The notes under the pieces are model-generated. The model made no database searches. It was given only the letters and a program-made list of their open reading frames with translations, and had not been told where the DNA came from. This document shows, piece by piece, positions 1 through 44,600 of a stretch of 44,600 nucleotides of DNA. Numbering within the stretch: the stretch's first letter is position 1; each line of letters starts with the position of its first letter. The stretch spans positions 1 through 44,600 of the forward strand of contig CAYWZD010000003.1 in the NCBI GenBank assembly GCA_964462755.1, written 5' to 3'. Both the position numbers and the translations under genes were made by a program. Source of the DNA: an uncultured Victivallales bacterium (GTDB lineage Bacteria; Verrucomicrobiota; Lentisphaeria; Victivallales; UBA1829).

Positions 1-1685
1 TCGTTGCGGCAGACATTCACCAGCCATTTGGAATCGAGGTCGCTCCCGGCGAAGTTGGACATGGGGAAAGTCAGCAGATAATCGACCGAGCCGTCCTTTT
101 CATTCTTGACCGCCTCACATTTCCAGTCGCCGTTCCAGGAGACATCGTCGCCGAAGCCGAGATCGCAGAGGGTCCCGGTCGCATTGGTGGCGAAATGAAC
201 CGATTTTTCGCCGTTTCCGGCCGGATCGAAGAAACACTCCGCCCCATTGGTGAACATGCCGAAATTATCCCGCGTTCCCGGCTTCGACAGCTTGAAGTCC
301 TCGCCGAAATTACGGTAGGCAAGATAAAGATTGTCGTCGTCGCAAGCAAGATACGCTTCCGTTTTCAGACGGGGCGCCCTGGCGCCGTAGTGGAACTTGT
401 CCAGCTTCACGGCATGTTTTTTCCACAAATCAAGGGCAACGGTCGGTTTGACGGACGCCGGAAGTTTCGGGATGGAGAAGGAAGGAGCGCGCTCGGGCTT
501 CTCTTCCGGGGCAAGTTTAAGTTTATCCAGTTCGGAGAGACGCCAGGTCGTAGCAAAGGTTTTCCTGGATTTCAGCTCTTCCGGAGTTGGCGTTTTTTCC
601 AGCAGTTCCGTTTGAACATCGTCGACCCAGAGCGTGCCTTTGGAGTCGCTCGGAATCGTGAGCCAGGCAGGCGAATAGACAAAAGGCTTGGGAAGCTTCG
701 GAGTGACTACCTCATAGCGTTTCCAATCCTTCCCGACAACGACCTGCCTGACCGGACCGCCATAGCGGAGATTTACCTTCATGTCATCGCGGTCGGACTT
801 CATCCACAGGGAAAGGACGCCCGGCTGGTCCAGCACCGTCCCCGTGCTGTGGAAGGAGATGGACTGACCGTCCGTAAGATCGTTGTTTACGAGTTTGAGG
901 GAATACTTTCCGCTGTGCTTTTCCTTATCGTCGGCGGACATTGCGGCAATGTATTTCTCATAATCGAGATCTTTGCCAAGGGAGAGTCTGGCGGTTCCCC
1001 CTCTGGTGACATAAAGAGGAAAACCTTCCTGAAGCGTCTCGAAAGAACTGTTTACCGTCAGGTTCGGTGATTCGTTCGCAGACTTTTTCACGGTGCTGAG
1101 CCGGAAATTGTCGACATACATCCTGTCCACACGCCAGGAGGTAAAGAAGAGCGCCGGGAGCTTGCCGTTTTTGTCCTTCTCCGGAAGATTCGCCCGGAAG
1201 GAACCGATTTTCCGTCCGTTGATGAAATAAGTATAGGTTGCAATATCGCCTTCGATCGTGCGGGCCACGGCAACATGAACCGGACGGCCCATCTCGAAAT
1301 TGTCGATTTTCGGATAAGCGCCCCGTGCCTGCTTCGAACCGATTTCATGCCAGAGGAAGAAGGAATTCCCTTCCGGTTTGACCTGAAAACGGAAGGGACC
1401 GATCATCATTCCGCCAAATCCGGACGGCTTTTTCATGTCGTGTTCCAAAGTCAGGTCGCATTCGGCATAGAATTCAGGCGGGAGGTCGCGACGGAGAATC
1501 AACTCGCCCATGACAAATTCGACCCGGCCATCGGCGGATTTGACATTTCCCTTCGAAACCCAGTTTTCAGCGAAGGTGTCCTTGGTGTCGAAACTGTCGG
1601 CAAAGACCGGCGCACCCGGCTCCTGTGCCGGACAATACAACCCCAGAAAGAAACATCCCAATGCAATCGCAAATTTCCAGTTCAT
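1..1685 (-). CDS. Secreted multidomain carbohydrate-binding protein, C-terminus off window (N-terminal LamG/DUF1080-like jelly-roll, central CBM4_9-like module, CBM9-like module)
   Basis: Absent from the ORF track because it has no in-window stop. Manual reverse-complement translation from ATG 1685-1683 (MNWKFAIALGCFFLGLYCPAQE..., signal peptide) is stop-free to position 1. The first ~200 aa are clearly paralogous to the 216-aa protein at 1826-2476. The + strand ORFs 195-1070 and 1275-1718 are Arg/Gly-rich shadows. Confidence 0.8.
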   Translation of the reverse strand, partial: MNWKFAIALGCFFLGLYCPAQEPGAPVFADSFDTKDTFAENWVSKGNVKSADGRVEFVMGELILRRDLPPEFYAECDLTLEHDMKKPSGFGGMMIGPFRFQVKPEGNSFFLWHEIGSKQARGAYPKIDNFEMGRPVHVAVARTIEGDIATYTYFINGRKIGSFRANLPEKDKNGKLPALFFTSWRVDRMYVDNFRLSTVKKSANESPNLTVNSSFETLQEGFPLYVTRGGTARLSLGKDLDYEKYIAAMSADDKEKHSGKYSLKLVNNDLTDGQSISFHSTGTVLDQPGVLSLWMKSDRDDMKVNLRYGGPVRQVVVGKDWKRYEVVTPKLPKPFVYSPAWLTIPSDSKGTLWVDDVQTELLEKTPTPEELKSRKTFATTWRLSELDKLKLAPEEKPERAPSFSIPKLPASVKPTVALDLWKKHAVKLDKFHYGARAPRLKTEAYLACDDDNLYLAYRNFGEDFKLSKPGTRDNFGMFTNGAECFFDPAGNGEKSVHFATNATGTLCDLGFGDDVSWNGDWKCEAVKNEKDGSVDYLLTFPMSNFAGSDLDSKWLVNVCRN

Positions 1686-1785
1686 AACTCCCCTTCTTTC
1701 AGAAAAAAAATGCCTTGATGTTAAATCAGCGGGAACCCGTTCAGGAACGGGAAACCAGCGACGTTCTATTTGCATTGAAACCAAT

Positions 1786-1817
1786 CAGACCGGCTCAATC
1801 GAAAGGAGTCCGGTCTG
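1786..1817 (-). terminator. Possible hairpin terminator after the 216-aa gene
   Basis: 8-bp inverted repeat CAGACCGG / CCGGTCTG directly downstream of the stop at 1826 on the minus strand, followed by a modestly T-rich stretch. Confidence 0.35.
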
Positions 1818-1825
1818 AAGCAGAA

Positions 1826-2476
1826 TTACTTTGCAGGAGCGGGAGCGGCCTTGGCATCCCCCGCGGGCTTTTTCAGCTCGCTGAGCTTGAAGTTGTCAAT
1901 GGTGAATTTGTCCACACGCCAAGCGGCAAAGAAAGGCATCGGCAACCTGCCGTTCTTGTCCTTCTCGGGAAGAGACGCCTTGAAGGAGCCGATCAGCTTT
2001 CCATTGATGAAATAAGAATAAGTGGCGACATCGCCATCGATCGTGCGTGCCACCGCGATTTTAATAGGATCACCCAGTTTGAATCCATCGATTTTCTTGT
2101 AGATGCCATGCGCTTTTTTCGTGGTCATATCCGGCCAGAGGAGGAAAGAGGTTCCTTCCGGCTTGATCTGAAAGCGGTAGGGTCCGATGAGCATGCCGGC
2201 AAAACCGCCCGGCTTGGTCATATCGTGATTCAACGAGATGTTGTATTCGATGAAAAAATCAGGAGGAAGGTCACGCCGGAAAGTCAGTTCGCTGGCAACC
2301 ATTTCAACCTTGCCGTCCGCGACTTTCGGAGTGCCTCTGGCAATCCAGTTTTCGGCGAGTTTCGCCTTGGACTCGAAGTTATCGGTGAAAATGGGAGCCC
2401 CGGCTTCCTGTGCATTGCAGAGCCAGCCGGACAGAAGGGCGGCCGCCGCCAGAAGAAGATTCTTTTTGGTCGACAT
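1826..2476 (-). CDS. Secreted LamG/DUF1080-like single-domain protein (paralogue of the N-terminal domain of the downstream gene)
   Basis: Signal peptide MSTKKNLLLAAAALLSGWLCNAQE. RBS AAAGGAA upstream of the ATG. About half of positions are identical by eye to residues 1-200 of CDS 1-1685 (e.g. RRDLPP, KPEG.SF.LW, AVARTI.GD.ATY.YFING, LPEKDKNG.LP). Confidence 0.85.
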   Translation of the reverse strand: MSTKKNLLLAAAALLSGWLCNAQEAGAPIFTDNFESKAKLAENWIARGTPKVADGKVEMVASELTFRRDLPPDFFIEYNISLNHDMTKPGGFAGMLIGPYRFQIKPEGTSFLLWPDMTTKKAHGIYKKIDGFKLGDPIKIAVARTIDGDVATYSYFINGKLIGSFKASLPEKDKNGRLPMPFFAAWRVDKFTIDNFKLSELKKPAGDAKAAPAPAK

Positions 2477-2527
2477 GATGTATTGTTCCTTTCTCTGATG
2501 TGGGTGACGGTTTTCTTACAAACTGCC

Positions 2528-3343
2528 TCACGGATATTCGCCGACGCCATGAGCGGTGCTGTAACGGTTCGTCGCAAAATTAATCCGGACCGTCGGATCG
2601 GCATTGGCCATGTTCGCATTCACACCGAAGCAATAATCGATCCGCTTGGTGAAAAGCGACCAATTTCCGTCGGTTCCGGTATTGGCGCCGATGGTCCCGG
2701 TACTGTAATTCATATATCCCCGGATGATTCCATAGTAGGTATACATGGGAGAGGAAACCTTGCCGGCGGAACCATCGGCGTGCACAATGTTCGCGCAATT
2801 GTTATGGCGGTTTCCGATCGGATAATTCGTGATGGTGCCGATGGCCTGTCCCCGGTTGCCGTCTTCATCGCTGTCGCCCGCGAGAATCAGTTTCGAAGGC
2901 ATGATCAGGCTTGACAACTTGAGATCGGAGTACAATGTCTCGTTCAGGCCGATGGAGAGGAGATTCTGATCAAACCTGAATTGGCTTCCCCATACAGGAG
3001 TCAGCAGCGACTGGTTGACTTTGCTGGACGGACAGAGGAAAGGCTTTATCACCGACAGCAGTTTCGAAACACTCCCGGTCGTCTGCCAGTCTCTGATGAA
3101 ATAAGGTCCGAACACATATATTCTGTAGGAAGTCGGAGCAGGCGGCGGCAGGTAGTCCCTGTAGTCCAGCGCATATCCCTGATAACCCAGACCGATGCTT
3201 TTGACCAGATTCAGGCAGGCAGTGGTGCGGGCCGATTCCCGGGCACGATTCAGGGCCGGAAGCAGCATCGCCGCCAGAATCGCAATGATCGCAATCACGA
3301 CCAGGAGTTCTATTAATGTGAAATTCTCTCTCGGTTTTCTCAT
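2528..3343 (-). CDS. Prepilin-type N-terminal helix protein, H-X9-DG family (pseudopilin-like)
   Basis: N-terminus [37 protein letters not shown]-terminal [12 protein letters not shown] (H-x9-DG). RBS GGAGGG sits 5-10 nt upstream of ATG 3343, which is preferred over the ORF-track start 3355. Confidence 0.9.
3239..3322 (-). repeat. Dispersed ~84-nt repeat encoding the prepilin helix (copy 1 of 4)
   Basis: Encodes [26 protein letters not shown]. It shares a 27-nt identical run (ttcacattaatagaactcctggtcgtg) with the copy at 31953-32036. Confidence 0.8.
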
Positions 3344-3376
3344 ATTTCCCTCCATTTTTCAGTGTTTCTGAAATCA

Positions 3377-3405
3377 ATTATATAAGATTTTTCATGGAAT
3401 GTCAA
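3377..3405 (-). promoter_or_regulatory. Consensus sigma70-type promoter for the pseudopilin operon
   Basis: On the minus strand: TTGACA, 17-nt spacer, TATAAT. Confidence 0.65.
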
Positions 3406-3434
3406 TTGAAAATTCCGACAAACATAGGTATAAT
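3406..3434 (+). promoter_or_regulatory. Sigma70-type promoter for the AraC gene
   Basis: TTGAAA, 17-nt spacer, TATAAT. It abuts the divergent -35 box. It lies inside the ORF-track 5' extension, which supports the start at 3457. Confidence 0.6.
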
Positions 3435-3456
3435 AAAGACAAAACAGAGGTATTTC

Positions 3457-4476
3457 ATGGAAATTTTAAGTTTTTCCCGCTATTTCCGAGAGGAGCAATT
3501 CCCGATTTCCGTAACGGCGATGCCGGGAAACGAACTTGTACAGAAAAGACCTCTCACCTTCCATACCCATGAGTTTTCGGAACTGGTCCTGGTGGCAAAA
3601 GGGACGATCGTGCATCAGTGCGGAACAGAAACAGTCCGTTTGAAAGCAGGAGACTTTCTGCTGATCCATCCGGGCGATTCGCATGGATACGCTCAGCCGA
3701 GCCGGGATTTCCTGCTGTATAACCTGCTGTATAACGCGGACATTCCCGTGCCGATGCTGCTGGTCAGCGACCTGCCGTTCATCCGGAAAGTGTATCCCGC
3801 CCAGTTCAGCATTCCAACGATACGCCATAAGGAAATTTTTCATATTTCAGGACGGAATCTCGAACGGGTCGTCCAATCTCTCGAAGAACTCAACGAGGAA
3901 GTGAAAGCGCGGGAAATCGGAAACCACATTCTGATCATCTCGCTTTTCATGGAAATCATCGTGCGTCTGGCACGCTCCTGCAGGGACAGCAGCGAAAAAC
4001 CTTCGGACTGGGCTTTGGAAAGAGTCGTCAGCTATCTGCAATGCCACTGCGGAGGGAAAATCAAACTCGGACAGCTGGCCAGAAACATGGGGATGTCCGA
4101 AAGGACCCTCACCCGCCGGTTCAAGTCGGCTTTCGGAACGGGCCCGATCGATTATCTGACAACACTCCGGGTACGTCATGCCGTGGAACTGCTGCAGGAT
4201 CCGAACCTGAAACTGGAAGCCGTCGCACAGGAATGCGGATTCTGTGACGGCAGTCACCTCTGGAAGGTGCTTCAGCGAAAACTGAAGAAGACTCCGGCGG
4301 AAGTCCGCCGGGATTACAGCCTGATGAAAAAGACTTCCGCCGCACCTCCCGGAACGGAAGGAACGGCGAAAACCAAGCCCATGGGAAAAACCGTCAGCGG
4401 AGTTCGAAAACCCCGGCCGCCAGAGGCGGAAGGGTCCATTCGCCCCGGCCGTCGGAAAGCGGGAGGTTCTTCTTGA
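3457..4476 (+). CDS. AraC-family transcriptional regulator (cupin sensor plus dual HTH) with a ~50-aa basic tail
   Basis: Cupin-like HTHEFSELVLVAKGTIVHQ. C-terminal AraC HTH LGQLARNMGMSERTLTRRFKSAFG...ECGFCDGSHLWKVLQRKLKKTPAEVR. RBS AGAGG lies before ATG 3457. Confidence 0.9.
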   Translation: MEILSFSRYFREEQFPISVTAMPGNELVQKRPLTFHTHEFSELVLVAKGTIVHQCGTETVRLKAGDFLLIHPGDSHGYAQPSRDFLLYNLLYNADIPVPMLLVSDLPFIRKVYPAQFSIPTIRHKEIFHISGRNLERVVQSLEELNEEVKAREIGNHILIISLFMEIIVRLARSCRDSSEKPSDWALERVVSYLQCHCGGKIKLGQLARNMGMSERTLTRRFKSAFGTGPIDYLTTLRVRHAVELLQDPNLKLEAVAQECGFCDGSHLWKVLQRKLKKTPAEVRRDYSLMKKTSAAPPGTEGTAKTKPMGKTVSGVRKPRPPEAEGSIRPGRRKAGGSS

Positions 4477-6457
4477 ATCCGAATTCCGGGAGAGGAACCG
4501 CCTGCGTCCATTTCTTATCAGGCATTGTGATTGACGCCTTTTCAGGACAGCGCTGATCGTTGGCGAGGAAAAGATAGCTTTTGCCTCCGACCGTCTTGAT
4601 GGCGGCATGGATCGCCGGCTGCTTTGCCGCATCGACCAGCACATCCTTTGTGTTCGGTTCAACCAAAATCGGGTCCAGTGCACGGACCTCCTTCACGAAC
4701 GTGGTCAGAAGCCGCACGATCTCGGGACGTTCGGACGCGCGATATTTCTTCCGGTCCTTATTGGTACGTTCGTCCCAGGAATAGATTCCCAGCCCGTTGG
4801 CGCCGGAAGCGATGGCGATCACCGTCATGCAGCGGAGTTCCTCAGGGGTGGGGATTTTGGGCTCATAACAGCCCAGAACGGTCCAGACCGGCTTCAGTCC
4901 GAAACTGGCCTCGGCCGCATTTCTGGTAAGATCGGCGACAGCCCGGAGGGAGACGTTCGGAACCGGATAGGGATCGCAGCCGACGATGTCGCAGGTCGGA
5001 GCCGTGTTCTTCATGTGCTGTTCACGGCACTGCACGGTGACCACGGGAAATTCTCCGTCCGCGCTCCGGATGAAGTTATAGTTGTCGCGCAGTCCTTCCC
5101 AGTCGCGCCACGGTTCGTCCGCGCCGTACCAGAAAAGCATTTTCGGCAGGGAACGGTAAAGGTTCACGTATTCAAACGCGTTGGGTTCTTTACCATTGAC
5201 GCCGAAATGGAGGAACAGTTTGTTTTCGGCGGCTTTGTCCGTCCACTTTTTCATCATCGGAATATCGCGCGAGGGAATGCCGAAGAAGGGACAGTTCAGA
5301 TCCTTGGGACCGGCCGTGGTGAACCCGATCCCCGCAATCTGCGGAAGGTCCTCGGCCGTCACGGCGTAGAGAAGAATCGGGAACATCTTCTTTCCCTCAT
5401 AGGAGATCGACTTGTCCGGATTGATGCGGACCTTGCCGTCACGCGGAACCGGACGGTTGCTGTAACGTTCGACCGTGTTGAAGACTTCCTTCCCGCCGGC
5501 GTAAACCCTGACATAGAGCGGACGGATGGAGCTCCAGATTTTCGGCATGGGGATTTCCATGTGGATGGGACCATGAGTGGAAAAGTCCTGCGTCTTCACA
5601 ACAGGCGTTCCCTCCAGAATCACCGTCACGGTGATCGGAAGAGGAAGCGACGGATCGATCTTGTCCAGCGTCAGCACCATTTTATTCTGCCAGGGAAGCT
5701 GGTTCAGATACGGTTTCATAACCGGCGCCTGTCCGGGATTGTGAACACCCGAACGGATGCGGAGTCCGGCCACACGCGCCTGCGTCACATTGTGGAAAAG
5801 GCGGGTCAAGCCCTTGCCGAGCGTCATATACTGCGGACCGTCCCGGAGCAGTTCGCATTCGCGGTCGATTCCGCCGCTGACCCAGCTCCGGAGGATTTTG
5901 TCATGTTCGTCATACGTGAACGCCACATGGTTCCAGCGTCCGGGAATCATCGGAAGCAGGCCGTTGAAGGGAATGCTGAGAGGATAATAGTTCAGCCTTT
6001 TCTTCGCCATTTCAGGCTCGACAAAGATCTTCTCTTTCGGAAAGTTCAGCCAATGCCCCTGGACACATCCGTTTTTGAACCCCAGATTCCCGAACTTGCC
6101 GTTCAGGAAAAAATCCGAAGTCAGAACGCCCTCCGGTTTGACCCATGCTTCGAGCGTCACTCCTTTTCCGCGAAGGACATTTTCATCGCCGGAATAATTC
6201 AGATTGATCTCCCCCTTTTGGGTGCTGTCGAACTCGATTACTTCACCCATTTCAGGGTCCTTGACTATTTTTCCGCCAAGAAGTTTCGGACTCGTTCCGG
6301 AAACGGTTTCCTTCAGCGTGCCGTTGACCGGGAGGACCATCAGACAGTTATCCTTGTCCTTTCCCCATTCCGCGGGCTTTTCGAGTTGTGCGAAGACACT
6401 TCCGGCGGACAGCATCAGTCCGGCGGACAGAAACACAGGTGTGAAAGACTTCTTCAT
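4394..6457 (-). CDS. Secreted LamG-like plus uncharacterised GH-like (TIM-barrel-like) protein
   Basis: Signal peptide MKKSFTPVFLSAGLMLSAGSVFAQ. LamG-like GVTLEAWVKPEG...RWNHVAFTYD. C-terminal half carries the YGADEPW, GCDPYPV and PTPEELRCM..ASGANGLGIYSWDE motifs shared with CDS 15043-18381. RBS AGGAGAA. Confidence 0.85.
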   Translation of the reverse strand: MKKSFTPVFLSAGLMLSAGSVFAQLEKPAEWGKDKDNCLMVLPVNGTLKETVSGTSPKLLGGKIVKDPEMGEVIEFDSTQKGEINLNYSGDENVLRGKGVTLEAWVKPEGVLTSDFFLNGKFGNLGFKNGCVQGHWLNFPKEKIFVEPEMAKKRLNYYPLSIPFNGLLPMIPGRWNHVAFTYDEHDKILRSWVSGGIDRECELLRDGPQYMTLGKGLTRLFHNVTQARVAGLRIRSGVHNPGQAPVMKPYLNQLPWQNKMVLTLDKIDPSLPLPITVTVILEGTPVVKTQDFSTHGPIHMEIPMPKIWSSIRPLYVRVYAGGKEVFNTVERYSNRPVPRDGKVRINPDKSISYEGKKMFPILLYAVTAEDLPQIAGIGFTTAGPKDLNCPFFGIPSRDIPMMKKWTDKAAENKLFLHFGVNGKEPNAFEYVNLYRSLPKMLFWYGADEPWRDWEGLRDNYNFIRSADGEFPVVTVQCREQHMKNTAPTCDIVGCDPYPVPNVSLRAVADLTRNAAEASFGLKPVWTVLGCYEPKIPTPEELRCMTVIAIASGANGLGIYSWDERTNKDRKKYRASERPEIVRLLTTFVKEVRALDPILVEPNTKDVLVDAAKQPAIHAAIKTVGGKSYLFLANDQRCPEKASITMPDKKWTQAVPLPEFGFKKNLPLSDGRGEWTLPPLAAGVFELR

Positions 6458-6473
6458 CAGGTTCTCCTGTCGC

Positions 6474-7904
6474 TTATGGATTCAATAACGTTTTATTCAA
6501 ATAATCGGCACGCAATTCCTGCGTCAGCAGGTCGCAATTCATCAGATCCGGAAGAATCTCTTTGCGGAACGATTCATCGGTCCGTTTTCCCGAACGGAAT
6601 GCCTGAAGGGAATCCGCCAGTTTCTTGAAGGCCGGCTCCAGACTCGTCCGGAAAAAGACGGGATCCCCCAGTTCGGGATCATTCCAGTTTTCGGACAGCC
6701 GTTTGCTGTCCGACTCGAACTTCGCGGCGGCCTGATCCGCAAGGAACTTCCTCGCCTGATCCACGATCTCCGGCGGAATCTTTCCCCAGACGAGTTCGCC
6801 CATCCGTCCGAGTTCGTGGACACGTCCGCCCCACGTGATTCCACCCGCGGGAGTCCAGCGGATCACGTTGAAACGCCAGTTCTTTCCGGTATTCCACGGA
6901 AGGACATCGTAAAAGAAGCTCCACGGAATGAATACGCCTGTCACCATTTCTTTCCCGACGCAGACGGTCCGGACATCGACCGCTCCTTCCATTTTCCGGT
7001 AATGCCGGTTAAAAGAACCCTTCGGATAAAAATCAACCTTGCCGCCCGGCAGATTCAGTATCATCTGATAGTAGTCTTCCGTCTCCATTCCAGGCGAAAA
7101 GAAGATTTCCAGCGCTCCGGCGCCGAAGCCTGCCGCACGGCATTTTTCCAACTCGGGCTCTTCGCAGCGGACATAGAGATACAGTCCGCGCGGATCTGCC
7201 AGAAAGAGGAAGGAGGTGTGCTTGAGATAAAACTCGAGGTTCTTGTTCCCGGCCGCAAGACGTTCCACGGTGGCATCGGCCGTCAATTCTGCCTGAGCCG
7301 CAAGATCATACGGGATAAAGGCATCAGCCCCTTTCCTGTTTCCGAGAGGACCGAACCGGAACGATCCGGCATCCGGCGGCGCTTCCGGAACCCATGCGAC
7401 TTCGAGCGTGTTCCGCTTGAATGGCGACTTCAGACGTTCAGCCTCTTCCCACACGATCCGCGCCGATTCGGAAAGGTTCAGAAGAAGAAGATCGTTCGCC
7501 ACCCCGCGGAGAACGGCATACCTCGCCGATGGAGCCAGTTTCGGCAGTTCCTCCGAACGGCGGAGTTCATCGCGAATCCCCGCGGAATCCAGTTTTTTCA
7601 AGCGAAAAAGAAGGGGCAGTTCCAATCCGACTTCGGGCGGGAGCGTTTTGCATGCCGCCAGTTTTTCCAGCGTCTGCATGTTTTCCGTCTTGCAGCCAAG
7701 CCAGACCAGTTTCCGGAAGAATTCCAGACGTTTTTCCGGAGAGAGTTTTTCGACAGCGGACAAAGACGTCATCCCCTCGCGGAGAGCATCCGCATAATTG
7801 TAGGCGGCCATGCTCTTCCGGAGGGTTGCCAACGGGTCAGCACCGAAAACAAAACCGGAAGCCAGCAGGAGGAAAATACTGAAAAGGATGGAATAACACT
7901 TCAT
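6474..7904 (-). CDS. Secreted protein with helical N-terminal region and CBM9-like C-terminal domain
   Basis: Signal peptide MKCYSILFSIFLLLASGFVFGADP. CBM9/DOMON-like stretch LYLYVRCEEPE...ALEIFFSPG...YYQMILN. RBS AAGGAG. The ATG lies 3 nt after the upstream stop. Confidence 0.8.
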   Translation of the reverse strand: MKCYSILFSIFLLLASGFVFGADPLATLRKSMAAYNYADALREGMTSLSAVEKLSPEKRLEFFRKLVWLGCKTENMQTLEKLAACKTLPPEVGLELPLLFRLKKLDSAGIRDELRRSEELPKLAPSARYAVLRGVANDLLLLNLSESARIVWEEAERLKSPFKRNTLEVAWVPEAPPDAGSFRFGPLGNRKGADAFIPYDLAAQAELTADATVERLAAGNKNLEFYLKHTSFLFLADPRGLYLYVRCEEPELEKCRAAGFGAGALEIFFSPGMETEDYYQMILNLPGGKVDFYPKGSFNRHYRKMEGAVDVRTVCVGKEMVTGVFIPWSFFYDVLPWNTGKNWRFNVIRWTPAGGITWGGRVHELGRMGELVWGKIPPEIVDQARKFLADQAAAKFESDSKRLSENWNDPELGDPVFFRTSLEPAFKKLADSLQAFRSGKRTDESFRKEILPDLMNCDLLTQELRADYLNKTLLNP

Positions 7905-7907
7905 GGT

Positions 7908-9770
7908 TCAGCGCTCCTTTCCGCCGGAGCGTTGAACAGAATCCGGCGACAATGCTTTTTGAAGGGTCAGGATATGGCGGATCATCTCCAGACGGAACAC
8001 GTCGAGATTGGCCGTTTCCATCGGGGTCAGCGCCAGAAAACGGAGCGCCTTCTTCCCGGCATAATAAAGATCCGTATTCTTCGGATCGGCCGCGGCTTTC
8101 CGGGCAAGCTGCTGGAGAAGCGTCGCATAACGGATGTCGTCGATGGCCGCACGGAATCCCTCATATTGGAGGGTGTCGATCAAACCGTCCGCGGAGGGAT
8201 AGACGACGGCAAAGGCGCGGAATCCGGTTTTTCCGGTGTTCTCACACCAGATATTGGGCCCGCTTCCTTCGAGGAAGTGATAGTTGCATGTGCCGTCGTA
8301 GTCCGCCTGATACAGATCCATGCCGTGAGACCGGCGCATATAGTCCGGATTTTCGGGACCCGTATGCGGGTTGGCGTAATTCGTAATGCGGTTTCCCATC
8401 ATGTGCCACTTCCGGGCGCTGTCCCTGGAAAGGGTTCCCGCATAGTTGGCAAAATCCTCGTTGTAACCGCCGTATTGAAGATGGCGGTCCTTGGCTGTGG
8501 AAAGAATCTTCATGCCGCGCTCATGCGCCACTTTCCACAGGGGACGCTGTCCCTGAAGGAACTTCATGGAAGGCTCGTCCCATCCAACCGGATAAACCAG
8601 AATGTCTTTGCCCATCACTTCGCGGATCAGGGCCAGTTGAGCATCCATGTCCCGATAGAATTTCTCATCGTATCCGGGCGGACGCTTTTCCGGCGGCTGG
8701 GCGATCAGATACCAGGAAATCAGATTGATTCCTCCCAGCAGGACATCGTGCGGAAATCCGCATTTCTTCATCAGAAGCAGATTTTCGCGGTAGAGACGAT
8801 TCGCCGTTTCCTTCGGAAGTTTGTTCCGTGGATTGGGAGTATCCACGAGCGGATAGGCGAGATTGTGTTCCAGCATGTTTCGATACATGATTTCGCGGCG
8901 TTTCAGGACCAGATCGAAATTGCCGTCCGCCATGCGGAGCTCCTCCACGATCGGCGGCATATACATGGAAACATAGAATTTCTTGTCGGGATCGTATTGG
9001 GTGCCCGGCTCCGGCAGAAAAAACGGCAATACACGAACAGCCAGGGAAAGAGTCTCCAGCGTCTTGCCCCCGGCCTTCAGGGTCAGCGTCCCGGAATAAC
9101 GACCGGGCACGGTGTCCTTCGGAAGGCGGACCGTCAGGAAAAAGCGCTTACGGACACCGGGCTCCAGAGAAAACACGGTCAGCCGGGAAGCATCCCGAAC
9201 CGGAGCCAGCACATAATTGAAGCGGCCGTATTCGAGTTCTTCCGGATAACTGACCCAGAGATATCTGTCGCCGACCCGGAGAAAGTTGTCCTTCTTCACC
9301 GTGTCCGTTTTCAGCAGGGCTTCATCATGGAGAAGAAGCTCCGGGACCAGTTCCTTTCCGAGCGGGTCGGCGAAGTAGGAACTCCAGGCGGTCCCGGCCT
9401 GATACCAGTAATGAACGATGCGGAGATCAATCGCGAACGCCGGGATGGTGTTTTTGCCGTCGGAAAGAGGGGAGACTTCGAAGACCGCCTGTTTTTCCAT
9501 CTTTACCGGGAACAGCAGAAAGGCGGCGCTGCCGATCTCATTTCGGGCGGTCAGAATGGACAGCGTCTTTCCGGTGCGTCCGTCACGGAGGGGTTCTCCG
9601 GGCAGATGGCGGTAAGGAGAAAACGCCGGGATTTCGACGCTGAAAACGGCGCCGCAGGGGGCATCCGCGCCGGAAACGCCTTTCAACTCGGGGTAAAGCG
9701 AAAGCGGGTTTTTTTCCGACGCCGCCAGCCAGAAAGGTACAAAGAGAAGGAATGAGAGAATGTATTTCAT
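7908..9770 (-). CDS. Secreted putative glycoside hydrolase (DUF4091/GH123-like; family assignment tentative)
   Basis: Start moved to MKYILSFLLFVPFWLAASE (signal peptide, RBS AGGAGA). Motifs VGWDEPS and IDDIRYATLL recalled from DUF4091-type proteins. Confidence 0.75.
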   Translation of the reverse strand: MKYILSFLLFVPFWLAASEKNPLSLYPELKGVSGADAPCGAVFSVEIPAFSPYRHLPGEPLRDGRTGKTLSILTARNEIGSAAFLLFPVKMEKQAVFEVSPLSDGKNTIPAFAIDLRIVHYWYQAGTAWSSYFADPLGKELVPELLLHDEALLKTDTVKKDNFLRVGDRYLWVSYPEELEYGRFNYVLAPVRDASRLTVFSLEPGVRKRFFLTVRLPKDTVPGRYSGTLTLKAGGKTLETLSLAVRVLPFFLPEPGTQYDPDKKFYVSMYMPPIVEELRMADGNFDLVLKRREIMYRNMLEHNLAYPLVDTPNPRNKLPKETANRLYRENLLLMKKCGFPHDVLLGGINLISWYLIAQPPEKRPPGYDEKFYRDMDAQLALIREVMGKDILVYPVGWDEPSMKFLQGQRPLWKVAHERGMKILSTAKDRHLQYGGYNEDFANYAGTLSRDSARKWHMMGNRITNYANPHTGPENPDYMRRSHGMDLYQADYDGTCNYHFLEGSGPNIWCENTGKTGFRAFAVVYPSADGLIDTLQYEGFRAAIDDIRYATLLQQLARKAAADPKNTDLYYAGKKALRFLALTPMETANLDVFRLEMIRHILTLQKALSPDSVQRSGGKER

Positions 9771-9786
9771 GATGTCTCCTGACAAA

Positions 9787-10512
9787 TTATTCGTATAAAG
9801 CGTTTCCATACTGCTGATTGGCAATATTGGTCAACCCCTGACTCAACGAAGGGTTGGCCTTTCTGGCCTCGATATGTCCGTCCGTGAAAAGGGCCTCGAC
9901 GGAAGTGTCGTGCCGGAAATCAAGATATCCGGCGCTGTATGCGGTATGGGAAAGACGTTCGAAAACATTGCTGCCCTTGCCGTCGGCCATCTGAAGGGTG
10001 CTGGAAGGTTTTTTGATGGAAACAGGACGGAGGGCGGGCAGCAGAGTGCCGGTCGTCATGTTGGTCGTGCCGTTGGAATTGATCTGCGGATGGACGGACT
10101 TGTTGATGTTGTAAAAGCTCCAGCCGAGCCAGCCGGTTTCGGTGAAGTCGCTCCGCCCCCCGCAGCGGTAGACATTGCCGCTTCTGGGAAACTCGAACGG
10201 GGTGCGAACCTTTCCGAAAATATATGGCGAAAGAAAATTGAAGTAATAGGTCGTACCTCCCTGATAGGACATCGACGGACAATAGTATTCCTTGTTGTCG
10301 GCGCAATAGTATGTGGATGCCAGCGACCACTGTTTCAGGTTGCCGGCACAGGAGGAGCGGTAGGCCATCTGGCGTGCCCGGTTCAGTGCCGGGAGAAGCA
10401 TTCCCGCCAGAATTGCAATGATCGCTATCACAACCAGCAATTCTATTAATGTAAATTCCCGCACCCCAATCCCGCATGGATTCAACCTCCGGAAAGTTCT
10501 GTTCATCCTCAT
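9787..10512 (-). CDS. Prepilin-type N-terminal helix protein, H-X9-DG family
   Basis: [49 protein letters not shown]-terminal [21 protein letters not shown] before ATG 10512 is preferred over the ORF-track start 10635. Confidence 0.9.
10372..10455 (-). repeat. Dispersed prepilin-helix repeat (copy 2 of 4)
   Basis: Encodes [28 protein letters not shown]. The nucleotide sequence is alignable to the other three copies. Confidence 0.75.
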
Positions 10513-10644
10513 TGGAATCAGCCCTCCATTATTTTGCAGCTTCTGTTTGATTGGACATTCCGTTTCCCTTCCGGGTTCCCGGTGAAACCGCAGGGGAAAT
10601 CTCTGTTTTCTGAAATAATTATAATCGGATTTCAAAAGGAAACC

Positions 10645-10673
10645 TTGAAAAATTCACCTATTTATCTTAAATT
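10645..10673 (+). promoter_or_regulatory. Candidate sigma70-type promoter for the PocR-AraC gene
   Basis: TTGAAA, 17-nt spacer, TAAATT, about 30 nt upstream of the RBS AAGGGGG. Confidence 0.45.
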
Positions 10674-10705
10674 TTAAGACATATCTGTAAAACAAGGGGG
10701 TTCCC

Positions 10706-11533
10706 ATGATTCTTTCGGAATTGATTCTGATGGTGGAGGAGCTTTGCAGCGTGTCCGTGTCCATGCAGATCATGGATGAACGGCTCTCCGAATGCCGGAA
10801 TCTCCAGCTCACCCAGGACCAGCAGCTTCACCACAGCGAGATCTGCCGAAGCAACAAGATGTCCGAGTTCACGACCTGCCTGCGGAACAAGGGAAGAAGC
10901 TGTACGATTGCGCTGCGCGGACGCGCCTTCAGCGGGAAATGCCCGAAAGGGGTATGGGATCTGGCGATTCCGGTTCAACTGAACGGAAAAACGGTCGCAA
11001 TCGTCTATCTGGGCGGAGTGCTGGTTCCCCCGGATGAGGCCAAACGGAAAAAGCTGTATTCCTACGGTCGTTTCATCGCCCGGTTCATCGTGCTCGAACT
11101 TCTCCGGCAGGCGAAGCTCACCGGAGAACACCGGAAGCGCCGGAACGAACAATTCTACATCGACAACTGCTTCCGTTTTCTGGAGGAGCATTTCAGCTCG
11201 TCCGTATCCCTCGGAGATATGGCGGAAACGCTCAACGTCAACCCGAATTATCTGGGAAAACTGCTCAAGAAACATTTCAGGAAAAGTTTTCACGAACTGC
11301 TTTGCGAACGGCGCATGAAACAGAGCGAAGTGCTGCTGACGCTCCATCACGCATTGAATATCACGGAGATTGCGGGCTTGTGCGGATTCAGCGACAGCAA
11401 TTATTTCTCCACCGTCTTCCGGCATCATTTCGGGATGTCGCCGCGGGGATATCGCGCACGGCATCAGGCAAAACAGCCCGACCGGAAGAAAAATTCTCCG
11501 GCCGGGCCGAAAAAACAATCGGTAAGAATGTAA
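10706..11533 (+). CDS. PocR-sensor-domain AraC-family transcriptional regulator
   Basis: Cys-rich PocR-like N-terminal half (FSGKCPKGVWDLAIPVQLNGKTVAIVYLGG). C-terminal AraC HTH ITEIAGLCGFSDSNYFSTVFRHHFGMSPRGYR. The antisense ORF 10667-11518 is a shadow. Confidence 0.85.
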   Translation: MILSELILMVEELCSVSVSMQIMDERLSECRNLQLTQDQQLHHSEICRSNKMSEFTTCLRNKGRSCTIALRGRAFSGKCPKGVWDLAIPVQLNGKTVAIVYLGGVLVPPDEAKRKKLYSYGRFIARFIVLELLRQAKLTGEHRKRRNEQFYIDNCFRFLEEHFSSSVSLGDMAETLNVNPNYLGKLLKKHFRKSFHELLCERRMKQSEVLLTLHHALNITEIAGLCGFSDSNYFSTVFRHHFGMSPRGYRARHQAKQPDRKKNSPAGPKKQSVRM

Positions 11534-11540
11534 GAGGAAC

Positions 11541-12599
11541 TCAGACCGTCACTTCGCTGTTGGTCTCGCTGGACTTGTAAATTGCATCCAGCAGACGCAT
11601 CACGGTGATGCCTTCCTCGCCGGTGGCGGCGACTTTTCCCTTGCCCTGGACGGCATCGGCGAACTTCTGCATTTCAAGGGCGAAACGGTCGGCCTCGGTC
11701 TGGTAAGAGAGCTTCACATCGGCAATCCGGTTGTCGACTTCGGTCAGGATCTTGGTCTCTCCTTTTCCGACTTTCACCCCGCCTTTGGTGCCGAGGAATT
11801 CGACATATGAATCCTCCTCCGAATTACAGGCCCATGCAACCTCGAAATTCATGGTCGCCTTCTCGCCGAAGCGGATGAAGCCGCAGGCGAAATCATCCAC
11901 GTCGAAGACACCTTCGTATTTCGGCGGTCCGGCCCACATGGAAACATAGTGGTAATCCCGCATCGGCGCACCGAATTTGGAATAAGTCTTGGCGCTGACT
12001 TTCGTGGGATTCCAGAGTCCCGAGGTCCACATGGCAAGGTCGAAGAAATGGACGGCGATGTCGATCAGGCCGCCTCCGCCCGATTTTGCCTTGGTAGTGA
12101 ACCAGCCGCCGAGTCCGGGAATGCCGCGGCGGCGGATCAGCTTGACATGGATGTGATAGATGTCGCCGAGGCGTCCGGCCTCGATGCTTTCCTTGACAAC
12201 CACCGCTTCCGGCGTCTGACGCCAGACCATGCCCATCTGGAGCAGTTTCCCGGAACTGTCACGCGCCGCGAGAATCTTGCGTCCCATTCCGGCGTTCAGC
12301 GTCATGGGCTTTTCAAGCATTACGTGCTTGCCCGCCTTGAAAGCGGCAATCGCGATGGGCGCGTGCATGTCGTTCGGGGTGCAGACGCTGACAGCCTCAA
12401 TGGCGGGGTCTGCCAGAAGTTTCTTGTAGTCCGCATAGGTTTTGGCAATCTGATGACGTTTTGCCTTCTCCGCAAGACGGTCCGGCAGGATGTCACACAG
12501 TGCGACTACTTCAGCATTTTCCACTTTCGCGTACGCATCCGCGTGCACGGAACCGATCGTTCCGCACCCGATGATGCCGATCTTCACCTTTTTCCCCAT
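11541..12599 (-). CDS. Gfo/Idh/MocA-family NAD(P)-dependent oxidoreductase
   Basis: MGKKVKIGIIGCGTIGSVHA Rossmann start, plus the MLEKPMT motif. RBS GAAGGAG before ATG 12599. The ORF-track 5' extension to 12725 reads through the leader palindrome. Confidence 0.9.
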   Translation of the reverse strand: MGKKVKIGIIGCGTIGSVHADAYAKVENAEVVALCDILPDRLAEKAKRHQIAKTYADYKKLLADPAIEAVSVCTPNDMHAPIAIAAFKAGKHVMLEKPMTLNAGMGRKILAARDSSGKLLQMGMVWRQTPEAVVVKESIEAGRLGDIYHIHVKLIRRRGIPGLGGWFTTKAKSGGGGLIDIAVHFFDLAMWTSGLWNPTKVSAKTYSKFGAPMRDYHYVSMWAGPPKYEGVFDVDDFACGFIRFGEKATMNFEVAWACNSEEDSYVEFLGTKGGVKVGKGETKILTEVDNRIADVKLSYQTEADRFALEMQKFADAVQGKGKVAATGEEGITVMRLLDAIYKSSETNSEVTV

Positions 12600-12659
12600 G
12601 ATTTCTCCTTCAAAAACAGTTGAGGGGTTCTCCTTCCAGCCCGGATATACGCTCCATCC

Positions 12660-12679
12660 CGCGGCGGACGTCCGCCGCG
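12660..12679. promoter_or_regulatory. Perfect 20-bp GC-rich palindrome in the oxidoreductase leader
   Basis: CGCGGCGGACGTCCGCCGCG, located 61-80 nt upstream of ATG 12599. Confidence 0.5.
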
Positions 12680-12733
12680 TACAGGTCTTCCCGCAATCCG
12701 AACCGCAAGGGAAAATAGAAAACAACGAAAGAT

Positions 12734-12761
12734 AATATATTTCATTTCATCGACGATTCAA
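12734..12761 (-). promoter_or_regulatory. Candidate sigma70-type promoter for the oxidoreductase gene
   Basis: Minus strand: TTGAAT, 16-nt spacer, TATATT. Confidence 0.4.
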
Positions 12762-13025
12762 ATGTCTTTGCGCTGTATTTGTCAATGAATTCAGGGATTG
12801 CCCGGAAAAATTTTTCGTGCCGCGGAGGCTGGTCGTGCAAAGCACGAAATCCCGCCCGGAGCGGTTCCCCCGCGCAAAGGCAAAGAGCATGAGGGCTCCC
12901 TCGCCTTAAACTCCCCGGCAGGTGAGAGTCGCCTGCACCTAGGCAAACAAGTCTGCCGTCTTTGAAAATTTCGACTGATGCCATACAATTTTCCCCTGAT
13001 AAATCAAAGTTTTTTGAAATCCGGC

Positions 13026-13053
13026 TTGACAATCCACTTCCAAAGCCTATATT
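13026..13053 (+). promoter_or_regulatory. Sigma70-type promoter for the GntR-PBP regulator gene
   Basis: TTGACA, 16-nt spacer, TATATT. Its position makes the ORF-track GTG start at 13056 implausible. Confidence 0.55.
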
Positions 13054-13097
13054 AGGTGGTAACTAAAAAACATACCACTAAGAAAGAGTTTGCCGCC

Positions 13098-14156
13098 GTG
13101 AACCTGCCGAAATACGAAAAAGTAAGACAATATGTGGTCGACATGATGTCCCGGCATCTGGATTCGGAAGAACCGATCATGTCCGAGCGGGAAATGTGCC
13201 GGACCTTCGGCGTCACCCGCACAACGGTCCGCAAAGCGATAAAAGTTCTGGTTCAGGAACAGGTGCTCATCCCGAAGCGGGGCCGCGGCCTTTTTGTAAA
13301 TGTGGCACCTTACAAAAACACTCTTTCCCGCCTGAAAAACACGCACAGGATTCTTCTGCTGACAAGCCGAGGACATGCTTCTTTTTACGATTCATGGTAT
13401 TTGAATACCATTGCGAGGTTATGCGGTGAAGTGGCGCGGGGAACCTCCCAGATGAACATCTGTTTTCTGACCGGGGAACCCGGAACCGAGCTGGAGGAAA
13501 TTCAAATGTATCATCCGGACGCCGTGCTCTGGCTGCGTCCGGACGAACCCCGTCTCAGGATCATTGAAGAACTGCGGAAAAGTATTCCTGTCTGCAACAT
13601 TCTGGATGTCATCCGCAAGGATTCATTCGCTGTAACGGTCGACTATAAAAAAGCCGGAAAAACAGCGGCCGAATGGTTCATACGCCGCGGCCGGAAAAAA
13701 GTCGCCTTCTTTGGAAAGAGCGGACTGGATTACCCTTCCGAAGTTCTGGATGACTTCTTCTTCGGCTGGAGAAACGCCTGGCGGGAAACGTTCGGATCGT
13801 TCGATGAAAATACCGCGATTTGCAGAAATGCGGATTTTAAAACGTTTCTCAACTCGAAACATGCCGAGGGCACGGATGGCATTTTCTGTTATTCGAATGT
13901 TTTTATAGGCCTCACCGAAGATATGGCCCGAACACGCATTCTCCAGTGTCCAATCATGGTGGACAGCGACTTCTACAAAATTCCATCCGGCGTAAAAATC
14001 AGACCGGAAGCGGAGATCGTGCTTTATCCGGACAGCGTGTTCCAAACGGCGGTCGACAATTTGATGGCCTCGCTCGAAAACCCGGACTATGTGCAATCGG
14101 AAACCGTGATCGAATCTTCGGTGAAAATACTGAAAACAGATGAAAACAGAAAATGA
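13098..14156 (+). CDS. GntR-type winged-HTH fused to a LacI/PBP1-like sugar-binding domain (AraR-like architecture)
   Basis: LPKYEKVRQYVVDMM...MSEREMCRTFGVTRTTVRKAIKVLVQEQVLIPKRGRGLFV, then ~270 aa of periplasmic-binding-protein-like fold. Start assigned to GTG 13098 (GAAAGAG 8 nt upstream); the exact start is uncertain. Confidence 0.8.
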   Translation: MNLPKYEKVRQYVVDMMSRHLDSEEPIMSEREMCRTFGVTRTTVRKAIKVLVQEQVLIPKRGRGLFVNVAPYKNTLSRLKNTHRILLLTSRGHASFYDSWYLNTIARLCGEVARGTSQMNICFLTGEPGTELEEIQMYHPDAVLWLRPDEPRLRIIEELRKSIPVCNILDVIRKDSFAVTVDYKKAGKTAAEWFIRRGRKKVAFFGKSGLDYPSEVLDDFFFGWRNAWRETFGSFDENTAICRNADFKTFLNSKHAEGTDGIFCYSNVFIGLTEDMARTRILQCPIMVDSDFYKIPSGVKIRPEAEIVLYPDSVFQTAVDNLMASLENPDYVQSETVIESSVKILKTDENRK

Positions 14157-14172
14157 CAATGAACCGGTTCGT

Positions 14173-14201
14173 TTCGATTCATTCTTATTCGAAAATAAAC
14201 T
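14173..14201 (+). promoter_or_regulatory. Weak candidate promoter for the pseudopilin/CBM-GH operon
   Basis: TTCGAT, 17-nt spacer, TAAACT. It is preceded by the 10-bp palindrome GAACCGGTTC (14161-14170). Confidence 0.3.
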
Positions 14202-14222
14202 GATTGAGAAAGGAGATATCCC

Positions 14223-15023
14223 ATGAAACGCCTCACAGCCATTCTCCGGAACCGAATCGCAAAGGGCGCGGTCTCACGGACCAGAACTCCCCGAAAATTC
14301 ACATTGATCGAACTCCTTGTCGTGATCGCCATCATCGCGATTCTGGCCGGAATGCTGCTGCCGGTGCTGAGCCGTGCGCGGGAAACGGCCCGTGGCGCGG
14401 CGTGCAAAAACAACCTGCGGCAGCTGGGGCAACTCTGGGATAATTATGCTCTGGACAACAACGAGTATGTGATTCCTTTCCTGCCGTATTCAAGCAAGGT
14501 CAGGACAGACGGCAACCCCTGCTGGTGGTTCGAATTCATGATTATGGAAGACATCATTCCCGGAGCGTCCAAGGGAGGCAAGACTCTTGTTGCGACGGGC
14601 GCCCGACAGATTCTCACCTGCCTTTCCGATGACAGCGAAACCGGCGGGCCGTATCAATTTTTCAGCTCTTTCAAATGTCCCTTGAGTTATGCTTATCTCT
14701 ATGCGACAAGACCCGGTTTCACGAGCGCATCCGGGGATTACCTTCTCAAGCTGTCGCAGATTCGGAACAATGCAAGCAGAGTCCCGCTCTTTGCGGATTG
14801 CTGGAAATGGTGGAAAAATCATCCGGACGCAACCAGTAAAACAACCTATTTCCCAAGACTCACGCCCACATACCGCAATCTGGGATTGAACCGGGCGCAT
14901 ACGAGAGGCATGAACATGGTATTCATCGCAGGAAATGTCGGGGAAGAAGCGGAAGTCATTTGCCGTCAGGCTTCCGCTCAATATGATCTCTGGAATGATG
15001 GAACGACTCTGACCTATAGATAA
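14223..15023 (+). CDS. Prepilin-type N-terminal helix protein, variant H-X9-AG motif
   Basis: 25-aa basic leader, then [30 protein letters not shown]-terminal [12 protein letters not shown] (Ala replaces the family Asp). RBS AAGGAG. Confidence 0.9.
14298..14381 (+). repeat. Dispersed prepilin-helix repeat (copy 3 of 4)
   Basis: Encodes [28 protein letters not shown]. Confidence 0.75.
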
Positions 15024-15042
15024 GGAATAAGGAAAAATACAA

Positions 15043-18000
15043 ATGACCGGGAAAATCTTGACCACTTTGTTTTGCGGCGTTTTCGCTCTTTCCATGCATG
15101 CGGAACTGATTCTCAACGGAGGATTCGAACTTCCGGAAAAGTCCCTCCCATCCAAGGGGATACTGCTCCGCCCGGCGGAAAATTGGGAGTTCATTCTCCA
15201 TGCCGGCGCCGACAAAACAGGCGCCGAACTGACCGACGAGGCTCACTCCGGAAAAAAAGCGGCCCGGTTCTTTACGAAAGTCGAAAAAGCATTTGTCGGC
15301 CTGTATCAGACGTTCGCCTGCGAACCGGACACCACGCTCACCGCCTCCGCCTGGATGAAAGGCGGGAAACAAGGGTGCAAGGCTTATTTCCGAATCCGTT
15401 TCCTCGACAAAAACGGCGTAAAAGACAAAAAATATCTGATGCCGGGCTGGAACGTCAAAGACCAGTGGACCTTCTGTGAATACAAATTCCGGGTCCCGCC
15501 GAATGCTTCCAAAGTTTCTTTCGGGATCGAAACGCTCGGCAACCGGATTCCGGACACCGAGCTTCTCGTGGATGACGTCCGGATTCAGGAAGAGTCCGCG
15601 CCCGTGCTCGCAAACGGGCTGATCCGCGCGGAAATCGATCCCTTGTTCGGCGGCTGTATCCGCAGCCTCGAGACCACCGTCAACGGCAGGAAAATACAAT
15701 GGACGCTTCCCTGTTCGATGAATGTATCGGGCGGACTCGCCTTGGAAATCATTCCGATGCAGCGGGTGCCCGGCGACTTCGCCAACAAGAAATACCTTCT
15801 CTCCGTGCTGGAGCCGAAACGAAAAATCAGGGTATCGCGCACAGAAAACGGCGGTCCGCTCGACGGCCTCCGGGTCAACAAGACCTTTACCCTCGGCAAA
15901 GACGATCTGAAAATCGGCGTCGATCTGGAACTGGTCAATACAGGCGCAAAGACGATCTCGACTTCCTGCCGGGTCCAGAACATTCTCGTCGGCTCCGACG
16001 GATTTTTCACCTCTCCCACCCGCGACTGGCTCCAGACTTTTCACAAAACAGACGAAAGCATCCAAACGACCAACGCCCTCAATTCGGACAATCTCCAGTT
16101 CGGCTGGCTCGCAAAAACCACCCCGGACGCCGCCATCGTGTTTGCCTTCCATCTTCCGGACATCACACACGCCTATTCCTGGACCAGCAAGCCCGTCGAC
16201 ACCGTCGAATGGTATTATTCCGACCTGAAACTCGCACCGGGGAAATCGTGGAAGACCTCCTATTCCATCAATATCGATCCTTCCTCCGATCCTGTTTTCG
16301 CATTCGACGGCAAAGCCGCCTACGGAGTCGATTCGCTCGATCCGAACGCCGCGAAAAAACTGACGATCGCCGCTGTGGAAGACATCTCTCTTAAGTATAC
16401 CGTCAATTCCAAAAATACCGCGGTCAAACTCAGGGCGGGGGAAACCGCGACGATCCTCCTGGATTCGCCGGACGTCAATTGTTCAACAGGGAACTTCGGC
16501 GCCGTTTTCGGTGCAGGGAACAACTATAAGGCGGAATTCATCCGCGGGATTAAACTTCCGGCTCCGAAAGAAATTTCGCGGACGCCCCGTTTCGATCATT
16601 TCTTCCCATTCATATTCAATGACGTCGCCCTGACCTGCCGCGAATCCACGGGAGAGAACGGTTCCGTCAATCAATTCATCCGGAATGCGGAAAACGCCAT
16701 GCGCGAATGCGCCGCCAAGCATTTCAACACGATCATGATGGGACGCATCATTCAGAAAAATATTTTACCGGCGGTCAATCGGAAGGACGGCACAAATCTC
16801 TTCGGGGAACTGGCGGTTCAATATGATGTTTCGCTGGTTTCAAGCACCATCCTTTATCGTAAAAATGAAGTCGACACAGAAAAATACCGTCCCATCCTGA
16901 ATAAAAGGCTTGAAGACTTCTATTATCCGGAACATCTGGACTTTATCAGGAAATACGACAAGCATTACAAAGCGATTTTCACAGCCGACGAGACCACCGG
17001 ACAGAATATTCCGTGCATGATCGAAGCCCATGATGCCTTGACAAAACGCCTGCCGGTCGAACTGCCGGTTTATCCGTATCTCAACATTCATACGCGCGTC
17101 TATATTCCCTACGTCCCGGTTTTCTTCGGCGACTGGTATCCGGTCAACCGCAAAGGATACGGCGGCCGCAATCCGTGGAGCGTCGAACGCGTCGTCGCCG
17201 AAACCGTGGAACAGGCGAAAGGAGTGCCGGTTCACATCATTCTCCAATGTTTCGGCTACTTCAAAAAAGGATATGCCTTCCCGACTCCCGCCGAATACCG
17301 CATGATGTGTCATCTTGCCTGCGCCAACGGGGTGAAGGGAATCGAGAGCCACGAGGTCAACAACCGCGGTCTTTCCTGGCGTTACAACTATGGATACCAC
17401 TACGCAGCCCGCGGCAATGCCGGGGAACTGACCCCACTCTGGTTCGCCCTCGGCGAATGCGCTCGAGAGGTTACGTCCATCGGACCGCAGCTGGTCTCAG
17501 CCTCCCCCTGCCCCGTCCCGGACTGGCTCAAACCCGACTCGCCCCGCTATCGGAGCGCCAACGGTTACTACGACGGACCGCAAGTCAGATTCTATACGCT
17601 CGTCCGCAAAGACGGCACCCTGTTCGCCGTTGCGGTCAACCATTCGGAGAAGACCGCCGCATCCCTCCCGGTGGCCTTCGCTCCGCCGAACCGGGAAAGC
17701 GTCTATTCTCTTACGAGGATGATTCCCGTAAAAGGCAAATACAGTATGGAACTGAAGCCAGGCGGCGCCGAATACTTCGTCATCGGGAAGGAATCCGAAG
17801 TCAGAAGTGTGGCGAATGAAGTCGCGCTGGACCGGTTCAAACGTACAAAAGTCGCATTCCGCATTGCGGCGGACCGGGCGGCGGGGAACGGGGTGGACCT
17901 GAATCCCGCGTTCCGGCTTGAAAAAGAGGCTGTCGCGGCCGCAGCAAACAAAAACGGACTGGAGGCGATGAAGAAAATCGACGAAGCGGAAACCGTCATG

Positions 18001-18381
18001 AACCGCTTGATCGCCGCCTCCGAGTATGGTAAGTTCAACGCCGAATGGAGCAAGGTCAGAACGACGCTTTCGGATGTTTCGTTCCTGTTTCTCACGCATT
18101 TCGATCTGGTCGTTCCTCCGCACCTGCGCGACAAGACGGCCCGTTACGCGAAATGGAACAACACGGACGATCCGGAGATGCAGAAGCGGGTCGATGACGT
18201 GGCGGAGTGCTGGGTGGAATACTGGCGGATCGAAAACCAGATCGTTCACGGCAAACTTTCATCGGTGAGAACCCAGGCCGATTCGCTGATGAAAAAGGCG
18301 TTTGCCGCCTCGAAAGCGGCGACGGCATATCTCAAGGCGAACGAGCATAAGATCGTTGTGGACGCCCCTTACGCGGAGTGA
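15043..18381 (+). CDS. Large secreted protein: CBM4_9-like N-terminal module plus uncharacterised GH-like domain plus helical C-terminal region
   Basis: Signal peptide MTGKILTTLFCGVFALSMHA. ELILNGGFE...LLVDDVRIQ matches the CBM4_9 pattern. FTADETTGQ, GDWYPV and PTPAEYRMMCHLACANGVKGIESHE are paralogous to CDS 4394-6457. RBS AAGGAA. Confidence 0.85.
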   Translation: MTGKILTTLFCGVFALSMHAELILNGGFELPEKSLPSKGILLRPAENWEFILHAGADKTGAELTDEAHSGKKAARFFTKVEKAFVGLYQTFACEPDTTLTASAWMKGGKQGCKAYFRIRFLDKNGVKDKKYLMPGWNVKDQWTFCEYKFRVPPNASKVSFGIETLGNRIPDTELLVDDVRIQEESAPVLANGLIRAEIDPLFGGCIRSLETTVNGRKIQWTLPCSMNVSGGLALEIIPMQRVPGDFANKKYLLSVLEPKRKIRVSRTENGGPLDGLRVNKTFTLGKDDLKIGVDLELVNTGAKTISTSCRVQNILVGSDGFFTSPTRDWLQTFHKTDESIQTTNALNSDNLQFGWLAKTTPDAAIVFAFHLPDITHAYSWTSKPVDTVEWYYSDLKLAPGKSWKTSYSINIDPSSDPVFAFDGKAAYGVDSLDPNAAKKLTIAAVEDISLKYTVNSKNTAVKLRAGETATILLDSPDVNCSTGNFGAVFGAGNNYKAEFIRGIKLPAPKEISRTPRFDHFFPFIFNDVALTCRESTGENGSVNQFIRNAENAMRECAAKHFNTIMMGRIIQKNILPAVNRKDGTNLFGELAVQYDVSLVSSTILYRKNEVDTEKYRPILNKRLEDFYYPEHLDFIRKYDKHYKAIFTADETTGQNIPCMIEAHDALTKRLPVELPVYPYLNIHTRVYIPYVPVFFGDWYPVNRKGYGGRNPWSVERVVAETVEQAKGVPVHIILQCFGYFKKGYAFPTPAEYRMMCHLACANGVKGIESHEVNNRGLSWRYNYGYHYAARGNAGELTPLWFALGECAREVTSIGPQLVSASPCPVPDWLKPDSPRYRSANGYYDGPQVRFYTLVRKDGTLFAVAVNHSEKTAASLPVAFAPPNRESVYSLTRMIPVKGKYSMELKPGGAEYFVIGKESEVRSVANEVALDRFKRTKVAFRIAADRAAGNGVDLNPAFRLEKEAVAAAANKNGLEAMKKIDEAETVMNRLIAASEYGKFNAEWSKVRTTLSDVSFLFLTHFDLVVPPHLRDKTARYAKWNNTDDPEMQKRVDDVAECWVEYWRIENQIVHGKLSSVRTQADSLMKKAFAASKAATAYLKANEHKIVVDAPYAE

Positions 18382-18402
18382 CCTCTCCCCGAGTTTTACA
18401 GC

Positions 18403-18448
18403 AGGATTCCGGGACTTTCGAAAGATGTCCCGGAATCCTCTCTTTTAT
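18403..18448 (+). terminator. Rho-independent terminator of the 15043-18381 gene
   Basis: Perfect 12-bp stem AGGATTCCGGGA / TCCCGGAATCCT, followed by CTCTTTTAT. Confidence 0.75.
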
Positions 18449-18455
18449 AAAAATT

Positions 18456-18529
18456 ACATTTTTGTATATACGTAATTCAAAATCACATTTTTGTATTCTT
18501 CACACTGTTGGAAATGCACCGTTCCGGAA
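18456..18529 (+). promoter_or_regulatory. Conserved upstream element, copy 1 (two ACATTTTTGTA boxes 29 bp apart plus GTTCCGGAA 36 bp further on); candidate enhancer/UAS
   Basis: ACATTTTTGTA at 18456-18466 and 18485-18495, and GTTCCGGAA at 18521-18529. The boxes and spacings are identical at 40652-40725. Confidence 0.6.
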
Positions 18530-18550
18530 AGGGAGGTGCAATTTTTTTTT
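18515..18550 (+). terminator. Second intrinsic-terminator-like hairpin
   Basis: Stem TGCACC / GGTGCA with a 14-nt loop, followed by A plus a run of nine T. Confidence 0.55.
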
Positions 18551-18611
18551 CACTCGCCGAACCCATGAAATGAAACGATTCCATTCTTTTTCCATTGTCT
18601 TTTTTTCAAGC

Positions 18612-18627
18612 TGGCATGATTTTTGCT
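18612..18627 (+). promoter_or_regulatory. Sigma54 (-24/-12) promoter of the secretin operon
   Basis: CTGGCATGATTTTTGCT against the consensus YTGGCACGrNNNTTGCW. GG and GC have canonical spacing, with a single mismatch (C to T). Confidence 0.65.
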
Positions 18628-18811
18628 AAGTATCAAAACATAGCCTTGAAAAAACAGGTCAACGGAAAAAAGATGAAGGAGGTGTCATTCGGGAAAACGG
18701 AAAAAACAGAAAAGAAGTGTGACGGATTCGCATATCTGTCCCGTCTGGGGGAAGTTGTAAAGAGATCAAAATATTCCGTAAATGGACATAACTCCGGGAA
18801 ATGGAACTGCA

Positions 18812-20182
18812 ATGGCAACGAAAGATCAATTGAAAAAAAAAGCGCTCTATTGTATACTGTATACATTCATCCTGCTTGCATCGGGAGGCTACGCGGCGGA
18901 GACACGGCAAATCCATCTGATCCAAGACGATGCACAGCGGAAAATGGTCACGAAGATTTATAAGCTCAAGTATGTCCAGGCGACGGACATACGGCCCTGG
19001 GTGGACGCCGCGGCAAAACGGTATACCGACCAGTCCACGCTTTGCCGGATCAGCATTCCGACGCTGAGCGAATGCTGGGTCGGCGTCACCACGGCCACTG
19101 AAATGATGCCCTACATCGACGACCTGGTCGCAAAGCTGGACCGGCCCGGAAAAAAAGGACCGGACGGCTCCCTGATCGAAGGCACCGGCGTCACCAAGGG
19201 AATCTATTATCCCAAATACACCTCCACCGCCATGCTCCAGAAACTCTGCCACATTCTCACCTCGCCGGTGGGAGCCGTCTACGACACCAACAGCACGCTC
19301 TACTGGAAAGACGACAAAACCTACAGCGACGGCATTCTCGAATGGGCGAAATATTTCGACCAGCCGGCCGCCCAGACGAACCTGACGCTGAAATATTATC
19401 TGGTGCGGGAATCGAAACTGCGCGATCTCGGCATCGACTATCTGGCATGGAAAAACGGTCCGGGGCTCAATATGCTGGATTTCGCATACGACGCGGGACG
19501 CGCAACCTTCTCCCGCGCAACCAGCCTCGCAACCCATGCGGCCACATGGGGATACGGATCGTTTCTTGTGGCGCCCGCGTTCGACATGAGTTTCGTCCGC
19601 ATGCTCCAGCAGTCCGGTTCCGCGGAAGTGATGGCCACGGCGAACGCAACCTTCATCTCCGGTGCCGAATCGAACCTGACGCTCGATCCCGTCCTCCAGA
19701 TGATCCAGAAGGATGGGGACGACACCACTTCGGTCATGGGATACATCTCCCCCTCGCTGCTGCCCTCCTTCAACGTGAGGGTCGGAGGCGTCATCGGACT
19801 TGATCCGGAAGCATCAATCCTCAAGGACAGCGGACAGTTCGACATGAACGGCTCTTTCTTTACGAAGAACAAGGGCAATCTTCTTCTCAACTACGCCCTC
19901 TCTTCCAACGACGTCACGGAGGTCGACAACAACGGAGCCCCGGTGGAAACCGTCTGCACCCTTGCCAGCGATACGACTCTCGCTTTCGGGGACGAGGTCA
20001 TCCTCCAGCGGCTCACCAGAAACTCGAAGACGGAGGAAACCATCGGCGTTCCCTTCCTCTGCGAGGTTCCGATCCTCAAATATCTCTTCGGGACCACAAC
20101 CACGATCAACGAGAAAATCTATATCTTCGTGACGGTGAAAGCGAATCTTGTCAACCCGGATGCACCCGTTCCGGTCAAGTAA
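18812..20182 (+). CDS. Compact secretin-family outer-membrane channel protein, paralogue 1
   Basis: Signal peptide MATKDQLKKKALYCILYTFILLASGGYA (alternative ATG at 18782). Two NolW/Secretin_N-like repeats (KIYKLKYVQATDIRPWV...IDDLVAKLD). Secretin domain ends GVPFLCEVPILKYLFGTTTTINEKIYIFVTVKANLV. Confidence 0.85.
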   Translation: MATKDQLKKKALYCILYTFILLASGGYAAETRQIHLIQDDAQRKMVTKIYKLKYVQATDIRPWVDAAAKRYTDQSTLCRISIPTLSECWVGVTTATEMMPYIDDLVAKLDRPGKKGPDGSLIEGTGVTKGIYYPKYTSTAMLQKLCHILTSPVGAVYDTNSTLYWKDDKTYSDGILEWAKYFDQPAAQTNLTLKYYLVRESKLRDLGIDYLAWKNGPGLNMLDFAYDAGRATFSRATSLATHAATWGYGSFLVAPAFDMSFVRMLQQSGSAEVMATANATFISGAESNLTLDPVLQMIQKDGDDTTSVMGYISPSLLPSFNVRVGGVIGLDPEASILKDSGQFDMNGSFFTKNKGNLLLNYALSSNDVTEVDNNGAPVETVCTLASDTTLAFGDEVILQRLTRNSKTEETIGVPFLCEVPILKYLFGTTTTINEKIYIFVTVKANLVNPDAPVPVK

Positions 20183-20202
20183 CCCCAAGGAAGCATTGAA
20201 AA

Positions 20203-21819
20203 ATGAAGTTCAACACCCCCTCTGTCCTCTCTTTTCTTCTCGCCGCGCCGGGCCTCCTTTTTGCGGGCGGGGAGCAAACCATCAACCTCAACGGTCAGCC
20301 GGATCAGGGCGTCAACAATCCGACGGGAACCTACGCGCCCTCCAATGTGTCCGCGAAAATCAACATCAACCTCGATAAGAACGAAAAGAGCGTCCATTTC
20401 ATCCGCGACAACAACGACCCGTATGTCGTCACCAGGGCCTACGTGCTGAAAAATGCCGATCCCTATGTCGCGTGCGGCATTCTCCGCTCGCTCATACGTC
20501 CGACCATCAAGACCAATCCCGCCACGGTCGACGCCATCAAATACAACGACGGGACAGGGATCGTGATGGTCTCCGCCGAAGAAAACTTCTTCCAGGACCC
20601 GGGAACCGGCATGAGCATCGAATCCATGGTCAACATGATCGACATCAACAAAATGGTCTTCTCGGACGGAAGGAAGAGATATGTCTACTTCTGCAAGGCC
20701 AACACCGCCGCCACCATGCTCAAGATGATCCGGCGGGTCGGCCTCCTTTCCGCAAACGGCGTCGAGTCCGTCACCTACGGCAGAATGCCGAAAGAATACC
20801 AGGTCACCATCGATGAAACGCACAACGCCATTTTCTTCAACGCCTCCGGCTTCAACATTTCCTCCTCCCGGGCCATGCTTGCGGAATACGACGTTCCCGC
20901 CTGTCAGGGAACCCTCGACTACAAGCTGATCGAGGTTTCGGACGAGAATGACACCAAGCTCGGCCTCGACTTCCAGAGCTGGAAAAACAACGACGGCATC
21001 TCCCTCTTCTCCGCCGGCGCCGTTTTCTCCCGTTCCGGCAGAACCAACAACTACTCGATGCTGAACTTCAACCCCAAGTGGAATTCGAAATACATCGATT
21101 TCCTGATGGCCACAAGCCATGCGAAGATCGTTCATTCCGGCTCCATCACCATTCAGGACACCTGCCCGATGAACATCTCCGTGTCCTCCGGAATGATGGG
21201 GGTCGTGGTCACCCCGGTCGGAGACAAGGGCGAAGTGCTCGGCGAAGCGATTGCCTCGGCCTCCAACGCGGCCGTCAAGGTGCTCAGACAGATTCCCGCG
21301 AGAGTCGAGGCGATGCCGCTCTCCCAGGGAACTCTTCAGGAGATCAAGCCGACGGAAGGCTTCTCCTTCAACGCCGCCATTCTGCCGTCGCTCGGAAGCA
21401 CATCGGCCTCCCTCAACGTCGCCATCAGCGGGGTCTCCCTGATCGGCTACGACAGCACCGGCGCGCCCCGCATGGTTTCCTCCTCCTATGTCTCCGATGT
21501 TCAGGTCGGCACGCAGAAGGACTTCATGATCGGCGGCATCACCAAGTCAAAACTCATCCGCACGGTCAACGGGATTCCTTTCCTGAAAGACATCCCGCTC
21601 CTCGGATATCTTTTCAGCACGGAAACAACCGCCATCAAGAAATCCCAGTTCATCCTGATGTGCTCCTATACGCCCGACGTCCATCCCGGCGGAAAAGACG
21701 GCTCCGCACTCATGGCGGACATCAGCAAGATCGAAGCCAAACTCAAGGAAGTCGAAAAGCATCCGACAAAAGCCCTCGGTTTCGAACAATACGGAATCGA
21801 TACGGATAAGATCGAATAA
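20203..21819 (+). CDS. Compact secretin-family outer-membrane channel protein, paralogue 2
   Basis: Signal peptide MKFNTPSVLSFLLAAPGLLFAGG. N-domain repeats. C-terminal NGIPFLKDIPLLGYLFSTETTAIKKSQFILMCSYTPDV. RBS AAGGAAG. Motifs are paralogous to the upstream gene. Confidence 0.85.
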   Translation: MKFNTPSVLSFLLAAPGLLFAGGEQTINLNGQPDQGVNNPTGTYAPSNVSAKININLDKNEKSVHFIRDNNDPYVVTRAYVLKNADPYVACGILRSLIRPTIKTNPATVDAIKYNDGTGIVMVSAEENFFQDPGTGMSIESMVNMIDINKMVFSDGRKRYVYFCKANTAATMLKMIRRVGLLSANGVESVTYGRMPKEYQVTIDETHNAIFFNASGFNISSSRAMLAEYDVPACQGTLDYKLIEVSDENDTKLGLDFQSWKNNDGISLFSAGAVFSRSGRTNNYSMLNFNPKWNSKYIDFLMATSHAKIVHSGSITIQDTCPMNISVSSGMMGVVVTPVGDKGEVLGEAIASASNAAVKVLRQIPARVEAMPLSQGTLQEIKPTEGFSFNAAILPSLGSTSASLNVAISGVSLIGYDSTGAPRMVSSSYVSDVQVGTQKDFMIGGITKSKLIRTVNGIPFLKDIPLLGYLFSTETTAIKKSQFILMCSYTPDVHPGGKDGSALMADISKIEAKLKEVEKHPTKALGFEQYGIDTDKIE

Positions 21820-21842
21820 ACCAGTCTCTCTCCACCCACCGG

Positions 21843-21882
21843 GGCAGTGAGCGGCTCTCTCTCCGCTCACTGCCTCATTTTT
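21843..21882 (+). terminator. Rho-independent terminator of the secretin operon
   Basis: 12-bp stem GGCAGTGAGCGG / CCGCTCACTGCC, 8-nt loop, then TCATTTTT. The 3' arm overlaps the last codons of the convergent AraC gene. Confidence 0.8.
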
Positions 21883-22709
21883 CGAAAATGCTTCGGCGTC
21901 TGACCGGTCATGTGCCGAACCGCCTGCGTAAAATACGACGCATTCCAGAAACCGCACCGCCGCGCCGTTTCCGCCACGGAATCCCCCGCCGCCAGACGCT
22001 CCAGAGCATGCCTCAACCGGATGGACCGCAGACACTCGCCCGGCGTTTCGCGCCGGTTCATGCGGAATGCCCTGGATACCGTTGCCCGGTGAAAGTTCAG
22101 CATTCCGCAGAGCGTTCCGGCATTGACCGACGGGTCCGCGTAATGACGTTCCGCCGCCTCCGAATAAGCACGGACAAGCTGAATATCCTTCTGGTCGGAA
22201 TTGGATTGCGCATGTCCCGCGGCAGCCAGTATCTCCACGGCGGCGGCAACCGCTTCCCGGAAAGAACCCGGCGTGCCCTGCCCCAGTGCCGTCTCATACC
22301 GGACGAAAATTCTTTCCGGACACCGTCCAGCGCCGCGAACCACCCGCGGAAATCCGAAACTCCGCAAAAAAGCGCCAGCGCCGGGACCGTCGAACGTCAG
22401 CCACCGGAGCGCAAGTCCGGATTGGTCGGGCCGGTTTTCGCGAGCCTCCTTCGGATACTGGAAAACCACGTCTCCAGCCTCGACGCTCTCCGGTTCCCCG
22501 CCGGCCAGCATGGTCCCCCTCCCCCATGAAACCCAGGTGATCTGGACAAACGGTTTGTCCTGTCCGGAACCGGTTTCATCCTTTCCGAAAGGAAGACGTG
22601 TCTCTCCCGCGGACCTCGGATAGAACGGCAGGGGCATTTCCGGAAAGCCGGGAAATCCTTTCCGCAACCTCGTATAATACCCGGTGTGCGACAAAATCGA
22701 TGTTTTCAC
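21867..22709 (-). CDS. AraC-family transcriptional regulator
   Basis: C-terminal dual HTH (SVAETARRCGFWNASYFTQAVRHMTGQTPKHFRK) with a cupin-like N-terminal half. It is divergent from the GH35 gene. Confidence 0.85.
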   Translation of the reverse strand: MKTSILSHTGYYTRLRKGFPGFPEMPLPFYPRSAGETRLPFGKDETGSGQDKPFVQITWVSWGRGTMLAGGEPESVEAGDVVFQYPKEARENRPDQSGLALRWLTFDGPGAGAFLRSFGFPRVVRGAGRCPERIFVRYETALGQGTPGSFREAVAAAVEILAAAGHAQSNSDQKDIQLVRAYSEAAERHYADPSVNAGTLCGMLNFHRATVSRAFRMNRRETPGECLRSIRLRHALERLAAGDSVAETARRCGFWNASYFTQAVRHMTGQTPKHFRKMRQ

Positions 22710-22722
22710 AACAAAAACAACC

Positions 22723-22750
22723 TTGATGAAATGTTATTTCTACTTATATT
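22723..22750 (+). promoter_or_regulatory. Candidate sigma70-type promoter for the GH35 gene
   Basis: TTGATG, 16-nt spacer, TATATT. It argues against the ORF-track start 22756. Confidence 0.45.
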
Positions 22751-22806
22751 AGTATATGACAGGAAAATTTTCAATACTACATTTTATAAAAAAAAGGAAT
22801 TTCAGC

Positions 22807-24582
22807 ATGAATTTCTCGATCGGACAAAACAAGGTTCGGCTCGACGGAAATGAAACCCAGATCCTTTCCGGAGCAATCCACTATTTCAGGACGCTCCCCG
22901 AACAATGGGAAGACCGTCTCCTGAAACTCAAACAGTGCGGCTTCAATACGGTCGAAACCTATCTGGCGTGGCACCTGCACGAAGTCAGGGAAGGCCAGTT
23001 CGACTTTTCCGGGCGTCTCGACTTCGCACGTTTCATCGAACTGGCCGGACGCCTAGGTCTGCTGGTGATGGTCCGTCCGGGCCCCTACATCTGTTCCGAA
23101 TGCGACCTCGGAGGACTTCCCGGCTGGCTGCTCGGCAAAGACGGGCTCCGGCTCCGCTGCGAAAACAAGATCTTTCTGAAATATGTCGAAAAATTCTTCA
23201 GCGAAGCCCTGCCGCGCCTCGCGCCTCTGCAATCCAGCCGGGGCGGTCCGCTGATCGCAATGCAGATCGAAAATGAATACGGCAGTTACGCCGCAGACAA
23301 AAAATATCTCCGGAGCCTCGAACGCATGATCCGTGCCAACGGCATCGACATTCAACTTTTTACCTCGGACGGCGACGGAGAGGCATGGCTCGCGCCGGGA
23401 ACACTTCCGGAAATTCCCGCCACGGTCAACTTCCGGAACCATCCCCGCGCCGCATTCAAAAAACTGGACGACTTCGACACCGGTTTTGCCAATGCCCACT
23501 TTGCGATGGAACTCTGGACCGGCAAAGCGTGGCATTGGGGAATCCCGCCTCAGCATCACGCCGGCAACGCCGTCGCGGAGGACATCCGGGAAATCATGGA
23601 AGACCGCGACTCCGTCAACTGCTACATGTTCCACGGAGGCACCAATTTCGGGTTCACGAGCGGCTCCAACTTCTTCGAAGGGACCTATTTTCCTCTCCTG
23701 ACCAGTTACGAAGTGGATTCCTTTCTTGATGAAGGCGGCAATCCGACCCCCAAATATTTCGCGGTCCAGAAAGTCATGGAGCAATACCGGCCGGGCAGCA
23801 CTGCCGCGCCCGCACCTTCCACCGCTGTTGAATTTCCCCCGGTCGAACTGACGGAATATGTCTCTCTTGCCGATTCGCTGGACGCGCTTTCCAAACCAAT
23901 CGAGCTCCCGCTGCCCGAGCCGATGGAACACTTCGGACAGTCCTTCGGATTCATCCAGTATTCAACGACCGTGAACCGGCGACACAGCGGAAAATACATC
24001 TTCCGGAACATGCGCGACCGCGCCATTCTTCTTCTGGACGGACAACCCTTTGCTACCATTTACCGTGGAGACGTGAATCAGGCGGTTTATCTGTCAGTGC
24101 CGCGGGACGGCGCCCGGCTCGACATCCTGATCGAAAACATGGGCCGTATTAATTTTAACACGGAAATGGAATACGAGCGCAAGGGCATGAACGGTTTCGA
24201 ACGCGACGGAAATGTCATGCAGCTCACGGATTGGACCATCCGCCCGCTGCCGCTCGACGACCTCCGGGATTTGAAATTCGGCACTCTTCCGGAAACGAAT
24301 TCCACGCCGGGCTTCTACAAGGGAACGCTGTCCGTGGAAAAGCCGGGCGACACGTTTCTCAAATTCCCGGAAGGCGTCCGCGGATACGTCTGGGTGAACG
24401 GTTTCAATCTGGGACGCTATTGGACCATCGGTCCGCAGAGAACCCTGTATCTCCCCTCTCCTCTTTTAAAGAAAGGAGAGAATGAGATCATTGTCTTCGA
24501 GCTTCACGGGTTGCGTTCCTTAAAGCTGCAATTTTCCGCCTCGCGGATTCTCGACCCCATGACAGAGATGTGCCTTTCCTGA
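22807..24582 (+). CDS. Glycoside hydrolase family 35 beta-galactosidase (no signal peptide)
   Basis: GAIHYFR, NTVETYLAWHLHE, GPYICSECDLGGLPGWLL and IAMQIENEYGSY are classic GH35 motifs. RBS AAGGAA before ATG 22807. Confidence 0.95.
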   Translation: MNFSIGQNKVRLDGNETQILSGAIHYFRTLPEQWEDRLLKLKQCGFNTVETYLAWHLHEVREGQFDFSGRLDFARFIELAGRLGLLVMVRPGPYICSECDLGGLPGWLLGKDGLRLRCENKIFLKYVEKFFSEALPRLAPLQSSRGGPLIAMQIENEYGSYAADKKYLRSLERMIRANGIDIQLFTSDGDGEAWLAPGTLPEIPATVNFRNHPRAAFKKLDDFDTGFANAHFAMELWTGKAWHWGIPPQHHAGNAVAEDIREIMEDRDSVNCYMFHGGTNFGFTSGSNFFEGTYFPLLTSYEVDSFLDEGGNPTPKYFAVQKVMEQYRPGSTAAPAPSTAVEFPPVELTEYVSLADSLDALSKPIELPLPEPMEHFGQSFGFIQYSTTVNRRHSGKYIFRNMRDRAILLLDGQPFATIYRGDVNQAVYLSVPRDGARLDILIENMGRINFNTEMEYERKGMNGFERDGNVMQLTDWTIRPLPLDDLRDLKFGTLPETNSTPGFYKGTLSVEKPGDTFLKFPEGVRGYVWVNGFNLGRYWTIGPQRTLYLPSPLLKKGENEIIVFELHGLRSLKLQFSASRILDPMTEMCLS

Positions 24583-24596
24583 AACGATTTTCTTTC

Positions 24597-24618
24597 CCGC
24601 CGGAGTCCTCTCCGGCGG
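24597..24618 (+). terminator. Strong hairpin after the GH35 gene (possible terminator)
   Basis: 9-bp stem CCGCCGGAG / CTCCGGCGG with a 4-nt loop. The T-rich tract begins only ~15 nt downstream. Confidence 0.45.
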
Positions 24619-24695
24619 AGTCGCCAAACGCCTTTCTTTTCTATTGAGCTCCTTGCCGGAGTTGAAAATTTTTCATAAATTTTTCTTTCCCGGGG

Positions 24696-24724
24696 TTGAC
24701 AACAACATGTTGTTGTGTTATAAT
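24696..24724 (+). promoter_or_regulatory. Consensus sigma70 promoter of the LacI gene with an embedded 18-bp perfect palindrome
   Basis: TTGACA, 17-nt spacer, TATAAT. ACAACAACATGTTGTTGT (24699-24716) spans the -35 box and spacer. Confidence 0.65.
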
Positions 24725-24750
24725 TGACCTAGAAACAAGAGAGAATATTC

Positions 24751-25779
24751 ATGGAAAAAGGCTGCAACATCCGCGAAGTCGCCACAAAGGCGGGAGTGTC
24801 GCCCGGCACGGTTTCGAGGGTTCTGAACAACCGCATGGGCAAGATGCAGGTTTCGGAAGCTACCCGGAAACTGATCTTTCAATGCGCCGAGGAACTGGAT
24901 TACCAGCCGAACATCAATGCGCGTCGTCTCTTTTCCAAACGCAGCGGCGTTCTCGGCTTCGTGATTCCTTCCTTCCGGGAAGTCCACAAGAACGTTTTCG
25001 GAGACATCCATATCATCAACCTTCTGAACGGAATCGAAGAAGTTCTGGCTGTCCGCAAATACAAGCTCATGGTCCTTTTCAAAGACCGTGAGTTCATCGA
25101 CTCGCACGATTATCTCTCGCTTTTCCGGAGCAAACAGGTGGACGGTCTGCTGATCTGGGGCTCCCACCGCAGTGAAACCTTCTGGAATGAACTCTCCGAA
25201 CGCAGCTATCCGCACGTTTTCGTCACAACCTATCCGGATGGCCTTCAGCGCATGGATTCCGTGTTCGCCGCCGACTATACAGGCGCCGGATATGACATCA
25301 TGAACTATCTGCTGAAGAAAAAATACAAAAACATCCTCTGGGCAAAACCTCAGGACGACACCTCGATTTCCTCTGAAATCAAGGCGGGAATCGACAAGTC
25401 GCTCCGGGAAAATCCGGGAATGTGCCAGTTCCTGGAAATTCCCTGTCCGTATTCCCAGTTCGCAGGGTATGAACTGATGGAGAAAATTCACCGCACCCGT
25501 CTGGATTTTTCCGTTGTGCTGTTCACCAGCCTTGAAACTGCGACCGGAGCCATGGACTACTGCGCCAAGCATGGAATCCGGGTCCCGGAAGAGATCGCCG
25601 TGGCGGCGTGCGACAGCCCCGCAGCCAATGAGTCCGTAACCCGGATCACAGCGCCCGCCGTGGACGACTGTCTGCTCGGAATCAATGCCGTGGAGGCGCT
25701 GGTTGCATCGATCGAAAACAGGGAGTGCCGTCAGAACAACCGCACCAGAATGATCCTGAACTCCGGAGACACCGCATAA
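24751..25779 (+). CDS. LacI-family transcriptional regulator
   Basis: N-terminal HTH NIREVATKAGVSPGTVSRVLNN, followed by a PBP1 sugar-binding fold. Confidence 0.95.
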   Translation: MEKGCNIREVATKAGVSPGTVSRVLNNRMGKMQVSEATRKLIFQCAEELDYQPNINARRLFSKRSGVLGFVIPSFREVHKNVFGDIHIINLLNGIEEVLAVRKYKLMVLFKDREFIDSHDYLSLFRSKQVDGLLIWGSHRSETFWNELSERSYPHVFVTTYPDGLQRMDSVFAADYTGAGYDIMNYLLKKKYKNILWAKPQDDTSISSEIKAGIDKSLRENPGMCQFLEIPCPYSQFAGYELMEKIHRTRLDFSVVLFTSLETATGAMDYCAKHGIRVPEEIAVAACDSPAANESVTRITAPAVDDCLLGINAVEALVASIENRECRQNNRTRMILNSGDTA

Positions 25780-25802
25780 ATTCTTTTGAGAAAATGGAAG
25801 AT

Positions 25803-25833
25803 TTGAACTGATTGAGTTTTTGATTGTAATCAA
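25803..25833 (+). promoter_or_regulatory. Candidate promoter plus operator of the eight-gene operon
   Basis: TTGAAC, 18-nt spacer, TAATCA. The inverted repeat TTGATTgtAATCAA (25820-25833) overlaps the -10 box. Confidence 0.4.
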
Positions 25834-25847
25834 CGAGGAGAAACAAG

Positions 25848-28800
25848 ATGAGAAGAACAATCCAGGCATCGCTTCTGCTGGTCTTTGCCGTTCTGTTCCG
25901 GGCGGAAGCGCAGAACACTCAAATCGACTTCGCAAATCCGGAAATCCCCGCCATGAAAGCCAACAGCAGGATCAAGGTGGAGGACGGCATCCTGAAAATC
26001 AACAACGGAGGAACTGCCGTCTTCCATATCGGGTCGGCAAATCCGCTCAGGATCACCTTCCGGACGAAAGTCGTGAAGGTTATGGAGAGCAAAAACGCAC
26101 CGTGCTGGATTTTCAATCTCTACGGTATGGATACGGAAGACGGTTTGTTCCGCTGGCGGAAAGACAATGTGCTGGAATCCTATTTCTATAAGAACAAGCA
26201 GCGCAAAGGCGGCATCATCACCAAAGTCGCGTTCATCGACGGAAAGTGGTTCAACGTCGAAATCATTCTTCTGAAAAACCTTGTCAGCGTCAAACTCGAC
26301 GGCACGGAAGTCGCCAACGGCAAGCATCCCGGATTCCTGCCGCTGAAAGAATTTTCCTTCTCGGCTTTCAATATGGACTGGGAACTCGACGATCTGGCCG
26401 TAGCGGAAATCCCGCAGGAAAAACAGCAGACGGTTGAAAATCCCACCTTCTCCCTTGACTTCAACGGGACATCCTTTGCGGTCAATGACAAAGGGGAAAA
26501 GATTTCTCCGCTGAAGGAAGGCGCCCCCCGCTTCGTTCCCGGAATCGACGGCAAGGGAATTTCCCTGGCAAAAGGGGGAAAAGAGACGCTTTCCTATCCT
26601 CTGACCAATCCGTTCAACAGCAAGGTCGGGGGAATCCTCTTCTGGGTCAAGTCCGATCCCAAAGACGGAACCCCCATTTTCCGTATGACGGACGGCAAAA
26701 ATGAAAAAATCTCCGCCCATCTGCTCGGAAATAAGCGTATCATCATCAACGTCGCCCGCTCGGATACAAAACAGGGGCTCGGATACAACCGCTCTTTTCC
26801 CGGTGAACTCGGAGACTGGGTTCTTGTCGCCCTGACCTGGGACGAGGAATCGAATTCAAAGTTCTTCATCAATTCCCTGCCCTATACCGTCTGCTTCAAT
26901 CCCGGACAGCGCATGCCGGACTTTCTCAATGCAGATGTCAACGGGATCACCCGTCTGGAAATCCCGGGCGGAAAAGGCGACTGGGCGCTGGATCGCGTCC
27001 GTCTCTTTCACCGCCCCCTGAAAAACAGCGACGTCTATGACGAATACCGCCGCTTCATGCCGTTCGACATGGTGATGGAACGCACGATCGTTCCCGCCGG
27101 TTCACCCGTGAAACTTTCGGTTCAGGTCGCGCCCGGCGGATACTATACGCGTCCGATGCCGGTGGAGAAATCCGAACTCAGCAAGGGCAAGGGAGAATTT
27201 CAATTCCGCCTTCTGGACAAGGACGGAAAAGTCCTTCTTGACGAGAAGAAAAGCGCTCTCGTGGACAAACCGCTCGACCTAGTTCTCAAGGATGTCACTC
27301 TCGGCACAGGCAATTACAGGCTCGAATGCACCGTCAACAATGCCTACAGACGCACCTTCCGGATCGACAGCTTTACATCCGACTACAAAGCGGCGGTCTC
27401 GAAAGACGACATCCGGACCGGAAAACTCCTTTATTCCAAAAAGCTGGACAACCCGAACGATCCCGCCCTCCTCCATCAGGGAACCACTCATCTTTCCCCC
27501 GACAAGTCCTATCTGGAGGCGGGAAACGACAAGACGGACCGCTTCTGCTTTGAAATTCCGTTCCGTCCGGAACAGCTCGGCAAGCCCGTGGTTCTGGACA
27601 TCACCTGGCCGGATGACAAGATGCGCATCATGGGCTGGTATATGTATCCCTACGGTTTCGGCGCCAACCGGGACCGTCTCCAGAGCGGCGTTTCCAGCGG
27701 GAACGAAATCCCGAACTCCGGCAAAATGCAGACCACCCGTCATATTTTCTATCCCGGAACCTCCAAATATCTTTTCGAGGCGCGCACACTGGCGGCCGGA
27801 ATGCCCGCCGCCGTGGCGGAAGTTAAAGTGTATGAAATCGAAGGCGGTCTGCCCGCGTTGAAAATTCACCGCCCCGCAAATATGCCCTGCCGCAAGTTCG
27901 GCTTCTACGATGAGGACCAGACCTTCACCAACAACCTCAATGTCGACGTCATGAACCGCAAATCGCCGGCCTATCCGGAATTCAGCAGGAAATATCCGTC
28001 CGAAACAGCCTTCTTCACCGATGAAATCATGCACTATTTCGACTACACCGGAATGAACTCGCTGCACTCTCCCCTCTGGCGTTATTCCATCAGTTATTTC
28101 CCGGTCGAGGGTCAGACCGGCAACGGAATGTTTCCCGGAGGCGGCGGCGCGCTCGGATATGCGTTCGACGCCTTCGCACAGCATGGTAAAAAATTCATCG
28201 CCATCATGAACTACTCCAACCTTCCGGATCTGCTTCAGCTGGATAAGATCGAATCGGACTACCGGAAGGAAGGACTTGAAACCCTTGACAAATTCGGCGA
28301 CGGCATTCCTCAATACAGCGCGGGAATCCACCGTGCGAATATCTGCCATCCGAAGGTGCTTGCCCTCTTCGCCTCCTACTTCGAGGACCCCGTCAAACGC
28401 TATGGGAACAGCCCCGGTTTCGACGGCATCGAATACTGGCTCAACCATTTCGGAAACTGGGGTTCTCTGGACTATGGATACGATGACTACACCGTCCGGA
28501 AGTTCAGCCGCGAAACCGGAATCAAAGTTCCGGAAAAACTCAAGGACCGCTATGCCTTCCTGACGGGCGAAAAACGGAAGGAATGGCTGAAATGGCGTTC
28601 GGAACAGGTGACCCATGTCGTGCAAATGGTCCGCGACATTCTCAACAAATACAATCCTGCCCTGAAACTCTACCTCGGTGTCAGCCAGACGCCCGACAAC
28701 TATGAACAATACGGCATCGACCTGAAGTCGATCAAGAAGATTCCGAACGTCGCAATCTCGGTCGTCCGTTCCCCGACCGCCTACCGCCACGCCTTCCACT

Positions 28801-30149
28801 GGGGCAAGCCCGAAACCACGGACAATGAGGAGCTTTACAATCTCGCGGACAAAGACATCCAGAATTACCTCATGGACGGCGCCGCCGGAGTCGTGATCTC
28901 CGCAAACACTTATTTCGAGACATTCGTGCATCCTCTGAACAAGGATTACGTCTGCTATTTCGAAAATGCGGACATCAAACCGCACGGACGTTTCTGTCTC
29001 CGCGAACCCGCATTCGCGATCGGCGCGTTCGACGCTCTCGAATACGTCTCCGGCGGACAGCCCCTCGGAAGCATCGGGCGCGACGCCGAAACCCGCGAAT
29101 TCGCACAGGCTTACGGTGCGCTTCCCGCGAAGAAGTTCAACCTTGTCCCCGGCATCACCGATCCAGCCGTTGCGCGCTTCCTCCAGACGCCGGAAGGCAC
29201 CTACTTCTATGTCGTCAACCTCTTCCATGACGATGTGACGGTCCGTATTGACTTCAGCCGGAACCTTCCCTACATCGATCTCTCCACGGATCAGAAATTG
29301 TCCGGCGGAACGATCGTCCTGAAGCCGTTCCAGCTCCGTTCCTTCCTCTTCCCGAATGAAAAAGTCGAACTCAAAAAACTGGAATTCGTCAGCGTCGGAA
29401 AAGAGACCGTTCCCTTCTACCGGAAACGGATCGCCGCGCTGAAAGCCGCCGCGGACATGCTGGAAAAAGGAAAAGTCGATGTCGCCGAGGAACGCAAAGA
29501 CATCGCCCTTCTCGAAAAAGCGTTTGCGGAAAATCGTTTCGCGGAGGTGACGCGCCTCGCCTTCTGCCGCCGCATGAACCAGCTTCTGATCAAGGAAAAG
29601 AACATTGCCCTTCTCATCCGGCAGCAGAAAATGATGGATCAGGGACATTACGCGGTCAACTGCGGGTCGTCTTCCTTCTACACGGCCCCGGACGGACGCT
29701 TCTTTTTCCCGGATCAGGCATTCAACGGCAAATACGGCTATTTCGGAACGTACAATTCCATCACACGGGAAACGAAAGGGCTGCACGGCACGGATCTCCC
29801 GGAACTTTTCAAAACCGAAGCCTACTCTCTTCATGGGTATAAATTCAAACTTCCAAACGGGATTTACAAAATAATCTTTCACATGAAGGCCGGGTTCAAT
29901 CCGAACTACAAGCCGGGCGTCTACCGTTTCACTGTTTCGGCCAACGGAAAACCGATCCTGAACAGCATCGACCTCCATGAAGCCTCGGGCGGGGATTTCA
30001 ACAAGGCGCTGAAATTCACCGCCGGAGGAATACCCGTCACAAACGGCGAACTCGTCCTGAACTATCGGATCAATCCGGACGAACGCGATAAAACAAAAAA
30101 CACGACCGTCTGCCTCGCGAACGGCATCGAGATCATCAAAGAAAAATAA
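25848..30149 (+). CDS. Giant secreted protein: DUF1080/LamG-like, Laminin_G_3-like, large central region of unknown family, C-terminal malectin-like domain
   Basis: Signal peptide MRRTIQASLLLVFAVLFRAEAQ. LamG pattern GGILFWVKSDP...GDWVLVALTWDEESNSKFFIN. Malectin pattern YAVNCGSSSFYTAPDGRFFFPDQAF...YKFKLPNGIYKIIFHM. RBS GAGGAGAA. Confidence 0.9.
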   Translation: MRRTIQASLLLVFAVLFRAEAQNTQIDFANPEIPAMKANSRIKVEDGILKINNGGTAVFHIGSANPLRITFRTKVVKVMESKNAPCWIFNLYGMDTEDGLFRWRKDNVLESYFYKNKQRKGGIITKVAFIDGKWFNVEIILLKNLVSVKLDGTEVANGKHPGFLPLKEFSFSAFNMDWELDDLAVAEIPQEKQQTVENPTFSLDFNGTSFAVNDKGEKISPLKEGAPRFVPGIDGKGISLAKGGKETLSYPLTNPFNSKVGGILFWVKSDPKDGTPIFRMTDGKNEKISAHLLGNKRIIINVARSDTKQGLGYNRSFPGELGDWVLVALTWDEESNSKFFINSLPYTVCFNPGQRMPDFLNADVNGITRLEIPGGKGDWALDRVRLFHRPLKNSDVYDEYRRFMPFDMVMERTIVPAGSPVKLSVQVAPGGYYTRPMPVEKSELSKGKGEFQFRLLDKDGKVLLDEKKSALVDKPLDLVLKDVTLGTGNYRLECTVNNAYRRTFRIDSFTSDYKAAVSKDDIRTGKLLYSKKLDNPNDPALLHQGTTHLSPDKSYLEAGNDKTDRFCFEIPFRPEQLGKPVVLDITWPDDKMRIMGWYMYPYGFGANRDRLQSGVSSGNEIPNSGKMQTTRHIFYPGTSKYLFEARTLAAGMPAAVAEVKVYEIEGGLPALKIHRPANMPCRKFGFYDEDQTFTNNLNVDVMNRKSPAYPEFSRKYPSETAFFTDEIMHYFDYTGMNSLHSPLWRYSISYFPVEGQTGNGMFPGGGGALGYAFDAFAQHGKKFIAIMNYSNLPDLLQLDKIESDYRKEGLETLDKFGDGIPQYSAGIHRANICHPKVLALFASYFEDPVKRYGNSPGFDGIEYWLNHFGNWGSLDYGYDDYTVRKFSRETGIKVPEKLKDRYAFLTGEKRKEWLKWRSEQVTHVVQMVRDILNKYNPALKLYLGVSQTPDNYEQYGIDLKSIKKIPNVAISVVRSPTAYRHAFHWGKPETTDNEELYNLADKDIQNYLMDGAAGVVISANTYFETFVHPLNKDYVCYFENADIKPHGRFCLREPAFAIGAFDALEYVSGGQPLGSIGRDAETREFAQAYGALPAKKFNLVPGITDPAVARFLQTPEGTYFYVVNLFHDDVTVRIDFSRNLPYIDLSTDQKLSGGTIVLKPFQLRSFLFPNEKVELKKLEFVSVGKETVPFYRKRIAALKAAADMLEKGKVDVAEERKDIALLEKAFAENRFAEVTRLAFCRRMNQLLIKEKNIALLIRQQKMMDQGHYAVNCGSSSFYTAPDGRFFFPDQAFNGKYGYFGTYNSITRETKGLHGTDLPELFKTEAYSLHGYKFKLPNGIYKIIFHMKAGFNPNYKPGVYRFTVSANGKPILNSIDLHEASGGDFNKALKFTAGGIPVTNGELVLNYRINPDERDKTKNTTVCLANGIEIIKEK

Positions 30150-30161
30150 GGAAGCTTTCCG

Positions 30162-30923
30162 ATGAAAAAGAAATTCCTCATGCTTCCGGTGTTCGCAGGG
30201 CTTCTCGGTCTTTGCGCCTGCGCCCATACGGAATCCCTCGTGGCGGAATACACCGCGTCCGATCCCGGCACGGATCCCTCCTCCAAAGCATGGCAGCGGA
30301 CGGATGCCTATCCGTTCCTTCCCTATTCGGCAGGCCCGTGGTATGAGGAAATCGAACAGGCTTCCGGAATGAAGGGACACGTTCTTGAACCGGGCAACGT
30401 CCGTCTGCTCTGGAACCGGAAATTCCTGTACGTATGTATCACAATGAAAGACAGCGATCTGGCGGATCAGTCCCTCCGCGACCAGACCCATATTTTCACG
30501 CAGGCAGACACCGTGGAATTGTTTCTCCGGGAGGAAAACCATCCCTGCTACTGGGAGATTTACGGAAGCGCCGCCGGACGCAAAACCTGTTATTTCTTTG
30601 CCGGACGCGGTCTGCTCGGTCTGCCGGGAAACAATGTCTATGAACATCAGATCGAGGTCCGCGCCGTCTGCGATGGCACGCTCAACAAAGGAACCGACAG
30701 GGACCGTTCCTGGACGCTCTTCTTCAAGATCCCCGAGGAAAACCTGACGAGGCACGGAACGGAATGGAAACCGGGCGCGAAGTGGAGAATCCTCTTCGTC
30801 CGCCACAATTATTCCGTGTATCTCCCCAGCCGGGAGGTGAGCGTGTGTCCGGCGTTCAATGCGAAAAATCCGCACTTTTACGAGGAATATGGAAAACTGA
30901 TTCTGGCTCCGCCGGAAAAATGA
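30162..30923 (+). CDS. CBM9-like lipoprotein
   Basis: MKKKFLMLPVFAGLLGLCAC lipobox-like signal. CBM9/DOMON-like WNRKFLYVCITMKD...ADTVELFLREENHPCYWEIY. Confidence 0.8.
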   Translation: MKKKFLMLPVFAGLLGLCACAHTESLVAEYTASDPGTDPSSKAWQRTDAYPFLPYSAGPWYEEIEQASGMKGHVLEPGNVRLLWNRKFLYVCITMKDSDLADQSLRDQTHIFTQADTVELFLREENHPCYWEIYGSAAGRKTCYFFAGRGLLGLPGNNVYEHQIEVRAVCDGTLNKGTDRDRSWTLFFKIPEENLTRHGTEWKPGAKWRILFVRHNYSVYLPSREVSVCPAFNAKNPHFYEEYGKLILAPPEK

Positions 30924-30945
30924 TAAACTCGAAGGATTGGTTCTC

Positions 30946-31917
30946 ATGGAAAACAGTGTGAAACATTTCAAACTCTCCTATCCCGCGTGGAGCGTCACGT
31001 GGAACGGAAAAACCATCTGCAAGCGTCCGACGGAGGACTTCATCACGCAGATCGAGGACTTGAAATCAGTCGGCATCGACGAGCTGATGCTGACTGGATA
31101 TCATTGCGAAGAACCTGCGGATTTCGACATGGATGAGGAAACGCTCCGGCTCGGAAACCTTCTGCGCGAACGGGGCATGAAGGGGGCGCAGCACCATTCT
31201 CTCACCAGCTTTTACACCACCCCCGGAGAATCGCAGGACGAAGTGATCCGCCGGATGAAAAAATGCATAGACTACACGGCGAACCTGAACACGGATGTCG
31301 TAGTCTTCCACGCAATGAAATTTCTGGGAAGCACGGATGCCGGAAAGGATGTCGAGCGCGACCTGAAAGAAGCCATCCGCAAGACCTCTGCGGACGCGGT
31401 CATGGAAACGCTCTGCTCCAATCTTCATGCCGCCGGAGAATACGCGAAGGAACGCGGCGTGCGGATCGCCGTCGAAAATCTCGACCGTTTCACGCCTTGG
31501 TGCGGGATGGAACACCTTCCGGAAATCGTGCGGGGCGCGGACTCGGAGGCGGTCGGGTTCTGCCTCGATACAGGCCACGCGTGGTGCGGCGGAATCGATC
31601 CGGCGAAGTGGGTGCCGGTCATGGGAGACAAACTCTTCACAACGCATGTCCACGACAATCACGGGCTTCCGGAAAAATTCATCGGATACGACGGCCTCAT
31701 CGACGTCGTCAACGAGCCTCTGGACGAACATCTCCCGCCCGGATTCGGCACGATCTCATGGAAGGATTTCATCCGCGCCCTCTGGAAACTCGGATATGAC
31801 CGGACCGTCAATTTCGAGTCCAACGGCTGGCCCGGTCTGGAAAAGAAGGATTCTTACGAGTGCGCCATCCAATTCTGGAGAACCTGCGAACTGCTTTCGA
31901 TCCAACGGATAAAATGA
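30946..31917 (+). CDS. Sugar phosphate isomerase/epimerase (xylose-isomerase-like TIM barrel)
   Basis: [22 protein letters not shown] and HVHDNHG metal-ligand pattern. RBS GAAGGA before ATG 30946; the ORF-track TTG at 30937 is less likely. Confidence 0.85.
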
Positions 31918-31931
31918 GAAGGGAGTGCATC

Positions 31932-32747
31932 ATGAAGAGAGAAAAGAGGGGGTTCACATTAATAGAACTCCTGGTCGTGGTTTCAATCATCGCGATTCTG
32001 GCGGGACTTCTGCTTCCGGCGCTGACCCGGGCGCGCGACATGGCGAAACGCATCAGCTGTCATTCCAACGTCCGGAACCTGAACCTTTGGAACATCTCCT
32101 ATTCCAGTGATTCCGGGGGTTGGTCGACTCCTTATGCCCTGCTGGGAAAAAGATGGTATGACCTTTTCAACACGCTCGGTTATTCGGGAACAGTCTCCGT
32201 GACGGTCAATTCGAATAAGAAAAACATCAATTACATCTTCCTCAAGATGCGCTGTCCGTCGAACCGTCTGACGCAGGAAGGCGTGGTGGCTGCCCATCCC
32301 GCCGACTGGTTCAATTATTTCAGCACGATTGCCTCTTACGGACTCAACGGCAACATGGGATATACTGAATCCTCGTCGCCCCTTTCCTCGGTCAACCTCA
32401 TCAAAACCGCCAGAGTCAAACATCCATCCCGCCGTCTGGTCTTCGCCGACAAGGCGGAAGCCGTGGCATCAAGCGACCTGATGGCATGTATCGACGGCTC
32501 AAACCGTCCGATTCACGACCGTCACAACCGTTCGACTCCCATCGGTTTTCTGGATGGACATGCGGAATCGCGCGACCCGGCCAAGGTCAATCCGCTCGGA
32601 ACGGTTGTCGGTTCCTGCAATCCTTATAACAACAGCATCGTTACACCAACCATCGTATCAGGAACGCTCAATACGTCTCCCGTCGACCTCCGGTATCTGT
32701 GGGGGATGAACGGAGGCATCGGCGACTACCGTTACGATTACCCGTAA
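31932..32747 (+). CDS. Prepilin-type N-terminal helix protein, H-X9-DG family (canonical Gly at -1)
   Basis: [37 protein letters not shown]-terminal [25 protein letters not shown] before ATG 31932. Confidence 0.9.
31953..32036 (+). repeat. Dispersed prepilin-helix repeat (copy 4 of 4)
   Basis: Encodes [28 protein letters not shown]. About four fifths of nucleotides are identical to copy 1 by manual count. Confidence 0.8.
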
Positions 32748-32770
32748 ACAAGAAAGACCGCATCCATAAA

Positions 32771-33430
32771 ATGAACGATCGTATCAAATATTATCTCTTC
32801 GACATCGACGGAACGCTCACCCGCTACCGGGACACGGTAAAGCCTGAGAACTTCCTCCACAGGAATTTTCTCTTCCCGATCCTCCGCGACATGATGGTGG
32901 AGCGCGGCATGGGAAAACTTGAGGCCGAGGACAGCATTCTCCGGGTCATGAAACAAGTGCCGTTCTGGGACTACACCGACTTCATTTCGGAATTCGATCT
33001 GCCCGCGAAGGAAGCGTATGAACGCATGGTTCAATGGCATGAAGAGAATCTGGACCCGTATCCCGACGCCGTCGCAATGGTTCATGAGTTCTTCAAGGCG
33101 GGAAAGATTCTCTTCATCATCAGCAACAACCCCTACTCCGGGTGCTGCATGAAATTGCGCCGGTGCGGTCTGGGCGATGAATTCGGATCGCCCTTTTTCC
33201 GGCGGATTTTCAGCACGGACAAACTCCGCGGATGCAAGGGCGAACCAGGGGTATGGAAACGTGCGCTCGACCAGATTTTCGACGACCCGGCGCGAATCGG
33301 CGTTGTAGGCGACAACCCCGTCGAGGACGGCGATCTGCCGCGCTCTCTCGGGGTCGGGGAAACGATTCTTCTTCCGCGCGGACAAATTCAGCGCGGCATT
33401 GATACCATGAAAAAAGAAAGTATGAACTGA
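32771..33430 (+). CDS. HAD-superfamily hydrolase (phosphatase-like)
   Basis: Motif I FDIDGTLT, motif II IISNN and motif IV GDNPVEDG. Start at ATG 32771 (MNDRIKYYLF). Confidence 0.85.
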   Translation: MNDRIKYYLFDIDGTLTRYRDTVKPENFLHRNFLFPILRDMMVERGMGKLEAEDSILRVMKQVPFWDYTDFISEFDLPAKEAYERMVQWHEENLDPYPDAVAMVHEFFKAGKILFIISNNPYSGCCMKLRRCGLGDEFGSPFFRRIFSTDKLRGCKGEPGVWKRALDQIFDDPARIGVVGDNPVEDGDLPRSLGVGETILLPRGQIQRGIDTMKKESMN

Positions 33431-33431
33431 C

Positions 33432-34910
33432 ATGATGAACGACCGGAAAAAAGTGCTCGGCGCGTGGCTCGGCAAAGCCGTCGGAGGAACCCTTGGACAA
33501 CCCTGGGAAGGCTGCCGCGGACCGCTCGCCCTCACCTTCTACGATCCCGTCCCGACCCGGATGATGCCCAACGACGACCTCGATCTTCAGGTGGTCTGGG
33601 CCTGCCGTCTCGCGACCGACTGGAACGCGACCGTCTCCCTGAAGAATTTCGCCGACGCATGGCTGCACAATATCGGGTTCCCCTGCGACGAATACGGCGT
33701 CGTCATCCGGAACCTCAAGCTCGGTATTCCGGCCCCGTATTCGGGACGTTACGACAACTGGTTCACGGACGGCCTCGGCGGGGCCATCCGCGCGGAAATA
33801 TGGGCGGTCCTCGCGCCGGGCGATCCGGAGCGCGCCGCAAAACTCGCCGGGATGGACGCCAGCCTCGATCACGACGGCAATGGAATCTACGCAGAACAGT
33901 TTCTCTCCGCGATGGAAAGTTACGCGTTCGTGGAATCCGATCTGAATAAACTCATCGCGAAGGGACTCTCCCTGATTCCGTCGGAATCGCGTCTGCACAA
34001 GGCTCTTTCCGACACGGTTTCCTGGTGCGGAGAAGGACTCGATTTCCACGCGGTCCGGGAACGGATCATGACACATCAGGGGAGCCCGAATTTCACGGAT
34101 GTCAAGATGAACCTCTCCTTCATGGTCGCGGCGCTGCTGCTGGGCAAGGGCGATTTCGAACGAACGGTCTGCCACGCGGTCAATTTCGGGCAGGACGCCG
34201 ACTGCACCGGGGCAACCGTCGGGGCGATCCTCGGCATCATCGATCCGGATTCGATTCCCGCCCGCTGGCTGGCGCCGATCGGCCGCGCCCTGATTCTGAA
34301 TCAGGGAATCACCGGAATCCGCCCACCCGCCACACTGGACGATTTCACCGATCTTCTTATTTCCCTGCGCGAAAAACTCCGGGTGGAGGAAGAGGTGGTC
34401 CCGCCGCCCGATCTGACGGAATTTCAGATTTCCGTCCGACGTTCGGTGTTCCATCCGTGGTTCGCGCTGGACTTCCGCAAATTCAAGCCCGTTCCTGCCG
34501 AAGACGCGGAGGAGATTCTCCTTCCCGGAAATCTGGTCACGGTCGATTTTTCGGATCTTCCGCCGGAATCCCTGCTCCTGCTGGAAACGGAATTCGAACT
34601 GGAGGAGGACCGCGTCGTTCATCTGCTGGTGAACACCCCCGCCAACCTCCGCGTCTGGCTGGACGGCGAATACTGTTTCGGACGGGAAGGGGGGGAGATG
34701 GTGCCCGCGTTTCACCGTGCACAGCTCAACCAGTTCGCAGCGCCTTTCCTGAAGAAGGGACGCCACACTCTCCGGATGGGGCTGGCTCCGGCGGCGGAAG
34801 GGATGAAGTCCGCCGAACTGCTTTTCGGCATCGCGGATGAAAACGACCAGTGGTTTCCCCGTGCGTTTTACCTCAAGGGAAGGGAATCCGGAAAATGTTG
34901 TTCCGACTGA
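33432..34910 (+). CDS. ADP-ribosylglycohydrolase-fold protein with C-terminal beta-sandwich-like extension
   Basis: GGTLGQPWEG, NDDLDLQ and FGQDADCTGATVGAILG match the ARH/DraG family pattern. No signal peptide. The ATG lies 1 nt after the upstream stop. Confidence 0.8.
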   Translation: MMNDRKKVLGAWLGKAVGGTLGQPWEGCRGPLALTFYDPVPTRMMPNDDLDLQVVWACRLATDWNATVSLKNFADAWLHNIGFPCDEYGVVIRNLKLGIPAPYSGRYDNWFTDGLGGAIRAEIWAVLAPGDPERAAKLAGMDASLDHDGNGIYAEQFLSAMESYAFVESDLNKLIAKGLSLIPSESRLHKALSDTVSWCGEGLDFHAVRERIMTHQGSPNFTDVKMNLSFMVAALLLGKGDFERTVCHAVNFGQDADCTGATVGAILGIIDPDSIPARWLAPIGRALILNQGITGIRPPATLDDFTDLLISLREKLRVEEEVVPPPDLTEFQISVRRSVFHPWFALDFRKFKPVPAEDAEEILLPGNLVTVDFSDLPPESLLLLETEFELEEDRVVHLLVNTPANLRVWLDGEYCFGREGGEMVPAFHRAQLNQFAAPFLKKGRHTLRMGLAPAAEGMKSAELLFGIADENDQWFPRAFYLKGRESGKCCSD

Positions 34911-37480
34911 CGTTTCTGTTATTTCTCGTAATCGCCGTGCCGAGCCTTCCGGCGCAGGAGACGGTGGAGGTCGGTCATTTCTTCAAGCCCGACAAGATGG
35001 ACTCCGGCTACACGAGCGAACTGATTCATTTCATGGAAAAGAACCCGGATATCCGCGTGGAACAATGGGCCGGCTTGATCCTGCCGGGCGGAAATGCCGG
35101 ACTCATGATGTCCCTTGCCGGGAATACCGCGCCCGACATCGGATTGAGTTATTTCCACCTCATCCGGAACGAGATCAAGCAGGAATTTCTGTATCCGCTG
35201 AACGAATGGATCGGGGAAGACGCCAACAGTAACGGCCGGATCGACGACGCCGAGGCGAAGTGGCCCCGTTGGAAGGAGTTTCCGCCGATCCTGCGGACCG
35301 TGGCCACTTCCGGAGGCAAAATCTACGGGCTTCCCCTGCCCGTGAAAAGCATCTGCGCCGTCCTCTACCGCACGGATTTTGTGGAAATGGCCGGACTGGA
35401 CCCAAACCATCCGCCCGAAACATGGGACGAGTTCACGGTCTGGTGCCGCCGTCTCACGGATGCGAACAAGACCATTCCCGGCGCCCTCACGCAGAACGGA
35501 CAGCGCGCCATCCTGATTCCTTCCAACGGATTCCTTTTTCTGCCGTGGATTCAGTCGGCGGGCGGGGAGCCGATCGTGCAGTACCGGACCAGTCCGAAAA
35601 CAGGCAGAAAATACTGTTTCGCGCAGAATGAAACGGTTTTTCGCACCCCGGACGGCGAGGACCTCTCGCGGGAGCCCTCCGATTGGCGTTGCAACTTCGA
35701 CTCCCCGGAAGCGTTTCAAGCACTGGACTTCCTGTATCGTCTGCGCTGGGAAAAATGGGTCAGCATCGACGGAAAACCGGTCAGCCTGAAGGAGGCCCGG
35801 AAACAGGGGCTTCATTTCAAGGAAAAAGACATCGTGACGGGCGTGGCCCGGAGCTCCAGCGGACAGCGCGGCGAAAGCGGGTTCGAACTGCTTTCGCGCG
35901 GGGAAGTCGTCATGCTGATCGGCATGGTCGAAGACCTCAAACAGGTCGGCACGCAGGCCAATATCGACCCGTCGCTGCTGGCATGGTTCCCCTTCCCCGC
36001 CGCGCCCGGACCGAAAGGACGCCGCGTCATTCAGACTCAGAACCATTACGCGGTCATGTACACGGGCGTTTCCAAGCGCTCCAAAAGGGAACGGGACGCC
36101 GTCTGGAGAACCCTCAACGCCATCACCGGCGACCGCATCGTGGAGCGGGATGTGGCGTCCAAGGTGCTGGAGGGCATGGCCCGCTTCGTCTCGCCGTCGG
36201 ACCTGAAACGGTTCGGCTATGAGGAATACATCCGGGACATTCCGCCCGCGATCAGGAAGAACTTCTCCGATCTGGAAGCGGGGAAAATCCTTTCCTTCAC
36301 CGAGCCGTGGACCGGCTACTGGCTCCTGATCGACATGGCGCTGAACAACGAATGTCTCGGCATCATGCTCGGGGCGCTCGGGGAGGATTTCGACAGCCGG
36401 GGCGCCCTCCTCGAAGTCAACCGCAAGGCGAACTCGGGACTGATGTTCGCTCTGCCGGAAAGCACCCTCGCGAAATGGCGTCCCGTCGCAATGTCGATCC
36501 TGATTCTCGTCCTTCTGGCAACCGCGTTTCTGATTTTCATCATCGTGAAATCTTTCCTGAAAAAACGCGCGGACGGAAGCCGTTCCGTCTACAAGGGCTA
36601 CCTGCCGCTCCTCCTGATTTTCCCCGCCGTTCTCCTCATTCTTCTGTGGCAGTACTATCCGCTGGGACGCGGTCTGCTGATGGCCTTTCAGGATTACCGG
36701 GTGACCGGCAATTCCACTTTCACGGGACTGGACAACTTCATCAATCTGGGGCTTGACCCTGCCTTCTGGAAAAGCATCGGGCGGACCGTGTATTTCGTCA
36801 CGCTGAATATGCTTTTCGCTTTCACGGCGCCCATCATTCTGGCGATCATGCTGACCGAGATCAAGCACCTCAAAATTCTCTTCCGCACGCTGTTCTTCCT
36901 GCCCCAGATGACCAGCGGAATCGTCATCGCGCTGATGTGGAAACTCATGTACAACCCGACCCCCGCGGGCTTCTTCAACCAGATGATCGCGTATCTGAAC
37001 TATCTGCCGTTCGTGAACATCCGGCCGCAGGCATGGCTTCAGGACCCGTCGCTGGCGATGATCTGCTGCATCATCCCGACCGTGTGGGCGTCGATGGGAA
37101 TGTCCAGCCTGCTGTATCTTGCGGCGCTGCACTCCATCCCGCCGGACCTCTACGAAGCGGCCGAGGTGGACGGCGCGGGCTTCCGTTCAAAACTCTGGAA
37201 CATCACACTTCCCACGCTGATGCCGCTGATCATCATCAGTTTCGTCGGGACGTTCATCGCCACGTTCCAGAACATGGGCAACATCTTCCTCCTGACGTTC
37301 GGAGGACCGGGCGAAGCCACCACCGTGATCGGGCTGAAAATCTGGGTGGAGGCCTACGTGAATCTCCGTTTCGGCATGGCCACCTCCATGGCGTGCCTTC
37401 TCGGAACGCTGCTGATCGGGCTGACCTACGTGCAGATCCGTTTCCTTGGCAAGGTGGAATACAAACGGGCGTCGGACTGA
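34895..37480 (+). CDS. Fusion of a family-1 extracellular solute-binding protein and a MalF/UgpA-type ABC permease
   Basis: Signal/anchor MLFRLTFLLFLVIAVPSLPAQE. SBP-like ~520 aa. A TM segment begins near 36475. The permease carries the EAA loop LYEAAEVDGAGFRSKLWNITLPTLMP. The ATG overlaps the upstream gene by 16 nt. RBS AAGGGAAGGGAA. Confidence 0.85.
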   Translation: MLFRLTFLLFLVIAVPSLPAQETVEVGHFFKPDKMDSGYTSELIHFMEKNPDIRVEQWAGLILPGGNAGLMMSLAGNTAPDIGLSYFHLIRNEIKQEFLYPLNEWIGEDANSNGRIDDAEAKWPRWKEFPPILRTVATSGGKIYGLPLPVKSICAVLYRTDFVEMAGLDPNHPPETWDEFTVWCRRLTDANKTIPGALTQNGQRAILIPSNGFLFLPWIQSAGGEPIVQYRTSPKTGRKYCFAQNETVFRTPDGEDLSREPSDWRCNFDSPEAFQALDFLYRLRWEKWVSIDGKPVSLKEARKQGLHFKEKDIVTGVARSSSGQRGESGFELLSRGEVVMLIGMVEDLKQVGTQANIDPSLLAWFPFPAAPGPKGRRVIQTQNHYAVMYTGVSKRSKRERDAVWRTLNAITGDRIVERDVASKVLEGMARFVSPSDLKRFGYEEYIRDIPPAIRKNFSDLEAGKILSFTEPWTGYWLLIDMALNNECLGIMLGALGEDFDSRGALLEVNRKANSGLMFALPESTLAKWRPVAMSILILVLLATAFLIFIIVKSFLKKRADGSRSVYKGYLPLLLIFPAVLLILLWQYYPLGRGLLMAFQDYRVTGNSTFTGLDNFINLGLDPAFWKSIGRTVYFVTLNMLFAFTAPIILAIMLTEIKHLKILFRTLFFLPQMTSGIVIALMWKLMYNPTPAGFFNQMIAYLNYLPFVNIRPQAWLQDPSLAMICCIIPTVWASMGMSSLLYLAALHSIPPDLYEAAEVDGAGFRSKLWNITLPTLMPLIIISFVGTFIATFQNMGNIFLLTFGGPGEATTVIGLKIWVEAYVNLRFGMATSMACLLGTLLIGLTYVQIRFLGKVEYKRASD

Positions 37481-37496
37481 AAGGAGCAAACGCAAT

Positions 37497-39647
37497 ATGA
37501 GTCTCATCGGCGACATCGGACGCAAAACCTTCAAGAACCGCTGCATCATGGCCTCGATCTACCTCTCGCTGTGCCTGATGGGATTGACCATGGTGGTCCC
37601 GTTCCTGATCACGATCACCGGAAGCGCGTCCAACGACTTCGACTACGAACGCTACAGCCCGGTTCCACGTTATCTCTGGTCGAAAAAAGACCGCTTCGTC
37701 AAGGCGCTGGTCCCCTATTTCAACCAGACCCGGAACTGGCAGAAACAATTCGCCGCTTATGCCCCCGGCCTTCCATCCCACTGGACGTCCTGGTCCTCGA
37801 TCGGACGCGACCGCGAAGGCGTGGACCGTTTCGCGGAAAAATACCGGCGTGAAAGCAATCCCGTAAGAGCCGCCGACTACGCGGAATTCACGGCGACCTA
37901 CCCCCTTTCCGACTGCGTGGTCTTCGCCCGGAACATGGACACCGTTTCCTTCCTGATCTCGGACTATTCGGAAAAATATAAACGCCTTCATCCGGAAGAC
38001 TCTTCCTCCGGGACCAGCCTTCAGCTCAAGGCGCTTGCCCTGCTCGGGAAGGAATGGCATATCCCGTTCCGGAGTTTCTACGACATCAGCATGAACGCCG
38101 AGATGCTCTATCCGATGGATTTTCAAGGCTGGTTTCCCGATCGGACCAGTCCGAAATACCAGGCATACGAACGGTTCAAGGAAGCCGCCGCGGCACAGCG
38201 TTTCACGCCGGGCGTCCAAAGCGCGTGGAAGAAGTTCCTGAAAGAAAGAAATTATGCGGGTAATCCCGTTTTCCCAGTCGAAAAAGACGCCCCCGCCGAA
38301 CTCCGCAAGCTCTGGCTTGAGTTCCACAAACAGATTGTCCCGGCCTCGCCCGCGGTTCCCTACGCCATGCGCGCCGTGTGGTATGCGTATCTGGAATCCG
38401 AGGATAACGCCCTCCGCAATAACGGAAGGAAAATCAACATTTCCGAATACAACCGCCTCTGCGGCACGAACTACGGGTGGCTCGCGAAAACGCCCTTCCC
38501 GATTCCCGATTCTTTCCCGGCGGAAATCCGGGATGTCTGGACCCGTTTCCGGCAGGAAAACTATCCCCTGCGGCTGGTCAAAATCACGCCTGCGCCGGAA
38601 CTCGACCGCGAGTTTCAGGCCTTCGTCGGAAAGAACATCCGGTCTCTGAAAACGCTCAACCTCCTGCTGGGGACGGACTACCGTTCCATGAAAGAGCTGA
38701 AGTTGTCCGCCGAACCGCCGGCAGGGAACTCGCCCGCCGTCACCAACCGTCGCGACCTCTGGAAAAATTTCGTGAAGACGCTTCCCGTCGGGCGCAAGGA
38801 ATTCCATTCCTCCGAAATGGCCTATCAGAAGTTCCTTCTGAAAAAATACGGTTCTCTGGAGGAGATCAACCGGGCGCAGGGCACCCGTTGCCGATATGTC
38901 GAAGAGATTTTTCCGCCGTTCATGGACGCCTATACGGTCACGTTTTCAAAGATCGGAAACGCCATGGCGTTCTTCCCCGTCTTCGAGAACTACGCGATGG
39001 TATCGGACTATCTGCTGTTCAACGGGAACGCGGTCTGGGTCACGCTTCTCCTGATCGCCATGACCCTTTTCTTCACGCTCACGGTCAATCCGCTGGCGGC
39101 GTACGCGCTGAGCCGGTTCAACCTGCGGTGCCGTCAGCAGATTCTGATCTTCATGCTCGCAACGATGGCGTTCCCGGCCATGGTCAGCGCGATTCCGGCG
39201 TATCTGCTGATGCGCGACCTCGGACTGCTGAACACCTTCTGGGCGCTGGTGATTCCCGGCGCGGCCAACGGCATGAGCATCTTCATCCTCAAGGGCTTTT
39301 TCGACAGTCTGCCGATGGAGCTGTTCGAGGCGGCGACGATCGACGGAGCCAGCGAATTCCAGATCTTCCGGGTTGTGGCGATGCCGCTCGTGAAGCCTAT
39401 TCTGGCGATCAACTGCCTGAACGCGTTCATCGCCGCCTACAACGGCTGGGAATGGGCGCTGATCATCTGTCAGGACAAGTCCATGTGGACGATCGCGGTG
39501 TGGCTGTACCAGGCCAGCATGAACTGGTCGTCGACGCCGTGGATCATCAGCGCGGGCTTTGTGCTGGCGTCCGTTCCGACACTCGCGGTGTTCATCGCCT
39601 GCCAGAAGATCATCCTTCGGGGGATCATCATTCCCAGCATGAAGTGA
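37497..39647 (+). CDS. MalG-type ABC permease with a ~455-aa extracytoplasmic insertion between TM1 and TM2
   Basis: TM1 is IMASIYLSLCLMGLTMVVPFLITITG, followed by a long W/Y/F-rich soluble region. The C-terminal ~230 aa is a typical CUT1 permease (MELFEAATIDGASEFQIFRVVAMPLVKP). RBS AAGGAG lies 10 nt before ATG 37497. Confidence 0.85.
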   Translation: MSLIGDIGRKTFKNRCIMASIYLSLCLMGLTMVVPFLITITGSASNDFDYERYSPVPRYLWSKKDRFVKALVPYFNQTRNWQKQFAAYAPGLPSHWTSWSSIGRDREGVDRFAEKYRRESNPVRAADYAEFTATYPLSDCVVFARNMDTVSFLISDYSEKYKRLHPEDSSSGTSLQLKALALLGKEWHIPFRSFYDISMNAEMLYPMDFQGWFPDRTSPKYQAYERFKEAAAAQRFTPGVQSAWKKFLKERNYAGNPVFPVEKDAPAELRKLWLEFHKQIVPASPAVPYAMRAVWYAYLESEDNALRNNGRKINISEYNRLCGTNYGWLAKTPFPIPDSFPAEIRDVWTRFRQENYPLRLVKITPAPELDREFQAFVGKNIRSLKTLNLLLGTDYRSMKELKLSAEPPAGNSPAVTNRRDLWKNFVKTLPVGRKEFHSSEMAYQKFLLKKYGSLEEINRAQGTRCRYVEEIFPPFMDAYTVTFSKIGNAMAFFPVFENYAMVSDYLLFNGNAVWVTLLLIAMTLFFTLTVNPLAAYALSRFNLRCRQQILIFMLATMAFPAMVSAIPAYLLMRDLGLLNTFWALVIPGAANGMSIFILKGFFDSLPMELFEAATIDGASEFQIFRVVAMPLVKPILAINCLNAFIAAYNGWEWALIICQDKSMWTIAVWLYQASMNWSSTPWIISAGFVLASVPTLAVFIACQKIILRGIIIPSMK

Positions 39648-39659
39648 GCCGGAGCTCAC

Positions 39660-40424
39660 TCAGGCGGGAATATCGACATTCGCGATAGACTCGACAACCA
39701 TGGACGGCTGAAAAGCGTATTCGGAAAGCTCTTCCCGTTTCGTGTTGCCGGATAGCACGAGGATCGTTCTGTAACCCATCTGGACGCCGCCCAGAATGTC
39801 GGTTTCCATGGTGTCGCCGATCACGGTGGTTTCCTCGGCGGAAAGCCCGATCTCCTTGCGCGCCTCGCGCATCATGATCGGACTGGGTTTGCCCAAGCTG
39901 AACGCCTTGACGCCCGTGGCGGCTTCCAGCATGGCCACGATCGCCCCGCAGCCCGGACGCATCCCGTTGGTCGTCGGGCAATTCGGGTCCGGATTGGTGG
40001 AGATCAGTTTCGCGCCCTTGAAAATCATGTTGACCGCCAGTTCGATGGCCTCCATATTCATGGTGCGTCCCTCGCCGACGATCACATAATCGGGATCGGA
40101 ATCCACCACGGCGTAACCGTTGTAGTGGAGCGCATGGAGAAGTCCGCCTTCCCCGATGACGAACGCCGTGCCGTCGGGCTTCTGCCGTTTGAGGAAACGG
40201 GCCGTTGCCATGGCACAGTTAAAGACCTGCTTTTCCGTAATATTGAATCCGAGACGGTTCATCTTGATCGTGGTGTCGCGACGGGTCCGCTGACTGTTGT
40301 TCGTGAAAAATGTGAAAGGGACTTTCCTGTCCACAAGAGAGTTGATGAATTCGCACGCGCCGGGGATGACCGTCTTACCGCGGTAGACCACGCCATCCAT
40401 GTCAATCAGAAATCCGTTTTTCAT
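39660..40424 (-). CDS. HAD-IIA (NagD-like) sugar phosphatase
   Basis: MKNGFLIDMDGVVYRG, FFTNNS, LGKPSP and IGDTMETDI. RBS AAGGAAG before ATG 40424. Confidence 0.9.
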   Translation of the reverse strand: MKNGFLIDMDGVVYRGKTVIPGACEFINSLVDRKVPFTFFTNNSQRTRRDTTIKMNRLGFNITEKQVFNCAMATARFLKRQKPDGTAFVIGEGGLLHALHYNGYAVVDSDPDYVIVGEGRTMNMEAIELAVNMIFKGAKLISTNPDPNCPTTNGMRPGCGAIVAMLEAATGVKAFSLGKPSPIMMREARKEIGLSAEETTVIGDTMETDILGGVQMGYRTILVLSGNTKREELSEYAFQPSMVVESIANVDIPA

Positions 40425-40651
40425 TCTTTTCTTCCTTTCATTCACAGGGAAACCGGATTCTTCGAGCGAACGCTTTCCGCTCATGAACCGGAAATATTTT
40501 CCTGCGAAAAAACGGAGGCGTCACGCTCTCCGTGAAAATACGCTTTTTCTTTAGCATTTTACATGCCAACCATTCCTTTTCTGCATAAAACAAGCAGGAA
40601 TCCGCTGAAAACCATAAAACGGAACGGAAGATATAAGAACAGATAAATAAT

Positions 40652-40725
40652 ACATTTTTGTAATTCATTAAATCAAAATTACATTTTTGTATCACATTAC
40701 ATCTACCGGGAACATTGTTCCGGAA
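40652..40725 (+). promoter_or_regulatory. Conserved upstream element, copy 2
   Basis: ACATTTTTGTA at 40652-40662 and 40681-40691, and GTTCCGGAA at 40717-40725. The 29-nt and 36-nt spacings are identical to copy 1. Confidence 0.6.
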
Positions 40726-40821
40726 CATCTGTCTGAATTCTTCGGATGAGACGGACCTGCCTGAAATCGGGAAAACATCTGATTTTTTTGAGAAGGTTTT
40801 TAACTTAAACGGTTCTTTGAT

Positions 40822-40850
40822 TTGCAGAAACGCCGTTACGGTGCTATACT
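40822..40850 (+). promoter_or_regulatory. Sigma70-type promoter of the kinase-like gene
   Basis: TTGCAG, 17-nt spacer, TATACT. Confidence 0.5.
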
Positions 40851-40906
40851 ACCGGAGATAGGATTTGCCGGATGATCCGCAACCATTGACAAGAGTGTGT
40901 CACGTC

Positions 40907-42709
40907 ATGATTGTTGTTATTGCGACAGAAAATGAAAAGAGTCCCGCGTACAGCGAGGTCCTGGACCCACTGAAAGATAAATGGTTCTTTTTTTCACCAG
41001 GGGAAAAGACTGACGCACAGATTTTGTCTCTGAAGCCGAATGTGATCCTGGTTTCACACAAAGACGCGGTCGCTCACTGCAAAGCCTTGCTGGAAGCGGG
41101 AGGACATGACCGCGAATTCCGCATTCTGGCCCTGCTGCCGGAAGAAAATGCCAACGATACAATTCTGGCACGGGTGGAAGGGGCGGATTCCTGCCTTGCC
41201 CTGCCGGTAAACGGCAATGTGCTTCGTCATGCCATCAAGAACGAGATGGTGGCCGCCCGGCGTACGCTGGAAGCCCATTCGATCATCAATACGAAAACCA
41301 TCGTCGGAAAAAGATACGAGCTCAAAAAACTCCTCGGCATCGGACTCCGTTCCTCCGTTTTCCTGGCCTATGACCGGGTGCTTGGAAGAAGCGTCACCTT
41401 CAAGCTGCTCCGCAAGATGATCCTCAATTATCCCGAGGTCATCGGCGAATATCTCACGGAAGCCAACAAACTGCTTCAGCTGGAGTCCCCCTTCCTCGCC
41501 AGACTCATTGAGATCGGAGACTGGAACGGGACGCCGTTTCTGGTCTATGACGTCCCGGAGGCAAAAAACCTTTACGAACTGCTCCGTGACAAGGAAGTGA
41601 CGGAAGACCGCATCCAGCGGATCGGGCTCTCCGTAGTGCGCGCGCTGATCGAGATGAAACATGCGGGAATCCTTCACTTCAACATCAAACCGGAAAATAT
41701 CCTCTGCATCGGGGGAATCTGTTTCCTGATCGACTTCGGACTGGTCTCGCTGGTCGAAGCGCCGTTGAACAACTCCTGTTTCCCCTACTGGGGCGACTCG
41801 GCTTACTCCAGTCCGGAATTTTTCTCTCCGGCCGTGACGCTCACCGCGCGGAGCGATATTTATTCCCTCGGGGTGGTTCTCCACACGCTCGCCACACGCA
41901 GCAACCCTTTCATGGGATACCATTACCTGATCGCGGAAAAACGCCATTTCATCCCCGACCTCCTTGCCATCCCGCGCGACAAGTTCACACAGAACTTCAT
42001 CATCACCGTGGAAGCCATGACCCTGATCCGGCCGAGTGCGCGGCCGCGTCTGCGGGATCTGGAAGTCATTTTTTCGCAGGCGATCGCCCTTGCCGGCGCA
42101 AAAGTTCCGCAGGTTCAGGAAAAAATGCTCAATTCCGACCGTCGTTTCAAGGAACATGAGGAAGAGCACGACGCCGAGGAATCCAAGGAATTCCTGAAAA
42201 ACACCGATACCTCGTCTATTGTCCGCAGCCGTTCCATCCGGAACTATCCTCCGCCGCCGAAAGAACCTGAAGTCAAAGACCTTCCATCCCTCTTCCAATA
42301 TTTATGGAAACGCAAAAAGCTGGTAACGACTATCCTCGTCATGACCACGCTTCTGCTTGTCGGCGGATATTATCTGGGAAAAAGAGAGGTCAAGCCGATC
42401 TATTTCCATCAGGGCCCCCTGACGATGTTCACCTGTTACAGCGGACATTCTCAGCCGTTGCGGACCCTGGACTACCGGACCGTCAAATGTCCAAGGTGCG
42501 GCGACCGGACCTCGCCGTCCTACACCTGCAACAAATGCAAGAAAACCTTCGGACTTTCCCTGTGGCCGCTGAGGGACATGACCGAAGATGAATGCAAGGA
42601 TTTCGAAAAAAAGCTTTCCGTCTGCCCGTTCTGCAAATCCACGGACATCCATCCGACCCCGCTTCCGGTCAAGAAGCCAGAAACCTCCAAGTCCGGCAGA
42701 AAACGCTGA
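40907..42709 (+). CDS. Membrane-anchored Hanks-type kinase-like protein (predicted pseudokinase) with degenerate receiver-like N-domain and Cys-rich C-terminal tail
   Basis: Kinase subdomains LGIGLRSSV, VTFK, DFG, SPE and DIYSLGVVL are present. The catalytic loop reads HFNIKPEN (Asn codon 41681-41683) instead of HRDLKPxN. TM segment LVTTILVMTTLLLVGGYYLG. Tail with CPRC, CNKC and CPFC. Start at ATG 40907; the ORF-track TTG at 40865 is less likely. Confidence 0.85.
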   Translation: MIVVIATENEKSPAYSEVLDPLKDKWFFFSPGEKTDAQILSLKPNVILVSHKDAVAHCKALLEAGGHDREFRILALLPEENANDTILARVEGADSCLALPVNGNVLRHAIKNEMVAARRTLEAHSIINTKTIVGKRYELKKLLGIGLRSSVFLAYDRVLGRSVTFKLLRKMILNYPEVIGEYLTEANKLLQLESPFLARLIEIGDWNGTPFLVYDVPEAKNLYELLRDKEVTEDRIQRIGLSVVRALIEMKHAGILHFNIKPENILCIGGICFLIDFGLVSLVEAPLNNSCFPYWGDSAYSSPEFFSPAVTLTARSDIYSLGVVLHTLATRSNPFMGYHYLIAEKRHFIPDLLAIPRDKFTQNFIITVEAMTLIRPSARPRLRDLEVIFSQAIALAGAKVPQVQEKMLNSDRRFKEHEEEHDAEESKEFLKNTDTSSIVRSRSIRNYPPPPKEPEVKDLPSLFQYLWKRKKLVTTILVMTTLLLVGGYYLGKREVKPIYFHQGPLTMFTCYSGHSQPLRTLDYRTVKCPRCGDRTSPSYTCNKCKKTFGLSLWPLRDMTEDECKDFEKKLSVCPFCKSTDIHPTPLPVKKPETSKSGRKR

Positions 42710-42817
42710 CGCGTTCTTCCTATCGGCAGGAAAAGGTTTTTTTCAAGAAACAGGCGCTTCCTCCTTTTTTTTCTCCGATTCAGTGCTATATTTGGAGTGA
42801 TACGAATTCTTTTGATG

Positions 42818-42837
42818 ATATTTTGATAATATTTTGA
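42818..42837 (+). promoter_or_regulatory. Tandem direct repeat ATATTTTGA x2 (11-nt period) just upstream of the larA RBS
   Basis: Copies at 42818-42826 and 42829-42837. RBS GAGGAG follows immediately. Confidence 0.3.
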
Positions 42838-42853
42838 GGAGACCTTCTGTTTC

Positions 42854-44131
42854 ATGGCGAACATCAGGATTCCGTACGGACGAACCCATCTGAGCGCTTC
42901 ACTGGAAGATGGAAAACTGCTGGGAATTTACCATTCTTCCCTGCCTCCGCGGGCGGAAAACGAATCCGCTGAAGTGTCGCGCGCCCTCGACGCCCCCATC
43001 GGAAGCGAAAGGCTGGAGGAGCTTGCCCGCAAGGCGAAAAACGCCGTCGTCATCAGCAGCGACCACACGCGCCCCGTCCCAAGCCATATCCTCATGCCGC
43101 TGATTCTGGAACGTCTGCGCCGTTACAATCCGGCCATTGACATTACGATTCTGATCGCCACCGGCTTCCACCGTCTCACCACAAAGGAAGAACTCGTCGG
43201 CAAATTCGGCGAAGAAATTGTCGCACGGGAAAAAATCGTGGTCCACGATTCTTCGGACCCATCGCAGCTGAAAGCCATCGGAACCCTGCCCTCCGGCGGC
43301 GCCCTCATCGTCAACCGGCGGGCCGTGGAAACGGACCTGCTGGTCGCCGAAGGCTTCATCGAACCGCACTTTTTCGCAGGATTTTCCGGCGGACGCAAAA
43401 GCGTGCTTCCGGGAATCGCCTCCCGGGAAACCGTCTTGGCCAACCACTGTTCCGAGTTCATCATGAGTCCGTATGCGCGCACGGGGATTCTGGAAGGAAA
43501 TCCGATCCACCGGGACATGCTTTTTGCCGCGAAGACCGCGAAACTGGCCTTCATCGTGAATGTGGTCATCGACGGCGACAAGAAGATTATTGCCGCGTTC
43601 GCCGGAGACTCCGAAGCCGCGCATAAGGCAGGCACGGCATTTCTGGGGAAACACGCCCGGATCGAAGTTCCGGAAGCGGACATTGTCGTCACAAGCAACG
43701 GCGGCTACCCCCTCGACCAGAACGTCTATCAGGCGGTCAAGGGAATGACGGCGGGCGAAGCGGTCTGCCGTGAAAACGGGGTCATCATCCTGTGTGCGAG
43801 TTGTTCCGACGGACACGGAGGCGAATCATTTTACGAGCATCTGCGCGCCGCCTCGCCGGAACGGATTCTGGCCGAAGCGGCAAAGGTCCCGCGCGACAAA
43901 ACCGAGCCGGACCAGTGGGAATATCAGATTCTCGCCCGAATTCTCGCAAAGCATACCGTCATCATGGTCACTTCCGATTGCGACCACCGGATGCTCCGGG
44001 AGATGAAACTGGAAACCGCATCCACGCTCGGAGAAGCTCTCGCGCGCGCATTCGAACTTTGCGGACGGGAGGCCCGGGTCGCGGTGATCCCGGACGGCGT
44101 TTCCGTCATCGCGGCAAAACAAAAATCGTGA
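42854..44131 (+). CDS. larA: Nickel-pincer-cofactor-dependent lactate racemase
   Basis: ISSDHTRPVPSHI, ATGFHR, EGFIEPHFFAGFSGGRKSVLPGIAS and NGGYPLDQNVYQAVKGMTAGEA match Lactobacillus plantarum LarA as recalled, including the cofactor-tethering Lys in GGRKS. Confidence 0.93.
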   Translation: MANIRIPYGRTHLSASLEDGKLLGIYHSSLPPRAENESAEVSRALDAPIGSERLEELARKAKNAVVISSDHTRPVPSHILMPLILERLRRYNPAIDITILIATGFHRLTTKEELVGKFGEEIVAREKIVVHDSSDPSQLKAIGTLPSGGALIVNRRAVETDLLVAEGFIEPHFFAGFSGGRKSVLPGIASRETVLANHCSEFIMSPYARTGILEGNPIHRDMLFAAKTAKLAFIVNVVIDGDKKIIAAFAGDSEAAHKAGTAFLGKHARIEVPEADIVVTSNGGYPLDQNVYQAVKGMTAGEAVCRENGVIILCASCSDGHGGESFYEHLRAASPERILAEAAKVPRDKTEPDQWEYQILARILAKHTVIMVTSDCDHRMLREMKLETASTLGEALARAFELCGREARVAVIPDGVSVIAAKQKS

Positions 44132-44160
44132 ATTCCATATAATAGCAAGTAGGGGAAAAA

Positions 44161-44600
44161 CATGCACATCATTGTGTGTATCAAGCAAGTGCCGGGAACG
44201 GCGCAAGTAGAGATCGATGAAAAGACCGGCGTGCTGAAACGCGACGGCGTCGCCTCGAAAATGAATCCGTTCGACCTGTTCGCGATCGAAAGCGCCATGC
44301 GTCTCAAAGCTCTTTACGGCGGCACGGTGACCGTCCTCACCATGGGACCGCCGCAAGCAGAGAAGGCTGTCCGGGAAGCCTTCATGATGGGCGCCGACGA
44401 CGGATTCATCCTTTCCGACCGCAAATTCGGCGGAGCCGATGTGCTCGCAACGTCCTACACCATCGCACAGGGCATCCGCAAAATCGGGAAATTCGACCTG
44501 ATCATCTGCGGGAAGCAGACCACCGACGGCGACACCGCCCAGGTAGGCGCGGAACTGGCGGAATTCCTTTCGATTCCGCACATCGCCAGCGTCACGAAAT
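44161..44600 (+). CDS. etfB: Electron transfer flavoprotein beta subunit, 3' end off window
   Basis: Not in the ORF track (no in-window stop). Manual translation gives [49 protein letters not shown]...[17 protein letters not shown], a canonical EtfB N-terminus. Confidence 0.9.

Follow-up and report, generated by a model that had tools for sequence, protein, structure and literature searches.

H-X9-DG pilin-like genes beside regulators and exported proteins in Lentisphaerota, and their possible role as cargo-specific pseudopilins

The four pilin-like genes and their modules

The window, by which we mean the whole stretch of 44,600 nucleotides analysed here (contig CAYWZD010000003.1 of an uncultured Victivallales bacterium), contains four genes for pilin-like proteins of the H-X9-DG/DUF1559 family; a six-frame motif scan and a family HMM scan revealed no fifth. 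The features referred to below are the following.

3..1784, minus strand: signal-peptide protein, partial (594 aa, codon-model gene call), last gene of the pilin 1 operon, running off the window
1826..2476, minus strand: 216-aa signal-peptide protein, truncated paralogue of the N-terminal domain of gene 3-1784
2528..3343, minus strand: pilin 1, with H-X9-DG motif, leader MRKPREN and Asn at -1
3377..3405, minus strand: sigma-70 promoter-like site before pilin 1, perfect TTGACA-17-TATAAT (consensus match only)
3394..4476, plus strand: AraC-family regulator (cupin/AraC_binding and HTH_18, Pfam), divergent from pilin 1
3406..3434, plus strand: promoter-like site (11/12) before the AraC gene, back to back with the pilin 1 site
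4394..6457, minus strand: 687-aa signal-peptide protein, fourth gene of the pilin 2 operon, weak Laminin_G_3 match
6474..7904, minus strand: 476-aa signal-peptide protein, third gene of the pilin 2 operon, no family recognised
7908..9824, minus strand: signal-peptide protein of about 620 aa, second in the pilin 2 operon, its signal peptide following an internal Met
9787..10512, minus strand: pilin 2, with H-X9-DG motif and Glu at -1
10706..11533, plus strand: PocR-AraC regulator (Pfam), divergent from pilin 2
13056..14156, plus strand: regulator with GntR HTH (Pfam) and LacI-type sugar-binding domain (local HMM), 67 bp upstream of pilin 3
14223..15023, plus strand: pilin 3, with 25-residue leader, Lys at -1 and degenerate motif
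15043..18381, plus strand: 1112-aa signal-peptide protein with N-terminal carbohydrate-binding module, cognate partner of pilin 3
18782..21819, plus strand: tandem secretin-family genes, neighbour and not member of the pilin 3 module
21867..22709, minus strand: AraC regulator, divergent from the GH35 gene
22756..24582, plus strand: GH35 beta-galactosidase without signal peptide, divergent from the AraC gene
24751..25779, plus strand: LacI regulator (Pfam), heading the operon with pilin 4 as fifth gene
25848..30149, plus strand: 1433-aa signal-peptide protein with Laminin_G_3, GHL10-like region and malectin domain
30162..30923, plus strand: 253-aa protein with lipoprotein-type signal peptide and CBM9-like domain
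30937..31917, plus strand: xylose-isomerase-like TIM-barrel protein without signal peptide
31932..32747, plus strand: pilin 4, with H-X9-DG motif and canonical Gly at -1
32699..39647, plus strand: remainder of the pilin 4 operon (HAD hydrolase, ADP-ribosylglycohydrolase, two ABC-importer proteins)

All four pilins translate as the preliminary description had it, with the common helix FTLIELLVV[IV][AS]IIAILA..LLP.L.RAR and Glu at +5. The family HMM matched them with E-values of 1e-41 to 1e-58 over about 205-215 of its 226 positions, and each reaches or exceeds the curated cut-off of PF07963 or TIGR02532. They differ from typical DUF1559 proteins in being divergent: two score 22.0 and 21.0 bits with PF07596 (DUF1559) against a cut-off of 23.3, and Pfam returned no PF07596 match for the other two. 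Their closest homologues carry PF07596 and the H-X9-DG name in public annotation, and with the DUF1559/SBP_bac_10 proteins of the PVC superphylum (PF07596, TIGR04294) they share the helix, a CxNNLKQ element, a Cys43-Cys104 pair and an RH-x9-DGH hairpin. Members of this family, also named prepilin-type processing-associated H-X9-DG proteins, form very large sets of paralogues, and no function has been assigned to them (PMC10632474, PMC2754498).

The 12-residue C-terminal motif claimed for the four proteins is indeed present in each, pilin 3 being a variant in which AG replaces DG. Of 101 family members 60 have H-x9-DG, compared with a mean of 2.1 and a maximum of 7 after shuffling, so the motif does not arise by chance. 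In 81 homologues H180 never varies, and conservation of D190 and G191 reaches 90% or more. F1, E5 and in all some 20 positions of the N-terminal helix are likewise invariant while overall identity is only about 35%, a degree of constraint that exceeds the requirement of a plain membrane anchor. The AlphaFold2 model of pilin 1 has an N-terminal helix of 50 residues leading into a beta-sheet, and the motif lies on a beta-hairpin. Foldseek aligned this model to pilins weakly (E=0.19), and in a structure search no solved structure covered the globular domain.

The earlier reading of these proteins as prepilins is borne out by the helix with its Glu at +5 and, in three of the four, not by the leader. 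Classical prepilin peptidases need Gly or Ala at -1. Only pilin 4 has Gly there; the other three pilins of the window lack it, and of 38 Lentisphaerota relatives 35 have neither residue. Absence of Gly at -1 is a trait of the Lentisphaerota as a whole. Residue -1 varies even between pilin orthologues that are 95% identical, and since Gly or Ala is mostly missing from this variable position, cleavage and filament assembly are in doubt.

Each of the four pilin genes is linked by gaps of 14-51 bp to genes whose products bear a visible signal peptide, in agreement with the initial proposal. The further claim that every pilin lies beside its own regulator holds directly for pilins 1-3, which have regulators of the AraC or GntR type, while pilin 4 is the fifth gene of the LacI operon; the pilin is the first structural gene behind the regulator in three of the four modules. 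Between the GntR-type regulator and pilin 3 we found no promoter-like site. The presumed LamG/CBM/GH-like character of the partners is evident in the pilin 4 module (malectin, Laminin_G_3 and CBM9 above the Pfam cut-off) and in the 1112-aa protein, where a weak Pfam match to CBM_4_9 is joined by Foldseek matches to CBM22, CBM4 and CBM16 (E about 1e-8). Elsewhere such Pfam matches are mostly sub-threshold. Gene 7908..9824, called as 620 aa in a sister genome, weakly matches the sequences of the GH123 structures 5l7r and 5l7v (E=1e-3). The partners of pilin 1 have no such matches, with no Pfam match for gene 3-1784 and neither a Pfam nor an NCBIfam match for gene 1826..2476, which is 59% identical to residues 48-238 of the former. 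No docking domain shared among the partner proteins was detectable. In the pilin 4 operon one of the importer proteins consists of a solute-binding domain fused to a permease. The minus-strand gene 3-1784 at the left end of the window had been overlooked in the first reading.

The tandem secretin genes had been put forward as a possible route by which the pilins couple each module to a shared machine. They form a conserved tandem unit with a conserved upstream region of its own, found in housekeeping contexts across Lentisphaeria. In a strain with a 96%-identical secretin the module beside it is absent, and the secretin is absent beside an 81% orthologous pilin 3 module. The pair is not a component of the module, and the proposed coupling through it is not supported.

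Neighbourhoods and pilin-partner pairs in other genomes

The preliminary description had asked for a census of pilin neighbours. We examined 80 loci, a sample that may favour one subfamily because the loci were chosen by similarity to pilin 1; the Lentisphaerota statistics rest on 31 independent loci. In this phylum regulators make up 18 of 68 genes adjacent to the pilin and 13 of 193 genes farther away, an approximately 5-fold enrichment (p=1e-4), and adjacency of regulators in loci outside the window gave p about 1e-5. In the whole sample, with the three of the window counted, 21 of 22 adjacent regulators lie upstream of the pilin, 14 of them co-directional, in many cases with an overlap or a gap of under 70 bp, and the other 7 divergent. 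Pfam domains in 34 upstream neighbours include Peripla_BP_3 (11), GntR (9) and HTH_18 (5). Downstream of the pilin, signal peptides are present in 26 of 46 genes compared with 23 of 104 distant genes (p=6e-5), and lengths of at least 600 aa in 22 of 46 compared with 15 of 104 (p=3e-5). The downstream products carry DUF4838 (in six) as well as LamG, CBM4_9, CBM9, sulfatase, GH43 and rhamnosidase domains, while the distant genes are a mix of housekeeping functions. Intergenic gaps at the sampled loci are operon-like. The module recurs in eight further loci with independent gene calls and precomputed Pfam annotation; one of these eight consists of just three genes (GntR-PBP, pilin, 768-aa protein) amid housekeeping genes. 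In Lentisphaerota the link between pilin, regulator and exported protein is real and no accident of copy number.

The picture is different in other phyla. Signal peptides are again in excess downstream (27 of 43 compared with 61 of 204 genes, p=8e-5), but in Verrucomicrobiota and Planctomycetota only 1 of 94 adjoining genes encodes a regulator, and the downstream genes at these loci were neither CAZyme-like nor recognisable as glycan enzymes. An excess of signal peptides without glycan enzymes would fit a role that depends on exported partners and not on sugars as such. The sampled Lentisphaerota branch is set apart from these DUF1559 loci by the missing Gly or Ala at -1, by its position behind sugar regulators and by the CBM- or GH-like exported proteins that follow the pilins. 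The analogy drawn earlier with the PULs of Bacteroidota is thus apt for Lentisphaerota, where substrate-responsive regulators and exported glycan-binding or -degrading proteins are found together with a single marker gene that recurs from locus to locus, and breaks down outside this phylum. Even here SusC and SusD are absent, and the marker is an inner-membrane pilin-like protein instead of an outer-membrane transporter with its lipoprotein.

Among 5.8 billion proteins there are only nine homologues of the 1112-aa pilin 3 partner, and in all five genomes read (four relatives and the window) a pilin gene adjoins the partner gene. At 53% partner identity the order is inverted, with the partner preceding the pilin, and AraC replaces GntR. 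Partner identities of 96, 81, 53 and 53% are accompanied by identities of 95, 76, 26 and 26% in the globular domain of the pilin, and the distant pilins of these partners are reciprocal best non-orthologous matches among 113 pilins. For pilin 1, one related genome holds both a copy of the pilin-partner pair (70% and 82% identity, the latter between gene 3-1784 and the N-terminal half of a 1135-aa protein, at locus L081) and a paralogous pair (36% and 29%), the paralogous pilins being each other's best matches. The pair at locus L098 did not co-cluster. Six metagenomic contigs carry tandem genes homologous to the pilin 1 partner, and their available flanks contain no pilin, so the partner fold can do without a pilin in places. 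Modules vary between strains.

Possible roles of the pilin

We tentatively favour the view, which may well prove wrong, that the pilin is a cargo-specific pseudopilin adaptor or tether using a shared machine. A sugar-inducible module exporting large glycan-binding or -degrading proteins would encode its own DUF1559/H-X9-DG subunit, and the local AraC-, GntR- or LacI-type regulator would induce pilin and partners jointly, presumably as one transcript. The N-terminal helix (F1, E5 and about 22 hydrophobic residues) would anchor the pilin in the inner membrane and, being nearly invariant, might fit one common T2SS- or type IV pilus-like machine assumed to be encoded elsewhere; the window showed neither an assembly ATPase nor a platform protein or prepilin peptidase. 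The fast-evolving globular domain would be matched specifically to the signal-peptide protein or proteins of its own module, which the pilin might recruit in the periplasm and carry to, or hold at, the cell envelope or surface. Co-divergence of the pairs could equally be explained by a common substrate specificity instead of physical contact. This cargo-adaptor role would give a huge protein family of unknown function a testable task.

A close parallel for such exchangeable sets is Myxococcus xanthus, where several interchangeable minor-pilin/PilY1 sets of type IVa pili are differentially expressed, use one shared pilus machine, prime the filament and locate to its tip (PMC7541494, PMC8833165, PMC9109919). 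There too, each alternative set joins pilin-like proteins to a single large non-pilin, exported by Sec and about 1000 aa or more in length. The sets described here differ in having one pilin and not four, in numbering possibly tens to hundreds compared with three, and in partners that are glycan-binding or -degrading and under sugar regulators, with the machine itself not seen; Pfam detected a PilY1 or PilC domain in none of the partners. With the T2SS pseudopilins (GspG as major subunit, GspH-K in the minor tip complex) the pilins share the class III-type N-terminus with F1 and E5, and the proposed task resembles the passage of folded periplasmic exoproteins through a secretin. Among NCBIfam families they most resemble GspG and ComGC, along roughly the first 60 residues, but the scores of 28-34 bits are far under the GspG cut-off of 88.85 bits. 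Their globular domain has no sequence relationship to that of the T2SS proteins and exceeds it by about 100 residues, and the genes of the window lie outside any gsp operon. We know of no T2SS model with cargo-specific pseudopilins encoded beside their cargo. A pulG-like pseudopilin with 67 paralogues in the genome belongs to an alginate-induced verrucomicrobial cluster, and the same proteomics found another pseudopilin induced by alginate (PMC13274419).

An unlikely but serious alternative is that the pilin is a membrane-held periplasmic or surface receptor which binds the sugar or oligosaccharide of its module and feeds an importer or sensor, with no part in secretion. Precedent exists in the Sulfolobus bindosome, whose sugar-binding proteins have class III signal peptides, that is, a pilin-type N-terminus on sugar-module proteins, and reach the surface through the pilus-like Bas assembly system (PMC3047682). 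The Pfam name of DUF1559, SBP_bac_10, the ABC importer in the pilin 4 operon and the sugar-sensing types of the adjacent regulators are consistent with such a receptor, and the loss of Gly at -1 would suit an uncleaved protein retained in the membrane. However, the proteins of Sulfolobus are genuine solute-binding components of ABC systems, and a periplasmic-binding-protein fold is absent from the pilin model (AlphaFold2, Foldseek). Most modules moreover lack a transporter, those of pilins 1-3 and of loci L088 and L103 comprising only pilin and exported proteins. The invariance of F1 and E5 also argues against a receptor, as a buried Glu would be costly in a plain anchor, and in other phyla the neighbours are non-sugar genes.

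Rather less probable still is a role in glycan capture, in which the pilins form or decorate surface fibres whose variable lectin heads capture or reel in the polysaccharide of the module, as a pilus-based SusD counterpart or as planctomycete-type uptake fibres, the co-encoded proteins being exported independently. To our knowledge PVC bacteria have no SusC/D-type uptake, which would leave room for such fibres. Conservation of the helix resembles that seen in pilins that form filaments, and co-divergence of pilin and partner is expected if both follow one substrate. In planctomycetes, polysaccharide uptake via fibres has been proposed (PMC12673574). Yet the pilin showed no lectin or CBM fold or family match, and the divergence of its globular domain outpaces that of the partner (26% compared with 53% identity), which would be odd for a lectin recognising the same glycan. 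The non-glycan neighbours outside Lentisphaerota and the missing Gly at -1 are further difficulties for a fibre.

That an abundant family lands near the modules by chance, or that its conserved 5' end makes the genes hitch-hike with mobile, strain-variable modules, is very improbable: copy number is certainly high (of 8000 scored candidates at least 7697 are relatives, and published genomes have 67-74 paralogues each) and pilin-less partner homologues exist, but the helix-region DNA bears no sign of recent gene conversion, and placement is specific in position and orientation, with operon-like gaps, reciprocal best-match co-divergence and an adjacency to the nine-member partner family that is kept despite inversion of gene order. 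The window itself offers an internal contrast in the AraC and GH35 module (21867..24582), which has neither an exported protein nor a pilin.

Regulated modules and their pilin-like genes

Gene calls from a self-trained codon model, which recovers the genes of the window that Pfam supports, were read together with Pfam matches and signal peptides and resolve the window into five regulated modules:

Module 1: AraC regulator (3394-4476), divergent; then pilin 1 (2528-3343, minus), a 216-aa signal-peptide protein (1826-2476, minus) and a signal-peptide protein of at least 594 aa (3-1784, minus)
Module 2: PocR-AraC regulator (10706-11533), divergent; then pilin 2 (9787-10512, minus) and signal-peptide proteins of ~620, 476 and 687 aa
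Module 3: GntR-type regulator (13056-14156), same strand; then pilin 3 (14223-15023, plus) and a 1112-aa signal-peptide protein (15043-18381, plus)
Module 4: AraC regulator (21867-22709), divergent; GH35 beta-galactosidase without signal peptide; no pilin
Module 5: LacI regulator (24751-25779), same strand; 1433-aa signal-peptide protein (LamG, GHL10-like, malectin), CBM9-like lipoprotein, TIM-barrel enzyme, pilin 4 (31932-32747, plus), HAD hydrolase, ADP-ribosylglycohydrolase and ABC importer

Each module with exported proteins therefore holds exactly one pilin-like gene, separated from its neighbours by 14-51 bp, and the one module free of exported proteins holds none. The codon model also revealed the partial minus-strand gene at 3-1784 (594 aa, with a signal peptide), which the preliminary description had missed; the plus-strand ORFs 195-1070 and 1275-1718 were rejected as antisense artefacts of this gene. 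The 216-aa protein beside it is a truncated duplicate, with 59% identity, of its first domain. A full 12/12 match to the sigma-70 consensus lies in front of pilin 1 and faces it, and no promoter-like site was found between the GntR gene and pilin 3. Within 3377-3434 promoter-like sites for pilin 1 and the AraC gene stand back to back, the AraC-facing one scoring 11/12.

The exported proteins had been described as carrying LamG, CBM or GH-like domains. The CAZyme label is weaker than that suggests: most LamG, CBM and GH matches in the window score under the curated cut-offs and the pilin 1 partners match no family at all. The N-terminal domain of the 1112-aa partner of pilin 3 does resemble CBM22, CBM4 and CBM16 structures (Foldseek, E ~1e-8, TM ~0.7 on the target). 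The rest of the 1112-aa model is unreliable (shallow alignment, mean pLDDT 52), including residues 475-821, which may be catalytic. PDB sequence searches with the other large partners gave no match or weak ones only. Neither a SusC-like TonB-dependent transporter nor a SusD-like lipoprotein is found among the 30 genes of the window; by the SusC/SusD definition the modules do not count as PULs. A Pfam search of the 44.6 kb likewise found no prepilin peptidase, assembly ATPase or platform protein. The two ABC importer proteins, encoded at 34850-37480 and 37446-39647, are unusual: one of 876 aa fuses an SBP_bac_1 solute-binding domain to a BPD_transp_1 permease domain, and the other, of 733 aa, has a long N-terminal extension ahead of its permease domain.

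The helix FTLIELLVV[IV][AS]IIAILA..LLP.L.RAR, its residue +5 a Glu, is common to all four pilins, as is the H-x9-[DA]G motif of their C-terminal part. Translation, a six-frame motif scan and a profile built from 81 homologues, most of them annotated PF07596, bear out the four genes originally reported and yield no others in the window. The profile aligns with them over ~205-215 of its 226 positions (E 1e-41 to 1e-58). Beyond the helix they are mutually only ~31% identical. Phe1, Glu5 and the helix are invariant in the 81 homologues, and each pilin matches one or other of the prepilin N-terminal models: TIGR02532 is passed by all four (21.6-33.1 bits, cut-off 16.3) and PF07963 scores 20.8-34.9 bits (cut-off 21.2). 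PF07596 itself stays below its gathering score of 23.3 for pilins 1 and 3 (22.0 and 21.0 bits) and does not match pilins 2 and 4. The full-length profile match (E ≤ 1e-41) identifies the four by homology as divergent members of the DUF1559/H-X9-DG family. Their nearest database relatives belong to Lentisphaerota and Victivallales and are annotated DUF1559 or 'prepilin-type processing-associated H-X9-DG protein'; an exact-match look-up retrieved no identical protein for pilin 4. The similarity to GspG and ComGC is confined to the first 60 residues and falls far under the curated cut-offs (for GspG, TIGR01710, 27.6-33.9 bits with an equivalog cut-off of 88.85). TIGR04294 matched nothing at E up to 10, canonical HLDGH relatives included, and the model seems to be absent from, or filtered out of, the library copy. 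Nothing points to recent gene conversion between the helix-coding regions of the four genes, the DNA of which, at ~78% identity, shows differences in third codon positions.

Three of the four pilins have the strict H-x9-DG motif. Of 101 family members 60 carry it, where shuffling leads one to expect 2.1; in the homologue alignment its His is invariant, and for its Asp and Gly conservation reaches 90% or more. The exception is pilin 3, with AG, and the same change is seen throughout its clade (window 14223-15023; 9181-9981 in comparison contig L087; 9161-9982 in L088), so the motif Asp must be dispensable in at least one lineage. The distant pilins of L089 and L090, which lie beside the same partner family, keep HLDGH.

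Regulators and exported partners around pilin genes

Scanning a single genome from each species gave 80 loci (~1.1 Mb) with 98 further pilin-like genes; because resemblance to pilin 1 decided their ranking, the sample may lean towards one subfamily. AraC, LacI and GntR regulators, labelled with locally built HMMs, occupy 19 of the 162 positions directly adjacent to a pilin in the non-window loci and 14 of the 539 further off (odds ratio 5, p=1.3e-5). Lentisphaerota drives this signal, with 18/68 adjacent against 13/193 further off (p=1e-4), and Verrucomicrobiota, Planctomycetota and other phyla contribute a single adjacent regulator in 94. When the three of the window are counted, 21 of 22 adjacent regulators lie upstream of the pilin. 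Of these, 14 read in its direction, often with an overlap or at most 70 bp between the two genes, and seven are divergent. Among 34 upstream neighbours in Lentisphaerota, Pfam finds Peripla_BP_3 (11), GntR (9) and HTH_18 (5).

Downstream of the pilin, Lentisphaerota genes are enriched for a crudely called signal peptide (26/46 against 23/104 distant genes, p=6e-5) and for lengths of at least 600 aa (22/46 against 15/104, p=3e-5). Their Pfam content includes DUF4838 (6), Laminin_G_3 (3), CBM_4_9 (2) and CBM9 (2), as well as sulfatase, GH43, rhamnosidase, F5/8-type C and pectate-lyase-like domains, whereas the distant genes of the same loci are a housekeeping mix. In the other phyla (loci L019-L080) downstream signal peptides are also in excess (27/43, 63%, against 61/204, 30%; p=8e-5), but the genes encode beta-propellers, ECF sigma factors and DUF1501/1549/1553 proteins and no glycan enzymes, and upstream of the pilin there is no regulator. 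The enrichment of regulators and signal-peptide neighbours that the preliminary description led one to expect is thus found in the Lentisphaerota loci, and its comparison of the modules with PULs holds for the regulator and exported-protein association there and fails in the other phyla. The module recurs in an independent check on public gene calls with precomputed Pfam:

Comparison contig L103: GntR-PBP regulator, pilin, 768-aa protein, alone amid housekeeping genes
Comparison contig L104: GntR-PBP regulator, sulfatase, pilin, 257-aa protein, 1459-aa malectin protein
Comparison contig L102: LacI regulator, pilin, 1149-aa protein
Comparison contig L088: GntR-PBP regulator, pilin, DUF4838 protein

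For a mirror-tree test the 80 loci supplied 46 pilin-partner pairs, but the partners proved too diverse, only one pair of them being homologous; look-ups centred on the partners took the place of this test. The 1112-aa partner has just nine homologues among 5.8 billion proteins, and a pilin-like gene adjoins this family in all five genomes considered (four homologue contexts and the window). Where the partner is 96% or 81% identical, the order GntR, pilin, partner is kept; in two genomes at 53% the order is inverted and the regulator switched, a divergent AraC gene being followed by partner and pilin. Partner identities of 96, 81, 53 and 53% are tracked by those of the pilin globular domain (95, 76, 26 and 26%), and pilin 3 and the two distant pilins are reciprocal best non-orthologous matches among 113 pilin domains.

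The pilin 1 pair recurs in one related genome, pilin (70%) then partner (82%) behind a different upstream context, and the same genome carries a paralogous pair at 36% and 29% in which the paralogous pilins are mutual best matches. Six metagenome contigs with members of this partner family, five of them from one sample with a GC near 46%, carry these genes in tandem, and their flanks, as far as available, hold no pilin. On one further contig the upstream pilin fails to co-cluster. These pilin-less partner lineages speak against a universal pairing.

The window itself shares synteny and ~96% protein identity with a contig of GCA_037975395.1. Modules do vary between close strains, and in a sister genome an extra Melibiase_2 (GH27-like) gene lies between the GFO/IDH/MocA and GntR genes (window 12725-13056, compared with L087 6676-7866).

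Pilin architecture and a possible adaptor function

The AlphaFold2 model of the pilin (pLDDT 70, helix and core above 80) consists of a 50-residue N-terminal helix (10-60), a short helix and six to eight strands; the motif His opens one strand and the DG sits at a hairpin turn. Two conserved cysteines, Cys43 and Cys104, probably link the helix with the loop behind it. By sequence no solved structure covers the globular head, and the best Foldseek match of the model, to gonococcal pilin, is weak (E=0.19, TM 0.21-0.34).

Classical prepilin peptidases need Gly, or in rare cases Ala, at position -1. The codons in question, directly before Phe1, are as follows:

3323-3325, minus: pilin 1, Asn
10456-10458, minus: pilin 2, Glu
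14295-14297, plus: pilin 3, Lys
31950-31952, plus: pilin 4, Gly

Within the 80 loci, Gly is found at -1 in 3/38 and Ala in 0/38 of the Lentisphaerota relatives, and Gly or Ala in 56/59 of those from other phyla; in the closest database homologues the count of Gly or Ala is 34/119. Even 95%-identical orthologues differ here (Lys or Asn, Glu or Lys). Given the requirement of the classical enzymes, loss of the -1 Gly would therefore mean either that the peptidase of this lineage is less specific or that these proteins stay uncleaved. The invariant Phe1 and Glu5 argue that pilin-type handling may have been retained. Some Lentisphaerota pilin-like proteins have leaders as short as three residues (MRK, MKK).

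The DUF1559/H-X9-DG family has no assigned function (PMC10632474, PMC2754498, PMC4807772). In several PVC genomes it outnumbers every other paralogous family, with 68 copies in Planctopirus limnophila, two of them scored essential, and 74 in Rhodopirellula baltica. In Verruconatronum alginivorum, which has 67 paralogues, an alginate-induced cluster includes a pulG-like pseudopilin (PMC13274419), the only published hint of a glycan link that we found. Our literature search retrieved no functional study of H-X9-DG, DUF1559 or pilins in Victivallis or Lentisphaerae, and no systematic account of a module made up of regulator, pilin and partner, of the joint divergence of pilin and partner, or of the lost -1 Gly.

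The architecture of the modules, the neighbour statistics, the conserved and co-diverging pairs and the CBM in one partner are matters of observation. The association and the cognate pairing hold, and the first interpretation is in part supported. A family member is now tied to a specific partner protein and a specific regulator, in a pairing that outlasts rearrangement, and the minimal modules of three genes (regulator, pilin, one exported protein) are genetically testable. We tentatively favour, at somewhat less than an even chance, a function of the module-specific pseudopilin as adaptor or tether for the co-encoded exported protein via a shared machine of the T2SS/T4P type. In such a scheme the adjacent sugar-responsive regulator would co-induce, presumably by co-transcription, the pilin and its partner proteins; the conserved helix would insert into the inner membrane and fit the one putative shared machine; the fast-evolving head might recognise the co-encoded exported protein by physical contact; and the partner, if the presumed direction is right, would then pass to, or stay at, the cell envelope. 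Among working systems the nearest analogue is provided by the minor-pilin/PilY1 sets of type IVa pili, which are interchangeable and differentially expressed, each with a large exported non-pilin protein, and serve one machine (PMC7541494, PMC8833165, PMC9109919). Those sets have four minor pilins, whereas here there is one pilin per module, together with sugar regulators, and the PilY1/PilC C-terminal domain gave no Pfam match in any partner.

Of the alternatives, a bindosome-like assembly or a membrane-anchored binding protein, for which the Sulfolobus bindosome is the analogue (PMC3047682), is unlikely but comes first. We regard a glycan-capture fibre as improbable, since outside Lentisphaerota the partners are exported and yet include no glycan enzymes, which favours a role linked to the exported partner over a lectin role. 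That pilin and neighbours have no functional link at all is very improbable; the pilin-less partner lineages stand on its side, the co-divergence of the pairs on the other. What probability remains belongs to mechanisms outside those listed.

The adaptor function could be of wider scope, in that the hundreds of H-X9-DG/DUF1559 paralogues of PVC genomes would all be cargo-specific pseudopilins on one shared machine, the Lentisphaerota variant being wired to sugars and having a Gly-independent leader; this extension we consider doubtful. Each inducible export module would supply an adaptor that selects, carries or tethers its cognate exoprotein, and in Lentisphaerota the scheme would be wired straight behind sugar-sensing regulators, as a pilin-tagged counterpart of a PUL. 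A leader with no need of Gly at -1 would imply a prepilin peptidase of new specificity or an assembly free of cleavage. The wider question is by which route of export, display or uptake PVC bacteria degrade polysaccharides without SusC/D-type systems. If the adaptor idea is true, exchangeable pseudopilins could encode substrate choice in type II-like secretion, which would be a new principle, and the pilin gene would be a practical marker of glycan-utilisation loci in Lentisphaerota genomes.

The secretin pair next to module 3

Two secretin-family genes, 23% identical to each other, follow the pilin 3 module:

18782-20182, plus: first secretin gene
20203-21819, plus: second secretin gene

Both exceed the gathering score of 27.5 for the secretin domain PF00263 (32.7 and 49.3 bits) and score far under the GspD, PilQ and MshL equivalog cut-offs. 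In Lentisphaeria the family numbers 733 full-length relatives or more, with identities of 35-43%, and the tandem unit of paralogous short genes (~436-492 aa plus 535-590 aa; L083-L087) is conserved there. Elsewhere the pair lies among sulfate assimilation, LexA or DNA-ligase genes, and no pilin, CAZyme or secretion (T2SS/T4P) genes were found near such pairs in other genomes. On the contigs with 96%-identical secretins the similarity to the window starts ~200 bp upstream of the first secretin and the pilin 3 module is absent; conversely, the 81% orthologous pilin 3 module has no adjoining secretins. Window regions compared with L083, one of these contigs, were:

17600-18620: upstream of the secretin pair
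24582-24751: up to the start of the LacI gene

These contexts and module absences indicate that the pair is a conserved, separately transcribed unit. The preliminary description had linked the modules to the secretins, and this link is not upheld: we rejected the pair as a module-specific part, as it is conserved in housekeeping contexts and does not keep its place beside the module. It could still serve as the outer-membrane pore of a shared machine. Downstream of GH35 on the 96%-secretin contigs, methyltransferase and HTH genes stand where the window has its LacI module. A tandem pair of two secretins of this kind is in itself unusual.

Follow-up and report, generated by a model that had tools for sequence, protein, structure and literature searches.

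The DNA analysed here, a stretch of 44,600 nucleotides from an uncultured Victivallales bacterium that is referred to as the window, contains the 11-mer ACATTTTTGTA in two pairs located 22 kb apart, raising the question of what these repeats are and which genes they serve. The initial annotation had regarded each pair, together with a downstream 9-mer, as one copy of a duplicated ~75-bp element. Exactly four copies of the 11-mer are present on the plus strand of the window (18456-18466, 18485-18495, 40652-40662 and 40681-40691), and the two pairs are on the same strand with a start-to-start distance of 29 nt, so that all annotated coordinates proved to be correct. No additional match was found in the window when up to one mismatch was allowed. 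The number expected by chance at this stringency is 0.34 and none of 100 dinucleotide shuffles yielded four copies, which bears out the annotated view that the repetition is not accidental. Since three of the four 11-mers are preceded by a T, the unit is the 12-bp palindrome TACA-TTTT-TGTA. Copy 1 accordingly consists of box 1a (TACATTTTTGTA, positions 18455-18466), with the palindrome TACA-W4-TGTA, and box 1b (CACATTTTTGTA, positions 18484-18495), and copy 2 of box 2a (TACATTTTTGTA, positions 40651-40662) and box 2b (TACATTTTTGTA, positions 40680-40691), the second box following the first by 29 nt in either case. An alignment of the two ~260-bp copy regions revealed only the boxes, an A/T-rich stretch before the second box and the 9-mer GTTCCGGAA as common features. 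With so little shared sequence, the copies do not represent a duplicated DNA segment but two instances of a short pair of sites.

The presence of two similar copies at a distance of 22 kb might indicate remnants of a mobile repeat, and the copy 2 region folds somewhat better than its shuffled counterparts (z ~-2.3), as might be expected from a structured RNA. However, the copies have only the 12-bp cores in common, the copy 1 region gave no fold signal (z = 0.3), no consistent fold is apparent, and the Rfam covariance models produced no match anywhere in the window. As the 44.6 kb contain four boxes and other genomes have a single pair at each locus, the sequence does not behave as a high-copy repeat scattered over the DNA, and the orientation of the boxes to the downstream gene flips between orthologues. 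As the boxes lie upstream of promoters, they should moreover not be transcribed along with their targets. An origin of the pairs as mobile repeats or RNA elements therefore has a minimal probability. The reading that we favour, with a probability of about 0.75, is that the box pairs are enhancers (UAS) for a sigma-54 activator of the NifA family.

Copy 1 is located in a 430-bp gap between a gene for a 1112-aa protein (15043-18381) upstream and two tandem secretin genes downstream. The upstream gene is followed by a strong hairpin on the plus strand (18400-18441; -26.8 kcal/mol, z = -5.9), probably a terminator that insulates the enhancer from the upstream operon and that is missed by a simple terminator scan because its loop and T-run are outside the scan rules. 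Sigma-54 promoters were searched with the pattern TGGCAC-N5-TTGCW at exact spacing, which is matched without mismatch at 18612-18627 and with one mismatch at 40568-40553. The former site, TGGCATGATTTTTGCT, is a -24/-12 promoter on the plus strand with no mismatch to TGGCAYGNNNNTTGCW. It lies 127 and 156 nt from the box starts and 116 nt past box 1b, in good agreement with the annotated distance of 123-157 bp between copy 1 and a sigma-54 promoter, and the centres of boxes 1a and 1b are at about -176 and -147 from the predicted transcription start. The promoter is predicted to drive the secretin pair via a leader of ~175 nt. The first predicted target, secretin 1, comprises 456 aa by homology (18812-20182, plus strand; the ORF opens at 18782) and the second gene of the predicted operon encodes secretin 2 with 538 aa (20203-21819, plus strand).

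Secretin 1 is 97% identical to a protein in GCA_032941855.1, and the pairing of the secretin genes is conserved in six further loci (L126-L129, L253 and L254). In L126, both boxes, their 29-nt phase and an identical sigma-54 promoter are kept before the secretin pair, with box 1b reading TACATTTTTGTA. In L127/L128, which belong to another Victivallaceae genome, a 46%-identical secretin pair is located directly after glnK-amtB, and this cluster is preceded by TACAAAAATTTC-N19-TACGTTTTTGTA and the sigma-54 promoter TGGCACACAAACTGCT. The paralogous secretin pairs in L129, L253 and L254 possess neither boxes nor sigma-54 promoters, and their neighbours are other transport and assimilation genes. 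These neighbours are an SNF transporter with a melibiase in L129 and an NMT1/SsuA-type ABC transporter with DUF1847 in both L253 and L254, accompanied by a sulfite/nitrite reductase in the first case and by a cysteine synthase in the second. The variety of nutrient loci in which secretin pairs occur suggests that they are outer-membrane channels tied to nutrient acquisition. The proteins of the pair match only the C-terminal part of PF00263 and belong to a large Lentisphaeria family with 670 matches at E <= 1e-10.

Copy 2 is flanked by a minus-strand gene for a NagD-like HAD-IIA hydrolase and a plus-strand gene for a Ser/Thr kinase. The sigma-54 promoter-like site TGGCATGTAAAATGCT (40553-40568, minus strand) is found 83 nt beyond box 2a and faces the HAD gene; its single mismatch resides in a weaker -12 region, with ATGC instead of TTGC. 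The centres of boxes 2a and 2b are at about -114 and -143 from the predicted minus-strand start. The predicted copy 2 target (39660-40424, minus strand) encodes 254 aa by homology, within an ORF that extends to 40484 and comprises 274 aa from the first ATG. Since the ~120 homologues, with lengths of 251-335 aa, align from residue ~21 onwards, the start is probably near 40424, about 20 codons downstream of the first ATG. An exact-protein look-up with the 274-aa ORF returned no match. The HAD protein is 94% and 79% identical to proteins of GCA_964581935.1 and Victivallis sp. Marseille-Q1083, respectively, and these identities, together with that of secretin 1, assign the source to the Victivallaceae (Lentisphaerota).

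Orthologous HAD regions were used to decide which of the two divergent genes is served by copy 2. In L120/L121 (94% protein identity), where the kinase gene remains the divergent neighbour, both boxes occur in the same phase and read TACAAAATTGTC and TACAAAAATGTA on the HAD strand; box 2a is conserved and box 2b is replaced by GACAATTTTGTA when read on the same strand as in the window. The promoter before the HAD gene of L120, TGGCACGGGAGTTGCT, is better than that of the window. Two regions with different neighbours likewise carry boxes and a promoter before the HAD gene, namely L125 (81%) with TTACATTTTTGTACC and TTACATTTTTCGCC in opposite orientation and the promoter TGGCACGCTTTTTGCT, and L122 from Victivallis sp. 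Marseille-Q1083 (79%) with TTACATTTTTGTCC and the promoter TGGCATGGCTTCTGCT. In three further Victivallaceae lineages, boxes and a sigma-54 promoter are thus retained before the HAD gene, even where its neighbours differ and the boxes are inverted, and this comparison indicates that enhancer and promoter travel with the HAD gene and not with the kinase gene. A search with the sigma-54 consensus detected no correctly spaced site facing the kinase gene, which is preceded, outside the enhancer, by a sigma-70-like promoter with an extended -10 region (TTTGCA-18-TG-TATACT; 40821-40850, plus strand) whose two hexamers are conserved in L120. The sequence CGGTTCTTTGATTTGCA before the kinase gene was considered as a sigma-54 promoter and discarded on account of its GG-N11-GC spacing and its overlap with the sigma-70-like promoter. 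The initial annotation had joined the secretin operon and the kinase gene in one regulon. The part of this proposal that stands is that the two copies define one regulon; its second target, however, is the HAD gene, as the only sigma-54-like site near copy 2 (40568-40553) faces this gene, and boxes and promoter follow it in related genomes. As a separate observation, the HAD gene of L120 is followed by genes for a LacI protein, a DUF1559 protein and a 1119-aa protein that resemble the window genes at 14223-18381. In the window these counterparts are 22 kb off and adjoin copy 1, suggesting a rearrangement between the two lineages.

The initial annotation had further included GTTCCGGAA in the element, and an alternative to separate box pairs is a three-part module of ~75 bp, composed of two boxes and GTTCCGGAA, that functions as a whole in the joint regulation of the secretin operon and the kinase gene. 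The 9-mer does start 36 nt after the second box in each copy, at 18521 (18521-18529) and at 40717 (within GTTCCGGAAC, 40717-40726), exactly as annotated, and in L126 the 20 nt around it are unchanged while the stretch between the second box and GTTCCGGAA has changes. L126 is nevertheless too close a relative, with 97% protein identity, for this retention to be informative. The 9-mer is a common word in the window, with nine occurrences (6294, 7383, 18521, 23431, 24001, 28527, 40717, 40718 and 43667) against 1.17 expected, an eight-fold excess, and seven of the nine are within coding regions. A codon or dipeptide bias is a possible source of this over-representation. GTTCCGGAA is absent from the orthologous HAD regions L120, L121, L122 and L125 and from all other lineages, and the composite of boxes and TTCCGGAA gave 0 matches in 241 million metagenome records. 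In copy 1 it separates enhancer and promoter, whereas in copy 2 the promoter is on the opposite side of the boxes. In view of these data and of the promoter arrangement at the kinase gene described above, the three-part module is very unlikely. The 9-mer is judged to lie outside the enhancer in both copies and is treated as a coincidence or as a lineage-specific feature unrelated to it. Without GTTCCGGAA, the presumed ~75-bp element shrinks to two sites of 12-14 bp that are about three helical turns apart.

The distribution of the box pair was determined by two scans. A scan of one genome per species, covering 596 Gb, with the pattern box-N8-38-box and exact boxes resulted in at least 119 loci, and an independent metagenome scan with the exact pattern TACA-W4-TGTA-N17-19-TACA-W4-TGTA resulted in at least 114 single-pair loci, many of them on short contigs. 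Among the genome matches listed, the spacers N19 (28 pairs), N20 (13) and N18 (12) dominate and a second group has spacers of N21-22; the peak at N18-20 corresponds to 29-31 bp from start to start, and the spacing in both window copies is 29 nt. A strong sigma-54 site within 300 bp on either side accompanies 31 of the 53 N18-20 pairs but only 2 of the 77 pairs with other spacers among the matches listed (Fisher p = 1.8e-13), and 6% of random 640-bp segments from the genome-scan loci carry such a site. The other 22 of the 53 N18-20 pairs listed have no strong sigma-54 site within 300 bp at the threshold used. The promoters associated with the listed pairs form two classes, one on the same strand at 55-180 nt after the second box, to which copy 1 belongs with 116 nt, and a commoner one on the opposite strand at 45-165 nt beyond the first box (mode 77-97), to which copy 2 belongs with 83 nt.

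The hosts of the matches listed comprise Victivallaceae, other Lentisphaeria, Phycisphaerae, other Planctomycetota, Opitutales, Akkermansia, many Spirochaetota including Leptospira, many Desulfobacterota, Fibrobacter, Bacteroidales, Cytophagia, Holophagaceae and Margulisbacteria. In public genomes and metagenomes taken together, box pairs with a spacer of 17-20 nt occur in Lentisphaerota, Planctomycetota, Verrucomicrobiota, Spirochaetota, Desulfobacterota, Fibrobacterota, Bacteroidota and Acidobacteriota, among others. The flanks of the listed boxes show preferences for T at -1 (48 of 62), for Y at -2 paired with R at +11 and, weakly, for A/T at -7 to -4. In the metagenome boxes, the centre is variable, with AAAA, TTTT, TAAT, ATTT and further tetramers, and paired boxes may have opposite orientations of the T-tract. 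Given the variable W4 centre and the free orientation, the recognised feature is a palindrome with an A/T centre.

Several groups of matches were set aside. The 24 TACATATATGTA pairs of the metagenome scan are in low-complexity TA/TG-rich DNA with no promoter, and the pairs with N21-22 spacers, mostly from Mollicutes and Firmicutes, and with other spacers are unlinked to sigma-54 promoters and represent other elements or chance matches. Arrays of three to five copies of (T)CACATTTTTGTAT with a period of 33 bp and an N22 spacer were observed in MAGs of Mollicutes, Acholeplasmatales and Bacilli (L028, L031, L055 and L112). They are without sigma-54 promoters and appear to be an iteron-like, different element that shares the 11-mer.

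Palindromes of this kind are also used by other regulators, and the boxes could be operators of a repressor, for instance of a winged-helix protein recognising the TACA/TGTA half-sites, or parts of sigma-70-type promoters. The cop box has the sequence TACAnnTGTA. The type II site of the NiaR repressor of Thermotogales contains an ACA-N5-TGT core (PMC2330245), a likeness that was rejected as the coincidence of a short palindrome. A weak sigma-70-like match on the minus strand overlaps copy 2, but such matches occur at chance level. The location of the boxes at 45-180 bp from the promoters, on either side, is unsuited to occlusion, and their tight association with sigma-54 promoters and with activator genes argues against a repressor site as well. 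A role as operator or sigma-70 promoter part is considered highly improbable.

The genes behind the enhancers point to a common physiological function. The first genes after the box-linked promoters encode AmtB, PII, glutamine synthetase (GS) type I or III, GltB or GlnD at 24 of 29 genome loci among the matches listed; the remaining loci include those with a urea/amide-type binding protein with permease, GatCAB and a Gcw_chp outer-membrane barrel before amtB. In the metagenome scan, 35 of the at least 114 single-pair loci have a sigma-54 site among the matches listed, giving 36 promoters, 29 of which are followed by the AmtB, PII, GS, GltB or GlnD classes. No nif genes were found downstream in any locus examined. 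These comparative data from other organisms make nitrogen assimilation the most likely function of the box-pair regulon. In L036, L119 and L135, divergent sigma-54 promoters are present on both sides of a single box pair, which forms a bidirectional enhancer; in Akkermansia (L119) and in a human-gut contig (L135), the genes on the two sides are those for GltB and GS type III. In L066, L089 and L115, from Planctomycetota and Holophagaceae, the box pair and a sigma-54 promoter drive a Gcw_chp (PF09694) outer-membrane barrel gene, which is located ahead of amtB in L089. This barrel is possibly the functional counterpart of the secretin pair.

A candidate for the cognate protein is provided by the genes adjacent to the boxes. 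Among the matches listed, a protein with the GAFTGA motif is encoded in 16 genome loci, and in 12 of these its gene is no more than ~800 nt away from the boxes; it is transcribed divergently from the target promoter or else immediately precedes the boxes, which then follow or overlap its stop codon. The box-adjacent activators contain the domains GAF, Sigma54_activat, AAA_lid and HTH_8 in ~505-540 aa and have no Response_reg domain. The Fibrobacter activators (L016, L034, L037 and L054) are proteins of 351-379 aa without GAF. Here the boxes precede the activator's own gene by ~110-290 nt, and in L054 they have a GS type III gene on their opposite side. For five activators the best NCBIfam model was NifA TIGR01817 with 490-576 bits, three of the five scoring above the cut-off of 528.85 and the Lentisphaeria activator below it with 489.5. 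The alignment spans positions 3-439 of the 534 profile positions, covering the GAF and AAA+ parts only and leaving out the C-terminal DNA-binding part, which fits a site differing from TGT-N10-ACA, the UAS of NifA at sigma-54 nif promoters. The HTH segments and recognition helices are alike across phyla, with the pattern AA-x-x-LG-(I/L)-(T/S)-(E/P)-R-x-(L/M/I)-x-(Y/L)-(K/R). Orthologues with 64-73% identity to the Lentisphaeria activator are encoded by V. vadensis, V. lenta, Victivallis sp. Marseille-Q1083, which has two paralogues, and other Victivallaceae; every Victivallis genome listed contains one. As no activator gene was found in the 44.6-kb window, the cognate protein of the window boxes is assigned by analogy.

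The two paralogues of Victivallis sp. Marseille-Q1083 have near-identical HTH recognition helices. P0258 is encoded after a HIT-family gene and P0339 in a gltB-gltD-dapF-aminotransferase-activator-nadE cluster, and boxes are absent from the 6 kb around either activator gene in the loci examined (L251 and L252, from this strain and a related contig). The boxes of the window could be read by such a paralogue in response to a signal other than nitrogen, such as the status of the envelope or of carbohydrates, so that the secretin and HAD genes would constitute a small regulon of their own with nothing but the DNA motif in common with the nitrogen regulon. The window targets are indeed not classical nitrogen-assimilation genes, and the remainder of the window, which is of PVC type according to Pfam, is rich in genes for glycan utilisation and for DUF1559/N_methyl proteins. 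Against this, the homologous secretin pair in L127/L128 is directly after glnK-amtB under the same enhancer, and outer-membrane barrels are co-regulated with amtB by this enhancer in other phyla. Both paralogues would moreover bind identical boxes, unless further determinants are involved. We regard a separate, non-nitrogen regulon as unlikely and retain a NifA-family enhancer as the preferred explanation.

The arrangement of the window boxes is that of sigma-54 enhancers, with sites at roughly 80-200 bp from the promoter, on either side and in either orientation, and with helical phasing of the paired sites. An activator with a GAF sensor, an AAA+ ATPase carrying GAFTGA and a Fis-type HTH_8 domain would bind each palindrome, yTACA-W4-TGTAr, as one dimer. 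The separation of the sites by 29-31 bp, or about three helical turns, would favour assembly of the active oligomer, which would loop the DNA to the sigma-54 RNA polymerase at a -24/-12 promoter 45-180 bp away and open this promoter by ATP hydrolysis. A palindromic site combined with looping would enable the enhancer to work from either side and in either orientation, and in copy 1 the T-tracts between enhancer and promoter may help bending. In the source organism, copy 1 would activate the promoter at 18612-18627 and thereby the two secretin genes, and copy 2 the minus-strand promoter at 40568-40553 and thereby the gene of the NagD-like HAD hydrolase. As the same enhancer drives genes of ammonium uptake and assimilation elsewhere, the signal is most likely nitrogen limitation, which might be sensed through the GAF domain and/or PII; this part of the reading is held with somewhat less confidence than the enhancer function itself. 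GAF domains of NifA-type activators and PII have an established role in nitrogen signalling.

To our knowledge, neither the nitrogen regulator nor its DNA site is well characterised in PVC bacteria, Spirochaetota, Fibrobacterota, Bacteroidota and Desulfobacterota. In these groups the box pair would be a short and sharp enhancer that marks nitrogen-regulated sigma-54 promoters and points to a NifA-like GAF activator, and it would offer a simple annotation rule for the nitrogen regulons of uncultured gut and sediment bacteria. In Victivallaceae, it would add two unexpected members to the regulon, the secretin pair and the NagD-like phosphatase, and it raises the testable idea that secretin channels of the outer membrane are connected with nutrient limitation. 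A search of the available literature, whose negative outcome does not prove novelty, found no paper on the box pair or on NifA-like control of nitrogen assimilation in these phyla, and a full-text search with the 12-mer gave only unrelated eukaryotic matches. A more far-reaching proposal, which is tentative and as a whole rather improbable, combines these points. The secretin pair would be a nutrient-acquisition channel of the outer membrane and would not serve secretion or pilus extrusion; paralogous pairs of Lentisphaerota would be wired to different nutrient-limitation regulons, the present one to nitrogen via the NifA-like enhancer, with other pairs being neighbours of sulfonate-type ABC transporters and of genes for sulfite reductase or cysteine synthase. 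The secretins would then have the role of the Gcw_chp barrel ahead of amtB in Planctomycetota and Acidobacteriota, and the TACA-W4-TGTA enhancer with its GAF activator would constitute an undescribed, phylum-spanning master switch of nitrogen assimilation outside Proteobacteria.

The control of nitrogen assimilation by sigma-54 via NtrC is textbook knowledge for Proteobacteria. NtrC (NRI), a response regulator that contains a receiver domain and is phosphorylated, binds TGCACC-N5-GGTGCA. The architecture at enterobacterial glnAp2 is the same as that of the box pair, with a pair of dimer sites that are separated by about three helical turns and followed by a sigma-54 promoter, and NtrC shares with the present system targets such as glutamine synthetase and amtB-glnK as well as orientation-independent looping. 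It differs in the sequence of the site and in the receiver domain, in place of which the activators described here have a GAF domain. NifA resembles these activators in its GAF and AAA+ architecture, in its action on sigma-54 promoters from ~80-200 bp and in its link to nitrogen status. The sites, however, are tandem TACA-W4-TGTA palindromes instead of TGT-N10-ACA, the targets of the box pair are genes of ammonium assimilation and uptake, with the secretin and HAD hydrolase genes in the window, and not nif genes, and many of the hosts are not known diazotrophs. According to a survey from 2025, Planctomycetota, Thermodesulfobacteriota and Spirochaetota show poor conservation of NtrBC (PMC12316311). 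A third closely related system is EbpA-RpoN of Leptospira, in which EbpA, a GAF-domain sigma-54 activator of amtB, supports growth at low nitrogen and binds upstream regions as a recombinant protein (PMC12655853). Compared by the description in this review only, EbpA differs in being FhlA-like with two GAF domains and agrees with the activators considered here in being a GAF-domain sigma-54 activator that turns on amtB. Moreover, loci of Leptospira and Leptospirales carry the box pair, in one case (L070) before a sigma-54 promoter and glnA.

Follow-up and report, generated by a model that had tools for sequence, protein, structure and literature searches.

A predicted sigma54 promoter with a putative tandem nitrogen-type enhancer upstream of an orphan secretin gene pair in an uncultured Victivallales bacterium

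The secretin gene pair and its promoter region

The window, i.e. the whole 44,600-nt stretch of Victivallales DNA that was analysed, carries two adjacent secretin-like genes on the forward strand: gene A (SecA, 456 aa; 18812-20182) and gene B (SecB, 538 aa; 20203-21819). Both score above the gathering cut-off of the Pfam Secretin family (PF00263), SecA with 32.7 bits vs a cut-off of 27.5 and SecB with 49.3 bits, and at 23% identity to each other they are remote paralogues. An intrinsic terminator (21841-21876, + strand; a 14-bp stem with 10 GC pairs, then ATTTTT) closes the two-gene unit, and beyond it lies a convergent AraC-type gene (21867-22709, - strand). SecA has an alternative ATG at 18782; since P0001, a homologue with 97% identity, has a called length of 456 aa and no record of the exact 466-aa product from the alternative start was found, the ATG at 18812 is the likelier start.

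The AlphaFold model of SecA (pLDDT 69, moderate confidence) matches GspD, InvG and PilQ at E ~1e-13, and the scores of both SecA and SecB are far under every NCBIfam equivalog cut-off. Genes for T2SS/T4P partners do not adjoin the pair here, nor do they in five other cassettes; adjoining ATPase, platform and pilotin genes are likewise lacking both in the window and in the related loci L130-L137, and the pair was not found to belong, with partner genes, to a named system (T2SS, T4P, T3SS). All SecA relatives are from Lentisphaeria or Victivallaceae MAGs.

The window as a whole is rich in glycoside hydrolases, sugar regulators and prepilin-type N-methyl proteins. Four paralogous 5' ends encoding the prepilin-type N-methyl leader and TM segment, with 75-84% DNA identity, are found at 3215-3325 (-), 10348-10460 (-), 14295-14405 (+) and 31948-32060 (+), each in a ~270-aa protein that adjoins glycoside hydrolase or sugar-regulator genes; these we take to be the typical Lentisphaerota "pseudopilin" expansion. 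Two long ORFs, 34850-37480 (876 aa) and 37446-39647 (733 aa), have a C-terminal BPD_transp_1 domain, the first also with an N-terminal solute-binding domain, which means that the fusion is an unusual one or else that the ORFs were called too long.

The gap upstream of SecA (18382-18811, 430 nt) is the longest intergenic stretch in the window. Within it, in the surrounding sequence tttttttcaaGCTGGCATGATTTTTGCTAAgtatc, a sigma54-type -24/-12 promoter, TGGCATGATTTTTGCT, occupies 18612-18627 (+), with GG at 18613-18614, GC at 18625-18626 and C as the 5'-adjacent base. Compared to YTGGCACGrNNNTTGCW it has a single mismatch, T for C after TGGCA, and its GG-to-GC spacing is canonical, the two doublets lying exactly one helical turn apart within the TGGCAC-N5-TTGCW frame. 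The pattern TGGCAY-N5-TTGCW is found once on the two strands of the 44.6-kb window, vs 0.03 expected, and occurs at least once in 3 of 100 dinucleotide-preserving shuffles of the window. By a sigma54 PWM made from 31 D. vulgaris sigma54 promoters (PMC4641369, Additional file 6), with the spacer columns neutralised, TGGCATGATTTTTGCT scores 18.9 bits, rank 1 among 89,000 positions on both strands, and this score is reached in 1% of shuffled windows. The promoter is co-oriented with the secretin genes, 155 nt from the ATG at 18782 and 185 nt from that at 18812. The first-pass annotation had described a near-consensus sigma54 promoter with one mismatch and the canonical GG-GC interval, ~155-185 nt upstream of the secretin starts and downstream of a duplicated element and T-tracts; the sequence, the pattern count and the PWM rank bear out the assignment, and the distances and upstream features are as it gave them.

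A sigma70 scan detected no sigma70-like promoter in the 18382-18811 gap, and transcription of the secretin unit is predicted to start near 18638. On the basis of the first rank by PWM, the sigma70-free gap, the tandem upstream site, and the same architecture elsewhere and in relatives, the promoter is judged likely to be genuine and enhancer-dependent; as far as sequence analysis can tell, 18612-18627 is very probably a real sigma54 promoter.

A 97%-identical locus of a related strain (L130; contig JAWDGO010000446.1, assembly GCA_032941855.1) permits a comparison of the gap. Its intergenic region is ~94-95% identical, with ~25 differing positions, and the unchanged state of the upstream activator site cores and of the 16-nt promoter counts as weak evidence, as chance alone would leave ~44% of 16-mers intact at ~95% identity. 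TGGCATGATTTTTGCT is also identical in metagenome contigs. Runs labelled RNA-Seq that contain this locus are copies of DNA metagenomes and yield low-depth contigs only.

Other features of the gap are structural. A hairpin with a 13-bp perfect stem followed by TCTCTTTTAT (18403-18439, +; from fold analysis, and kept in L130) is likely the terminator of the upstream 1112-aa gene, shielding the secretin unit from upstream transcription. Between the doubled element and the promoter is a T-tract-rich spacer (T9, T5, T7; 18540-18609), a possible intrinsic bend that could help looping; a pattern search found the IHF consensus absent from the window. TGGCATGATTTTTGCT is also centred in an imperfect palindrome of ~95 nt (18582-18675; single-strand fold z-score -3.65; kept in L130) whose core consists of perfect 10-bp arms, TTTTTTCAAG (18601-18610) and CTTGAAAAAA (18645-18654), and which may act through curvature, by forming a cruciform or by insulating against read-through. 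A direct repeat is present in the predicted 5' leader of the secretin unit, AACGGAAAAAAGATGAAGGAGGTGT at 18661-18685 and AACGGAAAAAACAGAAAAGAAGTGT at 18696-18720, that has no Rfam match. Rfam gave no family in the window and none in the 5' leader, so that no glutamine riboswitch was detected.

A doubled upstream element with a second copy in the window

Two putative activator sites lie upstream of the promoter: ATTACATTTTTGTATA at 18453-18468 (centre ~-177), which holds the exact TACATTTTTGTA core and is the same in L130, and ATCACATTTTTGTATT at 18482-18497 (centre ~-148), 29 bp after site 1. The cores themselves, TACATTTTTGTA at 18455 and CACATTTTTGTA at 18484, are 29 bp apart, and in site 2 of L130 a C to T change yields a perfect core and a better match. 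Both sites fall within the region of about 80-200 nt upstream that is expected for sigma54 promoters, and they match the 16-bp TTTACA-N4-TGTAAA site predicted for DVU1949 (Kazakov 2015, PMC4641369). DVU1949 is a one-component sigma54 EBP with predicted control of nitrogen metabolism in Desulfovibrionales (Kazakov et al. 2015, PMC4641369), its predicted targets being amtB-glnB, glnN, glnA, gltB and amino-acid transporters (PMC4641369). Its sites, which include ATTACATTTTTGTAAC, GTTACATTTTTGTAAT and AATACATTTTTGTAAT, are often paired 30-32 bp apart (PMC4641369, Additional file 4), and the motif is a computational prediction (PMC4641369).

A DVU1949-site PWM was made from the 101 published sites (PMC4641369, Additional file 4). 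The four copies of the element in the window take ranks 1-4 by this PWM, at 19.4 (ATTACATTTTTGTATA), 17.9, 17.0 and 14.0 bits (ATCACATTTTTGTATT, rank 4), a ranking that does not depend on the way the element was found. It is thus supported that the doubled TACATTTTTGTA element is the binding site of a nitrogen-control enhancer-binding protein, i.e. a putative enhancer; the first-pass annotation left the duplication unrecognised both as an enhancer and as a pointer to a nitrogen regulon.

Elsewhere in the window there is one further pair only, with cores at 40651 and 40680, likewise 29 bp apart. Its candidate activator sites are AATACATTTTTGTAAT at 40649-40664 (17.9 bits, rank 2; ~-114 from a predicted start) and ATTACATTTTTGTATC at 40678-40693 (17.0 bits, rank 3; ~-143), again 29 bp from one another, and over 50 nt this module shares 82% identity with 18447-18496. 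Adjoining this second module is a second sigma54-like promoter, TGGCATGTAAAATGCT, at 40553-40568 (-), which scores 15.9 bits (sigma54 PWM rank 2) and has ATGC, not TTGC, as its -12 element. It lies 70 nt before a gene for a HAD-IIA phosphatase (NagD-like; 39660-40484, -), the predicted second target, with a predicted start near 40542, 58 nt before the HAD gene ATG. The third-best sigma54 PWM match of the window, at 11.4 bits, is inside coding sequence. Each of the two top matches is thus 85-120 nt from a doubled element and faces away from it, and the estimated joint chance of two top sigma54 sites beside the only two doubled elements is about 2e-5. The first-pass annotation had read all other promoters of the window as sigma70-like, which the site at 40553-40568 contradicts; its further statement that enhancer-dependent control singles out the secretin operon stands as regards the secretin promoter but not as regards exclusiveness, given that the HAD phosphatase gene has the same arrangement.

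A GTTCCGGAA palindrome follows the start of the second activator site by 39 nt in both modules (18521-18529 and 40717-40725), on the promoter side in one of them and on the far side in the other. TTCCGGAA is frequent in the window, with 16 copies, but this does not account for the equal offset of GTTCCGGAA. Another sigma54-like sequence, CGGTTCTTTGATTTGCA (+ strand, near 40808, before a kinase gene), was rejected for its GG-N11-GC spacing and because the gene has a sigma70-like promoter.

Occurrence of the element in relatives and in metagenome loci

The closest non-identical SecA homologue (P0002, 46% identity) is encoded in a Victivallaceae MAG, GCA_028698975.1 (locus L131). There the gene order on one strand is PII (113 aa), AmtB (460 aa), SecA, SecB and a 157-aa gene, so that in a sister lineage the secretin pair is physically inside the glnB-amtB cluster. 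Upstream of PII is TTTACGTTTTTGTAAA, at 19.4 bits the best DVU1949-type site of the 13-kb locus, followed 135 nt later by the sigma54-type promoter sequence TTGGCACACAAACTGCTT. The 78 nt between amtB and SecA (L131:5923-6000) contain a hairpin rich in GC, CCCGGCCGGATGT-CAC-ATCCGGCCGG, that lacks a T-tract and might serve to attenuate the polycistronic transcript or to stabilise it. L005, from a second Victivallaceae MAG, has ATTACAAATATGTAAT (20.9 bits), then after 141 nt the promoter sequence TTGGCATAGGATTAGCTA and, ~170 nt further, a SecA homologue. In L129, with a PII 74% identical to the Victivallaceae PII, PII-AmtB is preceded by the exact doubled element and by the sigma54-type sequence TTGGCACGCATTTTGCTAAT. 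The sequence TGGCAT-N5-WWGCTAA is common to three promoters of this lineage.

Other cassettes are different. Most secretin paralogues have sigma70-like promoters, L133 and L136 among them, and L135 has no identifiable promoter; a DVU1949-type site was found before the secretin genes in none of these three. Neither a -24/-12 sequence nor the doubled element is conserved upstream of nine distant secretin homologues (37-41% identity), with the exception of L005. In L133 a DVU1949-type site, TTTCAATTTTTGTAAA (8561-8576, 15.2 bits), stands before an SNF-family transporter gene after the sigma70-driven secretin cassette. Several distant homologues of the secretin pair also have the sequence CCTAACA-N5-7-CT(A/T)A ~70-180 nt before the start (L001:5915-5940, L003:5820-5850, L007:975-1005, L008:5835-5865), which may represent another promoter type specific to the lineage.

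A scan of metagenome contigs for the exact pattern ACATTTTTGTA-N18-ACATTTTTGTA gave at least 120 loci, 84 of them unique among the matches listed. In these listed matches, the density of sigma54 PWM matches scoring 13 bits or more is 0.19 per kb up to 350 nt from the element vs 0.017 per kb at distances beyond 1 kb in the same loci, an eleven-fold enrichment near the element, though in a mixed locus set that includes unrelated 29-nt tandem repeats. Nitrogen-assimilation genes are downstream in 13 of the 14 classes of loci with element and sigma54 promoter among the matches listed. Six of the listed loci have the arrangement gltB-gltD-(GAF/AAA+/HTH_8 bEBP)-(two site pairs + TTGGCAC-N5-TTGC)-glnB-amtB; other listed loci have amtB-glnB, glnB-amtB, an outer-membrane protein gene and then amtB, or amtB alone. 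Two further classes of listed matches have the element and promoter before a type III glutamine synthetase (GSIII), and one listed locus has them before a gene for a UrtA-like urea/branched-chain-type binding protein; PII, AmtB, GSIII and bEBP were assigned via Pfam, except for one GSIII, which like the UrtA-like protein was recognised by eye.

The element repeatedly adjoins bEBP genes, and the encoded bEBPs are of at least two HTH types. In the gltBD-glnB-amtB loci the recognition helix of the bEBP, TERIVSYKVKKY, is nearer to that of DVU0569, for which a different motif is predicted, than to that of DVU1949; as a query, this GAF-bEBP retrieved a large and strongly conserved family, with members on contigs as long as 7 Mb. 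The recognition helix of the rumen-class bEBP, SPRMMLYKIRRL, is NifA/DVU1949-like.

Most exact-element loci among the matches listed have no sigma54 motif nearby and are either 29-nt tandem repeats or members of this rumen class, with the element upstream of a bEBP gene. In the rumen/gut class (L011, L018, L028 and 22 others; e.g. L028:7738-7778) the element lies directly upstream of a gene for a ~395-425-aa GAFTGA bEBP with the NifA/DVU1949-like helix SPRMMLYKIRRLG, and a conserved hairpin-forming leader, GTTCATCTCTCCTAGAGCTGCG..., follows the element; no -24/-12 motif is evident near the element in loci of this class. The class probably represents autoregulation in a lineage other than Lentisphaerota, judged as such from the absence of N-methyl motifs in 210 kb. 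Tandem arrays of the 29-nt unit GACATTTTTGTAATTCTGAGTGGCAGAAT, which holds the same 11-mer, are found in L015, L042, L095, L112-L114 and others; they have nothing to do with the enhancer and make up many of the pattern-scan matches.

Proposed nitrogen control of the secretin pair: mechanism, rival readings and known systems

The best explanation of these features is that the sigma54 promoter and a DVU1949-type tandem enhancer place the secretin pair in a nitrogen-stress regulon, a reading to which we assign a probability of roughly 0.75 and which is predicted from the nitrogen-regulon type of the enhancer. The sigma54 holoenzyme would sit at 18612-18627 as a closed complex. A one-component GAF-type, NifA/DVU1949-like EBP, presumably encoded elsewhere in the genome, would bind the tandem sites under nitrogen limitation and reach the promoter by looping over the T-tract spacer; in keeping with the established sigma54 mechanism, its ATP hydrolysis would open the complex for transcription from near 18638. 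The two-gene secretin unit (18812-21819) would be transcribed from 18612-18627 to the terminator at 21841-21876, and the same enhancer module would also drive the HAD-IIA phosphatase gene (39660-40484). To judge from its DNA, the bacterium seems to respond to nitrogen shortage by turning on these genes for secretin-like outer-membrane channels.

The activator itself is not a product of the window: as the first-pass annotation had noted, an AAA+ bEBP gene is absent, the 29 window ORFs giving no Sigma54_activat match and the six frames no GAFTGA, and rpoN is not in the 44.6-kb window. A full-text literature search returned nothing relevant for the motif string or for rpoN with Victivallis. To our knowledge, gene regulation in Lentisphaerota is essentially unstudied. 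RpoN is present in both of the two Lentisphaerae genomes that have been surveyed (PMC3372290, Table 1).

The targets in the window, secretins and a phosphatase, are not classical nitrogen genes, their nitrogen link being only via the glnB-amtB synteny in L131. A real sigma54 promoter whose doubled element serves a non-nitrogen regulon, with an activator that senses e.g. a carbon or envelope signal, would fit such targets, which do not include glnB or amtB, and would fit the neighbouring glycoside hydrolases and sugar regulators, and EBP families with similar Fis-type helices can differ in signal. That the signal is other than nitrogen is nonetheless unlikely in view of the Lentisphaerota-type loci L129 and L131, where motif and sigma54 promoter drive PII-AmtB and where, in L131, the cluster includes the secretin pair, and of the nitrogen-assimilation genes downstream in 13 of 14 locus classes elsewhere among the matches listed.

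The remaining readings would deny the promoter or the element its function. The -24/-12 match could have arisen by chance in an A/T-rich spacer, the doubled element then working by itself, either as an operator or within a sigma70-type promoter; the strict pattern does appear in 3% of shuffled windows, the PWM score is reached in 1%, and most exact-element loci among the matches listed are without a sigma54 motif nearby. Such a coincidence is very improbable, however, when the two top sigma54 sites stand correctly oriented beside the only two doubled elements (~2e-5), when sigma54 matches are eleven-fold enriched in independent loci (among the matches listed), when the pairing of element and promoter recurs in relatives, and when no sigma70-like promoter was detected in the gap. 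The shared module of ~85 nt (18447-18529 and 40643-40725) might instead be a mobile fragment or dispersed repeat that plays no part in regulation, as the 82% identity over 50 nt and the extra palindrome at equal offset in both copies would allow; but the core motif is kept across phyla and tied to nitrogen and bEBP genes, terminal repeats and a transposase are lacking, and the module has its promoter on one side in the first copy and on the other side in the second, which is what an orientation-independent enhancer would lead one to expect, so that we give this reading hardly any credence.

If nitrogen control of the secretin pair is accepted, one reading of its role would be an inducible outer-membrane passage for nitrogen sources, suggested by the co-transcription of a Gcw_chp gene with amtB in other lineages; the conventional alternative would be secretion of scavenging enzymes. 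A stronger form of the former holds that the pair is not a secretion machine but a nitrogen-starvation-induced outer-membrane conduit working with AmtB, the secretin fold having been co-opted by Victivallaceae to take up ammonium or other nitrogen compounds, with one paralogous cassette under an Ntr-type enhancer and others in other regulons. We regard this as a doubtful, though conceivable, conjecture.

The locus offers a concrete, testable Lentisphaerota regulon consisting of a sigma54 promoter and a tandem TACATTTTTGTA enhancer. The enhancer seems to be common to Planctomycete-like genomes (judged by contigs and genes) and Desulfovibrionales, and would extend the predicted motif across phyla. 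Orphan secretin pairs, which are abundant in Lentisphaeria without partner secretion genes, would be tied to nitrogen limitation, a first functional clue.

PilR-dependent pilin promoters exemplify sigma54 control of pili, and like sigma54-controlled secretins and pili the present locus has a sigma54 promoter before cell-envelope or secretion genes. It differs in that its enhancer is of the nitrogen-regulon type rather than that of a pilus or flagellar two-component system, and in that no other T2SS/T4P genes accompany the secretins. Sigma54 control of the "bacterial exterior" is a theme of Francke et al. (2011, PMC3162934). The outer-membrane protein gene that shares an enhancer and promoter with amtB in L027 and L116 encodes Gcw_chp (PF09694), to be compared with the PII-AmtB-secretin-secretin order of L131; this protein family is unrelated to the secretins, and a shared uptake role is hypothesis only.

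Promoters of the NtrC/NifA type (glnAp2, nifH) combine a -24/-12 sequence with tandem orientation-independent sites at ~-100 to -180, a bendable spacer and a nitrogen response, the NtrC site being TGCACC-N5-GGTGCA and the NifA site TGT-N10-ACA. The secretin promoter shares the -24/-12 sequence, the tandem upstream activator sites and the T-tract spacer, whereas its activator site sequence differs from both of theirs and the IHF consensus is absent in the window. Closest is the DVU1949 regulon, with the same 16-bp site, several published sites that hold the exact TACATTTTTGTA core, and tandem sites ~30 bp apart at 90-400 nt upstream of sigma54-promoter genes; unlike that regulon, the arrangement described here belongs to a member of the Lentisphaerota/PVC phylum, has a fixed 29-bp spacing and has a secretin pair and a HAD phosphatase as its predicted targets. 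The predicted nitrogen regulon of the secretin operon is therefore of a known, previously predicted type, and it is the link between secretins and nitrogen that is modestly surprising.

Follow-up and report, generated by a model that had tools for sequence, protein, structure and literature searches.

A tandem pair of diverged secretin paralogues in Lentisphaeria, a candidate two-subunit outer-membrane channel

Secretins are the common outer-membrane gate of the type II (T2SS) and type III (T3SS) secretion systems, of type IV pili (T4P) and Tad pili, and of filamentous phage export. To our knowledge, each secretin ring studied so far is made of a single protein. The locus described here lies in a 44.6-kb stretch of DNA (44,600 nucleotides, hereafter called the window) from an uncultured Victivallales bacterium and carries two adjacent genes, secA and secB, for diverged secretin paralogues, which raises the question of whether the two products serve one channel or two. 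The pair also bears on protein export in Lentisphaeria, glycan-degrading bacteria that are abundant in the gut and rumen and that encode very large sets of pseudopilin-like genes and of secreted glycoside hydrolases. A paralogue pair that is phylum-wide, strictly conserved and repeatedly duplicated would represent a natural two-subunit secretin and, if this is true, would allow direct study of what determines the subunit number, symmetry and gating of these channels.

Organization of the secA-secB locus

An initial annotation of the window had described two adjacent secretin-paralogue open reading frames, which were recovered at the same positions together with all four of the motifs that it had quoted from the translations. 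The features of the locus, with domain boundaries as predicted, are as follows:

18612..18627, forward strand: sigma54-type promoter candidate, TGGCAT-N5-TTGCT (-24 GG / -12 GC), read from the sequence
18628..18811, forward strand: putative 5' untranslated leader of ~185 nt
18812..20182, forward strand: secA, 456-aa secretin paralogue (Pfam Secretin, AF2 model, Foldseek); signal peptide ~aa 1-29, N-domains aa 45-109 and 127-182, secretin domain aa 188-447
20183..20202, forward strand: intergenic spacer of 20 nt, containing the ribosome-binding site (RBS) AAGGAAG at 20187-20193
20203..21819, forward strand: secB, 538-aa secretin paralogue (Pfam Secretin, AF2 model, Foldseek, profile alignment); signal peptide ~aa 1-22, disordered to ~aa 60, N-domains aa 75-148 and 159-229, secretin domain aa 235-491, C-terminal helix aa 501-524 and then a conserved tail
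21841..21883, forward strand: intrinsic terminator with a 14-bp G+C-rich stem, an 8-nt loop and a T run, read from the sequence

From the sequence comparison, the start of secA is placed at the ATG at 18812, giving 456 aa, and not at 18782, because the upstream ATG reads ACG in the relative L005; the NCBI gene call in a 97%-identical relative, which is also 456 aa long, supports this assignment. The secA stop codon (20180-20182) is separated from the secB ATG (20203) by exactly 20 nt, and the RBS that had been attributed to secB lies 9 nt upstream of that ATG. The strong terminator reported after the pair was likewise found, with the 14 pairs of its stem at 21841-21876 and the T run following.

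The pair had also been credited with a sigma54 promoter of its own. A sigma54-like sequence is indeed present at 18612-18627 (TGGCATGATTTTTGCT), the strict pattern having a frequency of 0.0035 per kb across related loci, and it is kept in three close relatives (L005-L007) with a change in the spacer only. The L005 sequence diverges upstream of the motif, and the leader is conserved from the motif onwards in the window, L007 and L005; no Rfam family or riboswitch matched this leader. As a feature of the module as a whole the promoter was rejected, since among 79 upstream regions only the window and the three close relatives have the motif, and the candidate is specific to the lineage of the window as judged from these sequences.

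Secretin identity and relationship of the two proteins

Of the two Pfam families that had been invoked for these proteins, Secretin (PF00263) was recovered above its gathering cut-off of 27.5 bits in both (32.7 bits in secA, 49.3 bits in secB), the match being confined in each case to the model's C-terminal half. Secretin_N, on the other hand, gave a sub-threshold 13.3 bits in secA of the window and was absent in secB, although most secA homologues carry this annotation. The AF2 models, which are of moderate confidence (pLDDT 72.5 for secA and 60.5 for secB), each predict two beta-alpha-beta-beta-alpha N-domains followed by a secretin domain with long beta-hairpins, and AHL-like helices are present in both. 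Foldseek searches with the two models returned GspD, ExeD and EpsD first, and then InvG, PilQ, pIV and RcpA, with E values of 1e-14 to 1e-16 (5e-16 for secB against GspD/ExeD); the top 40 matches in the PDB are secretins without exception, and the N-domains also match crystal structures of the XcpQ/GspD N-domains. By inspection of the translations, both proteins appear to begin with a Sec signal peptide (secA starts MATKDQLKKKALYCILYTFILLASGGYAA/E and secB starts MKFNTPSVLSFLLAAPGLLFAG/GEQ), and no lipobox cysteine was seen at either N-terminus. Pfam and Foldseek together confirm the predicted secretin fold, preceded by ring-building N-domains in the models of both proteins, and the architecture first proposed for each, a signal peptide, two N-domains and a secretin domain, was upheld.

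Homology searches returned ~670 homologues of secA and ~740 of secB, and every source name among the secA matches listed is Lentisphaeria, Lentisphaerota or Victivallales/Victivallaceae. BLASTP aligned secA to secB with 23% identity over 263 aa (E 1e-14), and the profile-profile comparison was collinear across 417 columns (E 1.8e-32), in agreement with the earlier description of the two as compact, strongly diverged and collinear paralogues. Cross-profile scores between secA and secB were 56-126 bits, as against 49 bits for E. coli GspD and 24-27 bits for a canonical secretin of Lentisphaeria; by these scores, the two proteins resemble one another more than either resembles a canonical secretin. 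Estimates of dN/dS (~0.10 for secA and ~0.09 for secB, range 0.09-0.11) point to strong purifying selection on both genes. Pseudogene decay of either copy was rejected on these values and on the finding that both genes are intact in ~75 related pairs; split genes occur in only three MAG loci (L015, L063 and L078), possibly as a result of assembly error.

The two proteins differ in their distance from canonical secretins, and one reading of this difference, which we consider rather unlikely, is an unequal partnership in which secB is the pore and secA is an accessory protein that no longer forms a channel but might, for example, act in assembly or targeting, form an adaptor ring in the periplasm, or dock beneath the secB ring as a plug or gate. 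Such a division of labor would fit the much greater distance of secA from canonical secretins (best PDB sequence match E 5e-9, to pIV at 4.9e-9, vs E 6e-17 for secB) and the loss of the Pfam Secretin match altogether in some secA relatives. Unlike secA, secB has an N-terminal disordered segment, a C-terminal helix resembling the S-domain and a conserved tail, and the first two of these could mean that the proteins have different roles and are not equivalent subunits of the pore. However, secA has kept a whole secretin domain that is collinear with that of secB and includes the conserved C-terminal GIPFL..P.LKYLFG motif, the beta-strands of this domain are modelled at high confidence, and column conservation is higher in secA (54%) than in secB (46%).

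Among characterized secretins, GspD of the T2SS (PulD, EpsD, ExeD, XcpQ) is the one that both proteins match most closely in structure and in sequence. The secretin domain and an N3-type domain align to V. cholerae GspD, residues 225-581 in the case of the secB profile, and the C-terminal helix of secB sits where the pilotin-binding S-domain is located. The equivalog cut-off for GspD (TIGR02517, 351.35) was nevertheless not reached by secA (27.9 bits) or secB (60.4 bits), and the pair differs from GspD in the following respects: (i) GspD has an N0-N1-N2-N3 series, whereas only two N-domains and no N0 were detected in the moderate-confidence models of secA and secB; in GspD, N0 binds GspC, and the profile alignment to V. 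cholerae GspD begins at residue 225; (ii) GspD is encoded with gspC, gspE, gspF, gspG-M and gspO, whereas the pair lies outside a gsp operon; and (iii) GspD is a homo-15-mer from a single gene, whereas secA and secB are an obligate pair of paralogues.

The cut-off for PilQ of the T4P (TIGR02515, 284.35) was not reached either (27.4 bits for secA and 50.4 bits for secB), and both the AMIN domain, as searched for with Pfam, and nearby pilMNOP genes are missing from the pair. The likeness to PilQ consists in its presence among the structural matches, in PilT being encoded in the same genomes, and in the assembly of PilQ with TsaP/pilotin (PDB 6ve2), where a secretin ring is joined by a second outer-membrane-associated protein of different symmetry; unlike secA and secB, TsaP and pilotins are not secretin paralogues. 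Scores against T3SS SctC, MSHA MshL, HofQ and the Amuc_1098 family were at most 44 bits, below the NCBIfam cut-offs of 238-750. The filamentous-phage protein pIV, the top PDB sequence match of the secA profile, is similarly a compact secretin with few N-domains, but it has N0 and N3 domains, is phage-encoded and forms a homo-15-mer; no phage genes were found near the pair in the window. Orphan secretins encoded away from their machine include XqhA of Pseudomonas aeruginosa and PilQ/HofQ where these lie apart from pilB/C. They resemble the pair in that the secretin gene is not beside ATPase or platform genes, the machine presumably being elsewhere, yet they are single genes that form homo-oligomers, whereas secA and secB are two paralogues that lie together and are co-duplicated.

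Conservation of the pair across genomes

A genome scan yielded 80 best-scoring loci, of which 75 have DNA upstream of secB and the other five start at a contig end. In 75 of these 75 loci, secA is located directly 5' of secB on the same strand. The same order was found at 11 further loci identified by exact protein look-up (L001-L007 and L091-L094), among them divergent members from a 704-kb contig and from a MAG with the label Planctomycetota. Overall, at ~85 related loci of Lentisphaeria/Victivallales, secA immediately precedes secB wherever upstream DNA exists. The spacer measures 20-22 nt, the mode, in 41 of the 75 distinct pairs, and 60 of them have a Shine-Dalgarno-like core within it. 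Judged by this arrangement, the pair is a conserved module and not a local oddity, and we propose a new family, the Lentisphaeria tandem secretin pair (secA then secB on the same strand), in which the window and the related loci are placed. Our literature searches found nothing relevant on secretins in Lentisphaerae or on tandem or heteromeric secretins, and nothing on tandem secretins under DUF1559, type II secretion and Planctomycetes.

Duplication has likewise involved the pair as a whole. At least 18 of 63 assemblies carry at least two pairs, as counted among the 80 best-scoring loci, with two pairs inside 14 kb at L011, and every paralogous copy within a genome is again an A-B pair with order and spacing unchanged. 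When A and B are clustered at 50% identity, their clusters match, such that no A of one group is paired with a B of an unrelated group. The pairwise-distance matrices of A and B correlate with r = 0.98, and therefore the pairs appear to have been duplicated and inherited as units; a mirror-tree correlation is also expected from plain tandem inheritance without interaction.

These data bear on a second alternative, namely that secA and secB form two independent homo-oligomeric channels that are merely co-expressed, for instance one for a T4P-like pilus and one for T2SS-like secretion, or two for cargo of different sizes. We regard this as a minority prospect, though one of some weight: the characterized secretins among the PDB matches are all homo-oligomeric, a full secretin domain with AHL-like helices is predicted in both models so that each protein could in principle make its own ring, and with PilT and many pseudopilin-like genes in the same genomes, an outlet may be required by more than a single filament machine. 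Independent channels would, however, be expected to show occasional separation, single loss or single duplication, none of which was seen at the ~85 loci, and the paralogous copies are always A-B pairs.

Neighborhood of the pair and the nature of the channel

No ATPase, platform protein, prepilin peptidase or pilotin is encoded within the window, in which only four pseudopilin-like genes, of the N_methyl type, are present. Examination was extended to ~1.4 Mb of DNA around related pairs, up to 10 kb on each flank, and no extension ATPase (GspE/PilB), platform protein or prepilin peptidase was found within 10 kb of any pair. Queries with E. coli GspC, E, F, L, M and O had no match in the window, in line with its Pfam annotation, nor in the 10-kb surroundings of ~90 related pairs, except for one PilT-type ATPase at L043, which is 9 kb away on the opposite strand with an NMT1-type ABC transporter and BacA between. 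The placement of the pair away from a T2SS or T4P cluster, as initially annotated, therefore holds for ~90 loci, and in the vicinity of these pairs no secretin gene in a typical operon setting was seen. Its designation as an orphan is accurate in that no machinery is adjacent, but is less remarkable in this phylum, where the three PilT genes examined are likewise isolated among unrelated neighbors, without a T4P or T2SS gene alongside. An attempt to locate the T4P/T2SS core through the neighborhoods of PilT failed, as PilT stands alone.

The isolation of PilT would make secretin genes away from their machinery unsurprising, and would to that extent suit a third alternative, in which an ordinary T2SS or T4P locus was split by rearrangement and one copy is redundant or decaying. 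We consider this highly improbable in view of the strong purifying selection on both genes, the conservation of the pair across the class and beyond in unrelated neighborhoods, and the lack of core machinery genes in the flanks noted above, where the lone PilT is distant and on the other strand.

Mutual dependence of the two proteins is the best explanation for the arrangement, because a fixed two-gene unit moves between unrelated neighborhoods with no machinery adjacent. The obligate co-occurrence of two copies across Lentisphaeria suggests a two-subunit channel, and duplicated homo-oligomer genes often become obligate paralogous hetero-oligomers. On the gene arrangement, we put at about even the chance that secA and secB are two subunits of one outer-membrane secretin channel, which would most probably be a mixed ring, for example with alternating A and B. 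Strict pairing, co-duplication and co-divergence back a joint or hetero-oligomeric channel of this kind. More tentatively, the pair may represent the first known obligate hetero-oligomeric secretin, with an alternating secA/secB ring (e.g., 7+7 or 8+8) and several separately duplicated channels per Lentisphaeria genome, possibly for different cargo or machines. Against a joint channel, the solved secretins among the PDB matches are homo-oligomers, all of them, and with only ~20% identity between them, A and B need not pack side by side in a single barrel.

The joint channel may have arisen by tandem duplication of an ancestral secretin gene, the copies diverging to ~20% identity while keeping their architecture, with secB retaining more of the ancestral secretin sequence. 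Gene order and spacing, with secB beginning ~20 nt past the secA stop, indicate that both genes are read as one transcript, and roughly equal amounts of the two proteins would then be made. Both would be exported by Sec, in line with the signal peptides seen by inspection, and would co-assemble in the outer membrane, most probably as the mixed ring. The channel could then be the outer-membrane exit for a machine of the type IV filament type (T2SS-like or T4P-like) with its inner-membrane parts encoded elsewhere in the genome. Such a partner is not to be assumed, because another secretin of this phylum is encoded within a MacAB-type ABC pump operon.

The S-domain-like C-terminal helix of secB could clamp a neighboring subunit or bind a lipoprotein pilotin. 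A gene for a small DUF3887-like lipoprotein, which is a possible pilotin candidate, adjoins ~27 related pairs and is the sole specifically recurring neighbor; NMT1/ABC transporter genes also recur beside the pairs of one clade, and this recurrence is taken to be shared synteny and not function. At the distant loci L091 and L092, both members of the pair score higher against the secB profile than against the secA profile.

The secA and secB genes and their products

The interval that the initial annotation described as an orphan operon of two diverged compact secretin paralogues is filled by two forward-strand ORFs, secA and secB, and the four motifs quoted there were all found in their translations. 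The locus is laid out as follows.

Features of the secA-secB locus in the window
18611-18627, +: sigma54-like motif CTGGCATGATTTTTGCT, one mismatch to the -24/-12 consensus
18628-18811: leader of ~185 nt between the motif and the secA start
18812-20182, +: secA, 456 aa, stop codon at 20180-20182; the ORF is open also from 18782
20203-21819, +: secB, from the ORF call
21841-21883, +: hairpin (14-bp stem) followed by a T run, from sequence reading

By sequence comparison, the true start of secA is placed at the ATG at 18812 and not at 18782, because the upstream ATG reads ACG in L005 (one of three close relatives of the window, L005-L007) and because the gene called for a 97%-identical relative, on its NCBI contig, likewise encodes 456 aa. 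The spacer to secB is 20 nt long, and AAGGAAG lies within it, 9 nt 5' of the secB ATG.

Both products scored above the gathering score of Pfam Secretin (27.5 bits), with 32.7 bits for secA and 49.3 bits for secB. AF2 models were generated from 41-sequence alignments (pLDDT 72.5 for secA and 60.5 for secB), and the top 40 Foldseek matches in the PDB were all secretins, led for both models by GspD, ExeD and EpsD with InvG, PilQ, pIV, BfpB and RcpA after them, which bears out the assignment of two secretin paralogues. None of the curated NCBIfam secretin subfamilies (GspD, PilQ, SctC, MshL, HofQ, Amuc_1098) came near its cut-off for either protein; no curated family covers them. In each model, two N-domains of the beta-alpha-beta-beta-alpha type precede a secretin domain with its long hairpins. 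According to the model and alignment, secB has in addition a disordered stretch of ~40 residues after the signal peptide, and a C-terminal helix (aa 501-524) with a conserved tail. Residues 225-581 of Vibrio cholerae GspD, from the N3-type domain onward, align to the secB profile, and no N0 domain was seen in secB in this alignment. The two families are collinear across 417 profile columns (E 1.8e-32), the pairwise identity of secA and secB is 23%, and canonical secretins are nearer to secB than to secA.

The sigma54 promoter ascribed to the operon is plausible as a lineage-specific candidate. The motif is kept in L005-L007 with a change in its spacer only; in L005 the sequence 5' of it has diverged and that 3' of it is conserved. 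As a property of the module it was rejected, the motif being found upstream of no pair beyond the window and L005-L007. Relatives whose genes are 94-96% identical share the leader but not the sequence 5' of the motif, and the leader matched no Rfam family.

Conservation and co-duplication of the pair

Database searches returned ~700 relatives for each protein at 35-46% identity, and the source names, given for a minority of entries, were all Lentisphaeria, Lentisphaerota or Victivallales/Victivallaceae. When each GTDB species was scanned through one genome, 443 stretches encoding a secB relative were identified; the best 80 loci, from 63 assemblies, were analysed by scoring every ORF with HMMs built for both families. 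A secA-type gene lies directly 5' of secB on the same strand in every one of these 80 loci with upstream DNA; the five loci without one all begin at a contig end. The spacer measures 20-22 nt in 41 of the 75 distinct pairs, and 60 of the 75 carry an AAGGA-type core. Split genes were confined to three MAG loci, and secA and secB both show a dN/dS of 0.09-0.11 when the window is compared with its close relatives. An ordinary locus broken up, with one copy decaying, is excluded.

Several pairs per genome are common, since 17 assemblies contributed two loci each to the best 80 and locus L011 holds two pairs within 14 kb. The L011 pairs (1117-4393 and 11170-14393) belong to different pair clades and are separated by 7 kb of a single contig. 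Pairwise distance matrices of the two families (77 distinct sequences) correlate at r = 0.98, and their 50%-identity clusters match, with no secA-type protein paired with a secB-type protein of an unrelated group; each pair has therefore been copied and passed on as a unit, and partners have not been swapped. Searching 1.84 billion representatives yielded 195 clusters at E <= 1e-30. Divergent members on long contigs (L091, a 704-kb contig; L092, from a MAG that is labelled Planctomycetota; L093; L094) are again tandem pairs amid unrelated genes, housekeeping genes included. A weak relative of secB, P0454 (2549 aa, on a JGI contig of 9.3 kb), is a giant secretin in which one full secretin domain follows 24 Secretin_N repeats, a layout that implies a very long periplasmic conduit.

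The two genes are thus intact secretin paralogues of matching layout, always adjacent and tightly spaced, and the pairs are co-duplicated, co-diverging, under purifying selection and never beside machinery. We infer that secA and secB are mutually dependent and together build a single outer-membrane channel, a mixed ring being the simplest case. Two co-expressed homomeric rings fit poorly, being at odds with the lack of any secA or secB gene on its own. An unequal partnership, with secB as the pore and secA as an accessory to it, would fit the asymmetry between the families, but the secretin domain of secA is complete and highly conserved. A mixed ring, if demonstrated, would substantially raise the interest of the finding. 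Full-text literature searches returned nothing relevant on secretins in Lentisphaerae or on tandem or hetero-oligomeric secretins, and those on DUF1559, type II secretion and Planctomycetes gave nothing on tandem secretins. Each component is of a familiar type; what is undescribed, to our knowledge and in the literature searched, is the obligate pairing of two paralogues.

Gene neighbourhoods and candidate partners

The window encodes regulators (GntR, AraC-type, LacI), a GH35 beta-galactosidase, large CBM, malectin and laminin-G proteins, sugar-phosphate and oxidoreductase genes, an ABC transporter, a Ser/Thr kinase and LarA, together with four N_methyl (prepilin-type) pseudopilin-like genes, two of which have weak DUF1559 matches.

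Pseudopilin-like genes in the window
2528-3355, -
9787-10635, -
14223-15023, +
31860-32747, +

One of these lies directly 5' of the gene for the 1112-aa CBM protein encoded ahead of the secretin pair. The earlier observation that no ATPase, platform protein, prepilin peptidase or pilotin gene adjoins the pair holds throughout the 44.6-kb window, which encodes no GspE/PilB, GspF/PilC, prepilin peptidase, PilMNOP, GspC/L/M or pilotin. Other pairs sit in varied surroundings.

Genes flanking the pair
L001: sulfate assimilation and cysteine synthesis
L003: LexA and an MFS transporter
Window, L007, L093, L094: glycan utilisation
L043, and L011 by the sizes and order of the ORFs between its two pairs: NMT1-type ABC transporters

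Queries with Escherichia coli GspE, F, O, C, L and M gave no match within 10 kb of any pair, with the sole exception of a PilT-type ATPase in L043, 9 kb from the pair.

PilT-type retraction ATPase genes
L043: 11723-12724, -
L089: 10001-11095
L090: 10001-11107

These three PilT genes of Lentisphaeria lie amid unrelated ones (for riboflavin synthesis, BacA, PdxJ and others), and because no other T4P or T2SS gene adjoins them, components of type IV filament machines may, judging from PilT contexts, be scattered in these genomes. A pair (L014) and PilT (L089) occur together in assembly DCIG01. T4P-like or T2SS-like systems are candidates for the partner machine because PilT and many pseudopilin-like genes are present.

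A small lipoprotein encoded next to a secretin resembles a pilotin. In 26 loci and L094, a lipoprotein of ~150 aa with a signal peptide and a cysteine-containing lipobox-like motif is encoded just 5' of secA or just 3' of secB; a 282-aa duplicated version matches DUF3887. The window lacks it. Its gene position makes it a possible pilotin.

Lipoprotein genes beside the pair (examples; ~23 other loci have one)
L001: 7862-8326
L003: 11792-12244
L012: 11824-12672
L094: 7869-8393

A third, more canonical secretin (498/512 aa; full-length Pfam Secretin match, 137 bits) is encoded in two MAGs, in an operon 4-6 kb upstream of the pair.

Third-secretin operons
L085: 2215-7231, +
L084: 450-5521, -

In L085 this secretin is encoded first, followed by an HlyD-type membrane fusion protein, an ABC ATPase and a MacB-type permease; the L084 operon is likened to it by gene sizes and order. 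The L085 operon resembles that of a MacAB-like tripartite pump in which a secretin replaces the expected TolC-type channel, and secretins of this phylum may therefore not be limited to type IV filament machines.

The window also encodes unusually long ABC-transporter proteins (34850-37480 and 37446-39647, +): an 876-aa protein in which a solute-binding domain (SBP_bac_1) and a permease domain (BPD_transp_1) are combined, and after it a permease-domain protein of 733 aa. Another contig from Lentisphaeria shows the same fused layout (L090, 11632-16590).
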